DNA from: Lophium mytilinum
Taxonomy: Eukaryota
Assembly: GCA_010093605.1 (NCBI GenBank)
Contig: MU004197.1
Span: 496,001-560,000, forward strand
Length of the DNA: 64,000 bases
Reading direction: 5' to 3'
Shown here: positions 1-64,000 of the stretch, one piece after another
How the letters are laid out: every line of letters begins with the position of its first letter
How positions within the stretch are numbered: the first letter of the stretch is position 1
The notes under the pieces: generated by a model
Database searches by the model: none
The model's input: the letters and a program-made list of their open reading frames with translations, nothing else
What the model was told of the DNA's origin: nothing
Position numbers and translations under genes: made by a program

Positions 1-347
1 GCCTACACACCCCAGCTTCAGGGCGCTCGTCCGACATCTTTGGAAGAGTTGCAAGGGATTGGCTAGGTTTGCAGCCGACGAATACAGGACCTTGCCGGTG
101 GATGGGTTCTTGAGGAGGGGAGGTGTAGAGAACCTGGAGCAAAGAGGACTTGACGGCGGGGTTACTTCACATTTTCTTTGGCGCAACCTGGTCTAGTGAA
201 TCAACTATGCCAGGTCAGGTGACATGGCCGAGCTTTGCCGCCAGTGCCCAGCAAAATTCAATCATCGGTTCCTCATCACACCTTTCTCTCTTCTCGACCA
301 ACTTCTTTTTGCCCCCCACGCCCTTGTTTCCTCACTTCTCTGGGGGC

Positions 348-635
348 AGTTGATGACCTTTATAGAGTCAGCTGTTCTCCCTTCTTTGGGAACAGCTGAT
401 GATCTTTACAGAGTCAGCTGTTCTGCTCAGCACTAGTTGCGAAGGGCAGTACGTCGATCTCCTTAACGGTTTCGAACCGGGAGAGGCGTTTCGGGGTTTG
501 TCGATCTCTAAAACGGTAGCGAACCGGAGAGACGCGCTTTGCGTTGATCTCCTCTCGGTGGCTGGACGGAGAGGCCACTCACAGCGACGCAGATCTCCTA
601 ACGCTCAGTCCCTTGGAACGGTCGCAGCCGGAGAG
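348..635 (+). repeat. Array of repeated hairpin modules (2x AGYTGATGA..GAGTCAGCT; 4x GATCTCY..CGGT..CGGAGAG)
   Basis: First module type starts at 348 and 394; second type at 456, 503, 546 and 592 (~45-nt period). Each module is self-complementary. Confidence 0.7.
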
Positions 636-881
636 GCTCTTCTCCTGCCCGGACTTCTTTTCGCTGCCTCGCAAAACGAGTGGTCTGTGGCTATCTCCTC
701 AATAATTGGGTTAACTTCCTTCTTTCTCTGCGCAGCGACAGACGAGGATGCAAGGGCGCCTGAGAGGTCACAGTTCCTCCTTTGCATGGGGCTAAGCTGC
801 CTTCGTTCTTCGAAGTAGCTTTCCCGCGGCATCGCCGTGTCCTTCGAATACTGCCGCTGTGTTCAAGGTTTTTCGCTGACT

Positions 882-989
882 AGGTAAGTCAGGTATGTTG
901 TCCCTCCCCCCCCAGCGCCGAGTTCGCACTTCTTCGCAGTGCTGGGGACCAGTAGCCTTCGGGCAAAGCTAGGACGAACTCATCTTGTA
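882..989 (+). ncRNA. Conserved structured RNA element, copy 1 (tandem 5' splice-site motifs + nested pseudoknot)
   Basis: Near-identical to 6885-6991 and 11213-11320. Pairings 910-916/941-947, 920-926/975-981 and 928-930/938-940, plus a gcc-UUCG-ggc hairpin at 955-964. The cUUCGg tetraloop suggests the + strand. Function is inferred. Confidence 0.6.
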
Positions 990-1314
990 TACAATTCACA
1001 ATCAATCCTCTACGTTCAAATATATCTGCCTCCTTGAGGTGATTTGGTGATGTCGTGATGTTTTTATTACTCGACCAGCGACGCCTGTGTTTCTCAATGC
1101 CCTCTTAACTCTTCGTGCTTCTAATCTCTAATAGCGCCTTACAACTTACATACTCCGAAGCTCATCCGACCATCTCCTCAGCGCAGGCAACAAATACCCC
1201 GCAACCTTTGATACACCACCTGGGTCCACACCTTCTACGCCACGAAAGCATTCTCCATCACTCTACATCCATCTTCGGATTAAGAACGATACCTACACAA
1301 TCCTTCACCCCAAC

Positions 1315-1911
1315 ATGCTTTCCTTCTCCACCGCCTTCTGTGGCGCCTGCGGTCAAACCCACTACGACATCTCCTCAGAGGCCGAGGTGAAGCTCTGGAA
1401 AGATCTGGAAGCTGCCAATGCCTCCGCCGACTCCCGCGCCGTCTCCGCCATCATCGCCATTCTCCGCGATTGTTCCGCGGCCAAAGACTGCCATGCCAAA
1501 CACACTATCCATCATGCGATCAGGCTCGAGGGTGAACGCATGAAGCTAGAGCAAGAGACGTTCGACCTGAAGGTGGAGATCAAGGATCTAAAGAAGGGAA
1601 ACGAGCGCCTCCCCAACGAGCGGTTTGATGGGCGGATGGAAAATCGAGACTTGGGCGGGAAGAAAGAGATGCTGGTTGGCGAGAAGGAGGAGGCGTCTCT
1701 GCCACGGAAACTGGTCTGCCAGGCCTGTTGCGAGAGCTCTGGAACGCGAAACAGCTTGTGTGATGGGAGGTACCCGTGTACCGAGTGTATGGCACAGGGC
1801 TATACGTGCTTCTACAAGAAGTGCTTCAAGACACGCAGCGGTGTTAGATGTAAAAGCTCTACGTGTACAATGTGGCACGGCGAGGAGGGGTATAGACATG
1901 GCGAGTTCTAG
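1315..1911 (+). CDS. Zn2Cys6-like/CCCH zinc-finger coiled-coil family protein (198 aa)
   Basis: N-terminal CGACGQTHY; C-terminal RKLVCQAC..CDGRYPCTEC..CFYKKC..CKSSTCTMWHGEEGY, a pattern shared with paralogs in the window. Confidence 0.8.
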   Translation: MLSFSTAFCGACGQTHYDISSEAEVKLWKDLEAANASADSRAVSAIIAILRDCSAAKDCHAKHTIHHAIRLEGERMKLEQETFDLKVEIKDLKKGNERLPNERFDGRMENRDLGGKKEMLVGEKEEASLPRKLVCQACCESSGTRNSLCDGRYPCTECMAQGYTCFYKKCFKTRSGVRCKSSTCTMWHGEEGYRHGEF

Positions 1912-2510
1912 ACGGGGGTAGGACGTGGTCGTTGGTACGGGGACTATACAAACTGGATGTTGGGTAATTTGCAGCCCCAAACTCTACATAGTTCCGTTCG
2001 TTATTTGGGATACTTCAACATGTCATCGGAACTTGGCAGAGTGCTCAGAACCATGGAGGAAATTGATTCCACAAACAAATGCTACAGCTCTTGGACATAT
2101 TCTGGCTGTGTGAAGACACAAAACCAAACATACGGATTTTGGCCGGTAGCGTGCAGGATCTTTGCTGGGAGGTGCTCGAGAGAGCATGAAGGATTCCTAG
2201 AAAAATACTTTGGTGCTCCGGAGACTTCGAATTGTGTGATGTTCTCCTACTTGCCCGTCAGGTCAATGATGTTCGGGGGTCTGGTGCAGACAAACGTAGA
2301 AAAACTTGTGCAGTGGTGTATCCAGATGCCAAAAGGTATTTAGTGAGTTTGTCTAGTGATATCGGCACCAAGAAAACTTCCTAGTAAGGACGTAGACAAA
2401 CACTAGCACAAAGCATCTCCCCTACCTCTCACCCAGCTGTTTCAGTATCAGCCCAAAATTTCCTACCCACCGACGCATCTGGCCACTCCCACCCCACCTC
2501 CAAATCTACA

Positions 2511-2990
2511 ATGGATATCATCAATACCTGTTTCCCCAAGATGCTCTGCAACGACTGCGGCACCGAGCACTACAACCTGACGGACGAAGAAGAAGACAAC
2601 CTCTGGAACATCACTGACGGTGGCGAACTAACCGCCCAAATCATGACCATCCTCCACGACAACTCAAATCGAAAGCGTTGCCTATTCGATGCCGTTAATC
2701 GCAACGACCCCTCTCTGAAGTACCGCTTGGACAAGAAGGTGGAGACTTTCACGCACTTGGAGAGAACGTTCATTGTGCTTCAGAAAGACCATGTGGATCT
2801 GAAGGCGAGTTTTGACCAGCTGAGGAAAGCTACCATGGAGCGAGTGATAGTGTACGAGAGGAGAACACGAGCTCTATTAGAGGAGAAGAAGGCGTTGGAG
2901 GCGCGGAGTACGCAGCTGGAGTTGGGGATTGCCACGTTCAAGAGTCTTGGGCTAAGCGTGATGAAGGCTAGAGGGCATGGAGACATTTGA
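2511..2990 (+). CDS. Truncated family member: N-terminal CxxCxxxH domain + coiled coil, no C-terminal fingers (159 aa)
   Basis: CNDCGTEHYNL..LW..IMTILHD..KRC aligns with the N-termini of the genes at 1315, 10403, 61664 and 63990. Confidence 0.7.
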   Translation: MDIINTCFPKMLCNDCGTEHYNLTDEEEDNLWNITDGGELTAQIMTILHDNSNRKRCLFDAVNRNDPSLKYRLDKKVETFTHLERTFIVLQKDHVDLKASFDQLRKATMERVIVYERRTRALLEEKKALEARSTQLELGIATFKSLGLSVMKARGHGDI

Positions 2991-3221
2991 TGATTTATAA
3001 GTCGACGCGAAGCAGCGAAGACCCAGCATAGGGGAGATTAGACTAACTTTTGACGAAGCTGCCACATGATAACTGTGGCCCTCTTTACAGTGGCATGGGT
3101 TCAACAAGACTAAAGCCGGAGCAGTGAGATATCTACGTGCCCGGGTTTGCGACCCATGAATATCCACCATCCTCACCCAGGCCAATACCGCAAAGACCAT
3201 CCTCATCAAGCTATACATAGG

Positions 3222-4040
3222 CTACGTCTTTGTCTTGATAGCGCCCTCGCTCTGGCCAATCTCCCGTGCGATATCAGCGTCATAGCCATATCCCAATTCA
3301 TCGTGAATCGCACTGCAGTTCTTCGTCCGGCAAGCTGCTCCCTTCTTCCCCTTCTCGCCGTTCTTGTATCGTCTGCATCGACCATATTTGCAACCCTCGA
3401 CAAGCTTGTCGACAGTGCAGTGTGCACAAGGAAGTTGTCCGTCGCAGGCTCTGCGCTGGCGGTAACAAGCCACGCAAATGAGCTTACGGGATAGAGCCTG
3501 GGCGAGCATTTCGGAAGGTGTGGGGACTTTTGGACGAGACGCTGCTGCGTCTGCTGGAGCAGTAGCGGATCGAAGCGCTATCAGCTCATCGACGACAGTC
3601 TTGTAGTCATGCCGGAGGTCCGCGTAGAGGGGACGAAGTCTGTAGAGCTCCGCTTGATCCTGCTCATGTGCGAAAGTGACGATTCTGGCGTTCTCCTTGC
3701 TATCTCTGAGCCTGCGGGATAGGTCTTGGGATAGCATTTTGTAAGGCGTAGGGGCATGTGGATAAGGAGTTGCTGCGTTTGTTGGAGCAGCAGCGGGTCG
3801 AAGCTCTGTCGCCTCTTCGGCGACAGCCTTGTAGTCTTGCCGGAGGACCTCATAGAGGGGTCGAAGTCTGTCGAGCTCTGCTTGAGTCTGCTCGTGGGCG
3901 AGAGCGGTGTTTCTGGCGTTCTCCTCGCTGTCTCTGAGCCTGTCTTCAGTGTCTTTGAGCTTCTTACGCACTTCTTGTATTTTCTTGTTCGTTCTGTTGC
4001 AGGTGGAGCACTTCTTGCCGTCACAGTCCTGATCTGGCAT
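3222..4040 (-). CDS. Zn2Cys6-like/CCCH family protein with a 76-aa internal duplication
   Basis: First ATG at 4040 (MPDQDC). C-terminal RKLICVACYRQRRACDGQLPCAHC..CKYGRC..CRTKNCSAIHDELGYG. 228-bp tandem repeat at 3486-3941. Confidence 0.8.
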   Translation of the reverse strand: MPDQDCDGKKCSTCNRTNKKIQEVRKKLKDTEDRLRDSEENARNTALAHEQTQAELDRLRPLYEVLRQDYKAVAEEATELRPAAAPTNAATPYPHAPTPYKMLSQDLSRRLRDSKENARIVTFAHEQDQAELYRLRPLYADLRHDYKTVVDELIALRSATAPADAAASRPKVPTPSEMLAQALSRKLICVACYRQRRACDGQLPCAHCTVDKLVEGCKYGRCRRYKNGEKGKKGAACRTKNCSAIHDELGYGYDADIAREIGQSEGAIKTKT

Positions 4041-4451
4041 CTTGGCGACTTGTTGTGTTTGGTGCTTGGTGCTTGTTTGGGGTGGTGGAGAGGAAGGTCG
4101 AACAGCCAAAGAACTCTAGAAATCTGGGAGGGCTAATCGTACACCTCCACCCCTGTTATTTCACCACCTTCTAATTGGTTCAGAGGCTCGGCAGGATGCC
4201 TTCTAATATTCACTTTTACGTATATCGATCTGTTCGTGCATCTCTTCTGTATATAAGGTCATGCATGAAACCGTACAGCTGTATATACAGCCATTCCGCT
4301 TTATCGGCATCCTTCTCATCACATTTCGCCGTACATATGTACGTAGGGAAGCAATTACGCTATGTGTTACATTGCTATCATCGTGCCTACGTCATTATGT
4401 CTAGAAGCATCCCACATGTCTTAAAACCTTAACATACCATTGAAGATCGCC

Positions 4452-4622
4452 TCAAGCCATGCACAATTCCATCTCCAGAACATCATCATCACCATCATTC
4501 TTGTTCTTAGGTCTTGCTTGTGGGAATACAGTACGTCCACCGCTGCCCAGGAAGTTCCCTCCCACTCGACTCGGAATATCGTGAGCCGCCTCCCGCAGGA
4601 TGTCATCGTTGAAGCCACACCA
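4452..4622 (-). pseudogene. 3' fragment of a family gene paralogous to 8292-9215
   Basis: CGFNDDILREAAHDIPSRVGGNFL..MELCMA versus CGFDDDILREAAHKISSRVGGNFL..MELCLA; the upstream part is missing. Confidence 0.75.
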
Positions 4623-4623
4623 T

Positions 4624-4866
4624 AAATGCAAGAGCATACACGATGAGATGAGATATGGTTACGATGGTGGTATTCGGCGTCAGGCAGGACACCAGACTTC
4701 ACCTCCAGGCGGACATCACCCTATGCATGAACTTCGTGGGCCCCGGCGTCAGAAGGAGCGCGTCCTTCCCCCGATCACTGGAAAGAAATGGCCGTGGGAG
4801 GAAGGGCGCAAGGAGGCGGATGAGGAGCTTGAAGTGGAGACTGAGATGGAGTTGTGCTTAGTTTGA
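4624..4866 (+). pseudogene. 3' fragment of another family gene
   Basis: KCKSIHDEMRYGYDGGIRRQA..MELCLV matches the family CxxxHxExGYG tail and the MELCLx end. Confidence 0.65.
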
Positions 4867-6462
4867 TGTGGAATTGTTAGTGTTGACAGGCTCGAAGTGA
4901 AGCCTCGGATGGAGCTGTGTGAGTGTCTGGCTTGGTGTAGGGCTAATCGAGTTTACGGGCTTGGATGAGTGCTATGGCGATGGATTGACATCTCGATGTG
5001 GCCGTCTTACAGCGGTCCTGAGCTGCTACATGTGCCATACTAAGCCTCTCTGAGCTTTCTGACCATTAACGAACGCAAAATGTCAAGGCTCAGAGCCTGC
5101 GAATTAGACCTTCTTATCAATGTGACTCGAGTGCTTGATATATGGTATGTGGGCAGTGATCTTGCGGGTGTGTGTGTCACGCTAAGACTCTCTCAGCCTA
5201 TTGAATATAGCGGGTCTTAAATTGTATACCCCGGACTCCATCAGTTAGCACTATGTACTATTTCTGTTAAGTTCTTGATCTGTGGCGAGTGGATTGCGGC
5301 GGTGAGGATACGTGAAGTCTGGGACTTGCAAATGTGACCCATAGTAGGCTATCTCTTCAGGCACAATATATATATACTGAACAAATCCCCGCATCTCTGA
5401 GTAGGAAGGCGAGTTCGCGTGAAGCGTCGAGGGGCACGCACAAGTCACGTACTCGCCAAATCTGGTAGCGATGGTGATATGAGGTCCGGACTGCGCGGCA
5501 GATAAGCAAGTGAGAATCCCACTACCTCACCATAAGCCTTTCGTGATCCTGATCACCCAGTCCTAGTGGAGAATAGGTTACCTTTTGACTGTTTGATCAT
5601 CTGCTATCCAGGCTACTCCTGACAGTGTTACTAAGTAAGCACGGCGAATCCTCAGCATTGGTGTATCCGATTCCGTAAGGTAGTCGAGTGGTCAAAGGGT
5701 GTTCTGCCTTCCACTGTGCCAACTTTGACCTCGCGTGCTAGTTTCCCAAAGCCTCTGAAGGCGCCTCAAGTAGCGGTAATTGAATACGTTGAGTCCATTT
5801 TCGTTAGTGCTGAGAGCCGGCCGCTTCTATACGGGATCTGTTCAAAGCCCGATATCCCTGATCGTAAGGTTATGCAGTTGGATCCCCGAGTGTCCAGCCT
5901 TGCTCACCCAACACCGCTGTGAGGAGTCACCCGCACACCACGTAGCCTACTAGCCAAAGCGTAGTCCAACTTCTACTGTGTCAACTTGAACATCGCGTTC
6001 GGGGTTTCAAAAGGGTTTGAAGGCGCCAATAGCATCGGAATAGATATGGGAGATTAGGTTGTTAAGTCTATCAAATCTCTGTATATATGTGATGCTGAAT
6101 TTTATACGCAAACGTACTTCCAAGGCGGGCGTGCTTAGGTTATGTCCGCTTGCCCATCACCGCTTGAGGTCCTTTAACCCACTGTTGCAAATTGAAACTT
6201 AACAGCTTTAGCAAACTTGATATCTCTCTGAGCCACTCCAAATGGCACCACTTCAAGTTCCGGTTGCTGCAGCCCGTGATCTGCCCAGTGTAAACGTGCT
6301 TTGCACCCAAGTCACATGGGGGCTGATTTAGCGTCTTGGCGTGAATACAAAACCTCGCCAGGTCGCCCTCGCAGAACTTTCTTTCCTTCCTCACCCACCT
6401 TCATTTTCCTTTTCGCACATGCCGCCATCAGTGCTCTGTTCTTCCTCTTCTCTCGGTTCCTT

Positions 6463-6608
6463 GGAAAGGTTGAGAATCGCAAACTGCGGGTCAGCTGGAC
6501 CTTGACAACTTGGACTTTGTTGTTTGGAAAGGCTGAGAATCGCAAGGCGAATTAGCTGGACCAGGAAAGGCTGTGCGAGAGTTGCGAGTGCGCGTCCGCA
6601 GCTGGACC
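6463..6608 (+). repeat. Three repeated hairpin modules GGAAAGGYTG..GAGA..GC..AGCTGGACC
   Basis: Copies at 6463-6501, 6526-6562 and 6564-6608, each closed by a GGYUG/YAGCU stem. Confidence 0.65.
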
Positions 6609-6884
6609 ACCTGGGAATGTTGTGAGGGCTAGGATCGTCAAACGCATTACGGGGGGGCCTTAAACAGGCCGAACGGCGAGGCGGTCTTGGTCTGATCGTC
6701 ACTACTGGGACCGCGTACGGAGAACAGCAGATGATATCAATGCAGGCGCTCGGTTTCTTCTTCTGCTGGCCGCAGCGACGAGGATTCAAGGCCCGGTAGT
6801 CGCTGTACCTCCGTCCGCAAGGGAAAGTGTGCATTAACCACGCAGCTTTTTAGGTGGCATGTGTCTTCGATCTGGCGGCATCTA

Positions 6885-6991
6885 AGGTAAGTCAGGTATG
6901 TTGTCCCTTCCCCCCAGCGCCGAGTTCGCACTTCTTCGCAGTGCTGGGGACCAGTAGCCTTCGGGCCAAGCTAGGACGAACTCATCTTGTA
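6885..6991 (+). ncRNA. Conserved structured RNA element, copy 2
   Basis: Differs from copy 1 only in the C-tract (one substitution, one indel) and by one A>C next to the UUCG hairpin. All proposed pseudoknot stems are intact. Confidence 0.6.
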
Positions 6992-7445
6992 CATAAGTCA
7001 TAGTCAATCCTTCACCTTCAAATTTACCTGTCTTCTTGATGTGACCTTGGTGATGTTATGACTTCCTGGTCTAATTGCAGAAGAGGCAGACTCTTGGGGC
7101 GTATCGCTGTGTTATATCGGGCATTTTTTGGTTGACTGGCTCAGCGTCAGTCTAGCTTTGACAGCAAACTGCAGAATCATGAAGGAATTTGAAGCATACT
7201 TGAGTTTCGGTGGACGGCTTGGCATATAGTGAATATAACAGGTCATATAAGCGTCAGGTCCATATATCTTCGGTAGACTATTCGAACCGCACCCTTCAAG
7301 GTCACTTGACCATTCTTCCGCCGTGCACCCACAACTTCTCCACCGCAATCTTACTCTTAAATCTCAGTGCCTGCCTCTCCCCACCCACACTCTCTACACA
7401 GGCCATTCCCAGCCCCAACCAGCGCGGCCTTCCTCATCGGACATT

Positions 7446-7920
7446 ATGAGCGACACCAGTCATCAGTCGACCCCGGAGACGGCTCAAGAAACTCTCCGTC
7501 GTGTCATGAAAAACGCTCAGCAACTCATGGACGAGAGGGAGCAGGCAAAGAAAGATGGCGAAGCAAGTGCTCACTTCTCAAGCTCAATCGACTATCCATA
7601 TTGACGTTAGATATCCAGAAAGAACTGGAACACGTATTCAATGAGCGCGGAGCGCCATTAGAACCTGTGCTAGCGAACCTGGCTCAGCAAGTAAGACTTT
7701 CATTTCATTCTCGTATATTGATACACATGTGCTGACCATTTCATTATAGCAGGCTATCAACCGCGAGATTGCTGAAGCAATCCCTAAGCTCCGGAGCGCG
7801 ATAGCTGCTGTAAACGAGGAGAGTAGGAGACTTCGGCTTGGGATTTCGATCATCCTTGTCAAGGCAGCCCTTCTGCAGATTGAGGTGGACAGGATTCGGG
7901 TGAACGATGAGAGGGATTAG
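7446..7920 (+). CDS. Small helical/coiled-coil hypothetical protein, about 3 exons
   Basis: ATG at 7446 after a CT-rich leader. Probable GC-AG intron (~7563-7618) and a GTAAGA..CTGAC..TAG intron (~7691-7749). A degenerate paralog lies at ~11680-12060. Confidence 0.5.
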
Positions 7921-8291
7921 TCGGGGAAGGAGAGATTCCGATCAGAGGAGACAAGTCGATCAGCGGAACTAAGATCAAGTGACCATGCTATTCAGAGGCC
8001 TTGTGTAAACGTTGCAGGTAGAGATGGCAAAGACGCGCGCGCGACCATAATCGCGTATCGAGCGTTGACATCTTAGAGCTCTGGTCACTGGAGAAATCAA
8101 TGGTGGTGATGGGGACTTGCTTGCACATGCATGTGTTCTAGTGCTAGGTATAAGGCCAACAAGAGCATATTAGAACCAATGTCTTGCAGTTGTCTGAGTG
8201 AGATCGGTCCGTCAACAAGCTCGACAAGAGACAAATCCTTTTGCTATACCACTCTTACAAATCTATCGAACTCATATCCTCAGATGTCTCT

Positions 8292-9215
8292 TCAAGCCAG
8301 ACACAACTCCATCTCCATATCGTCATAATCGTCCATATCCTTAGGTCCTGCTCGCGGAGATACAGTGCGCGCACCCCTCTCTAGGAAGTTACCTCCCACA
8401 CGACTCGAAATCTTATGAGCCGCCTCCCGCAGGATGTCATCATCGAAGCCACATCCCATCTCGTTGTGGATAATGAAGCACTTCATCCTCTGGCATGTAC
8501 GTCCCTTCCTGTTCTTGTAATAGTGGCACCGCTTGTACTCGCAGTCCCTGCCGGTGCTGGTGCAGTTCTCACAGGGAAACTGTCCGTCGCATACGTCGTG
8601 GTGGTTCCAGCAGAGTTTGGACACAAGTTTGCGAGCCGCGGCTAGGGAGGCCACGTTGTTTGAGGCTGAGTGTGCTGCGCTGCGGCAGGCTGGAAGCGGA
8701 AGAGCATAGCGAGGAGCTGAAGGGTCAGTGAGAGCCATGGAGAAAGTTCCAGTCTGGGCAACGGGAGCCTGTGAGAGTTTTTGGGGGTCAGCAGGACGCA
8801 GAGGAAGGCAGATAGTGGAGGAGGTGGTGAGAATGGCTGTGGCTCTCAATTTGGACAGTTCACTCTTCAATCTGGAGACCTCATCTTCCAATTTTGAGAT
8901 ACGGTCTGTCTTTTTCGAGTCTTCGGCGAGGAGGGTATTGTAGTTCTGGCGGACGCTTTCGAACAGTGCTCTAAGCTGTTTCTTCTCTCTCTCGCAATGT
9001 TCCAGCATGGCGCTGCTCTTATCGGCCTGCTGCTTGTGCTTACTGGCGTAGTTTCGGAGGGCCGACACCCTACGGTTTGGCTTCGTGGCACAGGTAAGGT
9101 CGGTGTGTGTCTTGTCAAGAGCGACGTGTGGCTTTGCGGAATTGACCATCTCTTTGACGAAACTGTTCATCTCTTCCGGATCTCTGCCTGCCACTTCGTG
9201 GTTGCCGTGCGACAT
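8292..9215 (-). CDS. Zn2Cys6-like/CCCH family protein (307 aa; first cluster Cys replaced by Ser)
   Basis: Coiled coil followed by RKLVSKLCWNHHDVCDGQFPCENC..CEYKRCHYY..CQRMKCFIIHNEMGCG. Confidence 0.8.
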   Translation of the reverse strand: MSHGNHEVAGRDPEEMNSFVKEMVNSAKPHVALDKTHTDLTCATKPNRRVSALRNYASKHKQQADKSSAMLEHCEREKKQLRALFESVRQNYNTLLAEDSKKTDRISKLEDEVSRLKSELSKLRATAILTTSSTICLPLRPADPQKLSQAPVAQTGTFSMALTDPSAPRYALPLPACRSAAHSASNNVASLAAARKLVSKLCWNHHDVCDGQFPCENCTSTGRDCEYKRCHYYKNRKGRTCQRMKCFIIHNEMGCGFDDDILREAAHKISSRVGGNFLERGARTVSPRAGPKDMDDYDDMEMELCLA

Positions 9216-9489
9216 GTTAGCAAAGATAGAGAAAAATGCTGGTGGATGGATGGTGCGCGGTTTGCACCTGCTATTGTGGTCTTCGGGTTAGGAGGAGTAT
9301 CGTATGGTCACCGGGAACAATAATGAGTGGTAAGGTAGTAGTTAGGTGCTATTCACCTTCTCTCTGGGGATGCACATGATCCAATGCTGAGTACCATGCA
9401 AAAGCTCCCCTCAGCTATCACATCTAGTCCATTGTTCCTGCCCGCTTCTTCCTCCCTTCTACCTTGTTCGCCTCTTCCTGCTGCTTCGC

Positions 9490-10403
9490 CTAGCTCTTCT
9501 TTTCTGCGTCTTCGCGGATGGCGTCGTCGAAACCATATCCGCGCTCTTCGTGTACGTTGTTGCAGTTGCTGCTCACACAACCGTTTGGCTTGCGGCCGAG
9601 CATTTGCTCCCTATAGCGACGGCAGCGGCGAAATTTACACTTCATCTTCGACTTGCTGCATTCAGAGCAGTTGGCTTCGCCATCGCAGTCTTTGTTGAGA
9701 GTGTAGCAAGGCGTGCACACAAGCTTGCGACCTGCAGTGACGGCGGAGCGCAATGCAAGCGGCTGCGAGAACGGGGTGCGCATGATTGCCTGGCTTCGAA
9801 CGTGTTCTCGGAGAACTGTCAACTCGGCGGACATGTCCTCGCGGACTCGAACAAGACGCGCTTCTGAGATGTGCTAGACACAAAGTCGTTAGCTGTGAGA
9901 TTAGAAGGACAGTTTTGAAAGTGTAAGCTTACCGCTTTCTCTGCTGCAACTCGATGAATGGTAACTTCTCTCTCCGCGGTGTCCAGCTTCGACTGTAGGT
10001 AGGCTATCTGTGCCTCGAGTGTAGCTCTCATACGAGCCTCCTCTGCCTGCATCTGTGCCTTTTCGGCCGCCTTCTCCAGCTGTACCGCCGAGAGCTTCTG
10101 CTGTAAGATGCTGATCTCCTCCTCTAAGATCTCCTCTACGCCTTCCAATGCCTCAGATAGGCATTCGTCCTTCTCTTCCCAGCGCTTGATTTCATTGGCC
10201 TGAAAGTCGATTTGACGGGCCGCAATGGCTTGCTCGCAGTTCTTCGCCAGTGTGAGATCCCGGAGGACGAGAAGGATCTCCTGTCGCTCTGACGGCTCGA
10301 GATTGTTGGTGCCAAGGAGGGAGTGCAGTCGTAGCTGTTCATTCACTTCTACGAGGTAGTGCATGCCGTTGCACGCAACGCAATGGGAAGTAGGGTACAA
10401 CAT
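9490..10403 (-). CDS. Zn2Cys6-like/CCCH family protein, one intron (9874-9932)
   Basis: The two ORFs join in frame through a 59-nt GTAAGC..CTAAC..TAG intron. N-terminal CVACNGMHY; C-terminal RKLVCTPC..CDGEANCSEC..CKFRRC..CVSSNCNNVHEERGYG. Confidence 0.85.
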
Positions 10404-11212
10404 AGCAGCCCGCTCGTAGGAGTGCAGAGAATTGCCCCGGTGAGCTGAGAATGTGGTGAAGTAGCGGTGTTGGCGAGACGAGATGTTGAAGGGGGGAGGT
10501 TGTGAAGAGGTGAGGAGTCGAGGAGGTGCTGCGACGGGCTAGAAGTACTCGTTTGCGATGGTGCGGTGGGGATTCACCGCCCCGCTACCCGGCAGAGATG
10601 TTGTGGACAGACTGTTTACTTGGGAACGAGTGCATAAATCGGCTTTCACGTGGTATCAAGTTATGTACACGTGATCAGGCTGCTGAGTCATCTGCCAAGG
10701 CCACACGAAATATTTTCCTATAAGAGCTCGCTTGCCCGTCCAACTTCCGTTCTCGCACCACCTTCCTCACATCTTTTTTCACCACCATCTCGCATGCTAC
10801 CACCACTCTATAGGCCAGTAGATCGACTGCGGTGCGTTGGGGAATGTTCGTGGTCCCCTTCCACCGTTAAGGCAGTCTTTCGTGCGATACGAGAGGAGGA
10901 GGTTGGCCAGGAGGGCAAACGGTTTGCTTCTTTTCAGGGGGACTGTTGCGTTGGTCCTCTTTGGGGGAGACACCCTCCCGACGTCGCCTCACCATCTGTC
11001 GTTTCGCGCACGAGGAACCGTCAAGTGGTTCGAGCCGACCTCTGTCTTTGCAGCACCAAGACAAGTCCTCGTTCTCACGGCATCGCCATCGGTACCCTCG
11101 AAACGCAAGGGAGAATGCCGCGGCGATGGAGCCAGCTTTCGGATACCCAGGCCGTTCGCCCGCATACCCCCCATCGTCCGTTGGATCTCCAGGTGGCATG
11201 CACCCGCTGCTA

Positions 11213-11320
11213 AGGTAAGTCAGGTATGTTGTCCCTCCCCCCCCAGCGCCGAGTTCGCACTTCTTCGCAGTGCTGGGGACCAGTAGCCTTCGGGCAAAGC
11301 TAGGACGAACTCATCATGTA
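11213..11320 (+). ncRNA. Conserved structured RNA element, copy 3
   Basis: One mismatch versus copy 1 over 108 nt. A TATAA at ~10718 and a CT-rich tract lie ~500 bp upstream. Confidence 0.6.
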
Positions 11321-11676
11321 TATAATAATTAATTCACACCCTTCAATCTAAGTCCTGACTGCCTTCTTGATATGGCTTGGTGATGTCATGACGTGTTTGT
11401 CCAGCTGCACGGTTCCAACAGGAAACTCTGCACCAGCACTTACCCATGAACAGCATCAATGGCAAATCTATCAGCATTCTCACCTGTTAGTAGCCGCCAT
11501 TGGTCTCATTGACTTCACTGCTGATCTTTGCCACCACGCCATCAAAATCTTTTCATGAACATCCTCCAGCCCGTGGGTTTCACCGGCCAGGCAGGTCGTT
11601 CTCTGAGACTACGTCATTACTTCAGCTCCCCCGTCCCAGCCAAAATCAAAGCCGACTATTCACCAGCACCGCGAAC

Positions 11677-12060
11677 ATGCTGCCTAGGATCGCGGCGTCC
11701 AAGGTACACAAAGCACTGAATGTAAGGCTACTCCCGTAGTCTCGAAAACCGCAGGAGACGATCCAAAAGTCCGAAGTGACAGCCGAAGCTGTGCTAGCAA
11801 AACCGGCTGGGGGAGTGAAAGGGCTTGTTCGATCCCGCATATCGTTCGAAAGTCGCACGCTAACGACTTGATACAGACGGCTATCGACTGAGAGCTTCTG
11901 AAAGCCTTCCCACACTCTAGAGAGCCCTGGCTGCTCTGCGCGAAGAGCGCGAGAGACTTCGGCCTGTCGAATCGGTTGCGCATATAAGGAACGCCCTACT
12001 AAGTATGGCGGTGGGTAGAGCTGAGTTGGACAATGGGAGGAATGGTTGGAGAAGGAGAGA
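11677..12060 (+). pseudogene. Degenerate paralog of the 7446-7920 gene
   Basis: Shared GCTGCT..GAGACTTCGGCYTG..GCCCT segments. The downstream 12060-12245 region aligns with 7930-8115. No intact ORF. Confidence 0.45.
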
Positions 12061-13808
12061 CAGACGGAGGGATATTCTCAGTCAGCTGGAGCTAGATCCA
12101 ATGACCATGGTGCTCAAGTTCTGTCTACAAATTGCATCCAAAGAAGGAAAAGACACGTATGCGACCATTGTCGCGTCACAAGTGTTGGCATTTCAGGGCG
12201 CGGATCACTAGTACAAGTTGGGAATATCAACAGGGAATGGGGGTAGTACATATGCTCGTCCTTTGAAACTCAATAGAACGACAGTATCATTTGTTACTGC
12301 CCCAGCTATATACAAGAGTCGTACCGACTTCTCCTCAACGCCTGAGGTAATAAGAGGAAGTTAGCAACTTCGCAAATGTAAACAAGGCATTTACTTACGT
12401 GAAAGGCTTGTTAGTGGCGCCACCATCCTTCTAGCGTGTCGCAGCAGGGGACTATCAACCTCCTCCCGACCTAAATGAATGATATGGCAGTCGAGACATG
12501 CCACTGGAAAGCCTCCGGCTGGATGCGCAGTCCCTTACGAAACGAAAGTGCCATGAAGCCTCGCGAGCACAAACCCCCTTGTGAGTTGCCCCCCAGACAG
12601 GAAAGTGAGTGGCAGCTTCAGAGATCATCATGACACCAGGTTTCGCGAGTCGACAAAGGTGATGTCGGTTGTGGTGTGGTTCTCTTCGCCGAACGACGTA
12701 TGAGCTCCCACGGCACAAAAGCGTCCTTTGCCGAGCAGTTCAGCTTTCTAGCCAAACCCAAGAAAAGAGAACGAATCCGAGGATGTGGCATGTGGTGGGG
12801 GTGGGAGATCAGAGATTGAGGTGGTAGAAGGATGGAGAGAGAAAGTATTTGCGAGGAAGGACTTGCTTAAGTAGAGAGCCGGGAATGAATGATCAGTGTC
12901 GCACGTGAACGGAGGTCCAATACATGGGATCTCGTCATTCTATTCACTAATCTTTCGATTGTCCCAGATCTGAGATTCCTACTCATAAGGGACAACTCTT
13001 GTGCGATATATCAAGATATTACATGCATGCTAAAACGACGAACTGAAATTTATGAGAATAAGACTCAGACAACGCACTTGAATACAGCAAATCTTTAATC
13101 CAAGTGTAGCGGCAGTCCGAAACCATTTTAGGTGACCTCGAGAGTTGTCAAGTTTGCCAAAACTGCTACTCTACAGACTGTGATACCAGACTAAAGGGCA
13201 TCTACCAGTAACGGGCCTGAATATAGAAGACAAGCACACAAACCCAGAGAAAGAAATAGCATATAAAACCTAAATACCAAGTACATACAGCTGTCTGTGT
13301 CCAATCTATAAAGCAGCCTGTCCGTATCTATCTACTATGCAACCACCCCCAACACTGGCACAAACTAGATTAGCTTGAATAAATCTGGAACCAAACTGAA
13401 AATCCTCAATGCCACGCCAGACAGTGAAGATGTGGAGACAAACGTTCAAGTGCACCTTTTTCAACCTTGCCACTGTTGGGGGTTCCCCTAGAAACATTCG
13501 AAAGTGTAAACCAAAGCAACAGTCCATGCATTGAAGAACAGACTAGTATTTGACGGACAGCGTACTATTCAGCTGGACTGCTTCTGACAGAGATTTAGAC
13601 GAACACGACTTAAGTTAGTGTACCGTGCATAGAAGGGCAAGCTACCTTTCGACTGCCAGCCAACCATTCAAGTAGGGTCCTCCCGACAGTGACATAGACC
13701 GAGCAAGAACAAAGCCCTCATATCAGCATCCCCACACACCAGATCCACAACTGCCCCCTACGACACCACCACCCCAATCCTTCCATGCCACAACACACCT
13801 CCCTAATG

Positions 13809-15035
13809 CTACAAACCTCTCTTCCTCTTCCCCGCCACCACCCCGCCTCCCACCTCCTCCCCGCCCCTATCCAGCGAAGCAGCCTTCCTCCTCGCCGCAT
13901 TACCAATCTGCAGATCCCACCCATACCCCAGCTCGCTATGCACCGCAACACATCTCTCCTTCGTGCAACCAAACTCTCTCGACCCGTTTGCGAGCTTCCT
14001 ATGCTGCTTGCACAGCTCGTACCGGCACTTCTGCGCGTCTCCGATGCCAACGCAGTAAGCGCAAGGATGCGCGCCATCGCAGTCTCGACCGAGCTTGCAG
14101 CAGGTCACGCAGTCGAGCTTCCGGGGCCCTGATGGGCGTGGAGAAGGGGAGATCGGGGGATAGAGCCCTGGCGGCATCGTGGGGCTGGTGGCGGGGATGA
14201 TGGGGGTTTGAGTGGGAATGGTAGGTCCGATCGTTGCTTCGTCTGAGCATTCGGACTTCAACTTCGTCTCCTCCGCGCGTTCGGAAACCGGAGCCTCCTT
14301 ACTAGCCGCCCTAAGCTGCCTGACTTCCGCAACAAGTCTATCATTGCTGTCCGTAAGCCGCTTGATCTCGCCTTGATTCGCCGCTTTCCACCTTCGCGCA
14401 TCCACCTCCGCGACCCTCAACTTTATCGAAATCGCATCACGCTCCCTCTGAAGCGCCGCTATCATACGCTTCGTGTCTATGGCCGTGACGGCCGCGATCT
14501 TCAGATAGCTAGCCTCTAGCGCACCGTGATGTTTCTCAGCTGTTTCGCGCCATTCCCTCTGGTTCTCGAACCTGTCATTGGCTATCCGCAACTCGACGCG
14601 GAGTAGATCAAGCTGCGCTGCATCGTGCTGCCGCTCTGTGTGCCACGCGGCGTGCTCTTCTTTCAGCGCGTCGTGCAACTCGGCGGCTGATTCGCGCTGG
14701 AGCTTCTCGTTCGCGTACCGCTCGTTGGCAATCTGCACCTCGACGCGGAGTAGATCGAGCTGCTCTACGTTGTGCTTCCGCTCCGTGTCCCGTGCGGCGT
14801 GTTCTTCCTCTCGTGCCTTTATGAAAGCATGCTGTTCCATCCTTAACTCGTTAGCCTCGGCGGCGAGCGTGGCCACTGCGCAGTCGATGGATGCGCGGAT
14901 CTCGTGTGCTGCGTCGGTAGAGTCTGCCGTCCGGTATCGATCGATGAGGAGCATCAAGGCGGCTTGGTTGGAGGGTACGGGGATCTCGTGGTGGGTCTGG
15001 CAGATACGGCAGGGCGTGGACCCGGAGGAGGACAT
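13809..15035 (-). CDS. Zn2Cys6-like/CCCH family protein (408 aa) with a 49-aa internal duplication
   Basis: N-terminal CRICQTHH, long coiled coil, then RKLDCVTC..CDGAHPCAYC..CRYELC..CTKERCVAVHSELGYG. Confidence 0.85.
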   Translation of the reverse strand: MSSSGSTPCRICQTHHEIPVPSNQAALMLLIDRYRTADSTDAAHEIRASIDCAVATLAAEANELRMEQHAFIKAREEEHAARDTERKHNVEQLDLLRVEVQIANERYANEKLQRESAAELHDALKEEHAAWHTERQHDAAQLDLLRVELRIANDRFENQREWRETAEKHHGALEASYLKIAAVTAIDTKRMIAALQRERDAISIKLRVAEVDARRWKAANQGEIKRLTDSNDRLVAEVRQLRAASKEAPVSERAEETKLKSECSDEATIGPTIPTQTPIIPATSPTMPPGLYPPISPSPRPSGPRKLDCVTCCKLGRDCDGAHPCAYCVGIGDAQKCRYELCKQHRKLANGSREFGCTKERCVAVHSELGYGWDLQIGNAARRKAASLDRGGEEVGGGVVAGKRKRGL

Positions 15036-15670
15036 TTCGGCGGAGCCTGGGGGAGAGGGATGTACCGATAGAAGCGGGGAGGTGTTGGATTGCAGAGAGA
15101 GGCTTGTGCGTGTGAGGGCGTAGGTATCGTAGGTTGGCGGAGAACGAAAGGTGGTGTTAGATCGCGGATATTGTAAGTTATACGGCGTGAGCGTTGGGTG
15201 AATGGGGGTTCGGAGCTAGGCGATCTTTCATGTACCATACTTGAGATGGGTCTTGGTCGTTAACGATGACGAACCGCGTTTTGGGGGAAGTTGGTCCAAA
15301 GGAGGCGGAACCAGTCTGAATCGAAAAATGATTTGAATCTTGTGTCTCTAACTGGCAGAATGAGCCCGCGTGTCCACTCTCCATGGAGCAAAGCTAGCTT
15401 CTCCCCCGTCCGATATCTGCAGCAGTGGACCAATCCGTCTCAGTCTGCTCAAGCTCCAATCCTGCCACCTCAACGCCACCGTGAGGAACAGCCTGAGGAG
15501 TAGGTAGTCGGTCAGTCAAAAGGTAACGAGATCTCTATAGCATCGCCGTTTACATGGTATGGTATCCCAAGACCACACTGATGGAACCGATAGCTGCGCA
15601 ACGAGACAGAAGACATAAGAAAGAATTGCGAATCCAAGTTTCTACTTAGCTAGAATATGTTCCATCCCCA

Positions 15671-17213
15671 TTACTTACCCCCTTGCGCAGTCGGCTCGTT
15701 CCAATACCAAACCTTCGACTTCCTCAAAAGCACCTTCTCTTCCAACTCCCCACTAACCAAGCCCGTCCCAGCACCAGCGTGTCTCCTAACACCCCCGAAG
15801 CACATCCAGCCATACTCCGGATCCTCCGAGCCGGCGTGAAACACACTAAGAACCTCGGTTTCGTCGCGATCAAGAGGAAACGGACTATAATCCTGCAGCC
15901 ACACGTATCTATACCTTGATCTACCGTGGTCTGCGTTCCAGTTAATACGATGCGCAAGCTTGCAAGCGTCTTCAGCGATTTGGATAAGTGCGAGCTTTAC
16001 GAGGTTTCGCGCTTCTGTGGCTATGGCGGGCGGGTAGGCGTAGAATTCGGAAAGGCCGCTGGAGATGACGGATTCGAGGTATTCAGCGGCGAGGCGGGGG
16101 TAGAGGGTTTGGTCGATGTCTAGAATTTCATTGATGGTTAGTGGATATGGCTAGGTACGATGGGAGTTGAGGCTTACCGATGTTGCTCTGAGCTAGTTTG
16201 TCTATTAGTTCCTCTAATTCAGTAATCTTTGCTATGTGATGCTGATTATGTTCGTCCGGGGGCCGGTGAGAGGTATCAGACGTCTGGGTCGGCGATGGTT
16301 CCATAGGTGGCTCGTAGCGGAAGAAAGTCTTAAACAATTTGAGCCCGATGTACCATCTCAGAAAGAGTGATCGCATCTTCTCGTATTGCGCAAAGTTTTC
16401 CCATTTGTCTGTGACGATAGGCTTATAGCGTAGTATCATGTTTGAGACTCGTTCGATCGAGATATCGAGATCGCTGAAGAACGTAACGACATCCCTATCA
16501 GAGAGGGCTGCTTTGAACAGCTGAGAAACTTGAGAGCTAGGTGGAGCGCTTTGGGCAGTGCTAATGGAGTATCGAGGGTCATCATGCCGGGGCAGCGAGA
16601 CGAGGCGCTTGGTGATGTCTTTTGTGAGATTTTCCTTAAGTTCAGTGACAGTGTGTTGGAGCGATGGTAGCACCTCTTCTGCCAGAGTTCGACTCTTGCC
16701 TTGCTTGCCCACCCCCTGATGGCCACCTGAATCACCTGGACTATGTTTAAGTTGTGTTGTAAGCTGTCTGACCTCCTTCATAAGACGCTCATTCTCGGGC
16801 TGCAGCTTGTCCACCACCACCTTCAATGTATCGCACTCCGATATAGTCCCTTGTAGCAGATTGTTTGTCTTTTCCAAGCCCGAGTTCTCTATGACTAGTC
16901 CCACCATCTTTCGGCGTAGACTTTCGAGCTCCTCGTTGAGACTCTTTACATCGGGCGCTCTAGAGAAGTAAGGTACTCGATGGAGTGCTCCGAATGGGCC
17001 GTATGAAATTGGCTCGTCTGCTGCGCCATTCGATGTTTCGTCTGAAGCTTCACCGGCCGTTCCTCCATTCCGAGCATCGTGAACCCTGTATGCTCGATCG
17101 CGCCGGACACGGAAGCGGTCGATCGCGTCTTGGAGGTAATGTTTTAAGAGGGCCTGGAAATTCGGGTCCTTAGGGTCGATGTCCGGCGGCCAAGCACCGC
17201 TTCCATCGGCCAT
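15671..17213 (-). CDS. Hypothetical coiled-coil protein, 2 exons
   Basis: ATG at 17213. A GTAAGC..TAG intron (~16120-16178) joins the long ORF in frame to a 3' exon ending ..KSKVWYWNEPTAQGGK. Confidence 0.7.
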
Positions 17214-18449
17214 GCTGATCACAAGTATAGATTGGAGTGGGCAGGGGACGCGGAAGAAATTCTTGGAGTCCTAAGGACTGGGGAAGATCGGAGCTGGTCT
17301 TCTTTGTTACGAGCGGCCAAGGCCTGCTCCCCGAGAAAATGCGAACAGCTTGACAAAGAAGTCTGAGCATATTCGTACCACGTGCTTAGCAAGTTTGAGG
17401 ACTTTTGGGTGTCGCCGAAGTTTGCTTTATTCAAGCTGCAAGTCGGATGATTGTGTGATGAAGAATTATTTCAGTGATTGAAGTTCAAAGATCAGAATGA
17501 GATGATGAGAGCACATTAAATAATACCTAGCCTTGGTATGGCCTACCTTGCCTTAGAGCGGCTGTAAAACACTGGTCTCTCTTCTAGTCAGGTCCTCCAT
17601 ACCCGTACGTTACTTTCTGAAGCGCCTCAGTCGACTAAGATGGCCTTCAGAAGCCCTCAAAAGACCCTTTAATCCTCCAAGGAGGCGGTCAATGGACTTA
17701 CCTGATGCGCAAATTGCACATGTTGGTTTGAAGACCCCTGAACAGTGTTAAGTAACAAGTGTCAAAAACAAGATGAGATAAGAAGACGCGCAACGACTCG
17801 TAGTGGATCCAAAAGGGATGAGCGGACGTCTGGCTCCGCCCTTGGCTAGACTTCGTAGCTGGAGAGCACAACTGTGGCTCTATGCAATCATCAAGACCAC
17901 AGCCAAATAGCGATATATACAGCCTTTCTCTGGGATGAATATCAAAGAGATGCTGATGAGAAAGTCACGATGCAGTCTCGGTGTTTGAGATTTCTGCGGC
18001 GATCACTGCCCCAACCTGACGCGCCCGCCCACGCTAATCCCCGTCGACCCCCAGCCTTATCTCTAAACTTAGCCCCAAGTCCAACAGACAGCCAAAGCTT
18101 ACGCAAAAAGTTACGAGGGCTGTGATTTCCGCGTTACGTATGTAATTTGTCGTATTCAAAATGGAGTACATTCCTTAGCGTTTTTCTCCGTGCACCCCCC
18201 CTAATTTTATAAGCGCGCGCCTAGGATTATTAGATAGGTTATATATTAATTTTTAACTACTTTTTAATATACCTATATTAGCTATTAGTAAGGCCTCTTA
18301 TATATATATTAGAGCTTATATACTAATAATTTTTAGTATTTCTAGTATAAGTTAATAACTTAATCTATAGTTAAATTCTTCTCTCTATTAGCGCGTAAAC
18401 CTAACTCTAGAATTAAACCCTAATATTAGCCTTACAGCGCCTAGATATT

Positions 18450-19450
18450 ATATAGCTTCTTTAGCTTAATAAGTACTCTAAATAGATTACTAAGGTTATT
18501 TATATCTACTAGAAGATAGTATATAATATAGAAAAATATATAATTCTCTATAGCGCGCCCGTAAGGCCTTTATAACTTAAAATAGAATAGCTAAAAAGAC
18601 TTACTATAGTAGATAAAAAGGCGGTGCTTTAATAGCTTCTAGAAGATAGCTAGCGTAATTAAAATAAGATTTAAATATAGCTTAATTTTAAGCATAGTAT
18701 TAGAGCTTTATAGCTAACTATATTATATATAATAAAGAGAAATAGATAGAGTAAGAAGTAGGCCTAGCGCCAGTTAAACTACGTAAGTAAGAAGTTAAGG
18801 TTAAAGTACTTAGAGCTTACTAGTTACTATAAGCTAGAAAATCTTATCTTTCTTAATAAGTCTATATTTAATAAGAAGACTAGCTAGTACTATTACATAT
18901 ATATATCTATTAAAAGTCCTGCACGCTACTAGGGGCCTATAAATTATAGAAATATATAGAGTATATACGTAGTAATAAGTATAGTAGAGTAGCTACTATA
19001 TATAGCTATATAAGAGAGCTACTTTAATACTAAGAAGTTCTAAAGCTAGATTATTACTACTTTTCTACTAGCTATAGAAGGCGAGTTTAAGGGCCGCTTA
19101 AAAGTTATTATTCTAGATAATATTAGAATATATACTAAGAAAGCTCTTATATATATAATCTAGGCGTAAGAATATCTAGTATATTTTCTACTACTATACT
19201 TGCTAGATTTTAACTCTATAAAGTTAACCTTTACTATACTAAAGGCGTAGATCTATAGGTATTACTATTATCTACGCCCAGCCTATTATAACTTTAGTAA
19301 CTTTCTAAGAACTACTATTAAGTAGAGCTAGTATAATTACTTTACTTAAAAGTAGTTCTATTATATAGCTAGAGAAGTATACTATATAAGAGAAGAGATA
19401 GATAGAATTTAGGCTAAGCTAGATGCGTATAAAAGAGGTAATACTAATAC
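18450..19450 (+). pseudogene. RIP-degenerate DDE (IS630/Tc1-like) transposase
   Basis: Translated remnants LIFLNKS (from LVFLDES), VIILDNIRIY (VIVLDNARIH) and FLLLYLLDFNSIKLTF (FLPPYSPDFNPIE). Boundaries approximate. Confidence 0.75.
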
Positions 19451-19579
19451 TTAAGTTAAGAAGAAGTAGATAGAGAAGTAGGTTAAGGCCTAAGTATATA
19501 CTATATATAGCCTTTCTATTTAATATATACTCTATATATAGCCTTACTATTTTAGCCTTACTATTTTCTATATACTCTC

Positions 19580-21185
19580 TAGGTTAAAGCTTAAGTATTA
19601 GTGCTGGTAGATAATCTATAGCTTGCGTATTAATATAGGGTAAAGTTATATAGTAAAGCTTAATAGCTATTATTTATTTTTCCTATATATTCTTACTTTT
19701 CTCTTAACTCTTTTTTTTCTTTAAACTCTATATACTATTAATTACTACCTCTATAATACTATAGCTAATAATACTATAGCTAATAACGCTAGTAATTAGG
19801 GCTCTATCTCTAGCCTAATTAATAATATTCTCGCGGAGCCCTTCTTCTCTCCGCCTCTTACTGCGCACCCCTTTAGAACTACGCACCCCTTTAGGCCCCT
19901 TAGGGTTTACCCGGATTCTCTAGTAATATAGGTAGTAGCGGCTAGGCCGCTTTCTACTAAGAAGGAGATAATAGGCGTTTAAGCTAAAGATAAGGCGCTA
20001 GAAGCTTCCTCTAGTAAGAGCCTAGAGGATTCTAGCCCTTAGAGGCTTTATATAGTATATAGTAGGCCTATATACTCTCTTTCTACTCTTACTATTAGTA
20101 GAGATATCTATAATATATCTAACTAGAAAAAGAATAAAGATAAAAATAAGAATAAAAATAAAGAGAAGAGAACTAATCCCCCTCTACTATATATAATTCC
20201 TAGTATAGTAGCTTAAGAATCTAGCTAACCTATTTATATAGAAAGCGCCGCGCTTACTATCTACTCTCTCCCCTTACTATTACTATTATTCTAGGCCTAC
20301 TAACTCTCTCTTAGTATACTAATAACCTTACCGCTACTCTTAGCTTCTCTACTATTACTATAGCCCTCTAAAAGTACTTCTACTACGCTAAGCTTATCTA
20401 TATAGAGCTTATTAATAGCTAATATAGCTAGAATTAGGCGGGCCTAGCCTATAGTATATATCTAGAGTGCGCCTAGAATATACCTATAAAGGGCTATTAT
20501 TAGTATAATATTAATTTCTATACTAATAATAATCTAGGTAGTAAATATAGTATATATAGGGTTAGAAGTAAGTACTATATATAGATTAATACTATAGAAG
20601 ATATAGTAGCGTTTAAGTAGGCTCTAAAGTCTAGGGCTAGTTATGCTAGAAGAAAAAAGTAGAGAATTAAGCCTATTTAACTATATACTTAGAAACTATA
20701 ACTATAACTTTAAAAGTTTATTACTACTAACTAATATTTCTATATATCTAGCACGCGGATATAAATATACACGTCTAGACGCGTAATTTAGCTATCTATT
20801 TATATAATTTAGACTTATATTTACTAAGATATAATAAAGTAATAGATTCTATCTCTAGGTAGCCTTTCTATTTTATATATACTCTATATATAATCTAACC
20901 TAAGGCTTAAGTATTAGCTATAAGAATTCTATAAGAATTCTATTCTAATAGTTTATAGCTTAAGTATTAGTAGTAAGGATTTTATTTTAATATTTTAAGG
21001 CTTAAGTATTAGCGCAGGGCAAATTTCCTCTATGCTAATACTTAAGCCTTAAAATAGAATTCTTACTACTAATACTTAAGCTGTAAAATATTAGAATATA
21101 ATCCTTACTACTAATACTTAAGCTGCAAGATATTAAGGTATATTTTTATATTTTGCCCGCACTAATACTTAAGCCTTAAACTATA
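19580..21185. mobile_element. Nested, RIP-mutated TIR element, unclassified (possibly Mutator-like)
   Basis: Inverted ends TAGGTTAAAGCTTAAGTATTAGTGC (19580) and GCACTAATACTTAAGCCTTAAACTA (~21160). An array of the same motif occupies 20900-21180. Confidence 0.5.
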
Positions 21186-21202
21186 AATACCCCCTAATTA
21201 AT

Positions 21203-21290
21203 AGATAGTATATATATTATAGGTAGTATATATATTATAGATAGTATATATATTATAGATAGTATATATTAGATAGATAGTATATATCTA
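21203..21290. repeat. AT-rich minisatellite, ~16-18-nt unit (TAGATAGTATATATATTA)
   Basis: 4-5 tandem copies visible. Confidence 0.7.
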
Positions 21291-21381
21291 TTACTATATA
21301 CTCTACCCTCTATTACCTAGTAGAGTAAGATTAAATACTACTTTATTCTTCTAGTATAGCTGCTTAAATCTATATAGCTTC

Positions 21382-21617
21382 TATTACATTATTTCTTAGC
21401 ATTCTCTTAGTAGTTATTAAGGTTAGGGGTTATTATATGCACGGATGTTACGTAATCTCCGGGCCGAGGGTTCTTCCGGCGCCCGGGGTTCTGCTGGCGC
21501 CCGGGGTTCTACCGGCGCGCACACAACTATATAGTAGGCTTATGGCCGGAGCCTCTCTCCTCTCTATATAACCTTATTAATAGAAATATAACCCTTTTCT
21601 TAGCTATAAACCTAATA
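21382..21617 (+). repeat. 5' LTR
   Basis: Direct repeat of 28360-28595; TA..TA ends consistent with RIP-mutated TG..CA. Confidence 0.92.
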
Positions 21618-24600
21618 CTAGGTTGCGTTATTCTTTAAAACCTAGAAATATAGAAATATAGAAACCTTAATTTCTTTTTACATAGCTATACCGCCGTGCG
21701 CGCGCGCACCTATATAGGTGCTGCTGCTAGCTTTAAGATTTAGCTATACAGTTACTTAATTACTAACCTTAAAACTAACACGTTTCCTTTTCTTACTTAC
21801 TTACTTACTTACTTACTTACTCTAAAACTCTCTTCTTATTTCCTACACCCGCATAAAGCCTAGGCCTTACCATAAATAACTAGGTATAACTAACTACATT
21901 AATACGCCCGGTGGGCGACCCTATAACTCTAATATTCTATAAGGTAAGGGGGGGGTTAGTCACCAGGACTTTAATAAGATATAGAATACTTAAGGCGATA
22001 TCTTTAAGGAAGCAGATAAAGAAGTACTATAGGTAGACCTTAACCGCTTAGCGTTATGCACAAAGAACTAATAGAACCGTCTAACTAAGTAGCGCAAGCG
22101 CGTTAGTGAACTACTTAACACAGCCGTATTAGAGGCGCTTAATACCTAGGACTCCTATACTATTAGTGCGGACTCCTAGAATATAGAAAGCCCTATTACC
22201 TTTAATCTTCTTCTAGATCTCTATAATATTAAGGACCTTACTATAAAGCTAGGAGGCACTATATTCTAGAGTTTATTTAAGTTCCGTTAGTAGGTAAACT
22301 CTAAACTGCTTAAAGCCTTTAAGCTACTACGCGCTCTAGTTAAGAGCACTAATATCTATATTAATAACTATAGCGCCGGCTTAGAGAAATAGAAGAACAC
22401 ATCTATAAATCTTTATAAGAAGTTTAATAATATAGACAAGAAACTTAGCAACTTAAAAATCTAGCTTAATAACTCTAAGCTTAGCCTCTAGGCTGCATAA
22501 GCCCACGCATACAACCTCTAATAATAACAGTAATAGTCTAAACCTGCCAAGACAATATCTAAAGAACCCGTTTATTTTAACAATAATAAGCGGCGCGACA
22601 ATAACGTTAACTATTAGCGGATAAACGGCGGGACTAGAGGACAACTATAAGGTAGAACTAATAACTACGGTTGCAAGGGCTATAATAACTACGCAGAGCC
22701 TAGATACACTTCTCCTGCTCTAAATGCAAATCTCCGCAGCGGCGGCAACTAAGCCCGCCGCTTAGCTTCTCCTTATAATAAGCGTTTAGACAACTAATAT
22801 TATAATAATAGCTACTATAATAGCTATACTCCACTATATACTTAACCACTATTATTAATATCCTACTAGCATAACTACTGCTGGCCGGACCCGGTTATAT
22901 TTAACGGAGAGGACCTAGACGCATATCTAATCTAGCGCAGTAAGGTCCTCGCTAAGATTCGCCATGCCTTTCCTAATAAGACGGATAACTATAAGCTTAA
23001 TTATATTAAGAGCGTTCTTTTAGGCGGACCCTTTAAGCGTATTTAGGCACACTGCCGTAATTAGGTTGTCTATAATAATATTAACGCCCTCTGTTCTTTA
23101 GATAACAGATATAGCAAATATAATATTAAGGCTAAGGTACTAATGCAGTTAGAAACCCTCTATATAGGCAATAATTCTTTCACTACATTCTATAACTATT
23201 TCTTAGATATTACCGGCGACCTTAACCGGGGGCCTACTAAGCTTATCTATTAGTTTAAGACACGTCTTACACTATACCTGTAATCTAAGCTTATTAATAG
23301 AGTAATATATAATCGCTTTAATAACTTTATATAATACGTCCGCACTATAGATATATAGAATATAGCTTTCTAGCAGGCTAAGAAGCATAATACTCTTATC
23401 TTCCAGCCCCGTTAGGCTACGGCGTTAACCACCACGACAACTACCTAGTCCACTCGCGGCCGGGGCCGCGGCCGTGGCGGCTATTTATCTACGCCCGCCA
23501 TAGGTGCTAATACAACAACTGCAACTATAATAATAACCTTAAACGCTACGCGCGCACCTACTATTATAGCCGCGGCTAGTATAGAACAGCGCCTCCGCGC
23601 TATAAACCCGGCGGATAAACTAGCGTATATTTAAAGCATTAGTAAGCTTACTAAAGCTAATAAGAAGAGGACGCGCGCAGCTGGCGCTTGCAACCGTTGT
23701 TGCTGCATCGGTCACCGCGCCGTTAATAATAATTGCCCTCTTTAAAACTTCTCCATCTAGATAACTAGCGGCCTTCCTCTCCGCGCCACTAACACTACAT
23801 TTTCCGGCCAGGAAAACGAGTAGTCCTTAAGCATAGTCGCGCCTAAGGACCTATTATAATTAATTATAAACTAGAATATACCCCGTTATTAACCCTATTA
23901 TTAACCCCGTTATCTACCCCCTATTCTATACTAACTTCCTCTAAGTGCGGCAACTCTATTACTACTAATAACCTTCTAGAACTATAAAGGAAGGCCTAGA
24001 AACTGCATAAAAGCTATTATAGGGGCACTAAATATAGAACACCTAAAAAGCACTAGATAAGAAAAGTAGTAGAACCCCTACCTTAGTTTAACACCCCTTT
24101 CTAGCTACAGGAGGTACTAGAGTATATTAAGAATAACAAGAACTAGCCGGAACTTTATATTTCCGCAACGGCTATTACACGTACCCAGCACGATATTATA
24201 AAGCTCCAGCCAAAGAAAGGTAGTTAGTACTTACTTTCTTATTCTATAGCCTTAGACAGTAATTAAATTATTTACACTTACTCTTTCTCTAATAATAGTG
24301 CAACCTCCTCTTTTATTAATTAATTATTTACGCGTAAACATAAAATTTATTATATTCCTCTTAATTTACCTCGCCACCTAATATATATTAATAATTCTAA
24401 TTTATTATAATCTATTATACACGCTGCAATTATTAATATTACTATAGGCTTCTACACAGAGTAACTAGTTTACTACATCGCCGACCTAGGACATATTCCT
24501 CTAGTCCTAGGCATGGATTAGCATAAAACCTATAATCCAGAAATTAACTTTATTAAAAAGAGCTTCTACTTCTGCTAATTATAATGCTGTAATCTACACT

Positions 24601-27600
24601 GCTATTATAATAGTGTACTAGCCAAGATATACTACAAGGGAGCCCTATCTTACATCTCTAGACCTAACAAGTTTTAGTCCACATTCTTATTTGCAACATC
24701 TATTGGTTTAATGGAACACTATATTTAACGCGCTAAGCCTAAGAACCTTATTTAGATCTACGGACTAGAATTTATATCTAAACCGGACAACTCTTTATTT
24801 AATACACCCGCTATTAGACACGTAATTAGCGTCCCGGAAGATAACGGCACGCTTAAGCTCTACGCCCTATCTATTAATAAATATAATAAGTTTATAAAGG
24901 AGCGTAGAACGTATTTATCTAATAAACTATAGAAATAATTAGATAAGTATTTCCACCCTTAGGTTAACATGTGGTTACAATAGGAAGTAGAATACCTGCC
25001 TCCGCACCGCGACTATAACTACGCTATACTTCTACAGCTGGACGCTCCACTGCCTAAATATAAAACCTAAGCCATCTTAGAAGAAAAGAACCGCATTATC
25101 TATAATAAGCTCTAGAAGCTACTAGGCAACAGTTTTATTAAGAATAGTAACTCTTCTATGCACGCACCTGTACTACTTATTAAGAAGCTAGATAGATCTT
25201 ACTAGTTCTATATTAACTACCGCGGTCTTAATACTATTACCGTAAAGAATTAGTATCTAATTCTAATTGTCTAGGAGACGCTTAACTGTCTCTGCAAGGC
25301 TAAGTAGTACACTAAATTAGATATTATTTCCGCCTTTAATCGCGTACGTATTAAACCTAGCAATAAATAGAAGATAGCGTTTATTACACGCTACGGAATA
25401 TTCTAATCTAAAGTCTTAGGATTTAGCATATACAACGGCCCCGGCACTTTCTAGATATTTATTAATAATATACTTCGCAAGTACCTAGATAACTTCTACT
25501 TAGCCTATATAGACAATATATTAGTATTTATAGACGGGACTAAAGAGGAGCACATTACGCATGTATAAAAGGTACTAGACTAACTGCGTAAAGCCGGCCT
25601 ATACCTTAACATTAATAAATGCAAATTCCTCGTTAAATATATTAAATACCTTAGACTTATTATTACCACCAACGGCATTAAGATAGACCTAGACAAGGTT
25701 AAGGCTATTACTAAATAGGCAACTCCTACTTGCCTTAAAGATATATAAGCCTTCTTAGGCCTAGCTAACTTCTATAGGCGCTTTATATAGGGCTTCTCGC
25801 GGCTATATAAGCTGCTTACTAACCTTTTAAGAAAAGGACTAGATGGACGCATCTAATTTAACTAGACATTAAGCTGCTAGAAGGCCTTTAACGACCTTAA
25901 AACCGCGTTTACTACCACGCCCTGTCTTAAGCACTTTAATTCTAACCGGAAATCACGCATTAAAACTAATGTATCTAACCACGTAGCCGCGGGCGTATTC
26001 TTATAGCTGCATAACAATAGTATATAGCACCTAGTTGCCTTCTACTTCTATAAGATAATACCGGCGGAGTGCAACTATAAGATCTATAATAAGAAGTTAC
26101 TTACTATTGTCCTTGCGTTTAAGGAATAGAAACTATAGTGCCAGGGCAATAGACACTAAGACCCTATCTAAGTACTAATAGATTACCGGAATCTATTATA
26201 CTTTATAACTACATAATAACTTAACCAGCGATAGATGCGCTAGCTCTAGATCCTCTTAGAAATTAATTACGTCCTAATATACCGGCCCGGCCGTCTAGAA
26301 ACTAAACTGGATAGTCTTACGCGTCGCAGCTAGGACCTTCCGCAATCTAACAATAATAAACAATTTCTATTTTAACAATAGACCGTAATTAAAATAAGAA
26401 ACCTTACCTTAGAAATATTAAAGAATCTTTATCTATATACTACGGGCGTTATAGACGCTACTTATACTAGACCCCTCTATAAGCTTATTAAGAAGGCGTA
26501 TAACGCTAATAAAACCGCGTTCTAGGAAGGTGGCAGCAATCTAGATAACTAGTTAGATGACTATCTAGTCTACTAAATTATGGCGCTTAAACAACGCAGT
26601 AATTAAAAGCTCCTACGCGACATCCTAAAAGACAAGCGCGTCCAGCTATTAATAAGCGAGCTAGAGGTTACTAATAATAAACTATAGGTTCTATATAAGG
26701 ACTCTAGACAACTATTTATACTATAATTAGCTGCACTCTAGCTAAGGATCTTGCAGCTAGGCTATAACTATACTAGCGCAGGATACGGCGGCTACGCGGA
26801 TTACCTATAATAGATTCATCCTAACTACTACTAGCCTAGGTTTACTAAATTAATTACAAAATACGTTAACGCGTGCTAACGCTACCATAATATTAAACCG
26901 TCCAACTTTACTAAGTAAGGCTTCCTCCGTCCCTTGCCTATCTCTCTCTACCGCTGGCGCAACATTGCGTTAGACTATATAGTCGACTTACCTATTTATA
27001 AACGTTACGGCCGTAAATACCGCTATATACTTATCGTAATTAACCGGTTATCTAAGAAATGCTACTTTCTTGCCGTTACCTTACTAGAAGTAGACGAGCT
27101 TACTAAAGTCTATTTTTAGTAGATCTATTAACTCCACGGACTACTAGCGTCTATTACTAGTAACCTAGGCACGCAATTTACTTCTAAATTCTAGCGATAT
27201 CTCTACTGTTAGTTAAGATTGTTGCTTAATACGTCCACCGCCTTCCACCCGGAAATAGATAGTTAGATAGAAATCGCTAATACTAATATAAAGAAGTATC
27301 TATAAGCCTATATTAACTATATATAGGACAATTAGTATAACCTATTACCCTCTGCGGAACTAGTAGCTAATACTTACGTCTTAGCCACAATAGGACTATC
27401 TCTATTTTTCGCGAATTACGGCTACAACCCTCGCTTAGAGCTTGAGCCGCCTACTATTAAGGATAAAAAGATATCTAAAAACAAGGAAATTAAATAGGAG
27501 CTAGCTAATAATATAGCCTAACGTCTAAAGGATATTAAGGTCTACTTACGGGACTATATTATATAGGCTTAAGAAGAGTAAGCTTACTAAGCTAACCACT

Positions 27601-28359
27601 ACTAAGATGCCGCAGCCGATATACGCGTTAACGATATAGTCTAGCTTAACGCTAAGAATATTAAGCTAGACCGCGCTAAGAAGGCGCTCGATAATAAGTT
27701 TATAGGCCCCTTCTGCGTTAATAAGGTTATTAATCGGGGCGCAGCTTTTTATTTAGACCTACTATCTAATACTAAGATCTACAACGTCTTCCACCTGTTA
27801 CTGCTACGGCTGGATACTTCTAAACCTATTAACGGCCAGGATAGGCTGGAACCTATGCCACTACTAGAGCTAATCTAGCATAAAGATAATAATAAACCCA
27901 TAGAAGAGTTTATAGTTACTTAAATTATTAACTTACGCGTTAAGAATAATAATGTACAATATAAAGTATACTACGTCGGCAGTGCACAACTATATAGGTT
28001 CTAGCAACTGTCTAGAAACCTTAAAGGCTGCCTTTATAAAGTCTTTAACTTCTATTATTGCAGCCTATAGAAGCCTAAACCACCCGCTTACTTTATTAAA
28101 CTAAGGGACTAGACTCTACCTATATAGTAGAACTTCTAGAACGTTACTATATTATTATAATAGTCTAGTACAACCTAAGATCCTGCGCCATTATTAAATA
28201 GTAGAATTAATTTAACTAAGGACGCCTACCCGCATAATTTTGTTAGCACGCTCTATCTATACGCAGAGCTACGCCTATATTAGCTATCTAATATATAAGT
28301 TTAAATAGTAAGTCTTCTATAGTTCTTATAGGAGCTTAGTTTTTAAAAGGGGGGGCACA

Positions 28360-28595
28360 TATTACATCGTTTCTTAGCATTCTCTTAGTAGTTATTAAGG
28401 TTAGGGGTTATTACGTGCACGGACGTTACGTAATCTCCAGGCCGAGGGTTCTTCCGGCGCCCGGGGTTCTGCCGGCGCCTAGGGTTCTGCCGGCGCGCAC
28501 ACAACTACATAGTAGGCTCGTGGCCGGAGCCTCTCTCCTCTCTACGTAACCTCATTAATAGAAATACAACCCTTTTCTCGGCCATAAACCTAATA
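28360..28595 (+). repeat. 3' LTR
   Basis: Direct repeat of 21382-21617, preceded by a polypurine tract. Confidence 0.92.
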
Positions 28596-28599
28596 CTTC

Positions 28600-30480
28600 T
28601 TAGTAAACTTTATAGCTATTCTATCTAATATTTCTAGCTATATAGCCTTATAATACGCCTCTAAGCTTCTATTTATTATCTAATAGAGGAAATCTATATT
28701 CTAAGTCTAATCTATTACTATCTAGGCCGCCTACTACTAGTACTAGTGTAAACTAGTATTCTATATACTATTAACTTTCTAATAGAAGAACGCCTCTAGT
28801 ATATCTATATTCTTCTTCTTAGAGTATACTAGGCTTAAGCTCTTTAGTTAGTAAGGTTCTATAGCGGCCGGGGCCTAAGTTAAGAACACTAGTAGTAGAG
28901 GAGGAGAAAGAGAAGGCATAGATATAGGTATAGATGCCGGCGTATATAGAAATACTAGATACCTAGTAGAAATATATAGATTTAGTAGATAATAGAGTAG
29001 TAGAGAAGGGGGAGAATAGTAGCTATACTACTACTATTAAGGCTATAACTAAGGCTATAACTAAGGCTATAATAGAGGCTACTATATACTTAAAAACCTC
29101 TTAGCTATAGCTATTATCTATTATATACTACTAAACTTTATAGTCTACTTTATTATTACCTTAATATTATCTATAGTACTTACTACCTACTATACTCTTA
29201 TTATCTTTACTAGCTAATAATATTCTAAACCTATAGGCCTATTTATTTAAAGCTTCTTTAATAATTTAATTAGAGGCACTAATATAGTAGCCTTACTGCG
29301 CGCTATAGCGTTAGCCTATACCTTCTACTACTTAGTAAATATAATAAAGTGCTCGCCGCTATTAAGAAAGTAGTAGCTATTAAAGTTACTGCACCCTTTA
29401 TTAATATACTTCTAATACTATATTAGGTCCACGTTATAGTCTCTTATATTAGTAATTCTACTTATTATAGCCTTATACTACTATAGTAGCTTTCTACTAT
29501 AACTCTTAGGCGTAGCTATAGCTAGTAAGAACTTAGGCGCAATTAACTTTCTAGATAGATTAGATAGAACTTTATATTTAAATAGAAGCGCTATAGTACT
29601 CTTTTAAAAGACTACCTACTTTATATTAAGAGCTATAAATAATCTATTAAAAGAGAATATAGAGAAGTTATCTATATTATATATTTATATACTGCCTTTA
29701 CTATTTAAAGTATATAGTACTATAGTATAGAAAGTAATAGTATACTCTACCTAGTAGTTACTATTAGCCTATACCTTTATAACTAGCTTATTAAGTTCTA
29801 GCTTAATATTATTACTAGAGAGGCTAAACTATATTCTTATACCTACTACCTTACTACCCGCCTTCTTCTTATTAATAAATAGCTAGAATAATAGGTTAAT
29901 ATTATAGTCTAGAGAACTAGCAGGCGTTAGTAGTAATATTAATACTACGCACTTATAGCGCGCTAGAGTACTAGAAGTAGAAGAGAATATAAAGGGTAGT
30001 ACTCTATCTCTACCTAGTAGTAATAATAGCAGTAGGCCTAGTATAGAGTTATAACTATTCTAGATCTCTTTATTCTATACTACTTCTTCTTACTACTATA
30101 CTATCTTCTTTTACTATTATACTACCTCCTCTTACACTACGCGCTACCTATCTATTGCCGCAGCCTTATATATAGCCTTTTTAGCTACCTAAGCCTTACG
30201 CTATAGTCTATTCTTTCTCTCTTTTACTATCTTAGCTAAAAGATCTATATCTAGTCTTATAGTAGCTTTAATAGTAGCTTAGCTATTATTAAAGCGTATA
30301 TACCTCTCTTTCTATTTAGTAGTCTATATATTTTTTAGTATAACTTTAAGTAATTCTATAAAAGTACCTACTTCTTCTTTTTCTTCTTTTTCTTCTCTTC
30401 CTTCTCTTTCTCTACCTTCTCTAGCCGCCGGCGGGTCTCTAGAGCGTTAGGTATTATTATTAAAGATTACGCCGCGTTAA
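28600..30480 (-). pseudogene. RIP-degenerate second ORF of the outer TIR element
   Basis: Codon-like charged tracts and a Cys/His remnant (GCSNFNSYYFLNSGEH, ~29350-29396). Identity unresolved. Confidence 0.35.
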
Positions 30481-30947
30481 GAATATTATAGTAGTACTAG
30501 AATACTAGAAATTATTAGTATATAAGCTCTAATATATATATAAAAGGCCTTACTAATAGCTAATATAGGCATGTTAAAAAGTAGTTAAAAATTAATATAT
30601 AACCTATCTAATAATCCCAGGCGCGCGCTTACAAAATTAGGGGGGGTGCATGGAGAAAAACGCCAAGGAATGTACTCCGTTTTAAATACGACAAATTCAA
30701 CTCTATCCCTCTCTCCTTGACCGCGTGTTCTATTGCTCCTACAATTGCCTCTGTCTGAGACTCCTTTCCCCTTCGCCGCACTCACCTCCTTACATCCCTC
30801 TGCAACATCCGCCCAGCGCGTCTCACCTCCCACCCTCGGAATTCTGATGCTCCCCCAACGAACCTCCACTTGATCTAAGCGCGCACGCAAGCCCCTCGCG
30901 GACGACACACCACCACACGGCGAGGATTCGAGGAGGACGAGGACGCC

Positions 30948-32866
30948 ATGCCGCCAGTCTCGCAATGGAGCGGCACGCCAGCGATCAAGGGGTCGACCGA
31001 GTCGATGCGCATGGCGCTGCTGACGCTGGTGTTGGTTGGATTGCAGTATGCCCCCAATCCCATACCCACCCCTTCTCTATATAGAAACATTGGCTGACCA
31101 ATTTCCGCGTATCTAGGTTCACCTGGGGCATCGAAATGACCTACTGCACACCCTACCTCCTCCAGCTCGGGCTCACCAAGAGCCGCATCAGCCTCGTGTG
31201 GGTCGCGGGCCCGCTGTCGGGGCTCATTATGCAGCCGGTTGTGGGCGTGATCGCGGACCGGTCGAAGAGCAAATGGGGCAGGCGGCGGCCGTTTATGGTG
31301 GGCGGAACTGTGGTGGTTAGTTTGTGTTTGCTGGTGCTGGGGTGGACGAAGGAGATTGTGGCGTCGTTTGTGACGGAGGTGGAGCTGGTATGTTTGATTT
31401 TGGGAGATTGAAGTCGGGGATTGGGGGATCGGGCTGACATGGTGTTGCAGAGGAAGTCGTGCACGATAACGCTGGCTGTGCTGAGCATTTATGCGGTGGA
31501 TTTTGCGATTAATGCTGGTAAGGGAGACATCTATGGGAATGTGGGATATGGCTGATGATGAATAGTTCAGGGGTCTTGTCGGAGTTTGATCGTGGATACG
31601 CTTCCCATCTCGAAACAGCAGATGGGCTCATCGTGGGCTAGCAGAATGGTTGCGGTCGGACATTTGATCGGATATGGAGCTGGAGCTCTGGATCTTGGGA
31701 AGATATTTGGACCGACACTGGGAGATACGCAGTTCAAACAATTGACTGCCATTGCAGCTATTGCGTTGTGTGTCACAGTTGGGACGACATGCTGGGCGGT
31801 CACCGAGAGGGTTCTGATTTCGGACGGGTAGGTGAAAGCAGTATGTCTCATAGATTTGATACTAATGTGACGATAGGAAAGATGCTCAGGGCGAAATCGG
31901 AGCAGTTGAGACCGTCACACAGATCTTGAAAACCGCCACGAGCCTGCCACCTCGCATTGCAGCTATCTGCTTCGTACAATTCTGGTCATGGATTGGATGG
32001 TTCCCGTTCCTTTTTTATAGCACAACCTGGGTGGGAGAGATATATCTGCGATACGACGCCCCGGTCGAAGCACGACAGTCCGACGACACCCTCGGCCAAG
32101 TTGGTCGAATCGGCAGCATGGCCCTCATTGCCTTCTCAACAATTACCTTTGCCTGTTCCGTCATGCTCCCATGGTTCGTCGAGGCTCCCCAGGACGAGAA
32201 GCCAGGCTTCACACCTCGACCGCCGACCCGACTTGCGCCGATGTTGATTGAGCTGGAAAAGTACAAGCCGACGCTCCTTACGACATGGATGATCTCCCAT
32301 TGCATCTTTGCCGGCTCCATGATCCTCGCGCCTTTCGTGACATCTTTGCATGGCGCAACTGTCCTGGTGTCGATCTGCGGGATGTGAGTATTTCCTGCAT
32401 GCCCCCTTGAGCCCTTCTAACCTCTCACAGATCCTGGGCAATCACATGCTGGGCTCCTTTCACCTTCATGGGCGTTGAAATCAACAAGATCAGTACAGCG
32501 GGCAATGGCCACTCTTATGGGCATCTGAATCGTGACTCAATAGAGCTCGAAGCTGGCAGTTCTCCTGTCCTCCATCTCGCCCACTTCCCGGACGAAACGC
32601 CAGCCTCGACCGGAGAGGGATCAGGGGTCTATCTTGGCATTCTGAATCTCTACACGACGCTCCCGCAGTTTGTTGGGACCTTCATCTCATGGGCTGTGTT
32701 TTCCATCCTGGAGCCGGGGAAGAGCCCCGAGCTGGCCAAGGAGGCGCACCCAGACGAGCACCACTCGACGGATGGGCCAAACGGGATTGCAGTTTGCCTG
32801 TTTATCGGGGCCATCTCAGCGGTGGTGGCGGCATACGCGACCACTCGGCTGCGGCACATTCATTAA
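30948..32866 (+). CDS. MFS sucrose/maltose:H+ symporter (SUT/SLC45-like general alpha-glucoside permease), multi-exon
   Basis: Motifs FTWGIEMTYCTPYLL, WVAGPLSGLIMQPVVG..DRS.SKWGRRRPF, QFWSWIGWFPFLFYSTTWVGE and GVYLGILNLYTTLPQF. GT-AG introns. Confidence 0.92.
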
Positions 32867-33408
32867 TTTCAGTCTTTGTCTCTTTTCTGCGGCGTTTGGC
32901 GGCTCTAATCAATGACTCAGCTGAAGCCGGCTTGGGCGGTGATAGGGCTTGTAGAATCAGCGAGTGGGCGGCATTGTCGGGCGTTTGATACCACATAGAC
33001 AGTCGATAGCATGAAGCAATCGTCACATTGGCAAATACGTGTATATATGCCGCTGCGGTGGCCCGATGCAGTGCCAGGTGTCGTGTCGTCTGTACGAGTC
33101 CTACGTTCACTTTCCATCCGGAGGGCCCTCTTCGCCAGCGCACTCTTCTTCTGCACATCCGCACACTGCCCAAATACCACGACCCGGATTGCACATAGTT
33201 AGCTTCGTCAAGACACATTCACCCGCGCCGCCTACACGCGTTCGCACCCGATTTATCGCCGCTGGGTTGCTGCTCGGCCGCTCCCTGTCGTTGCTAACGT
33301 TGAGGGGCAAAGGCCTAGCGTACCTAATTTTCTTTGGGGCAACCTACAACACCGTCCACTACCTCGACACCACTCCACCCCGAAAAAACCCTTCAACCAT
33401 TCGTCATC

Positions 33409-34907
33409 ATGTCTGAGCCCATCCGCCAGAAGAAGCTCGACTCCTCCATCACCGCCCCGTGAGTTTCCTGCCATCTTCATCTTTCACAGACATTCTGTCC
33501 CCAATCGCTCCCCCGCCTCAACAGCCCGTCATGGACCCAGCTAACACTATCGTCCGCCCGCCCAGTACGCCCCAAAACACGCCTGCCAATGCCGCCCCGA
33601 TATCGTCGAGGGCCCAGCAGCCCGGCGTCGCGAGCATCAAAGAGGGTGAGTCCTCTACCTGTCTCTGTCTTCTCCCCGCAGCCCCGCGTTGAGCCTGAGC
33701 TTGACCGCTAATCCGAATTTTCTGCAACAGAGGACAACGAGCGGGCCGCTGCCGCCGCCATGTTCGCGCAGAACCCGGCCCTCATGTCTATGATGGAGGC
33801 CAAACTCGGGCGCCTCGTTGGCCGCTCGTCTGGCTACGTTGAGTCGCTGCCCGCCTCTGTCCGCCGCCGCGTCGCGGGCCTCAAGGGCATCCAGAAGGAG
33901 CACTCGAAGCTCGAGGCCGAGTTCCAGGAGGAGGTCCTGCAGCTGGAAAAGAAATACTTTGCGAAGTTCACACCGTTGTACGAGAAGCGCGCCAAGGTCG
34001 TGAACGGCGCCACCGAGCCGACCGATGAGGAGGTCAAGGTCGGCGAGGAGGACGAAGAGGATGAGGAGGACGATGCCCCTGCCGAGGAGAAGAATGAGGA
34101 TGCCGGCGAGGGCGTTAAGGGCATTCCAGAGTTCTGGCTTTCGGCCATGAAGAACCAGGTCTCGGTCGCCGAGATGATCACAGACAAGGACGAGCTGGCG
34201 CTGAAGCACCTCACTGACATCCGCATGGAGTATCTCGACAGGCCTGGGTTCCGACTGATCTTCGAGTTTGCCGAGAACGAGTACTTCACAAACAAGACCA
34301 TCTCCAAGACGTATTTCTACCAGGAAGAGAGCGGTTATGGTGGTGATTTCATCTACGACCACGCCGAGGGTGACAAGATTGACTGGAAGACCGGGAAAGA
34401 TCTGACCGTCAAGATCGAGAGCAAAAAGCAGAGGAATAAGAGTATGACTCAACAGAACTCAAGCATTTGAACATTGCTAATTCTTTATAGACACCAAGCA
34501 GACCCGCGTCGTGAAGAAGACCGTTCCCACCGCTTCGTTCTTCAACTTCTTCTCCCCACCGAAGCCCCCACAGGACGACGACGATGCGACTACCGACATC
34601 GAGGAGCGTCTCGAGCTCGACTATCAGCTCGGCGAGGACATCAAGGAGAAGCTCATTCCACGCGCCATCGACTGGTTTACCGGCGAGGCTCTGCAATTCG
34701 AGAGCCTCGACGACTTCGACGAGGGCGAGTTCGAGGACGAGGACGATGAGGAGGACGATGACCTCAGCGAGCGGGACGAGGATGACGACGAATCGGATGA
34801 AGGCGTAAGCCTATCCCATTCTTCCGCTAATTAACACCCACTAACCACGTTTTTAGGACGATGGCACAAAACCCAAGCAAGAAGCAGCCGAGTGCAAGCA
34901 GAGCTAG
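33409..34907 (+). CDS. NAP1: Nucleosome assembly protein 1
   Basis: Motifs [34 protein letters not shown] and [17 protein letters not shown], an acidic tail, and a C-terminal CKQS CaaX-type motif. Multi-exon. Confidence 0.96.
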
Positions 34908-36870
34908 ACGCTTCACACAAATTTCCTGAGTTCATATCACGGTCTCGGTGCACGGAGATAGAGGGCTTAGGGATCATGCATGGGTAGTGTGTTTTTGCGA
35001 TGTGGTGGTGTTTTATCCATCGGCTGCTCATTCTTTCTTCAAGGTCGATGGGCGGCGCGAGAGACATGGCTTGCATTACGAATCAGGATCCACAGAGATT
35101 GTTCTGTGTCCTGGTGTCACTATTGCCCCCGTCCACATCTACAGTTTCTTTCCTTAATTCCTTTTTTGGTCCCGGCATAGTAATTCGACTCTTCGAGGCT
35201 TGACTCTTTCCCCGAACCCTCACCCAATCACACACTACCGTTAAGAGCTTGCTTACGAGGCTAGCTCCACCCACCAACGCACTCCACCGACCATCCGGTT
35301 ACGTTTCACACTCGATACGACACTTCATACCTACGCAGCACCCTACTTACCGTCACTTTCCTTGGCTTTTCCTGGCTGGATTATGCGCGACTCTGCTTGT
35401 TGCTTCATTGGGGTCGGCGCTACGTTTCTTCATTTGCTTTTGTTGGTGGATGGCTTATGCGTTTATGCGATATGTGCTTGGAAAGGATACGGACGAGCGA
35501 GCGACGGAGGCGGAGAAGCAAATATATGGTAGCTCGATTCTGTAGACCAAGACTTTGATTCCCGAGCCTCGTGTGCAATTTCTCCATGCTAACAGAATCA
35601 CTTGCTTACGAGGCAGTAGAGTGTACTGGGTTGTGACGGATCATTGGTTGGTAGTTGTTGGGAGAGAGAGGTGGACCGCGCTGACGACGTCCGGGGTAGA
35701 ACGCTGTGAGACCATTGTGATCGGAGACAGTTGGGAAAAGTGCCGATTATGCCGCGTAGATTAGTATTGCAGCTGCTTGAGTCAAGTCAGTCCGGTCGGG
35801 AAGTCTTTCCGGGGTACCTGAGCGAGAAATAAATGATACTTGATACTATTCTAGTCGCTCATGAAGAAGCTCTGGAATCTCGAGCTTCGAAACTAATACA
35901 CGTCCCTAGGTTCTACTGGACATATGTAAATCATGCTCCTCGTATATCGGCCATTTTTTATCGCCGTGCCGTGGGGAAATGGTGGCATCCGGACTCGCTG
36001 ACTGTGCCCATGTCCGTCCGGATGTAGAGGAGCAGTATTAGATATCATGAGGATAGAAACCCAGAAGAGGGCTCCGCCGAACACATTCTCCTTGAACCAT
36101 CTAGAACTTAATTCATTCTTCGAATCCCAGCATCCAGCCACCTCGTGCAAATCTCACTTCCCTTGTTCTCGACCTGCATACACACCTGCACGGACGCACA
36201 CCGAAAACGAAAAGTGTGGCTGAAAAAGTCCCCTCTATTTGCGCCACAATTACTGGGATTACAATTGCATCATCAGGCTCGACTGATCATGGCCTTTAAC
36301 CAATTTTTCTACATTGACTCAGACTCGCACTACGACTTCGACCGAAGCCCCACCATACCTTCTACGCCCTCTACGCCCTCAATACCGCCCGCCAATTCCG
36401 ACCAACACCTCTCCCCTGAAGCAGCCTCCCTCTTCCGCAAATCCTTCACGTTCTCCCCGCGCAACTTCTCTGTAGGCTCCGAAACCGGCCCGCTACCAAT
36501 ATTCGACTACGCCTACGGCGATTACCCTAAGAAGGAATTTGTGACTCCTAAGGAATATCTGCTAAGCCCTCGGACGGCATCAGGGGAATTTAGTCCCAGA
36601 ACTGGGCAAGAGGAGTATAACAGTCCCACAACTGCATCGTCAGAATACAGCCCGCAAACCACCTCCTCCGACTACGAATTCGAGTACGAAGAACCCTTCG
36701 AATACGACGAGATAGACTCCGGAATCGAGAGCTCTACACCCCCGCTAGAAACCTATACCGCGCCCGCCGACCACGCAAATCCGCTCACGCAGTGTCCGCT
36801 GTCCTCGCGCCAGGCCCCAAACCAAAATCATCCTCCCCGATCCTCGTCTCCGTTCTCAACCGCAGTCAAC

Positions 36871-38463
36871 ATGACTTCCGCTCGGGACATCCAGCCTCGC
36901 GCCGGCGACCTCGCCCGCACAGTCTCCAACTCGCTCTCGCTGAGCACGAGCCCTGAGTTCAACCGGTTCCACTCGCCCATCGAAGCGCGGCAGGGCAGCT
37001 ACTCGAGCTACACCGGCGGGACCATCGGGCTCGCAGCTAAACAGCTGAAGCCCTTCGACACCAAAGACATCAAGGTGCTCCTCCTCGAAAACGTGAACAC
37101 AACCGGCGTCGACATTCTACAGGGGCAGGGCTACCAAGTCGAAGCGCTGAAGTCGAGTTTACCAGAAGACGAGCTGGTCGCGAAGATTAGGGATGTGCAC
37201 GTCATCGGCATCCGCTCGAAGACGAAGCTGACGGAGCGCGTGCTAGCGCAGGCGAAGCATTTGATCGTGATCGGGTGCTTTTGTATTGGCACGAATCAAG
37301 TGGATTTGCAGTATGCGGCGAGGCAGGGGATTGCGGTGTTTAACTCGCCGTTTAGCAATTCGAGGAGTGTAGCGGAGCTGGTTATTGGGGAGATTATTGC
37401 GTTGGCGAGGCAGCTGGGCGATCGGTCTAACGAACTACACAACGGGACGTGGAATAAGGTCAGCAAAGGCTGCTGGGAGATCCGAGGCAAGACGGTGGGG
37501 ATTGTGGGGTATGGGCACATCGGGAGTCAGTTGTCTGTGCTGGCGGAGTCTATGGGCATGTCGGTCATCTACTATGATGTGCTGAACCTCATGGCGCTGG
37601 GGACGGCAAGGCAGGTGGGGAGTTTGGAGGAACTGCTTGCGGGGGCTGATTTTGTGAGTTTGCATGTGCCGGAGCTGCCGGAGACGACGAATTTGATCGG
37701 GGCGAAGGAGTTTGCGCAGATGCGAAATGGAAGCTATTTGCTCAACAATGCCAGAGGCAGCGTGGTGGATATCCCGGCGCTGATTGAGGCCATGAAGAGT
37801 GGGAAAATTGCGGGCGCGGCGTTGGATGTCTACCCGAATGAGCCAGCTGGGAACGGCGACTACTTCACCAACGACCTCAATCCGTGGATAGAAGAGCTCC
37901 GGAAGCTCAAGAATTTGATCTTGACACCGCACATTGGCGGTAGCACGGAAGAGGCACAAAGCGCGATTGGAGTTGAGGTCAGTCAGGCGCTGGTAAGATA
38001 TGTCAACGAGGGCACGACGCTTGGGGCTGTCAATATGCCAGAGGTCAATTTACGCTCCCTGACGCTGGATGAGCCAAACCATGTCAGAGTCATCTACATA
38101 CATAAGAACGTGCCTGGTGTGCTTGGGCGAGGTAAGACTCATTCCCCTCCATTCCGATCCGATGCTGATGGCACAGTCAATGCGATTCTCGGTGACCACA
38201 ACGTCGACAAGCAGATGACTGATAACAAAGGCGAGGTGAGTCTTCCCACTCCCCTATTCACTTCTATTCGAAGGCGTCGACGCTAATGACTGGGATAGGT
38301 GGCCTACCTCATGGCCGACATCAGCGACGTCAAAGAAAGCGAAATCCGGGATCTCTATCAGAGTCTCGAGAATCTGTCTTGTAAGCTGAATTCATCTTCA
38401 GCGAAGACGCAGCAAATGCTAATGGGTTCAACAGCTCGTGTACGGACAAGAGTGCTCTACTAG
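36871..38463 (+). CDS. SER3: D-3-phosphoglycerate dehydrogenase (upstream in-frame ATG at 36289 possible)
   Basis: GCFCIGTNQVDL, NSPFSNSRSVAELV, GIVGYGHIG and LTPHIGGSTEEAQ. The C-terminal ACT domain is split by three introns and ends RTRVLY. Confidence 0.96.
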
Positions 38464-39452
38464 ATGCGCTATCAAAAGTGTTTGGATCCGTGCTGCATTG
38501 GTTCGCGCTAGTCTTTCAACCGAGACCAAAATAGAATCTTCTTCTGGGAGGTAGAAAAAATGAGGTGCTCAACGCACGGGGTGGTTAGCATTCAACATGG
38601 CGTTTTGCCGGCGGAGTCGGTATCCACACTGCATTTATTCTGGCGGAGAAAAGGTAGATCGCAACTCTTGCTCTTTAGCTTTGGATGGGAGAATGATGGA
38701 TGGTGGAGGTAATGAAAACGAATTCCTATCAGTGCTAGAACACCTCAGTAGTGCCTTTCCGCAATGCAGCGGCCAAGTGGCGGCAAAACTCTGCTCGCGA
38801 CCCATGGGCTGTCCCAATCCAGACCCAAAATAGTGAATGAAAGCGGTGAACAGGCGGTGGCTGGGATCGGCCTGTGAGTGGCTGGAGGGCGTTTCAGATG
38901 GCCGGGGACAGCTCAGATCTCAGCGCGCTCCGTTCGCCTGGAATGTGGAGGTAAACTCTTAGGCGAAAGATCGGAACACTGCGTCTGCGTGTTTGGAACG
39001 CGAAGGAGCCATGGTTGAGGTTGTGTTTATAGATGTTTGTATAGATGTATGATGCAGGCTGCTCTGAGCTGCCAGGTACCACATGCAGTGCCTTTGCCTG
39101 GGTGCATGCCGTGACTCGATGCGTTCGTTCTGCTGTTCACATCAGGGGCGGTGTAGAATCTCTGACCCCGGTCGCGGCACCTCTTCACGCCAGCACCCAA
39201 CTTTATTGCCAAAGACCCTGACGGCCTCAACAACACTGCACTTTCATGACCAGCGCCCTCGGGGACATTGACGATTAATGCGAATGCCTTCTGTTCTGAT
39301 CCCTCGCATCCTCGCCCTGTAGCGCCCGTGCCGTGCCTCTTTCAGCCCTTTCTTTCTTTCGCGACGTCTGTTCCTCGACGGACCTCCCGCCGGCCGTCTA
39401 GCGTTCACCACCACCATCCCACATCCTCAATATCCTCCATAACGCCGCCAAT

Positions 39453-42400
39453 ATGGCTCACATCTACGACGTCGGCACGCGGGCGTGGCAGCCGGACGTC
39501 ACCGACGGCTGGGTGGCCTCGGAGGTCGAGGACAAGATTGTCGAGGGCGACAAGGTCAAGCTGATCTTTCGCCTGGACAGCGGTGAGGTATGTCTCTACT
39601 CTCTTACTCCTTTAGTATACACGTTTGGATTATGCTAATGGGAGTCTACGACGGCAGGCCAAAACCGTGACGACCACCCTCAAGGCCATCCAAGATGGCT
39701 CCGATCCCGCCCTACCCCCCCTCATGAACCCGGCCATGCTGGAGGCCAGCGACGACTTGACGAACCTTTCACATTTGAACGAACCCGCTGGTAGGTTCTG
39801 AGCCACATCCCGGCATCAGATTTGAGGATACTGACCTTGGGAACAGTCTTGCAGGCTATCAAGCTGCGGTACTCGCAGAAAGAAATTTACACATACAGCG
39901 GTATCGTGCTGATCGCAACGAACCCCTTCGCCCGCGTGGAGTCGCTATATGTCCCTGGTATGGTGCAGGTGTATGCCGGCAAGCAGAGGAGTTATGGTGC
40001 CCCGCATCTTTTCGCCATTGCGGAGGAGGCATTCGCGTGAGTATACCAATTTCTGATTGTCTTCACATTCCCAACTCAAGGCCAGGATGATGCTAATTTG
40101 GACGCAGCGACATGCTCCGAGACAACCGAAATCAGACCATCGTCGTATCTGGCGAGTCCGGAGCTGGAAAGACGGTCAGCGCCAAATACATTATGCGATA
40201 CTTTGCAACGCGAGAAGACCCGGACAAGCCCAGCAAGCGGGTCAAAGGCCGGGCAGACACGATGAGCGAGACTGAGGAGCAGATTTTGGCTACGAACCCC
40301 ATCATGGAAGCTTTTGGTAATGCGAAGACGACGCGAAACGACAACTCCTCCCGTTTCGGTAAATATATTGAGATCATGTTCGACAAGAAGACGGACATCA
40401 TTGGCGCTAAGATAAGAACGTATCTGCTGGAGCGGTCCAGGCTCGTTTTCCAGCCGCTGAAAGAGCGGAATTACCACATTTTTTATCAGATGGTTGCGGG
40501 TGCTACGCCTGAGGAGCGGAAGGAGTGGAGTATGAGGCCGGTTGAGGAGTTTGAGTATCTCAACCAAGGGAGCGCGCCGATCATTGATGGAGTGGACGAC
40601 AAAGCCGAGTTCGATGCATTGAGGAGTTCGTTGGCGACGATCGGTGTGGGCCCGGATACTCAATCACAGATTTTCCGGTTACTCGCCGCGCTTATGCATC
40701 TTGGAAATGTCAAGATTTCTGCCTCGAGAACCGAATCATCTCTTTCGCCAGAGGAGCCAGCCCTCGTCACGGCTTGTGGACTTCTCGGAATTGATCCGAA
40801 CAGCTTTGCCAAATGGACTGTTAAAAAGCAGCTCATCACTAGAGGCGAGAAAATCGTGTCAAATCTCACCCAACAACAGGCCATAGTTGTTAGGGACTCC
40901 GTGGCGAAGTTTATTTACTCGAGTTTGTTTGACTGGCTCGTGGACATCACCAACCAAAGTTTGGCTACGGAAGAGGTGCTCAGCCACGCCAACTCTTTCA
41001 TTGGTGTTCTGGATATCTACGGATTCGAGCATTTTGCGAAGAACTCCTTTGAGCAATTTTGCATCAACTACGCCAACGAAAAGCTGCAGCAAGAATTCAA
41101 CGCCCATGTTTTCAAGCTTGAACAAGAAGAATACCTCCGCGAGCAGATTGACTGGACTTTCATCGATTTCTCGGACAACCAGCCTTGTATCGATCTTATT
41201 GAAGGGAAGATGGGTGTTCTGTCGCTGCTCGACGAAGAGTCTCGGTTGCCCATGGGCTCGGACGAGCAATTTGTGACGAAGCTACATCATAATTTCGCTG
41301 CGGACAAGCAGAAGTTTTACAAAAAGCCAAGATTCGGGAAATCCGCTTTTACTATCTGCCATTACGCCATCGACGTTACATACGAGTCTGATGGATTCAT
41401 AGAAAAGAACAGGGATACCGTGCCAGACGAGCATATGGAGGTTCTCCGGTCTTCGAACAACAAGTTCCTCGGGAAGGTCCTGGAGGTTGCGGCGATGATT
41501 CGGGAGAAAGAATCGGCTGCAACTGCTTCCACGAAACCGGGCGCGGCCATGTCTGCCGGGCGCAGGATCGCCGTCAACAGGAAACCGACGCTTGGTGGCA
41601 TCTTCAAGTCGTCTTTGATCGAGCTTATGGGCACCATCAACTCCACCGATGTCCACTATATCCGTTGTATCAAGCCCAACGAAGCGAAAGCGGCCTGGAA
41701 ATTCGAAGGGCCCATGGTTCTCAGCCAGCTCCGCGCTTGTGGTGTCCTCGAAACTGTTAGGATTAGTTGTGCGGGTTACCCGACTCGATGGACATACGAG
41801 GAATTCGCGCTGCGCTACTACATGCTCGTCCCGTCAGCTGGCTGGACTCCGGAGATCCGGCAGATGGCCAACCAGATTCTGAAGAGAGCACTTGGTGCTG
41901 GCAAAGGTGATGGAACAGACAAGTACCAGATGGGTTTGACTAAGATTTTCTTCCGCGCTGGTATGCTGGCTTTCTTGGAAAATCTGCGAACTGCACGTCT
42001 CAATGGGGCGGCGATTATGATCCAGAAGAATTTGCGGTGCAAGTACTACCGCCGCAAGTATTTGGAGGCCAGGAGCGGGATCATTGCGTTCCAGTCACTC
42101 GTCAGAGGACATCTTGCGAGGGAGCGTGCGGAAGACGCTCGGCAAGTCAAGGCCGCCACAACCATCCAACGTGTCTGGCGCGGACAGAAGGACAGGAGGC
42201 ATTTCCTATATGTCCGCAAAAGCATCATTCTATTCCAGGCTACTGCGAAGGGTTACCTGGAGCGCAAGAACATCTTGGACACCAGGCTCGGCGCGGCTGC
42301 AAGGATGATCCAGAGGAACTGGCGGCAAACAAGACAGCTCAAGTCCTGGAGAAACTACAGGAGGAAGATCGTTATCATCCAGAGCTTGTGGCGCGGACGG

Positions 42401-44703
42401 AAGGCCCGCCACGCGTACAAGGGTCTGCGCGAGGAGGCCCGCGATCTCAAGCAGATCTCGTACAAGCTGGAGAACAAGGTCGTCGAGCTTACGCAGTCGC
42501 TGGGTACGATGAAGCGCGAAAACAAGACTCTGCAGGGCCAGGTCGAGAACTACGAGAGCCAGCTCAAGTCGTGGAAGACGAGGAATACCGCTCTCGAGGC
42601 GCGCAACAAGGAGCTCCAGACCGAGGCCAACAAGGCTGGTATCACGGCTGCGCAGCTCTCGCAGATGGAAGACGAGTTCAAGGTTCTGCGACACAACTAC
42701 GACGAGAGCACGGCCAATATGCGCAGGTTGCAGGAAGAGGAGAAGCAGCTGCGTGACTCGCTCAAGAAGACGACGGATGAGTTGGAGCAGTCGAAGAGGC
42801 GGAGCATGAACTTTGAGTCTGAGAAGTCGTCGCTCAAGCAGCAGTTAGTGGATCTGCAAGACCAATTTGAGCTGCTCAAGCGTACTGGACCGCTCAATGG
42901 CGAGATGCCGAATGGTATGGGGCATACAACGCTGCCCGGCAGCAACCTCATCAACCTTGTCTCGTCGAAGAAGCCGAAGAGGCGGAGTGCGGGTCCCGAC
43001 CGCGCGGATCTCGATCGCTTCAGTGCTACGTACAGCCCAAGGCCGGTTTCCATGGCTGTTGGATCGGGGGTGCATAGGCAGAACCTCTCTGGCTCTACAT
43101 TTGCCCCGATGGACAATGTGGAGTTGGAGCTTGAGAGTATCTTGGCCGATGAGGAGAATCTGAACGATGAGGTCACGCTTGGTCTCATCAGGAACTTGAA
43201 GATCCCGTCGCCGACTACGACACCGCCGCCAACGGACAAGGAGGTGCTATTCCCGGCATACCTCATCAATCTCGTGACTTCAGAGATGTGGAACAACGGC
43301 TTCGTTAAGGAGTCGGAACGCTTCCTCGCGAATGTCATGCAATCGATTCAGCAGGAAGTCATGCAGCACGATGGCGACGAAGCGATCAACCCGGGCGCGT
43401 TCTGGCTGTCTAACGTCCACGAGATGCTCTCCTTTGTCTTCCTGGCCGAGGACTGGTACGAGCAGCAGAAGACGGACAACTACGAGTACGACCGCCTACT
43501 GGAGATTGTCAAGCACGATCTTGAGAGTCTCGAGTTCAACATCTACCATACCTGGATGAAGGTGCTCAAGAAGAAGCTCCAGAAGATGATTGTCCCCGCC
43601 ATTATCGAGTCGCAGTCTCTGCCCGGATTTGTTACTAACGAGAGCAACCGCTTCCTCGGGAAGTTGCTGCAGAGCAACAACACACCTGCGTTCAGCATGG
43701 ATAACCTACTCAGCCTACTGAATAATGTGTATAGGGCCATGAAGGCATACTACCTCGAAGATTCGATCATCACGCAAACCGTTACGGAGCTGCTGAGATT
43801 GGTTGGTGTTACAGCGTTCAACGACCTGCTCATGCGGAGAAACTTCCTCAGCTGGAAGCGCGGTCTCCAGATCAACTACAACATCACGCGGATCGAGGAG
43901 TGGTGTAAGAGCCACGACATGCCCGAAGGAACGCTACAATTGGAGCATCTAATGGTTTGTTATCTTCATCTCTACCCTATACCCAGATCGAAATTGCTAA
44001 CTCGTTGAAATTACAGCAAGCAACCAAGCTCCTCCAACTCAAGAAAGCCACCCTCAACGACATCGAAATCATCCAAGACATCTGCTGGATGCTCTCCCCC
44101 AACCAGATCCAGAAACTGCTCAACCAGTACCTCGTCGCCGACTACGAGCAGCCCATCAACGGCGAAATCATGAAGGCCGTCGCGTCGCGCGTCACGGAGA
44201 AGAGCGACGTGCTCCTCCTCACCGCCGTCGACATGGAGGATTCGGGTCCCTACGAGATCGCGGAACCGCGCGCGATTACGGCGCTAGAAACGTACACGCC
44301 TAGCTGTGAGTTGTCCGCTTTCAGTAACATTAACCGCGAGGTCAAGAGGCGGAATGGGGATCGGTGGGTGTGGAACTATTGGTGGTTGAAGCGGTTGAGA
44401 CGGTTTTATAGTCTGCAGGGTATAGGTATCGGCAACCACCTTCATCACCAGCGATTTGAGTTTGACTATGGGGATGACGAGAGGGACTATTTTTACGCAA
44501 TGGAGGCTGACCGTTTTGTGTGTACAGGGCTGCAAACACCGAGGTTGAAGAGACTGGCGGAGATTGTGAGTGCGCAGGCGATTGCGCAGCAGGAGAAGCT
44601 GGAGTTTGATGGGGATGAGCCGAATGGGATTGAGAATGGGGTTGGGGAGGCGAATGGGCATGGGTTGCAGGGCTTGGCGATCCAGGAGGTTGAGGGGGTG
44701 TGA
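39453..44703 (+). CDS. MYO2: Class V myosin heavy chain
   Basis: P-loop GESGAGKT, NDNSSRFGK and DIYGFE, followed by IQ repeats, a coiled coil and a DIL cargo domain. GT-AG introns. Confidence 0.97.
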
Positions 44704-45545
44704 GGGTGAGTGTTGCAACGGGGTGGGCAGAGTAGAAGAGAATGCGCGGAGGACTATGTGCCGGGAAGATTGGGTCTTGCTTCGCCAAATGATTTGTTTA
44801 CATTAGATTCACGAATGGGGCGGACTATAGGTTTTTTACGTTCTGCTTCGAGCGGGCGCTGCTGCTGCTATGGGCTGCAGCCGCGGCGCTTGGCTTGCTT
44901 TATGCCCCTGGGAATATGAGGTTTCTGGGGGATTGGGTATTGTAGCATCTTTTGCGTAATGGTTATTTTTTTGGACGGCTCTGATGGTTGAGTTAATGAT
45001 GGGTGTGGGGAGGATGTGTTTGATAGGGAATGGAAATCTCATACTCATCACGTGACCGCAAAGCAATGATTTGGCATACTGATAGTCTGCCTCTTCTACG
45101 GATTGAAAATCCGCCCTACAAAGATATCTAAGATGATTTCCTGCATACGATTCCATAGCGATTGTGAGTGTGAACACGTGCCAAGGCTCGACGTTCGTGA
45201 GTTCCGAGTTTGGACCGGCTTCAGCCTGACTTGCAACTATCGCGAGCTGATCACCACTATCGTGACTACTATCTCACTTCCCATGTCTGAATGATAAGAT
45301 GATTTCTCGGACTCGGTGACCCCCGCTTGGAATGCGTCGTCATCACGCGTCTTGGTACAGCACATTCATCGTCGTGTGTGCGTGGAGCTAAGCCACGACG
45401 CCACGACGAGAGGTCAGCAGCGATCGCGCAGAAGCATTGACTTTGATAGCTTCGACAGCATCAACCCCGTCGACCTCACTTCCCATACTAGAGGAGTGCT
45501 TTCTTTTCAAAGGTCCAGGCGTTAGTTCCTGCCTCGTCTCAAATC

Positions 45546-47414
45546 ATGGCTTCTGCGTCCAAGTCTGTTTCTCTTCTCACCTGTCCCATGTGTCAATATT
45601 CCGTGCTTCCGTCGGATAGCTATGTCCTGGAACTGCATTTCGAGCAAGAACATACGCCGGATTCGCCGTTCAGGATCCAAGAAGGGGATGATGAAGATGT
45701 GACGGGTGAGAGAAGCCTTCCGCCACTACCGCCGCGGCCTCCTCCCAAACCCTCGCGCTCTCCTCTCCACGAGCCATCGATGGCGGAAGGCAGCACGAAC
45801 GACAACGACACTTCCTCGGATGATGACGATGATGACAACACGGTGCTCTGCCCCGAGTCCTCCTGCGGCGAGACGGTCCTCCTCGCCGAGCTGAACGAGC
45901 ACCTCGACTTGCACCAAGCAGAACGGCTGACACTCGATGCGGACGCCGACGACCATCACCATTCACAGCATCCACATTCACAGTCACATTCACATTCGCC
46001 ATCAACAACTTCATCATCCACCATGCAGACATTAACCGAAGAACCCGCACCCTCATTCCTAGAGCAGAATTTCAACACCGCGGCTGTCCCGGATGCTCTC
46101 CGCCATAGCGGCGGCAAGGCAGCTGCTGGCGGCGGGCAGCAGAAGCCGAAGGGTGCGAAGATTAAGCGGAAGAGGGGGAATTCGTCGGCGAGTGAGAAGA
46201 GTACGCTTAGCCGGAGTATCTTGAGCTTTAACCCGTTTTCGTTGAAGAATTTGACAAAGGAGCGGAGGGGACCGCCGGGTGGGGTGAGGTTGGGGGTATG
46301 TCTTCCCTACTTTGATCTTCATGGTTCATTGTTCATCATCTGTCTATACTATCACGTCGTCATCTCTTGAGGTGGCTTTGCTAATTGTTCATCAGAAAGC
46401 CGAATTGGGCCCTTTCGCCTGGGAGGAAAAGATGCCGAAATGGCTTCACCGCCAACTCGAACAAGGCCCCAGGATCTCTTTGGTTAACCGCATCGGCCGT
46501 GATGGCCGTCTCGTCCGTCAAGAAGAAGTCCAGAATGAAACTCCAGGCCTCATTCCTATCCTTGCTCAGCTATCCGCGGTCGACAGGACAGTTCAAGCCG
46601 CTTACTACTGTCACCCTGCCATTCTACACATCGGCAAGACGCCTAATGAGGGTGGCTTCTGCGGGTACCGTAATATCCAAATGCTGGTCTCGTATATCCA
46701 GGGCGCACGAGCTCAGGGTTATGACGAGTTCACCGGACGCACGCCTGGTATCCTCAAGTTGCAGGATTTGATCGAGCTGGCGTGGGATAAGGGTATCAAT
46801 GATATCGGCAGAGCGCAGACGGGTGGCATCAGGGATACTAGGAAGTATATTGGCACTCCAGAGGTATGTGCTCGATCCGTCTCCTCATGATCGCGACTGA
46901 CTTCGTTGTTCCTCAAGGCACAAGCACTCCTCCTCAGTTCCCAAATCGACTGCGCCGTCGACGTCTTCAGCGATTCCCCCGATGGCCGTCTCATGGCTCA
47001 CGAGCAGCTCTTCAACGCCGTGGAGAAGTACTTCCAGCAAGCCGCCATTCCGGACGACCGCTCCAATGTTTTCAAGACGCTGCTTCCGCCTATCTATTTG
47101 CAGCAGCCGGGGCACTCACTGACGATCGTGGGCTTCGAGAGACGCAAAGACGGATCGTGTAATCTTATTATCTTCGATCCGATGTTCCATACTAGCCCGA
47201 GTATGCATAGGTTAAAGGGCCGGAGGAATATCAGGACGCCAAGGCCAGAGGTGTTACACGCGTATCGTCGAGGGGCGAGGCAGTTAAAGAAGCATGCAGC
47301 TTTCGAGATTCTGATGTGAGTCCATCAGCTGTTTCGCATTCTTTCGGTAGCTAATCTTGGTTTCTCTCTAGGTTGACTGCGCATCCACCATTGTTCCCGG
47401 CTTGGGATGTATGA
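45546..47414 (+). CDS. Peptidase C78 / ZUP1(ZUFSP)-Mug105-like deubiquitinase with N-terminal zinc fingers (short isoform)
   Basis: CPMC..HFEQEH and CPESSC..HLDLH fingers; catalytic GGFCGYRNIQM, GHSLTIVG and IFDP. Confidence 0.88.
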
Positions 47415-47566
47415 GATGCTCTGTCCCAAAGCCTTCTCAGCCTTTGCACTTTCAGCGATCTTAGACTATATGATACCCAGATCATACCATTTATCAACGC
47501 ATACATGCGCTCGACAACAATCAGATCTCTTTCTTCACCATTTGCTAAACGTTTTGTGAACGACAG

Positions 47567-49177
47567 GTACTCAACCAGTTCCCAGACTGCCGCTACCTCT
47601 ACGTCTTCTTCCGCTCGCGCACGCTCGGATACGACGTGTACCCTGAAGACCACTTCCTGCGCAACTTCCCATGGCAGAACTACGGCGGTCTTTTCATTGT
47701 GGACGACTCCCGGTTTGCTCGCGCCGAGACTATGAACCCACTCACCGCCGCTGCCCTCCGCCGTCTCACGTCTGAAGGCTCTGCCGTCTCGAGTTTCAAA
47801 GATAGTGGATATGGTTCTGCCAACTCTACCGCTGATACCATGGCGTCCCGTGCCATGGCCCGCATTGCTAGTCTTTCAATTCAAAGCGCAGTCCAGAGCC
47901 GCAGAGTGAGCGCAATGGGCCCTCTCGATGGTGGCATTACGGCTCCTCCCAGCGTCGGTCTCAACGAGGTCGATCCTATGCACAACTACATGAGCATGTA
48001 TGCTGCGGGTAAATCGGCCAGTCTGTTCCCTGCGGCGAGATTCCATCCAGGATATCTCGAGCCTAATAGCCCTACGCCCGATGCGAAGTGCTTCTTTCCT
48101 AGCCCTCAGTCTTCTAATAAGACTGGGTCATCGGCGGCACTGCACGGAACCACCCAGTATGCCAGCAAGAGTAACCTTTTAACAACACAGTACAGCAGCC
48201 CTATGAGCTTTGACAAAAGTGAAACAACCCTCCCTTCTTTCGGCGACCTGATCGGATTCCCTCACAACCGCTTCAGCAACCAAGTCGGAGTCTTGCCTAC
48301 ATTCTTCTCCAACGAGACGACACCAGCATCTCCACCGAAGTCTTCGTCCGACGACCAGAGCCCTCTGAGTCCGCGCACCGCTATGTGGAACGCGAAAACG
48401 CGCCAAGAGGTCTTCCAAGGCCTCACGCACAACCCAACCCGCCACGGCCCCGCGCCGCCATCCCATCTCCAGCCCGGCACCGCGAAACCATACAAACCCC
48501 TACAATTCCTCCTCGGCCAGCCCCATCTCGACCTAGACGCCATCCCCACCGTCTCGCAGACCCGGCAAACCTGGCCCGTCTCACCGCCCCATATCCCACT
48601 ACAACCTTCAACTCTGTATTCCGCTACCACGCCCTCCCCGCCTCGCGTCGCCGACCCAGCCGCGGCCGTAACCCCCACCTACCCTAACCCAGCTTATCCC
48701 TCCACTCCCCCCGGCCAGGGTGCGCAGACCCAGTACCACCTCCCCACCGGCATCGAAACCCTCTCCTCCTCCCCCTTCTCCGGCTCCGACGCCCCGACCC
48801 TCATCTCCTTCACCAGCTTCCGCAGCGCGGACAACGGCCTGCTGGCTGTCGCCCCGCTCAGCGAGGCGCTGGTCGCGGAATACCGGTTCTGGCAGGCGTG
48901 CGGGCGGCGCGCGTGTCCCTTTGGGTGTGCGGGTGGGGAGAAGGGGGAGTGGGAGGCGAAGGGGAGGCTGTTTAGGGATGAGGAGGTTGTGAGGGAGGAG
49001 GTGGTTGTTGAAGAAGAGGAGGCGGGTGAGCAGGGGTTTGATGGAACGAGGGAGTGGGAGAGGGTGAGGGTGGAGTATATGGGCACGGAGATGAGGGGGG
49101 ATCAGACGGGAGCGGGGGAGTGGGAGGCGCGGAGGCTGTTTAGGGGGGGGAGTGAGGCGGGGGGGTTATACGGCTGA
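47567..49177 (+). CDS. Large Pro/Ser-rich exon, probably an alternative C-terminal extension of the C78 peptidase
   Basis: 536 open codons beginning directly after a CAG acceptor (47566), in frame with the GAT|GTATGA donor at 47409. Confidence 0.65.
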   Translation, partial: VLNQFPDCRYLYVFFRSRTLGYDVYPEDHFLRNFPWQNYGGLFIVDDSRFARAETMNPLTAAALRRLTSEGSAVSSFKDSGYGSANSTADTMASRAMARIASLSIQSAVQSRRVSAMGPLDGGITAPPSVGLNEVDPMHNYMSMYAAGKSASLFPAARFHPGYLEPNSPTPDAKCFFPSPQSSNKTGSSAALHGTTQYASKSNLLTTQYSSPMSFDKSETTLPSFGDLIGFPHNRFSNQVGVLPTFFSNETTPASPPKSSSDDQSPLSPRTAMWNAKTRQEVFQGLTHNPTRHGPAPPSHLQPGTAKPYKPLQFLLGQPHLDLDAIPTVSQTRQTWPVSPPHIPLQPSTLYSATTPSPPRVADPAAAVTPTYPNPAYPSTPPGQGAQTQYHLPTGIETLSSSPFSGSDAPTLISFTSFRSADNGLLAVAPLSEALVAEYRFWQACGRRACPFGCAGGEKGEWEAKGRLFRDEEVVREEVVVEEEEAGEQGFDGTREWERVRVEYMGTEMRGDQTGAGEWEARRLFRGGSEAGGLYG

Positions 49178-49539
49178 CGAGTGCCGAGGAGGCGTTTCCT
49201 TTGCGTTTGGTTTAGGGTGGGGGTTTTGGGTTGGTTTCGGTTGGGTAGGGAAAGGTAGCGTGAGGGGTGGGTTCAGTTCATTAGTCTTTTCCTTTTTTTG
49301 AAGGTTTTCGAGGTTGACGGTGAGGGTTGAGGTGATGTGTGGGATTTTAATATCTTACTTCCTGGGTCTTGACTTCGCCGTTCTCGCTGGTAAGCTTTCT
49401 GGGCGTCTTTTCCGATGCCGACAAGTCTGAGCTCTACCTTCATCTCTTCTACTCAAAGCCCACGCGCTGGGCTTGTTCTTTCTTTCTTCACTTAACCGTC
49501 TCTAGCCTTGCCACCGGGAAACAAACGACAGAAACAGCA

Positions 49540-49800
49540 CCGCTCTCAGAAAGCCCGCGCAATCTCCAGTTCGCGACCTGCCACGGCTTCGATCACCGCT
49601 GCGAGGGCGCGTTCCCATGCCATACGTGCATGAATAAAAGTGAAGGGGACAAGTGCCGATGTGACATCTCCAAAGAGCATGAGAAGTTAGCGAGGGGAAG
49701 CGAGCGTACGGTTGCTGAGATGGCAACTGTGGTGCCGCTTCTGAAGAGCTCAGGTTTAGGTCGGACGAGAGTATCAAGGATGCTGGTTTCAATAGAACTG
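49540..49800 (+). pseudogene. Degenerate Zn2Cys6-like/CCCH family remnant
   Basis: RNLQFATC..CEGAFPCHTC..KCRCDISKEHEKLARGS, then after a frameshift AYGC*DGNCGAASEEL; parallels the C-terminus of 13809-15035. Confidence 0.6.
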
Positions 49801-51382
49801 CTACTTGCTAGAAAGGTGAAAGCGGTTGAAAAGGTGAAGGGTAAAAAGCGCGTCAAGCGGGATGGCTATGAGATGAGGAAGGCTGCCGAAGATGTTGAGA
49901 AGAGGGCTAATGATGAGGCGACGGATGTGGATAAGCTGGCTTCGCGGAAGCAGAGGAAGGGGGATGCGTTCAAATTGGCGGGGATAAGGGGCTTTGGCGC
50001 TATGTAGGCACGGAACGACTTTTAAAGTTATGGACACGGATCGGTTGCTGGAGAGCTTTACGGGCATGTGCGTGGAAGCAACCGCCTTTGGAGGATTCCT
50101 GTTATAGAGGGGTTCCTGATACGGAAGAGTCTTAGCTTAGCGATGTGGCGTGGTCTCGGGAAGCTCTACTAGCCGTGATATCGGCGACAATTTCCTTCCA
50201 TTCTGCGTCAACTACCCTGGCGAAGCTGGCAAAAGCTACAACGTTGCTGTGCCAGTGTATGGGCACTTGACGATATTGTTTTACACTAAGCGTTAGAGAG
50301 TCTTTGACAGATCTACCTTTCCGGGCCTAACGATGGAGACATTGGAAGATCTGTTCCACGCTCCAATGATGGGCATGCACATGCACGTAGAGCACTCAAG
50401 CCTCCATAGTGGGGGATCCGGAATACTTAATCTAGATGAGCGAAATGGACATCATTGCCGCCGAAAACAACTGCATACAAGATTGACCGGTGCCATCCTG
50501 GCCCCTGCCGCAATGACCTAGATGCTGGTACGGCTTGACTGCGTTAGACTATACATCCCCAAGCGCCAGGTCTGTTAAGTGATGTCTCGTGGTATCACGA
50601 TCTATCACGAGGAGTCCGGCTGCGCGCCTTCGAATCAAACTTTCTATGTACATACCAGCGGTGCGTCAATGGTTGATATAAGTATGTCATAATGATAATG
50701 CATAGGTTCACCACTAAGCGCGGATGGCGTCCATCAGCTCCAGTCGTCGCTATACCCCTCCAGCTCTTATGAAGAACGCACATCATCACTGGTCACTGAC
50801 GGTAATCTGCATCATATCGTGGGCGCACAACACCTCCCAACCATATATCCACCCAGTCTCCGTTTTGAACCACCACACCATGGAAACGCCTTCATCTCTT
50901 TTGACCCCGTGCCACCAAATCCTCCAGTCCCACAAAACCATGGGGAGAAACTTAGCTCGATATCTTGAACCCCACAGAGGTGCGGTGTTCGCTGCGCTGA
51001 TTGCAGCCGGGGGAGTCAGAGGAGAGGTTCATATACCCGGTTGATGGGGGTGGCACGTGGGCGGCACGGGGTGAACGTGATGGAATGGGAGGGGTCACGT
51101 TGGTTAGCCTTCATAGGTTTGTGCGGCATTGTTTGTCCGTAGAACTGGTGGAGGTATCACGACCCGTGTTGAGATGTCTGGGGTAAGGCTGACTTGATCG
51201 CCCTGCCCAAAACCTAAGCATCAGTAGAGCAGCCCCCAATATCAATATGGTCCTGTGAGCGCGTGCAGTGCACTTTCGAATTGCGAAGAGTTGCTCATTC
51301 GTCTTTTCAATCCTACCAATCATTGGTACAAGCTAAATCGGGGGTATATATACCTACTCCATCTCCGCCTTCAGCTCTCTGA

Positions 51383-53347
51383 CTACGGAGCCGGCACGCT
51401 CGAACTCAGCGTAGCGACCGTCGAGCTCGCAGCAGCAGACGACGTAGCAGCCGATGCCACCACCCCCTTAAGCGCCACATCATCCAGCCACAGCCCCAGG
51501 AGATCACCCGGCGTAATCCCAACGCACGACAGCCGCATACTGAAATCAACCGTGCTGCTACTAAACTGCACGCCCGTCGCCGTCGTCTCAACCCAAACAT
51601 TCGCAGCAGCGCTCGCAGGCCTCCCGAGTGCCGTCCGCGCAAACTCGACCCCGTCCCCGAAGAAAACTAGCTGGCACGGGACGCCAGTGTTGGACGTGCG
51701 GTATTTGGGCCGTGCCCAGGCGCTGAAATCGTAGAGCATGTCCGGACACACGCTGATGGTCTGGTCGACCCAGATCCAGTCGCCGGGGCTGCCGGCGGAG
51801 TACACTGCTTCGTTTAGGCCGCTGTGCTGGGGCAGGGCGGAGTTAGCGCCCGAGTTTGTGGAGAAGCTGCCGTAGCCGGAGATGTGCCAGTGGTCGAGGT
51901 AGTCTTCGAAACCGCCGTTTAGGATGGGTGAGGTTGCTGTGCACGCGGGAGCTGTTGTTGGAGTGGTAGGAGAAGCGGCGGTTGGCGACGAGTCGCTTGT
52001 TAAAGACTCAGTAGTTGATGCAACCTCGGATGTTGTGCTGGATTCGGGTGTGCTACTTGTTTCGGATTCGACAGTGGACGTAGGAGAAGCCGATTCGGGC
52101 TCCGTGGAGCTGCCGGACGAGGAGGCGCTACTTGTTTGAGAATCTGCAGAAGATGTCGAAGAAATCGACCCAGATTCAATAAGGCTGCTAGACAAGGAGC
52201 TTGCGATGGTTGAGGTAGTCTGGCTAGCTTCGGGAATACTAATCGTAGATGATGGTACAGTTGTAAAGACTTTGGACTCTGAAGCGGTGCTTGATTGCAA
52301 TGCGGATGTTGAAGACGACGAGATGAACCCAGAAGTCGTGCTTGAGAGAACGACGCTAGGCGAAGAGCGGGATGAGCTCATGTAAGCCCGAGTTGAAGCA
52401 GTCGATTGAGAAGAGCGAGACGTGGAAGTGCGAGCTGTTGACCGCATGGACGAACCCGATACAGGCTTCGAAGCACTTGAGGACTTGCATGGGGCTGACG
52501 AGCTGGATTTGGCGGTTGTGCTGGAAACTTTCTTGGTTAGGGAGGAGCTACATATAGTGCTGGAGACGACCTTGGAGCTGGATTTAATGCTAGACTTCGC
52601 GCTGGATATTGGCTCTGGTTTCGGTGCCTTCTTGGTATATCCTAAAAGCTGTTAGGCAACATCAGGGCGTCTAAATCGGTGAGCGCCTACCATTCGACCC
52701 GGTGATGACGATGTGGAAGCCTTGCACCCAGTGGCCCTTGTCCTTGACCTGACTAGCACAGACCTGTGTGAAGAAAGCATCAGTAAGACGGAACGGTGCC
52801 ACACTCGGTATTGACGTCTTTACGTACGGGAGCTCCCCAAAGTGTACATTTATAGTTCGTGGTCGAGGGGGGGTTGGGACATTTAGAAGCCTTTGGTTCT
52901 AGGGAGGGATCTCTTTCAATAAAGCTAGAACCTTGTTAGGAAACGTATATAGCTAGCATTGCGATTACGCACATATTGAAACCTTCGCAACCCTTCATAG
53001 CATTACACAGCGAGGCACAATTTCCAGCGCTATAGCTGGTCAAGATGTGGGAGCCAAGGTAACGAGAGGCCGACACAGAGCCTTTCTCTGCCCGGAACAC
53101 TCGAGAATATCCAACTGGAGTATGCGCAGAGGAAGATAATGCCTGAAGATAGATAAGCAGTGGTTCTAGAGAAGGGCTTAGAGAGTGCGCTTGCCTTAAG
53201 CGCGGAAAGAGCATAAAAGTCGCCCACGGTATCATGTCTAGGTTTTGGCCCATGACCGGCCGGAAGAGCTTTACATGCTGTATCATAAGACGTAGGGATC
53301 GCAGAAACAAGACTCGCAATAGCAGATACCCAAATGAGGGTCAGCAT
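51383..53347 (-). CDS. Secreted Ser/Thr-rich glycoprotein with a Cys-rich N-terminal module and a C-terminal galactose-binding-like/CBM module
   Basis: Signal peptide MLTLIWVSAIASLVSA; CASLCNAMKGCEGFN..ERDPSL; long S/T linker; ILNGGFED..W..LWLDDVAL. Exon structure approximate. Confidence 0.7.
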
Positions 53348-54089
53348 CGTCACGGCAGAATTAATAGAAATGACGAGGTGCTCGGGTAAAACGAGTGTCG
53401 GCAGACAGAACCAAATCAACGAGTGGATGCGCTCTATTGAAAAAACGCGACAGAGTGAGGTTGAAGGCAGAATTCCGCAAAGTGCAAAGATGGGCGGCAA
53501 GCATCTGATCATATGTCAAAGCTCGATCTCATCCGCAGCCAGCCACGAGGTCGGGGCAGAGCCCAGCACGGCGTCGCCGCGGCTCCAAGGGGCACCAAGC
53601 CTGAATTGGGTTGAAGGGGATCCGAAAGCGGTATAGTATTGATCTAGACGGGAGCATTTCTGTCCGAGCTTCTCTTGGTGTTTAGCGATGTGTTTGTGAG
53701 ATTCAGACGCGTGCCCAGGCCTGAGTGGCATGCTTGTCGCGAAGCTGTCGAGTCATCGTCAAGTGCAAGACAACTTTAGTGTGATACAGTTGCATTATTT
53801 GGAGCTAAAGCTGTTCTTCAAGATCAGAGAAAATGAAGGCGTTACACAGCGTCGACGTTGATGTTTTGAGAGAGGGGCGCTTGGCATTATTAGAGAGGCT
53901 CTAGTGCACGACGCCACAAAGCCACGTCGCTTATCCTTTCTGCTTTGTCGAGCCACTACCTAGGTAGATCTAGCGTCAGGGGAACAGCGTGGCGGTCCAG
54001 ACCAGCGCTATTCTTGGCTGGATGAAAAGTCTCACTACGGCTGCACACACCCTGGAGAGCGAATCCAGCCAGCACAAGAGCAGTCCTTT

Positions 54090-54200
54090 GACGTACGATT
54101 CGACTAGTCGAGCCTCACCAGGACCAAAAGGGCGGCGTTACCATGTCCATCGCTCCGTGCTCTGTCAAAAAGCTTCGAGAAGGTGATCTTTAGGAGCAGC
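54090..54200 (+). pseudogene. Possible BTB/POZ-domain remnant
   Basis: GPKGRRYHVHRSVLCQKAS resembles the start of fungal BTB domains; no continuing ORF. Confidence 0.3.
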
Positions 54201-54713
54201 AGACCTCTCCATCGTCCAGTATTCAAGTGTTCGACGTCGGGGGTTCGTAAGAGGTGTGTTAAACGCAGCGGCGAGAATATCAGGTCAATCTTCATCACAC
54301 GATCGCGATAACAGTCCTCGTTTGGCATGTCCCTGCCGGCAAATTTGTGCCGTGAAACAATACGATTCTCTCAAACGCGCGCTTTTCATTCTCTGGACGC
54401 AGCCAAACGAGGAACGTCTTCAGGGTGACGTGTTGCTGGTCTTTCGGAAGATCATTTTGCCATTGCATCTTCATCATTTCATCCGTTGAGTATTCTTCTC
54501 CAAAGCAGAGCAGAGTGTTACAGGATTGGGGTCATTGTCCAGATCGAACCTGCCGTAAAACAATAACGAACATATTCATTTCAACGTCAATGGCTAACGG
54601 AAAAACGAGAGACTTTGGCGACAGCCTGTAGTAGATCGAAATACGTGACGACCGAAAAAGTAAGCAGTCCCGAAAGAAGGCCAACGCGCTACCACTTACA
54701 TGAGCACACTCAA

Positions 54714-57711
54714 TTATGTCTGTAAGCTTTCCAGTGTTAGATAGCAATCCTGCAAGTTATCCCGTTTGCGCTGCACAGCATCCCATTGCCTGCGCCGTTC
54801 ATCATGTTTCGGATCGTGCGTGACTTTATCGAACAGCTTCGCGTCTCGGATCCAGTCAGGGCTGAATTCCTCGTCAAGGGAGCGGAGCAGGTGGCGCTCC
54901 ACGACTTGGATGACGACGTTGTCAATGTAGCGATCGCGTGCAATCTGCCGTCAAAGAGATTAATACAACATGCCCTGGAGTAAAAGCCAGAGGAGCGGGC
55001 CATGGAAATACCAACCCTGTAATAAATCAGCATCTCCCGCATCATTTGCACCGCAGCTTCCTGTCGCTTCCCTTCTGGATCTCCAAGCCCAATCACCTTC
55101 GCCATTTGCTCATTGCTTTGCGGCGGAAACACTTTCTGGGCCTCAGCATCCTTGATCCTCTTCGCAAGCCTAACAGCGAATTTCTCCGAGGATTGCTGTA
55201 GAAACATCAAGTTCTCCGTAACGAGATCACACGTGCGATCTACTTCAAGCGCTGCCAGCTCAGCAGCTGCGTTTTTGATTCGTTCTTGTAGTCGCTTTTC
55301 CAAGACATGCTTTCAAAAATTCGTCGCGATATCAGGGAAGTCTTTACCCAGCTTTCGGTTGACGACTAGGAGTAAGAAATCTCTGCAATGCCTGTTCGCT
55401 AGCTTTAAATATTCGCGGGATAGCTCCACCCAGGGCTTGGAGTAGTGATGGAACAGTTTGGTCGTACGCTCTGGATCGAAATTCCCTGGTAATTCCGTTC
55501 CCACAGTCTCTTTCAGAAAGCGATGAAAGAAGTCTGCCCACGCAAAATTATCCGGCGGTTCCTCGTCAGGCGCGACTTTGTACTCTGATCTGTGCCCTTT
55601 TGCCTTCATCTGCGCATCGAAAGCAGCATTCCCGTCCCGAATACGAGAACGAAGGTAACGGGACGATTTTTCGTCTTCCCCTATGCCGAAGAAAGAGGGA
55701 TCGAGGCGATAGGTACCGAGGACGGCCTGGGATGTGGTTTTTGATATTTCGAGAAAGCGTTTCGAGAGAATACTGGCAAGCTTGGATGGATCGAGTAGGC
55801 CCAGCCCTAGGTGTTCCAGTTGAGCATCATAGTTTGCGAGCCTCGTTTCGATATCGGTACGGACGCTGTCGATTTGGTCAAGCGTATGTTTATATAGAAG
55901 TGTGCCAAGACGGGGGACTAGATTTCTCACGCCCCACTGATCGGTCTGGTATAACGCATGCCAGTTGTTTGTCTTGCCTGCGTTTTCGCCACTATCTTCA
56001 GACCAGACCTCGTCGCGGAAAAAGTTCTCTTCATTTGCGTCGCGCTCTGCAGATGAGGTTCCGGCCTGTGTTTTTTGATTGCTGCGATTGACGAGAACGT
56101 GACACCCTTTTCCGAACTTGAAAAAAGCGTCGTCGGACTGTCGGGCGAGCTTAAACCAGTCTGCCTCACTCTTTCCTCCAGCGTCGATGCGGTCAGGTTT
56201 GGTGATAACCCCAAAGGTGCGTCGGCCTTCTGGATCCACTCGGCGCGCCTTTTCGAGGATACCATGATCCTTTTAGATTGTTAGCTTAGCCAAAAGGGTC
56301 CTAACCTGGCAGGATTTACCTGAAAGTCAACATTTGAATTAACTACCGGCAGTATTACAGACATTTCATCCCTTATGTACTTGTCTGTAATTGACTCTAC
56401 GATGCGGATATCGTCTGCATTTCCTTGCACTGCTTTACCAGGGTTCACAGGAATCAGTCCTGGCAAATCCACAAGCGTGAGGCGAGGGCATCTCGGACCC
56501 CGAATCTCAACACAGAGCACGTCTCCAGCAAAGCGTGGTTGGTTCATGGAACTGCTGTCGTTGAAACCCATTGCATCGGATGCAAGTTTGACAAGTCTGT
56601 CGAAATTATGAGGACCCGATGTGCCTCTGAATCGTTTAAGAACTGTCTGTTCACTTTCAGTACGTGAAACATCCGGAGATATCTTGGCTGTGATAGCAAT
56701 CTTTACTAGCGTGTGATCGGTGATCAAACGAATCCTATAGACCTTGATTAGTACCATGTTCGTGGACACATGCTGATATTGCAAGCTGCTTTACGCAACG
56801 ACACTCCGTATGAAGGATGCTTTGGGGTAATTTGTGGAGTAGACAATCGGTACTCCTTGTTCAACACCACAGTCATATACTTATTCTAGCTGTATTTACT
56901 CGGTCACAAATCGCGTACATGTGCCATCGCCACGTGGGAAGGAGACGTGAGTAATAGCTTCCATTACCGAGCTTTTTCCGGAGGACTGCTTTCCACAGAC
57001 CACTAGTTGAGGTAGCTTGAGCTCTTTCCGGAGGTCGTGATCTCGGATCGCGTCGACAACGTCAAGAAACTGTATCTCCCTAGGATCTTGGAATGACCAG
57101 AGGCCAATAACATCTTCCCATTCATCAGGCTCGGTCCCCTCCGAATTCAAAGGACGAGACTCGTGCGCGGTGAGTTCGACGGGTCTTGAAGCGGGTTGAC
57201 TTGGAGTTGCAGGTGACTTGGGGGAGTTGATCGTCGGTGCGGGACTTGGAAGACAATTCCTAGATGTACTCGGCATCTTTTCTGCGTCGGGAGTCCTACT
57301 TCCAGGGGTAAGGGCAGGGCTGGGCGGCCGATGGAGGGAAGTCATATCCGCAGTATTTTCTCTTCGGGGCTGCGAAGCCGGATTTGATAGTGCAGATTCG
57401 GGATGGTAATGTAGAATCTCCTGTCGAACGTCACTATCGTTAGGATAGTCCGTCCTTTGGGGCCTGGAAATCGAGGAAGATGCTGCGGTGGACGAAGATT
57501 GATGACGCCTGTTATCGGAAATATCTTCGATCGGGAAAGATGGTGCTTCTCGAACTATTTGTTGTGGTGGGATGGAAGCTTGCCTTGCAGGTGGTTCCAC
57601 CCAGTTGCCTGGGGCCTGACTACTGGCCGACGCTGAATAGGGGGGTATGGTGAGATGATCGTAGTACTGGTCACGTGACTTTCGATGTTTTTTGCCCAGC
57701 AATGCGCTCAT
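54714..57711 (-). pseudogene. Dynamin/Mx-like GTPase with one in-frame TGA (55313-55315)
   Basis: G1 LPQLVVCGKQSSGKSS, G2 TCTRF, G3 LVDLPG, G4 TKPD and GED YIDNVVIQVVERHLL. Three introns. The frame continues after the stop (TNF*KHVLEK). Confidence 0.8.
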
Positions 57712-58983
57712 GATGTGCGAGTGAGAATGGATATGTTAGTTGTATTGAGAAATGAGAGACTGAGAATGTACTGGAGTGTGGTATAAATCATGTTTCGCGC
57801 GCGCACTGCTTTCGTAGGCAGCATTTAGCAGGCTGAGATTTGCCTTCTTGTAAGCCTCATGCCGATATTGCCATGCATACCTTTATTGAATATGTTCTTT
57901 CAGCTACGCCATGAGTGCCCAGGATGCGCCACGATGGTGCGCGAACTGATTTGCCTTTCACATGGTAACAGACTTTTCAGCCTTGCCTATGAAACTGGGT
58001 GGAGAGCGCTTGGCAGCCTTGTCAAGACCTCGTATACGGCAGGCTGATGGCAAAAAGAGGAAAGAGTACGGTGACGTGTTCGACGAGCGCATTACCGCAT
58101 ACAACTGTGTGGAAAGTCTCGCTTCGCCACGATACGAAGATGACCATCGAGCTGAGAACGAAGAGCCGTGTAAACAGGAGGAGCCCCGTTATAACGTTCT
58201 AGCGCTTGCTGCAACTAACAATCTTTGTCAATCGCTTGATGCCTTGGACGCTTTTGCGAGGTGCTCCCATGGCGCTTGAAGTGCAATGATGAGGGTGACG
58301 CTATTCGGAGTCGGTTGCGTTGCGGAAACGGAAGGTCGTGGACGTAATTTGGAAGGTTAACTTCTCAAGCTAGGAGCTACGGCAACACTACGATCCCGAT
58401 TTATAGACCACAGACGAGAGTTGAGATGAAAATTGCTGGAATCGTGGATATAAGAAGATGAAGAAGGGCAGTAGCCTGGGAGGTTGGGACGGAAGGCACC
58501 GTGCCAAGACGGGGCCGGAAATACCCACCAACCCGCATGCTCGGGTGGGCTGCTTCACGCCGTCTCCCCTTGATCATCTCGCTACGTTTGAGCTCTCGAA
58601 ATCAGTCTCCCAACCCCCGCAGGCCCCATCAAAACCGTGTCAGGACGCGCACAAGATGCTATATTCGAGTCCTTACCGACTGTGGCGTCAACCGGACGTT
58701 CTCGTCCGCGGCGGGGCCGTTGTTTGAGGCTTCCTTAATCTCCTGTACGCGACCTAATCATGATAGAATCTCCGATGTGCAATTATCCGATAAGTGTGGA
58801 AATAGCTTTAGTAGCGGAGTTCCCTTTCTTTCGTTCTTCGCCTCTCGCACTCTCTTCACATTCGTTCGTAGACATTGTTCAGAGTCTCTGACTCCATTAC
58901 ATTCATTTTTTCACGCATTCGCTTCATCTTCTACATACCGTCCCTCGATATTTGTGCTCAACGAATCTGCCGGATCAGACGTG

Positions 58984-60246
58984 ATGAAGTCTTCACTGAT
59001 CGCCCTCGCTGCAAGTTTCAGCCTTGCATTTGCCCAAGACAGTTTCTGCGCTGGAAATGCCGTCACTGTTACTGTTACTCCCACTAAAACGATAACTTGC
59101 GGGGGTACTATCTACACGACAACGACTCTAAAAGCAACTACTGTTACAATTCAGCCGTCAGAAGGTTTCCAATCGATTGCGACTATTGCTTCAACCCTTT
59201 ATCTCACGCCATCCCCGATCGCCGAGCTTCCATCGTCGTCTGTCCTTGAGGCCGCAAGCAGCGCCAGCCCTCTGATATCCTATAAAGCATCGTCTGCCGG
59301 AACGCCCACCACACTCTCATTCGTATATGCCTCCACAGCAGTGACAGGGCTTGCTGGCAAGAAAGAAGCGGCACATGCATCTGTGTCAACCCCAGCGTCT
59401 TCTTTCATCAAGGCTTCCTCGTCTGCCATCAAGGCTTCCTCAGTGAAGGCTTCCTCTTCCGCCGTTGCAGCCGCTACGCCCTCTTCGAGCAGCGCCAACG
59501 CTTTGAGCGGGAGCAACGCCGGCCAGGCAACATACTACGGAGATGGTAGCATCTCAGGCGGCATGTGCTCCTTTACCACATACACTCTTCCTTCCGGCAT
59601 TTTCGGAACTGCCCTCTCCGACTCGAACTGGGATACAGCCGGCAACTGCGGTGCCTGTATATCTGTGACTGGACCAAGCGGTAACTCGATAAAAGCGATG
59701 GTGAGTATCTCTTCTCGTATCCTGACGTTACTCGGTCTCGTATGGAATGTGTGCTGACATGCTTGGCGAACAGATCGTAGACCAATGTCCAGGATGCGGC
59801 CTCAACCACCTCGATCTCTTCCCCGATGCTTTCTCCGCCCTAGCCAACCCGACTAAGGGTGTCATTGATGTATCATGGACCGTTGTCCCTTGTGACATCA
59901 CATCTCCTATTAGCCTCCACAACAAAGACGGAGTCTCTGCCTACTGGTAAGCTGTCTTTATTATCTAGTTAGCTCAACTTACATATGCTGATGTATAAAC
60001 AGGTTCTCAATGCAAGTCGTCAATGCGAACGTTCCCGTTGAATCCCTCGAAGTCTCTACCGATAGCTCCGTCACGTGGCAGGCCACTGAGCGCCAAGACT
60101 ACAACTTCTTCCAACAGGCGAGCGGATTCGGCACCACCTCCGTCGATGTTCGCATCACTAGCACCACGGGCGAAAAGATCATTGTCAAGGGTGTTCAGAT
60201 AGCGAGCGGGGCGAGCACTGAGGCGAGCTCCAACTTCTCTGCTTGA
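58984..60246 (+). CDS. Expansin-like protein (DPBB + CBM63) with signal peptide and S/T/A linker
   Basis: MKSSLIALAASFSLAFA; ATYY..GGMCSF; CGACISVTG; IVDQCPGC..HLDL; YWFSMQVVNAN; RQDYNFF. Two introns. Confidence 0.9.
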
Positions 60247-60662
60247 GCGTAGGGCCTACGCAAGAGAATGGCTGGGAGTATTGAGTATAGTGTGTTTTGG
60301 CTATGAGAGCATGTCAGGGTAATTTCTTTCATTCGTGGAACCAGGGGCTTCCAGAAAATATTGCTTTTCCATTCTCATGTAAATATATATCTATTGGTCC
60401 AAGCCCGAATTCTTTAGAGGGCGCAAAGCTGTGCCTCCAGATTCTAAGCTAGCATTCGCTAATTATGGTTCAGTATTTGATTGGCTTTGGCCACGATATC
60501 CGTGAGAATTACCCAATTATACCAAGAATACCTTGCGGCCTAATTGACCGTAGATGGATTATGCCTGCTAGCCAACGACTTTCTATCCCCCGACGCCCGA
60601 ATGAGCCGTAGGAAAAGGCAAATTAGCACCCCCAAGGAGAAGCAAAACCACCTCTAAGTTCC

Positions 60663-61664
60663 CTATCGGACCTGGTAAACCTTCTCGTCGTGAACGAAGC
60701 CGCAATCCGGGTTCAAACAGCCAACTTCGGTGTTGAAGTAAGCGCACCTGCTATACTTGCAAGTCAGATGATCCCGTCTGCAAAGCTTGCATGGGTAGCC
60801 ACCGCTGCATTCCACTCTGAGCGTATAGCACTTTTTGCACGTCAGCTTGCGACCTCTCCCTCCACGGGGCGGCATATGGGGCAGAGTATCTTCGACGTTT
60901 GCGCCCGTTGGAGCGGCAGGCAAGGGATGAATATTGACACCAGTCAGCGGAGGCATAGTCCTCTCCCGCAAGTTTCGCGCCGGGTTCGGGGCGGCAGGTA
61001 CATGTCTGGACTTCGCGATGCCTATTGGAGCAGCGCCCATGAAAGCCTTGCGACGGAGGTCTGCAACGCTCGGTCGGCGCTGCAGCGTATGGCGCTGATT
61101 ACCGTTGCCAGCAGCTGGAGTTTGTTCCCGTCCCTGGGCCCTCTCGAGCTGGCTCGCCAACTGCAGATTCTCTTCCCGGAGCTGCGCGATCATGTTGTCT
61201 TTGGCCTTCTTGCCTTCCTCCCACTTCTCTTCGATCCCCATGTGTAGGTCTTCATTTTGCTGGAGCGCACGTTCTTGGCCCTGCAGTTTGCGCTGCAGTT
61301 CAGTGATTAGATTGTTCTTCGTGTCGCGCTCGTGCTCTGCGGTAGCTAGCTCAGCGCGCGCGAGTTGGGTGTTGGTGTGGAGGGTTTCGTTCTCCTTCAT
61401 TGTGTCTTCTAGTTGGGCGATTATTCCCATCTTGTCATCGTGCTCCCGCTCTGCGGTCGCCAGCGCGTCACGCACGGCCTCTTGGCTCGCGCAGATTTTG
61501 GAAGTAGAGACATCTTGGAGAACGTCGCGGAGTTTGTCCTTCTCGATGGTGGAGAGGGTATCAAGTTCTTTGAACAGGGCCCAGAGATCTTTCTCGTCAT
61601 CGGCGGTGAGGACCCAATGGTCAGATTGGCAGATAGGGCAATGGCGGATGCCATACGTGTCCAT
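60663..61664 (-). CDS. Zn2Cys6-like/CCCH family protein (333 aa)
   Basis: N-terminal CPICQSDHW. C-terminal C-x2-C-x6-C-x5-C-x2-C-x6-C followed by C-x8-C-x4-C-x3-H (CAYFNTEVGCLNPDCGFVH). Confidence 0.85.
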   Translation of the reverse strand: MDTYGIRHCPICQSDHWVLTADDEKDLWALFKELDTLSTIEKDKLRDVLQDVSTSKICASQEAVRDALATAEREHDDKMGIIAQLEDTMKENETLHTNTQLARAELATAEHERDTKNNLITELQRKLQGQERALQQNEDLHMGIEEKWEEGKKAKDNMIAQLREENLQLASQLERAQGREQTPAAGNGNQRHTLQRRPSVADLRRKAFMGAAPIGIAKSRHVPAAPNPARNLRERTMPPLTGVNIHPLPAAPTGANVEDTLPHMPPRGGRGRKLTCKKCYTLRVECSGGYPCKLCRRDHLTCKYSRCAYFNTEVGCLNPDCGFVHDEKVYQVR

Positions 61665-63027
61665 GGTAAAGTTGTGGTGTGTCTGTGATAGTTGGGGTTG
61701 GATGTAGGTGTAGAGGTTTGCTCCTCGCTGTCTTTGATGAAGAATTTGCTATAATTTGGCGGGCCGAGCTCGGGTAACGGTGAAATTAAGGCATATGTTA
61801 TTTGATGAGTTGAGATGAATTCGCTATAGTGGGCCCATAGGCACCTGCACAGGTTGGTACTCATGTATGGAATGCTGACGTAGAGACAATGGAACAGTGT
61901 GTATGAATGTGCGGGGAGATACCCCTCATATAGGCCGTAGGTGGCCCTCTCCACTCCTGACTGACACTAGCATTACTGCTGAAACTGTGATATCGACGTG
62001 AAAAGTTAGAAAGTTAGACTGCGAGTTTTAAGCATCCTATTGTCTGGAGGGCGACCTGCCTGTGGAGCCACTCCTCACAACGGCGTAAAGCAAGCAAGAC
62101 TGAGGCTAAAGTAGGGCAATACTCCATCTGTATGCCTGGGGATAGAAAGTTCATCTCCTTCAACTACGTAGTGGATATCGAGCTACTCTTTGACTAGCTA
62201 GAAACTGACTAGCTAGGTCACCCTCACGGTGGCATTGGATAAGCAAGACTGAAGTCAATTCATGGTAATATCCGCTTTGTAAGCCTGGAAATGCGACAAT
62301 CACTTCTTCAACTTATATATGTGTCGATGAGGTGAACATTGGGCTATTCTTTGACTGTCCAGCGGCCTACTAACTAGGGCGCTCCTGACGATGGCGTTAG
62401 ATAGGCAACACTAAAGCTCTAAGGACACACTTTCCTTCAAACTTTTCAATATTTCGAGGTATCATTCGCAGTAAGGTAGAAGCACACACAAAGATATGAA
62501 GATGATTGCATAATTTACTACTTCCTAACAATCTTCCCCTCCAGACAATTTCGGTGCATGGTCTTGAAAAGCTATCTAGCAATACAAGAGTTACTGGATC
62601 TCGAGTTACACATCACGTTCCTCAAAGAACCAGGTTGTTGTCGCTGTAAGTTAAATGATTGCTGCTCATCTTGAGCTGAAAAGCTGATTAGCCCATGATC
62701 GAAAGTCGCCTGATATCCTCGTCAACCCATTTACAGTGACCAGTCAGAAGCCTATGCACACCCCTTTACCATTACATGGGGTACCCCCATAAGTGTTTAT
62801 GCCTTTAAGTGCCATGTCAAGTTCCAGGCAGTGTGAATTGGACCGCTCTTTGACTTACTGTTCAGTAACTGGCTGGGCGACCCCTGGCAGCGGTGTTATA
62901 TGAGCAAAATTAGAGCCAAAAAGGGATAAGTCCGCGCGCTTGGACTGCATCATATGCGTACTGTGCGAATTGATTGACAAAAACAACCGTCTATGGTCTT
63001 TCAGATATGCCCTCACCATTCCCATAT

Positions 63028-63990
63028 TCAACACCCATATCCGGGCTCGTCATGAACGGATCTGCAATCCACTAATTCACAATCTTCGTCCCCGTACTTG
63101 ACGTACCAGCACAGAGCAAAACGGCATCCTAAACGACTCAATAGACAAGCCTGGCAAGGAAACTTGCCGTCGCAGCCGATTTTGCGAACAAGGCAGTTGA
63201 TACATACGAGCTCGCGAGGAGGTGATATGGGGATGATGCTATGGGGTGAAATATCTCGCGAACTCAGCTTCGAAGCACTAGGCGTCATGGTAGGCAAAGA
63301 ATGGTCGCTGTCCTCCATGATTGAGCTTCCGCGGTGACTTGGAGGGAGTCCGAGATATCCAGGATAGTCGCTGAGAGTGAGCTTCTCTGCTTCAGTCCTC
63401 TTGATATTTGGGAGAAGCTGCTGTCTACGCTGCTCCATTTCGGCCATCTCTGTGCGGAGCTGCTCCTCGGGTTGTGAAGCCTCTGACTGCTCGCCTGGCC
63501 CCTGTGATCCTTCAGGGCGGAGTCCGAGGCGAAGAAATGGCACCTTCTCCTTTTTTGTTTTTTTCTGTGGCTTCGTTGCGTCCTTTGCCGCTCCTTTGCG
63601 CTTCAACCCCTTGGGTTGGGGTTCTATGACACTCTGTGGGGCCTTTATCTTTGCCTCTAGCACAACGCCCTTACGGGTTGAGGCAGAAGCTTCATCAACC
63701 TGGGCTTTCACGGTCCCCTGTTTCTCCGTTACCTTTCTTTCTAGCGCCACACGCCCCTGCGCCAACGCAAAGACTTCCTGGGCGAGGGTCTGGTTCTCTC
63801 GGAGAAGGGTCTTGTTGGCGCAGGCTTGTGCAGCACAACGATCTTCCAAGAGGTTGGAGATATCTTCCTTCACTTCGGTATCACTGGTTTCCTTTGAGAA
63901 GGCTAAGAGGAGCTTTTCGTTTTCGTCTTCGGGGAGTATGTAGTGACCCGTCTGGCACATCGGGCAGGGTTGGCGTCTAGGCATTTCCAT
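63028..63990 (-). CDS. Zn2Cys6-like/CCCH family protein (320 aa)
   Basis: N-terminal CPMCQTGHY; C-terminal RELVCINCLVRKIGCDGKFPCQAC..CRFALCWY..CELVDCRSVHDEPGYG. Confidence 0.85.
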   Translation of the reverse strand: MEMPRRQPCPMCQTGHYILPEDENEKLLLAFSKETSDTEVKEDISNLLEDRCAAQACANKTLLRENQTLAQEVFALAQGRVALERKVTEKQGTVKAQVDEASASTRKGVVLEAKIKAPQSVIEPQPKGLKRKGAAKDATKPQKKTKKEKVPFLRLGLRPEGSQGPGEQSEASQPEEQLRTEMAEMEQRRQQLLPNIKRTEAEKLTLSDYPGYLGLPPSHRGSSIMEDSDHSLPTMTPSASKLSSRDISPHSIIPISPPRELVCINCLVRKIGCDGKFPCQACLLSRLGCRFALCWYVKYGDEDCELVDCRSVHDEPGYGC

Positions 63991-64000
63991 CTTGACGGGG

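Follow-up and report, generated by a model that had tools for sequence, protein, structure and literature searches.

In the Neurospora NMT1 gene, a TPP riboswitch controls alternative 5′ splice sites in a leader intron, and in snoRNA host genes, which are non-coding, the introns are conserved while the exons drift. A further kind of repeated intron, the introner-like elements (ILEs) of Dothideomycetes, was reportedly the subject of work by van der Burgt in 2012. Passages in Collemare 2013 (PMC3609843) and 2015 (PMC4457414) deal with Dothideomycete ILEs and with low-copy near-identical introns. We analyzed a 64-kb stretch of the genome of the Dothideomycete Lophium mytilinum (the window) and found by repeat search and alignment a non-coding repeat in exactly three copies (e1, e2 and e3), all on the + strand (Table 1).

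The repeated element named in the original prediction was readily recovered: an nhmmer search of the window returned the three copies at E-values of 6e-69 to 7e-70, with all other matches only at E 0.88 and 7 and no copy in any of the window's other genes. Likewise, two typed patterns of the element gave three matches each, with zero expected from 100 shuffles. All 101 bases of the core are the same in e1 and e3, and the e2 core agrees with either of them at 98 of 100 positions, with one gap. Over the 75 nt 3′ of the core, identity among the copies is 63–77% (47/75, or 63%, between e1 and e3), beyond which they can no longer be aligned, and their flanks reach 36–46% when alignment is forced. 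With the 3′ part taken as the measure of divergence, the probability of so few mismatches in the core is 3e-9 to 3e-21.

In all three copies, conservation sets in at two tandem consensus splice donors, AAG/GTAAGT and CAG/GTATGT (the slash marks the exon–intron boundary), which are perfect throughout. Each copy also contains a TTGGTGATGT(C/T)(A/G)TGA(C/T) block, with a CAG 12–19 nt further on. Since the constant part opens with two consensus donors, it resembles the start of an intron rather than the 3′ end of an RNA, and the combination of two donors, a TGAC/TGAT block and a CAG ∼190 nt later led us to read the element as the 5′ part of an intron with a predicted length of 195 (e1), 194 (e2) or 190 nt (e3), longer than the confirmed introns of 58, 59 and 155 nt. 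Judged by these signals, the 101-nt module most likely represents the conserved 5′ end of a long intron that would be removed from the transcript. Counting against splicing of the module, the branch-point-like block is TGAC or TGAT; CTAAC, which is present in all three confirmed introns of the window, is absent from this block in the three copies.

Contigs from run X1 overlap parts of the region. Because an X1 joint at 9873/9933 matches the annotated intron of protein P0009, these contigs derive from spliced RNA, and a second joint, of GT..AG type on the + strand, connects 11721 to 11877 downstream of e3. The X1 contigs have no joint at the predicted intron sites; stretches that X1 leaves uncovered carry no weight here. 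One contig covers the e3 core up to 11285 and then diverges, which also counts against splicing of the module. It does place a copy of the core among the RNA-derived contigs, and since it is unlike the window past 11285 and its continuation has no counterpart in the window, a further copy elsewhere is suggested.

A constant 3′ pseudoknot, as originally proposed, found no support in the folding analysis. The whole element folds with a z-score of −0.54 (54 of 200 shuffles fold equally well) and the core with −0.73 / −1.14. In the predicted consensus fold, columns 5–20 pair with columns 89–107, the site where conservation stops, and 32 of the 34 predicted core pairs are invariant. None of the 34 shows compensatory changes on both sides among the three copies, as these are nearly identical. 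Rfam gave no match in the whole window at gathering thresholds and none, snoRNAs included, in the e3 unit (10760–11450) at E-values up to 10; between positions 1 and 16000, only two chance-level matches were obtained, neither of them on the core, one being a weak snoU25 match (E 2.9) in the e1 repeat. The variable hairpin arrays of the same proposal stood in part: e1 has a 46-nt tandem repeat and e2 a 27-nt repeat spaced 63 nt apart, but no repeat was found at e3, and the variable parts had z-scores of −2.34 (e1), +0.04 (e2) and −0.63 (e3).

If the module were instead exonic, that is, a constant domain of a mature lncRNA, as in the original prediction, whose donor motifs serve as U1 snRNP sites, for example in retention or 3′ end control, the missing joint across the module, the contig on part of the core and the perfect tandem arrangement of the donors would all be accommodated, and the consensus fold would allow the domain to close on itself. 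Neither energy nor covariation supports such a structure, however, and the TGAC/TGAT block with a CAG at a near-constant 190–195 nt in 3/3 copies fits an acceptor, so that we regard an exonic module as quite unlikely.

The spliced reading could also apply to a mobile intron, either an ILE or a low-copy near-identical intron, spread by intron multiplication, the three copies then being insertions or descended from insertions. The organism is a Dothideomycete, the donors are canonical and the acceptor plausible, near-identical copies exist, the predicted 190–195 nt lie far above the confirmed introns of 58–59 nt, and the X1 contig leaving the core at 11285 hints at a copy outside the window; ILEs, in the passages cited above, are long, multi-copy and sometimes located in 5′ UTRs (PMC4457414, PMC3609843). 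Yet identity between e1 and e3 is uneven along the element (101/101 in the core versus 47/75 in the remainder) where an ILE should decay uniformly, and this counts against a mobile intron, as it is not what neutral decay of a recently inserted copy would give. Moreover, the hosts are paralogs rather than unrelated genes, and there are just three copies in the window and none in its other genes. The same passages give ILEs a low free energy (PMC3609843) and fast degeneration (PMC4457414), whereas the structure predicted here is not unusually stable and lacks the compensatory changes expected of a stable ILE fold. Overall, a mobile intron seems unlikely to us.

Each copy lies in a host unit of its own (units A, B and C for e1, e2 and e3, respectively). 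The promoter blocks of all three units align, and, in their downstream regions, units B and C align over 451 columns at 64% nucleotide identity (E 3e-35). Unit A is tied to the other two as a paralog by weak matches only, such as a block at ∼720–790 of its first exon that resembles unit B (69% over 74, E 8e-4). By sequence comparison, the host units are old paralogs of one another. They also look non-coding: mismatch counts by codon position ([22,20,18], [8,5,10] and [8,10,9]) show no codon periodicity, and the reading frames run into stops at differing places. Two first-exon ORFs are unrelated to each other (E 22) and absent from the public protein collection, and a Pfam search with 49 intergenic ORFs yielded no family, the single sub-threshold match (HALZ) falling on a neighbouring gene. 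The lncRNA part of the original prediction is supported in that the units behave like non-coding transcription units, the e3 unit being present in spliced RNA-derived contigs. The X1 contig at 10770 begins 51 nt past TATAAGAG and 194 nt from position 10576, where the contig of the divergently oriented gene g9490/9819 ends.

Table 1. Positions of the element copies, their host units and the zinc-finger family loci in the 64-kb window
Feature	Position	Strand	Remarks
Unit A, promoter region	219..330	+	GTGACATGG box at 219; CT-rich block (ACCAACTTC...) aligns with units B and C; putative transcription start
Unit A, putative variable first exon	331..883	+	46-nt tandem repeat 331-424; ∼37-nt repeated palindromic units 440-640
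Copy e1, predicted 195-nt intron	884..1078	+	Core 884-984, identical to e3 core; drifting part; TTGGTGATGTCGTGAT block at 1044; CAG 1076-1078
g1315, family gene	1315..1911	+	N-terminal CxxC..H motif; C-terminal Zn2Cys6-like and CCCH-like motifs; annotated protein
g2511, family gene	2511..2990	+	N-terminal domain and coiled coil only
g3222, family gene	3222..4040	−	C-terminal domain; internal 228-nt tandem duplication
Decayed family tail	4455-4640	−	62% protein and 77% DNA identity to g8292 end
CCCH-like remnant of decayed tail	4627-4692	+	Within 4455..4692
Unit B, promoter box, CT-rich block and putative variable first exon	6311..6886	+	GTCACATGG at 6311
Copy e2, predicted 194-nt intron	6887..7080	+	Core 6887-6986; CTAAT and CAG at 3′ end
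Unit B, downstream non-coding region	7648..8089	+	Homologous to unit C; predicted 59-nt intron 7691-7749; no codon periodicity
g8292, family gene	8292..9215	−	Convergent with unit B; first two Zn2Cys6 cysteines lost
g9490/9819, single family gene	9490..10403	−	59-nt intron 9874-9932; product equals P0009 letter for letter
Unit C, box and first exon	10668..11214	+	CACGTGATC box at 10668; TATAAGAG at 10719; X1 contig 10770-11165
Copy e3, predicted 190-nt intron	11215..11404	+	Core 11215-11315; one X1 contig on e3 up to 11285, then unlike
Unit C, downstream non-coding exons	11405..12243	+	GT..AG intron 11722-11876 shown by contig joint; contig 11877-12243
g13809, family gene	13809..15035	−	Convergent with unit C; annotated protein
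Degenerate family C-terminal domain	49537..49701	+	Several cysteines lost; no element nearby
g60663, full-length family gene	60663..61664	−	No element nearby; 65% identity to a protein of Mytilinidion resinicola
g63028, full-length family gene	63028..63990	−	Sole window member above Pfam Zn_clus cut-off; no element nearby in window

The neighbouring genes belong to a diverged Dothideomycete family with a coiled coil, a C-terminal Zn2Cys6 fold and, after it, a CCCH-patterned motif, much as the original prediction had described them; at least three further paralogs lie elsewhere on the contig. Five window loci follow the strict pattern C-x2-C-x6-C-x5/6-C-x2-C-x6-9-C, from which g8292 and g1315 deviate, and in an alignment of 47 family sequences the Zn2Cys6 cysteines are invariant or ≥90% conserved. 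Among seven window domains, Pfam Zn_clus (PF00172) scored one above its 21-bit cut-off (32.3 bits, g63028), three below it (17.7, 16.7 and 11.1 bits) and three not at all. A profile of the family matches PUT3 (E 7e-5), and the predicted domain model (pLDDT 85.6) points to a Gal4-type fold: the first 21 of the best 23 of 26 Foldseek matches were Zn2Cys6 domains, and the model superimposes on Put3 (rmsd 0.7 Å over 30 residues) with a probability of 0.98, although the lowest E-value is only 0.05 as the domain is small. Six-cysteine spacing, profile match and superposition thus all liken the family to Gal4/Put3-type proteins, in which, by contrast, the zinc cluster is N-terminal and precedes the coiled coil rather than following it at the C-terminus. 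The likeness to CCCH (C3H1) fingers lies in C-x(8-14)-C-x5-C-x3-H directly after the zinc cluster, kept in all 47 aligned members, with C43, C58, C63 and H67 invariant in 7/7 window members; four of ten relatives looked up carry ‘C3H1-type’ in their database names. This part stays below threshold, as the Nab2-like zf-CCCH Pfam model gave 16.7 bits (cut-off 27) in one of the seven members and nothing in six, and the CCCH fold match is negligible (CPSF30, E 6.8–8.4, probability 0.04, among the Foldseek matches listed). Compared with both known types, the family also has an additional CxxC..H..C motif at the N-terminus, which belongs to no known family.

The DNA-binding Zn2Cys6 fold of these neighbours would suit a purely DNA-level element, either a regulatory site or a gene-converted short tract with no RNA role. 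Gene conversion is possible, because all three copies point the same way within an 11-kb stretch, and selection and gene conversion are not separable as causes of the core identity with three linked copies. Conversion alone, however, does not explain why the boundary of identity is the splice donor in 3/3 copies. Although the e1 first exon has two CGG-N7-CCG palindromes, the window shows no enrichment of this motif (14 versus 11.7 expected; 26 of 100 shuffles reach 14), and the core, read by eye, has only one CCG and one CGG. We therefore consider a DNA-level element very unlikely.

The original prediction combined element and family into one RNA–protein system, a co-amplified cassette in which each element precedes family genes. 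As to position this holds, each copy having family genes 0.25–2.4 kb to its right, but only g1315 and g2511 lie on the element strand; the other four of the six intact nearby family genes (g3222, g8292, g9490/9819 and g13809) are on the opposite one. By nhmmer, the loci at 60.7 and 63.0 kb lack a copy, as had been noted for the genes at 60.6–64 kb, and so does a third family locus in the window, at 49.5 kb. The elements have paralogous transcripts of their own, and g8292 and g13809 cannot be aligned as nucleotides (26–30% identity by tblastn only). Units B and C, at 64%, are far more alike than these adjoining genes, so that element and genes were not simply co-amplified. Two scans of metagenomes found nothing. 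A system in which the CCCH part binds the RNA module, as a scaffolded regulator, an autoregulatory splicing circuit or a conflict system, could still appeal to the close spacing (e1 lies on the same strand 237 nt upstream of the start codon of g1315, the sole family gene able to share a transcript with an element), to the divergent starts of the e3 unit and g9490/9819, both under X1 contigs, and to the conserved C-x(8-14)-C-x5-C-x3-H and C3H1-type labels. Against it stand the opposite strands, the three loci lacking an element, the closer similarity of the units and the sub-threshold CCCH part, which make it the least probable explanation weighed here. No specific link between the neighbouring proteins and the element was found, and neither a single functional RNA–protein system nor a co-amplified cassette is supported. 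The null explanation of the original prediction, local duplication in a fast-evolving cluster, still stands.

Our preferred explanation, to which we give about an even chance, is that the three elements are tandem paralogs of a non-coding Pol II unit with an intron-start module that would be spliced out and act in cis. Each unit would consist of a promoter carrying a box of the CAC(G/A)TG type, a CT-rich start region, a fast-drifting first exon of ∼450–580 nt and then the long 190–195-nt intron with its first 101 nt near-invariant. The frozen module begins exactly at the tandem donors, and the donor region may pair with the module's final bases, closing a three-way junction in the consensus fold. 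The module would then affect its own transcript through donor use or processing and be maintained by purifying selection, possibly aided by short-tract gene conversion. That the units sit among Zn2Cys6/CCCH-type genes would reflect duplication of both within one fast-evolving cluster; the e3 unit and g9490/9819 may use a common divergent promoter region of 194 nt, and the e1 unit may serve as the 5′ leader of g1315.

With Dothideomycete ILEs, as portrayed in the cited passages, the element shares the fungal class, a multi-copy near-identical intron-like sequence, canonical donors, a length far beyond that of ordinary introns and a possible location in untranslated leaders. Here, however, only the first 101 nt are held constant and the remainder has drifted to 63–77%, three copies are seen in the window, and these lie in paralogous non-coding units and not in unrelated genes; the fold shows no unusual stability, and intron status is predicted. 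snoRNA host genes are similar in that their exons evolve freely next to an intron segment strongly conserved among copies, but Rfam gives no snoRNA match in the e3 unit (E up to 10) and, elsewhere, only the weak snoU25 hit in the e1 repeat, and a reading of the sequence by eye brought up no convincing C/D or H/ACA boxes common to e1, e2 and e3. Unlike the TPP riboswitch of NMT1, the element has no Rfam match and no known ligand or protein, its pairing is predicted only, and at least two of its three host units are non-coding; what the two have in common is a conserved RNA, with a predicted fold, that opens a leader intron, two donors and a predicted pairing that covers the donor.

A repeat search over positions 1-16000 recovered one three-copy repeat family (copies e1, e2 and e3) whose successive starts lie 6002 and 4329 nt apart, and two typed pieces of the element gave three matches each against none expected (100 shuffles). 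When a profile of e1-e3 was run over the whole 64 kb with nhmmer, just these three copies were returned, all on the + strand and with E-values of 6e-69 to 7e-70, the next-best matches having E-values of 0.88 and 7. Together, the repeat search, the shuffles and the profile indicate that the element is real and present in exactly three copies in the window. In all three, conservation sets in at AAG|GTAAGT CAG|GTATGT, where the splice-donor consensus is matched twice in tandem. The 101 nt that begin with the first G of GTAAGT form a nearly invariant core: e1 and e3 agree at 101/101 positions, and e2 agrees with either of them at 98/100 plus one gap. Over the 75 nt after the core, identity is 63% (e1/e3), 77% (e1/e2) and 68% (e2/e3), and outside the element a forced alignment gives 36-46% for all pairs. 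With the 3′ part diverged to this extent, so few core mismatches would arise with a probability of 3e-9 to 3e-21. Self-blastn of 1-17500 found no further similarity among the three copy neighbourhoods beyond the element, and metagenome scans with 36-nt and 22-nt pieces of the core returned 0 loci each. The frozen 101-nt module at the predicted intron start is a real feature. Pure gene conversion, or an element acting at the DNA level, would suit copies that are linked and close together, but the boundary of identity falls at a splice donor, and we regard this explanation as quite improbable.

Coordinates of the element copies, their host units and the zinc-finger family loci (window positions)
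Feature	Position	Strand	Remark
Core e1	884-984	+	alignment of copies
Core e2	6887-6986	+	alignment of copies
Core e3	11215-11315	+	alignment of copies
Predicted intron e1	884-1078	+	195 nt
Predicted intron e2	6887-7080	+	194 nt
Predicted intron e3	11215-11404	+	190 nt
Box upstream of e1	219		CAC(G/A)TG type
Box upstream of e2	6311		CAC(G/A)TG type
Box upstream of e3	10668		CAC(G/A)TG type
Family gene g1315	1315
Family gene g2511	2511
Family gene g3222	3222
Family gene g8292	8292
Family gene g9490/9819	9490/9819		one gene
Family gene g13809	13809
Family gene g60663	60663
Family gene g63028	63028
Decayed family piece	4455-4692
Decayed family piece	49537-49701

Some 160 nt from its start, each copy has a partly conserved block, TTGGTGATGT(C/T)(A/G)TGA(C/T), and the first CAG follows it by 12-19 nt in every case; donors, block and CAG together give the predicted introns listed in the table. 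The branch-point-like sequence of the element is solely TGAC/TGAT or CTAAT, whereas the three window introns confirmed by contig joints (58, 59 and 155 nt) have CTAAC branch points. Separately, we observed that CAGCTG is commoner in the window than expected (31 versus 19, with 0/100 shuffles reaching 31); three of the sites lie in a 46-nt tandem repeat of e1 (369-420), two in the first exon of e2 (6492-6604) and one exactly on the predicted e3 acceptor (11402).

Evidence from RNA came from one public sequencing run, X1, kept as contigs, whose kind had been guessed as RNA; 0.07 of the sampled words occur in it. Three intervals with GT..AG borders are skipped in its contigs, and one of them (9874-9932) coincides exactly with the intron of an annotated Lophium protein (P0009); the contigs therefore derive from spliced RNA. 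On unit C, the host of e3, one contig covers 10770-11165, starting 51 nt after a TATA-like box, another covers 11877-12243, and a GT..AG joint on the + strand connects 11721 to 11877, so that unit C is transcribed and spliced on this strand. The depth figure of 110 for the 10770-11165 contig, against 7-17 for its neighbours, cannot rank parts or expression. X1 has no contigs on 1-9344, the stretch with e1 and e2, and its gaps are uninformative, implying no silence of these copies; the absence of a joint across 11214/11405, the predicted e3 intron, is likewise uninformative. A further contig resembles the core less closely, over its initial 71 nt (11215-11285), and continues into 255 letters absent from the window, where the 30-nt run-on past 11285 has no match; the genome may contain, outside the window, an additional copy of the module that differs in part. 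A contig on part of the core and no joint across the predicted intron would also be compatible with an exonic constant domain carrying U1-binding motifs. However, an acceptor-like end stands at a like distance in 3/3 copies, and we consider an exonic module improbable.

The units hosting e1, e2 and e3 (A, B and C, respectively) each have a CT-rich block (ACCAMCTTC) as well as the tabulated box upstream of the copy, and the e3 unit additionally has the TATA-like TATAAGAG at 10719. The 450-580 nt from the promoter-like region to the donors are divergent between copies, the first exons of A and B having one weak common block (69% over 74, E = 8e-4). Downstream of the element, B and C are colinear (7648-8089 versus 11772-12209; 64% over 451 columns, E = 3e-35), and the corresponding part of A has no homology to either. 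Mismatches in the B/C region are spread over the phases without codon periodicity (22, 20, 18; 8, 5, 10; 8, 10, 9), and stop codons stand at differing places in the two units. Lacking such periodicity, any relative among the longer proteins and any match to the N-terminal HMM of the zinc-finger family, the ORF of this region was rejected as coding. So were the first-exon ORFs (139 aa in e1, 139 aa in e3), which are mutually unrelated (E = 22) and have no protein record, unlike g1315, g2511, g3222 and g13809, which are present in the protein collection, and a 25-codon ORF within the core, which is frameshifted in e2. Judged by their sequences, the hosts are paralogous non-coding transcription units.

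Several other identities were rejected as well. The 49 intergenic ORFs matched no Pfam family except for one sub-threshold HALZ match on the neighbouring gene 16131-17270, and neither terminal inverted repeats nor target duplications were seen by eye, which disfavours a transposon. ARAGORN found 0 genes, against a tRNA or SINE origin, and a minus-strand C-box-like ATGATGA occurs in e3 alone (AAGATGA in e1 and e2), against a snoRNA. A scan for bacterial promoters and terminators, inapplicable to a fungus, gave nothing. As an observation on e1, its first exon (440-640) contains ∼4 units of ∼37 nt around GATCTCC...CGG-N6/7-CCGG...GGAGAG palindromes; two of these are exact CGG-N7-CCG, the classic layout of Zn2Cys6 binding sites, a motif that is absent from e2 and e3 and not enriched across the window.

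Our preferred reading, at about even confidence, is that one non-coding unit was duplicated long ago into three paralogs, each with a long intron of which the element is the conserved 5′ portion. The module would have been kept by selection, possibly with the help of short-tract conversion, and would most likely act in cis on donor use or processing. A mobile introner-like or low-copy intron, judged by the features of introner-like elements (ILEs) given in PMC4457414 and PMC3609843, would agree with the taxon (Lophium mytilinum is a Dothideomycete of the order Mytilinidiales), the length and the donors. Identity along the element is not uniform, though, the hosts are paralogous and the folding energy is ordinary, making a mobile intron unlikely.

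The original prediction correctly described three repeated copies adjacent to zinc-finger genes, but its description of them as structured RNA found no support from folding energy, Rfam or covariation. Folding energies are ordinary, with z-scores of -0.54 for the whole element, -0.73 (e3) and -1.14 (e1) for the core and -0.36 for the opposite strand of the core; the variable first exons gave -2.34 (e1, driven by the tandem repeat), +0.04 (e2) and -0.63 (e3). Rfam had no match in the whole window at gathering thresholds, none in the e3 unit at E-values up to 10, and two chance-level matches in 1-16000, neither of them on the core. The RNAalifold consensus is a predicted three-way junction closed by a helix between the donor region (columns 5-20) and columns 89-107, where conservation ends, and enclosing a 13-pair hairpin and a UUCG-capped hairpin. 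Among its 34 core pairs, 32 are invariant, another has a change in one of its two bases and the last is disrupted in a single copy; the three copies offer no covariation that would favour or oppose the fold. The proposed pseudoknot strands, GAGUUCG and CGAACUC, are complementary in sequence and compete with the predicted closing helix. The two or three core changes of e2 lie outside the predicted helices, which might lend the fold weak support at best.

The neighbouring proteins form a family, mapped here by tblastn and an N-terminal-domain HMM. Protein P0009, which is Lophium mytilinum KAF2490302.1 by source records, is encoded in the window without a single mismatch, its two exons lying at 10403-9933 and 9873-9493. 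The C-terminal 70-85 residues contain C-x2-C-x6-C-x5-C-x2-C-x6/8-C followed by C-x(8-14)-C-x5-C-x3-H, with the ligands of both motifs invariant or ≥90% conserved in a 47-sequence family alignment. Pfam Zn_clus scored above its cut-off in one of seven window members (g63028, 32.3 bits), below threshold in three and not at all in three; a profile of the seven matched PUT3 (E = 7e-5), also Pho7, Leu3, Hap1 and CBF3, as well as small cystine-rich inhibitors (E = 0.02-0.2). The AlphaFold model of the C-terminal domain reached pLDDT 85.6 with the 47-sequence alignment (65 in an initial model from 7 sequences) and was used for the Foldseek search, where the first 21 of the best 23 of 26 matches were Zn2Cys6 DNA-binding domains; Put3 superposed with an rmsd of 0.7 Å over 30 residues, the best E-value being 0.05. 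The CCCH part reached 16.7 bits in one window member (cut-off 27) and had a structural match to CPSF30 at a probability of 0.04, and 4/10 looked-up relatives were labelled 'C3H1-type' by their sources.

An exhaustive HMMER search yielded 173 representatives at E ≤ 1e-3 and 11 at E ≤ 1e-10. Organism names, looked up for 20 and obtained for 15, comprised Lophium, Mytilinidion, Aplosporella, Diplodia, Massariosphaeria, Coniosporium, Melanomma, Cucurbitaria, Neocucurbitaria and Amniculicola, all of them Dothideomycetes. Outside the window, the same 1.6-Mb contig contains at least three more paralogs from Lophium (P0012, P0014 and P0023). Titles and the beginnings of abstracts on the combination of Zn2Cys6, CCCH and coiled coil contained no description of this family. 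Six members also have in common an N-terminal C-x2-C-x3-H-(Y/W) (for example 61560-61664, minus strand) with a conserved K-x-C ∼45 residues on; it has no Pfam match and, from its sequence pattern, is possibly a small zinc-binding module. Internal tandem duplications lengthen the coiled-coil region of g3222 (228 nt twice, 79%; 3479-3934) and g13809 (∼145 nt twice, 74-78%; 14518-14807). Two decayed family tails stand tail to tail at 4455-4934: the minus-strand tail 4455-4640 has 77% DNA identity to the 3′ end of g8292, and the + strand ORF 4600-4866 ends in MELCLV, compared with MELCLA in g8292.

Both the non-coding RNA and the protein family of the original interpretation thus found partial support, but their coupling comes down to proximity. 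The adjacency is as predicted but counts for little: g1315 and g2511 alone lie on the strand of the elements, and three family loci have no element in the 64 kb searched with nhmmer. The idea of an amplified RNA-protein cassette fits poorly with units B and C, which are 64% identical in nucleotides while the adjoining g8292 and g13809 have no blastn match and 26-30% identity by tblastn; either there was no simple amplification of one cassette, or the proteins diverged much faster. The start of g1315 lies 237 nt past the predicted e1 acceptor on the same strand, and e1 could be its 5′ leader; a gap of 194 nt separates the divergent starts of g9490/9819 and the e3 unit, both of which have X1 contigs. 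These two arrangements could be more than chance, although neither recurs at the remaining copies. An RNA-protein system, for which proximity is the one argument, appears highly improbable; we found no evidence of such a machine. Also highly improbable would be a splicing switch regulated in trans, in which a three-way junction in a leader intron hides or exposes the tandem donors as set by the CCCH part of the neighbours, with lineage-specific dual DNA/RNA-binding proteins and lncRNA or leader transcripts co-regulating each other in one cluster. The proximity of element and zinc-finger genes is best explained by duplication in a fast-evolving cluster.

Elsewhere in the window, 18000-31000 is an AT-rich block (GC 0.28-0.41 versus 0.48-0.62) with negative GC skew that resembles the RIP-degraded repeats typically met in ascomycetes. 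Weak inverted similarities (5577-5641 with 15463-15534, and 6096-6284 with 13084-13272; 73-74% over 46-51 nt, tblastx E = 1e-5) tie the stretch preceding unit B to g13809 on either flank; older duplications in the cluster, since rearranged, left these traces. A neighbouring coiled-coil gene (ORF 16128-17213, minus strand; region 15412-17500) has a 58-nt intron at 16120-16177 by contig joint; the protein collection contains no exact translation of this ORF, whose annotated model is therefore probably a different one.

Should the module prove to be a selected intron-start RNA, its 101 nt, three natural copies and freely drifted flanks would make a compact study case and could reveal how donor choice or processing is controlled in the non-coding transcripts of fungi. 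A mobile intron whose 5′ module is protected would instead bear on how ILEs multiply, which PMC3609843 describes as still unknown. The closest known likeness is to the near-identical introns of Dothideomycetes, from which the element differs in being conserved in its first half only and in having paralogous non-coding hosts.

Follow-up and report, generated by a model that had tools for sequence, protein, structure and literature searches.

Seven genes in the window (the whole 64,000-nucleotide stretch of Lophium mytilinum DNA analysed here) belong to an uncharacterised, fast-evolving and tandemly clustered family, whose members share a compact C-terminal module combining a Zn2Cys6-type cluster with a CCCH-spaced finger. 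Zn2Cys6 proteins form the largest fungal transcription factor family, whose usual hallmark is a basic cluster at the N-terminus with a coil and then a middle homology region behind it. As judged from the translations, the present family keeps the metal-ligand skeleton of these factors, with an inverted architecture, without the basic reading loop and with a fused CCCH finger. We put at roughly one in two the probability that its members are regulators that have a coiled coil and bind nucleic acid through a composite zinc module of non-canonical type.

Translation places the module at the C-terminus of the products of genes 1315 (plus strand) and 3222, 8292, 9490, 13809, 60663 and 63028 (all minus strand; Table 1). 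It is about 60 residues long, with nine conserved cysteines and one histidine laid out as a Zn2Cys6-spaced cluster, four residues and C-x8-14-C-x4-C-x3-H; R, L, eight of the nine cysteines, G, H and E are invariant across the seven. This shared motif had been claimed for all seven ORFs in a sequence-only reading, together with two exceptions, and the translations agree on each point: g1315 has a C-x2-C-x10-C first loop and g8292 a serine where the first cysteine is expected. The Zn2Cys6 spacing C-x2-C-x6-C-x5-12-C-x2-C-x6-8-C is found in the other five, and in a 42-sequence alignment the conservation of the nine cysteines and the histidine is complete or no lower than 90%. When a profile of the seven modules was run, as a chance test, against every stop-to-stop ORF of 25 aa or more in the six frames of the window, the seven genes scored between E 1.7e-24 and 6.5e-32 and, beyond these and two decayed copies, no window ORF scored below E=2; chance occurrence of the shared motif is thus excluded. 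In each of three Lophium/Mytilinidion orthologue pairs, no other region is as well conserved as the module, which reaches 78, 61 and 67% identity where the remaining regions have 58-71, 30-39 and 37-41%. Of 61 modules, with a mean net charge of +4.3, 55 are positively charged, and K/R are enriched in the Cys6-x4-Cys7 linker. In Zn2Cys6 clusters, six cysteines, two of which bridge, hold two Zn(II); judging by its ligands, the present module would hold three zinc ions, in a binuclear Zn2Cys6 cluster and a C-x5-14-C-x4-C-x3-H finger.

All seven ORFs previously proposed are members of the family, with the correction that ORF 9490 (9490-9834) is the last exon only and not the whole gene: when the exons are joined without the intron (GTAAGC..GTCTAG on the minus strand), the product is exactly P0003. 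One contig of run X1 (presumed RNA) lacks precisely this intron, as would be expected if g9490 is transcribed and spliced, and further contigs of this run cover g13809. For g3222, a start at TTG 4109 was rejected, since the annotated P0004 begins at the downstream ATG.

Table 1. Family members, their parts and decayed copies (positions in the window unless given as residues).
Feature	Position	Strand	Length	Remarks
g1315	1315..1911	+	198 aa	identical to P0005
g1315 N-terminal CCHC domain	1315-1509	+		
g1315 short heptad segment	between CCHC domain and module	+		
g1315 C-terminal module	1687-1908	+		atypical first loop, 10 residues
g3222	3222..4040	-	272 aa	from ATG at 4040; identical to P0004
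g3222 degenerate N-terminal motif (CSTC...N) and two heptad segments		-		
g3222 C-terminal module	3264-3506	-		net charge +10
g8292	8292..9215	-	307 aa	identical to P0002
g8292 heptad segment	residues 86-134	-		N-terminal Cys pair lost
g8292 module	8427-8651	-		Ser at Cys1; GCG replacing GYG; then acidic tail
g9490	9490..10403	-	284 aa	two exons; identical to P0003
g9490 exons	10403-9933 and 9873-9490	-		
g9490 intron	9874-9932	-	59 nt	GT..AG
g9490 N-terminal CCHC domain	10209-10403	-		
g9490 long heptad segment	residues 61-164	-		
g9490 module	9511-9747	-		
g13809	13809..15035	-	408 aa	
g13809 N-terminal CCHC domain	14841-15035	-		heptad segments and Pro-rich linker after
g13809 module	13899-14141	-		basis of structure model; KRKR close to C-terminus
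g60663	60663..61664	-	333 aa	orthologue of Mytilinidion resinicola P0006, 71% identity
g60663 N-terminal CCHC domain	61470-61664	-		structure modelled; heptad segments and linker follow
g60663 module	60666-60869	-		
g63028	63028..63990	-	320 aa	
g63028 N-terminal CCHC domain	63796-63990	-		heptad segment, then long low-complexity linker
g63028 module	63031-63234	-		
Family relic	4585..4863	+		profile match E 0.0018
Decayed copy	49351..50004	+		nearest to g13809; profile match E 2.8e-6

The proposed relationship of the first half of the module to Zn2Cys6 clusters is borne out both by profile comparison, in which the family matches PUT3 (E 8.6e-5) and then Pho7, Leu3, Hap1 and Cep3, and by a structure model that matches Gal4-type DNA-binding domains only. 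The AlphaFold2 model of the g13809 module (pLDDT 81 overall, 85-91 over residues 11-70) has helices at 12-17 and 28-32, the Gal4 fold being defined here by two short helices, each beginning at a CxxC pair. Among 48,161 PDB representatives, the ten chains that VIA-align places at Z>=2 all belong to Zn2Cys6 DNA-binding domains (Lac9 with an rmsd of 1.1 A over 32 residues, Gal4 with 1.5 A over 38), at Z-scores of up to 3.9 that are low, as expected for a domain of about 35 residues, and that rank folds without proving one. The top Foldseek rows are Hap1, Pho7, Cep3, Put3 and Gal4. At the Pfam Zn_clus (PF00172) threshold of 21 bits, a single window protein passes (g63028, 28.7 bits), while g8292 and g60663 score 14.6 and 12.7 bits and four window proteins have no Zn_clus match at E<=1; among 55 relatives, one is above threshold and nine reach E<=0.01. 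Standard domain models thus miss most members, because of the inverted order, the lost basic loop and the fused CCCH finger.

In Gal4-type factors, it is the basic loop between Cys2 and Cys3 that contacts and reads DNA. In this family the loop is mostly no longer basic, as had been suspected: six-residue loops carry 1.2 K+R on average, their first position is never K/R, and this position is Y, W or F in 49 of 58. The window loops (YRQRRA, WNHHDV, YTLNKD, CKLGRD, YTLRVE and LVRKIG) occupy the place where PUT3, aligned to the family profile, has RKRHIK. The remaining architectural claims also stand, since the seven proteins have no Pfam Fungal_trans or Fungal_trans_2 match at E<=1 (no fungal middle domain) and the cluster is C-terminal in all of them, with heptad-rich segments (by a home-made score) upstream.

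For the CCCH half, spacing and fold have to be considered separately. CCCH ligands are generally spaced C-x4-15-C-x4-6-C-x3-H; a finger spaced C-x8-14-C-x4-C-x3-H follows four residues past Cys6 in 7/7 window proteins, in line with the earlier claim, and 62 of 64 modules have four residues between Cys8 and Cys9. For the fold itself, the window proteins yielded no convincing match to a structure or to a PDB sequence: the profile of their CCCH half had no PDB sequence match at E<=10, their best Pfam CCCH match is Nab2-like_zf-CCCH in g60663 (13.8 bits, cutoff 27), and the only CCCH structures listed by Foldseek are of MBNL1, at ranks 21 and 25 (probability 0.02-0.03). The AlphaFold2 model has a pLDDT of 85-88 over this part. 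Among the 55 relatives, the multi-module P0017 and P0026 pass Nab2-zf4 (30.1 and 28.1 bits, cutoff 20) and two others match zf-CCCH_2 below threshold; P0017 weakly matches the PDB sequences of Nab2 (E 0.056) and CPSF30 (E 0.11), and UniProt names two members 'C3H1-type domain-containing'. Spacing and the weak Nab2-type matches of relatives are what suggest a CCCH finger.

Upstream of the module, five of the seven window genes have in common an N-terminal C-x2-C-x3-H-x~41-C domain, which was absent from the architecture first proposed, correct as this was for the C-terminal module and for the heptad-rich segments ahead of it. The model of this domain resembles generic helical coiled-coil caps only (Gp7-myosin fusions, Cnm67, lamin; Z<=5.8) and, among the matches listed, the domain occurs in 8 of 52 module-bearing representatives. 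By a home-made heuristic, the stretch separating the N- and C-terminal domains contains heptad-rich, Pro-free segments in 7/7, with a score above all 100 shuffles in three proteins and not above the shuffle maximum in four. Additionally, Pfam gives the window proteins many weak matches to coiled-coil families, and the heptad-rich stalk is probably a coiled coil.

A module profile search retrieved 204 proteins at E<=1e-3, of which the 150 listed were scored for module features. Among the matches listed, at least 52 proteins have a complete module, mostly C-terminal, at least seven carry it two or three times in tandem, and the named members are all Dothideomycetes, from several orders, annotated as 'hypothetical' or by generic domain names. 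Many relatives are 98-150 aa long and have the module without the stalk; several short ones have nothing but the module and an acidic tail. Public proteins identical to those of the window carry the name of L. mytilinum, itself a Dothideomycete. Three orthologue pairs connect the window with Mytilinidion resinicola (support 100/97 to 100/99), the orthologues of these sister genera being 47-71% identical. Four M. resinicola members lie on one scaffold, at least three further L. mytilinum members share one scaffold outside the window, and the family extends beyond this cluster. The composite has no Pfam model, which together with the public names agrees with the view that it is no named family, and no description of a composite Zn2Cys6-CCCH module was found in the literature searched.

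In the reading that we favour, each protein would have up to four parts: (i) a small N-terminal domain, found in the Mytilinidiales subgroup, in which four residues of zinc-ligand type (C, C, H, C) are conserved; (ii) a stalk rich in heptads, probably a coiled coil, continuing from it; (iii) a linker that is rich in Pro/Ser and little conserved; and (iv) the compact basic module, in which a Gal4-type binuclear Zn2Cys6 cluster would be joined through four residues to the CCCH-spaced finger. The stalk may form dimers or higher oligomers, placing two composite zinc modules side by side, and we infer that the module binds nucleic acid; its basic character, the K/R-containing linker, the acidic tails and the tandem modules are hints of nucleic-acid binding or activation. 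The most likely role would be that of a sequence-specific DNA-binding transcription regulator, with contacts unlike the canonical Gal4 reading of CGG, because an aromatic-led variable loop replaces the basic reading loop and basic residues cluster at Cys6-Cys7.

DNA, RNA and protein ligands are indistinguishable at the level of sequence, and two other functions have to be weighed. It is unlikely, though worth considering, that these are RNA-binding proteins, in which contacts would be made mainly by a Nab2- or CPSF30-like CCCH finger, with the Zn2Cys6 cluster, now degenerate, serving as a structural scaffold or second RNA-contacting lobe, and in which tandem modules or coiled-coil oligomers would read single-stranded RNA like tandem CCCH proteins. 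The lost DNA-reading loop, the basic modules, the relatives with two or three tandem modules spaced C-x5-C-x4-C-x3-H-P (with their Nab2-zf4 and sub-threshold zf-CCCH_2 matches) and the weak matches of P0017 all point this way. Nevertheless, those matches are marginal and the window proteins contribute none above threshold; an aromatic residue two positions before the histidine, typical of RNA-stacking CCCH fingers, is found in 18 of 64 modules only (F or Y), and the conservation of all six Zn2Cys6 ligands and of the CDGxxPC core is more than a mere scaffold might need. Quite improbable, in our judgement, is a function outside nucleic-acid binding, in which the N-terminal CCHC domain at one end of a coiled-coil scaffold and the triple-zinc module at the other would be protein-protein knobs, as in a cytoskeletal, spindle-pole or organelle-tethering adaptor. 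The dominance of heptad segments between two small terminal domains of zinc type, the purely cap-like N-terminal model and, again, the lost loop would suit such a scaffold, but stalkless relatives, the basic charge of most modules and activation-domain-like acidic tails argue against it, and the rarity of the N-terminal domain among the representatives listed indicates that a two-knob scaffold would not be the ancestral design.

A further alternative, which we consider very improbable, is that the ORFs are selfish or decaying, i.e. relics of a duplicated or mobile segment beside a RIP-mutated repeat island, with no host function. The window does contain decay. Two decayed copies, missing from the earlier list of otherwise correct members, were found: the relic at 4585-4863 keeps just the last part of the CCCH finger (KCKSIHDEMRYGYD) and an acidic tail that closes with EMELCLV, with the Zn2Cys6 part gone and an in-frame stop upstream, and the copy at 49351-50004 retains CEGAFPCHTCMNKSEGDKCRCD...KLARGSER, with the first Cys pair absent and the CCCH part in a different frame, with a stop and without the histidine. 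The acidic tail of the relic is similar to that of g8292. The loss of both Cys1 and the N-terminal Cys pair in g8292, the modest identity of the sister-genus orthologues and the 14-kb AT-rich block flanked by the cluster, with its strong RIP-type dinucleotide bias (TpA/ApT 1.75; (CpA+TpG)/(ApC+GpT) 0.45), could be read in the same sense. However, the gene-bearing flanks have normal GC and no RIP bias, in seven copies a long open frame persists with few or no ligands lost, the module is the most conserved region between orthologues, three orthologue pairs with a sister genus show that distinct paralogues descended vertically, one gene appears to be transcribed and spliced, and the named members span several orders within one class. 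In the explanation favoured above, the seven are real, probably expressed and vertically inherited genes in a tandem cluster, one that gains and loses copies by birth and death.

Returning to the composite-module regulators, if the module binds DNA, transcription factor censuses undercount regulators in the Dothideomycetes, which include many plant pathogens, and a new mode of recognition is there to be described; if it binds RNA, the Gal4-type fold would have taken on a quite different function. More tentatively, and somewhat unlikely, the three-zinc Zn2Cys6-x4-CCCH module may be a single new fold unit, with the Gal4-type cluster released from canonical CGG reading and acting jointly with the CCCH lobe on RNA or non-canonical nucleic acid. 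These would then be the first proteins whose Gal4-type cluster serves something other than classical promoter binding, and the Mytilinidiales cluster a set of fast-diversifying, coiled-coil-oligomerised paralogues differing in specificity. In any case, the birth-and-death cluster and its sister-genus orthologues offer a natural series for following the diversification of a specificity loop.

Compared with known systems, the second half of the module resembles the CCCH fingers of Nab2, ZC3H14 and CPSF30 in its C-x5-14-C-x4-C-x3-H spacing, in the C-x5-C-x4-C-x3-H-P form and Nab2-zf4 matches of multi-module relatives, and in the tandem repeats of some of these. It differs from them in being always fused behind a Zn2Cys6 cluster, in the long first loop (8-14 residues) of the window proteins, which have neither an above-threshold CCCH match nor a PDB match, and in the conserved H-x-[ED]-x-G-[YF] tail after the histidine. 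A Zn2Cys6 cluster near the C-terminus presumably has a precedent in Ume6 of S. cerevisiae, which is not known to have a CCCH finger or a coiled-coil stalk or to be related to the present family. Pairing of a Zn cluster with other zinc fingers defines the 'dual-specificity' fungal factors of Shelest 2017 (PMC5415576), where, in the parts of that paper available to us, the class is analysed for C2H2 plus Zn cluster factors only (the Cmr1-like family of A. nidulans), and a C-terminal composite, a four-residue junction and a coiled-coil-first order are not described. The closest likeness is to the Gal4-type factors (Gal4, Put3, Hap1, Ppr1, Leu3, Pho7, AlcR and Cep3), with which the family shares the six-Cys spacing C-x2-C-x6-C-x5-C-x2-C-x6/8-C, the CDGxxPC core, the predicted fold, the fungal restriction and the association with a heptad or coiled-coil element. 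Whereas canonical factors, as presented in the accessible part of PMC4025492, have an N-terminal cluster with the coil after it, here the cluster is C-terminal and preceded by the heptad region, the Fungal_trans middle homology region is absent, the loop is aromatic-led and variable instead of basic, and a CCCH-spaced finger is added four residues on.

The seven family genes of the window (g1315, g3222, g8292, g9490, g13809, g60663 and g63028, named by ORF coordinate) share the C-terminal motif that the sequence-only reading had claimed for them, and we found it as described in all translations, with the pattern C-x2-C-x6-C-x5-C-x2-C-x6/8-C-x4-C-x8-14-C-x4-C-x3-H-x-E-x-G-Y. Both exceptions pointed out by that reading are real (the first loop of ORF 1315 has 10 residues and the first Cys of ORF 8292 is replaced by Ser), and in the alignment of the seven modules (the C-terminal units formed by a Zn2Cys6 cluster, four residues and a CCCH-spaced finger) R, L, G, H, E and every Cys but the first are invariant. 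Every six-frame ORF of the window of at least 25 aa was scanned with a profile of these modules: the seven genes scored between E 1.7e-24 and 6.5e-32, two weaker matches correspond to decayed copies (see the table), and no other ORF fell under E=2. The copy whose closest relative is g13809 retains CEGAFPCHTCMNKSEGDKCRCD...KLARGSER, with its first Cys pair absent and a CCCH remnant that is out of frame, interrupted by a stop and lacking the His. All that is left of the copy next to g3222 is the terminal part of the CCCH finger plus an acidic tail that closes with EMELCLV and resembles the EMELCLA tail of g8292.

Coordinates, in the window, of the features discussed in the text
Feature	Coordinates	Strand	Observation
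g1315, ORF	1315-1908	+	Identical to public protein P0005
g3222, ORF	3225-4040	-	Identical to public protein P0004
Decayed copy (next to g3222)	4585-4863	+	Module profile E 0.0018
g8292, ORF	8295-9215	-	Identical to public protein P0002
g9490, ORF of the last exon	9490-9834	-	
g9490, adjoining ORF	9819-10403	-	Encodes N-terminal domain and heptad region
g9490, intron	9874-9932	-	59 nt, GTAAGC..GTCTAG
Probable unannotated spliced gene	10650-12250		
ORF in the same region	10650-11213		No Pfam match
364-aa ORF	16128-17222	-	Zinc module absent, no Pfam match
Probable RIP-mutated island (14 kb)	17500-31500		GC 0.36
Likely ZUFSP/UfSP-type peptidase gene	45546-46890	+	Two adjoining ORFs
Decayed copy (closest to g13809)	49351-50004	+	Module profile E 2.8e-6

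Public proteins identical letter for letter were found for four of the seven family proteins. In the case of g9490, ORF 9490 turned out to be the terminal exon of a larger gene; splicing out the intron yields a product identical to P0003 (L. mytilinum KAF2490302.1, on a 1,605,038-bp scaffold). Additionally, a 1,091-nt contig from X1 (a public sequencing run that is RNA by guess only) joins 9427-9873 to 9933-10576, skipping exactly this intron, and its absence from the contig, given GT..AG ends on the g9490 strand, is compatible with a transcript. Further X1 contigs map to g13809, whose protein is present letter for letter in the ESM Atlas, and g8292 has no X1 coverage, which is uninformative either way. 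The greatest X1 depth observed (about 96-110) lies at 10770-11165, and contigs on 11463-11721 and 11877-12243 are joined across 155 nt with GT..AG ends on the + strand; there is probably an unannotated spliced gene between g9490 and g13809.

The Zn2Cys6 identity of the first half of the module is well supported, by both profile matches and predicted structural neighbours. The family profile matched PUT3 (E 8.6e-5) and Pho7 (1.5e-3), followed by Leu3, Hap1 and Cep3, in alignments spanning Cys1-Cys6. With the Pfam Zn_clus model only g63028 passes (28.7 bits, for a cutoff of 21) and the other six proteins do not (sub-threshold in g8292 and g60663, no match at E<=1 in the remaining four). The g13809 module, modelled by AlphaFold with a 42-sequence alignment (pLDDT 81.2, pTM 0.64, with pLDDT 85-91 across residues 11-70), gave weak Foldseek matches (E at least 0.1) headed by Hap1, Pho7, Cep3, Put3, Gal4, Ppr1 and AlcR, with Pho7 superposing at an rmsd of 1.7 A over 30 columns. 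In a Foldseek-independent search, only 10 of 48,161 chains reached Z>=2, every one of them a Zn2Cys6 DNA-binding domain (Pho7 at Z 3.9, Lac9 at 1.1 A over 32 residues, Gal4 at 1.5 A over 38), the same set being returned by a second structural alignment. A domain of about 35 residues can be expected to give Z-scores as low as these, and it is the exclusiveness of the match list, not the size of the scores, that leads us to the fold assignment. In the ESM Atlas, whole g13809 gave no usable feature match and only structure rows at TM 0.18-0.29; with the module alone, residues 300-356 align to parts of Zn_clus (TM 0.43-0.49) and one Ascomycota cluster, a lead only, reaches 0.76.

The claim of a CCCH finger in the second half, which is less firmly supported than the Zn2Cys6 half, was upheld as regards the conserved ligand spacing, and found no above-threshold profile match or PDB match in the window proteins. 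Across this half of the 42-sequence alignment C64 and H68 never vary, conservation of C44 and C59 is 90% or more, and the Cys8-Cys9 spacing is four in 62 of 64 modules. The best Pfam CCCH score among the window proteins was 13.8 bits (cutoff 27), a profile of the CCCH half had no matches at E<=10 among PDB sequences, and the sole CCCH structure among the Foldseek matches listed for the module model was MBNL1, at negligible probability. It is relatives, and not the window proteins, that connect the family with known CCCH fingers: P0017 and P0026 pass the Pfam Nab2-zf4 threshold (four other relatives have sub-threshold CCCH matches), among PDB sequences P0017 has faint similarity to chains of Nab2 and CPSF30, and two family members are labelled 'C3H1-type domain-containing' in UniProt.

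At the other end, five of the seven window proteins (g1315, g9490, g13809, g60663 and g63028) and six relatives carry a C-x2-C-x3-H-[YWFE]...C domain, in which C9, C12, H16, L27 and C58 are invariant (n=11 sequences); the motif is degenerate in g3222 (CSTC...N) and g8292 is without the Cys pair. Among the matches listed, only 8 of 52 module-bearing representatives have it, the named ones all being Lophium or Mytilinidion. The AlphaFold2 model of this CCHC domain (pLDDT 86.9) predicts a β-hairpin that holds the CxxC and two helices, the second of them long and bearing the last Cys; for this model Foldseek gave nothing at E<=4 and VIA-align returned generic helical hairpins and coiled-coil caps only (Z<=5.8; 4,599 chains reach Z>=2). 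Between both end domains, all seven proteins have Pro-free, charge-rich segments with hydrophobic a/d positions by a home-made heptad score, which exceeds all 100 shuffles in three of the seven, and Pfam matched this stalk to many coiled-coil families, always below threshold. The Pro/Ser/Ala-rich linker after the stalk is among the less conserved regions of orthologue pairs.

Scored with the seven-sequence profile, a set of 1.84 billion representative proteins gave 204 matches at E<=1e-3, of which 12 reach E<=1e-10. Among the 150 of these 204 matches that were listed, the complete nine-Cys and His pattern is present in 52 (strict regular expression) or 55 (relaxed). Of the proteins listed, 45 have a single module (median first residue 171, with a median of 28 residues past the His), which begins in the last 40% of the protein in 31 of them, and seven have two or three tandem modules; this multi-module subfamily (P0017, P0026, P0043, P0063, P0065, P0096 and P0137, with named members in Dothistroma septosporum and Lecanosticta acicola) shows the Nab2-type spacing C-x5-C-x4-C-x3-H-P. 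Profile matches without the module were rejected as family members, the five that were inspected having no CCCH part; one of them, P0008, is a repeat protein of odd type, and another match, P0144, is a canonical factor with an N-terminal cluster. Four fungal-looking proteins (P0012, P0015, P0018 and P0020) have 4-7 tandem Zn2Cys6-like clusters each, with no CCCH finger, P0018 having a long N-terminal part unrelated to its clusters; such arrays of binuclear clusters are unusual.

Among the 30 representatives looked up, all organism-named members belong to genera that we take to be Dothideomycetes (Lophium, Mytilinidion, Aplosporella, Botryosphaeria, Diplodia, Massariosphaeria, Cucurbitaria, Neocucurbitaria, Fulvia, Dothistroma, Lecanosticta, Coniosporium and a Cladosporium sp.; three were confirmed in the taxonomy, which places L. 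mytilinum itself in the order Mytilinidiales of this class), and their annotation is hypothetical, uncharacterised or a generic domain name. Fulvia fulva, Dothistroma septosporum and Botryosphaeria dothidea are among the species with a member. Word-based homologue searches gave none among 8000 scored candidates (with g13809) and two of the window's own proteins only (with the family alignment), and are too insensitive for a fast-evolving family, hence uninformative on its range. Pfam has no model for the Zn2Cys6-CCCH composite (among 55 relatives, Zn_clus passes in one and CCCH in two). The suspicion that this is no named family held in the literature searched, including by member locus tags: no account of the composite turned up in work on Zn2Cys6 with CCCH and coiled coil, on dual-specificity transcription factors, and on binuclear clusters with Nab2 in Dothideomycetes.

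Three further L. mytilinum members, P0011 (KAF2490295), P0032 (KAF2490320) and P0009 (KAF2490337), lie outside the window on the same scaffold, and a single 1.99-Mb scaffold carries four Mytilinidion resinicola members (KAF2811214, 216, 227 and 235). A tree of 65 modules, built on 62 columns and unresolved at many forks, has three pairs that join Lophium with Mytilinidion, namely g60663 with P0006 (support 100/97), g13809 with P0007 (100/99) and P0032 with P0056 (100/99), and it places the multi-module proteins in a group of their own (91/99). Given these orthologue pairs, the paralogues are older than the genus split and the cluster was inherited, with no recent burst. The three pairs share 47-71% whole-protein identity, the module being highest throughout (78, 61 and 67%; elsewhere 58-71, 30-39 and 37-41%). 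Taken with the two relics, these values point to a fast birth-and-death family in which the zinc module is constrained. Identity among paralogues is 19-37%, so that their synonymous sites are probably saturated.

The family genes are probably parted from housekeeping genes by a RIP-mutated repeat island. Apart from this AT-rich block, window GC is about 0.50-0.57; the TpA/ApT ratio is 1.75 in the block vs 0.67-0.78 in the flanks, and (CpA+TpG)/(ApC+GpT) is 0.45 vs 1.21-1.22, a strong RIP-type bias by the usual thresholds. No ORF of at least 100 aa occurs in 17222-30585, and the 364-aa ORF at the edge of the block has a heptad-like stretch (ELESLRRKMVGLVIENSGLEKTNNLL...). Other window genes encode a class V myosin (Myosin_head E 7e-227, IQ, DIL), a NAP nucleosome-assembly protein, a D-2-hydroxyacid/3-phosphoglycerate-type dehydrogenase and a dynamin-like protein. 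The peptidase ORFs match Peptidase_C78 (E 6.7e-24) and just miss the zf_UBZ cutoff (25.1 bits, for 25.6), and are likely one intron-containing gene for a cysteine peptidase with predicted ubiquitin-binding zinc fingers.

The ten-ligand module is conserved and basic (55 of 61 modules carry a net positive charge, mean +4.3), and has lost the canonical basic loop, as had been proposed: in six-residue loops the residue after Cys2 is never K/R (it is Y/W/F in 49 of 58) and the mean K+R is 1.2, whereas PUT3 has RKRHIK between Cys2 and Cys3. K/R are enriched in the Cys6-x4-Cys7 junction, and acidic tails occur in several short relatives and in g8292. Each module would hold three Zn and bind nucleic acid, each N-terminal domain would hold one Zn, the stalk would oligomerise the proteins as a coiled coil, and the proteins would play a regulatory role. 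Our main reading, at a probability of about one half, is that the proteins are regulators that bind nucleic acid and oligomerise through coiled coils, most likely transcription factors with non-canonical contacts to DNA.

That the proteins bind RNA, with the CCCH lobe as the driving part, seems unlikely to us. Less probable still is a protein-interaction scaffold. That the proteins are functionless relics we consider very improbable. As candidate DNA-binding regulators, whose roles are predicted from sequence and models, the family is of interest for fungal transcription factor biology and zinc-finger structure.

In the canonical Gal4-type order, as described in PMC4025492, the cluster comes first and the coil after. 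The family departs from the canonical architecture in cluster position, basic loop and middle homology region. The first half of the Zn2Cys6-CCCH composite is of the known Gal4-type kind, and the family may be seen as working like the Gal4-type factors, to which it is distantly related, with these three canonical features missing.
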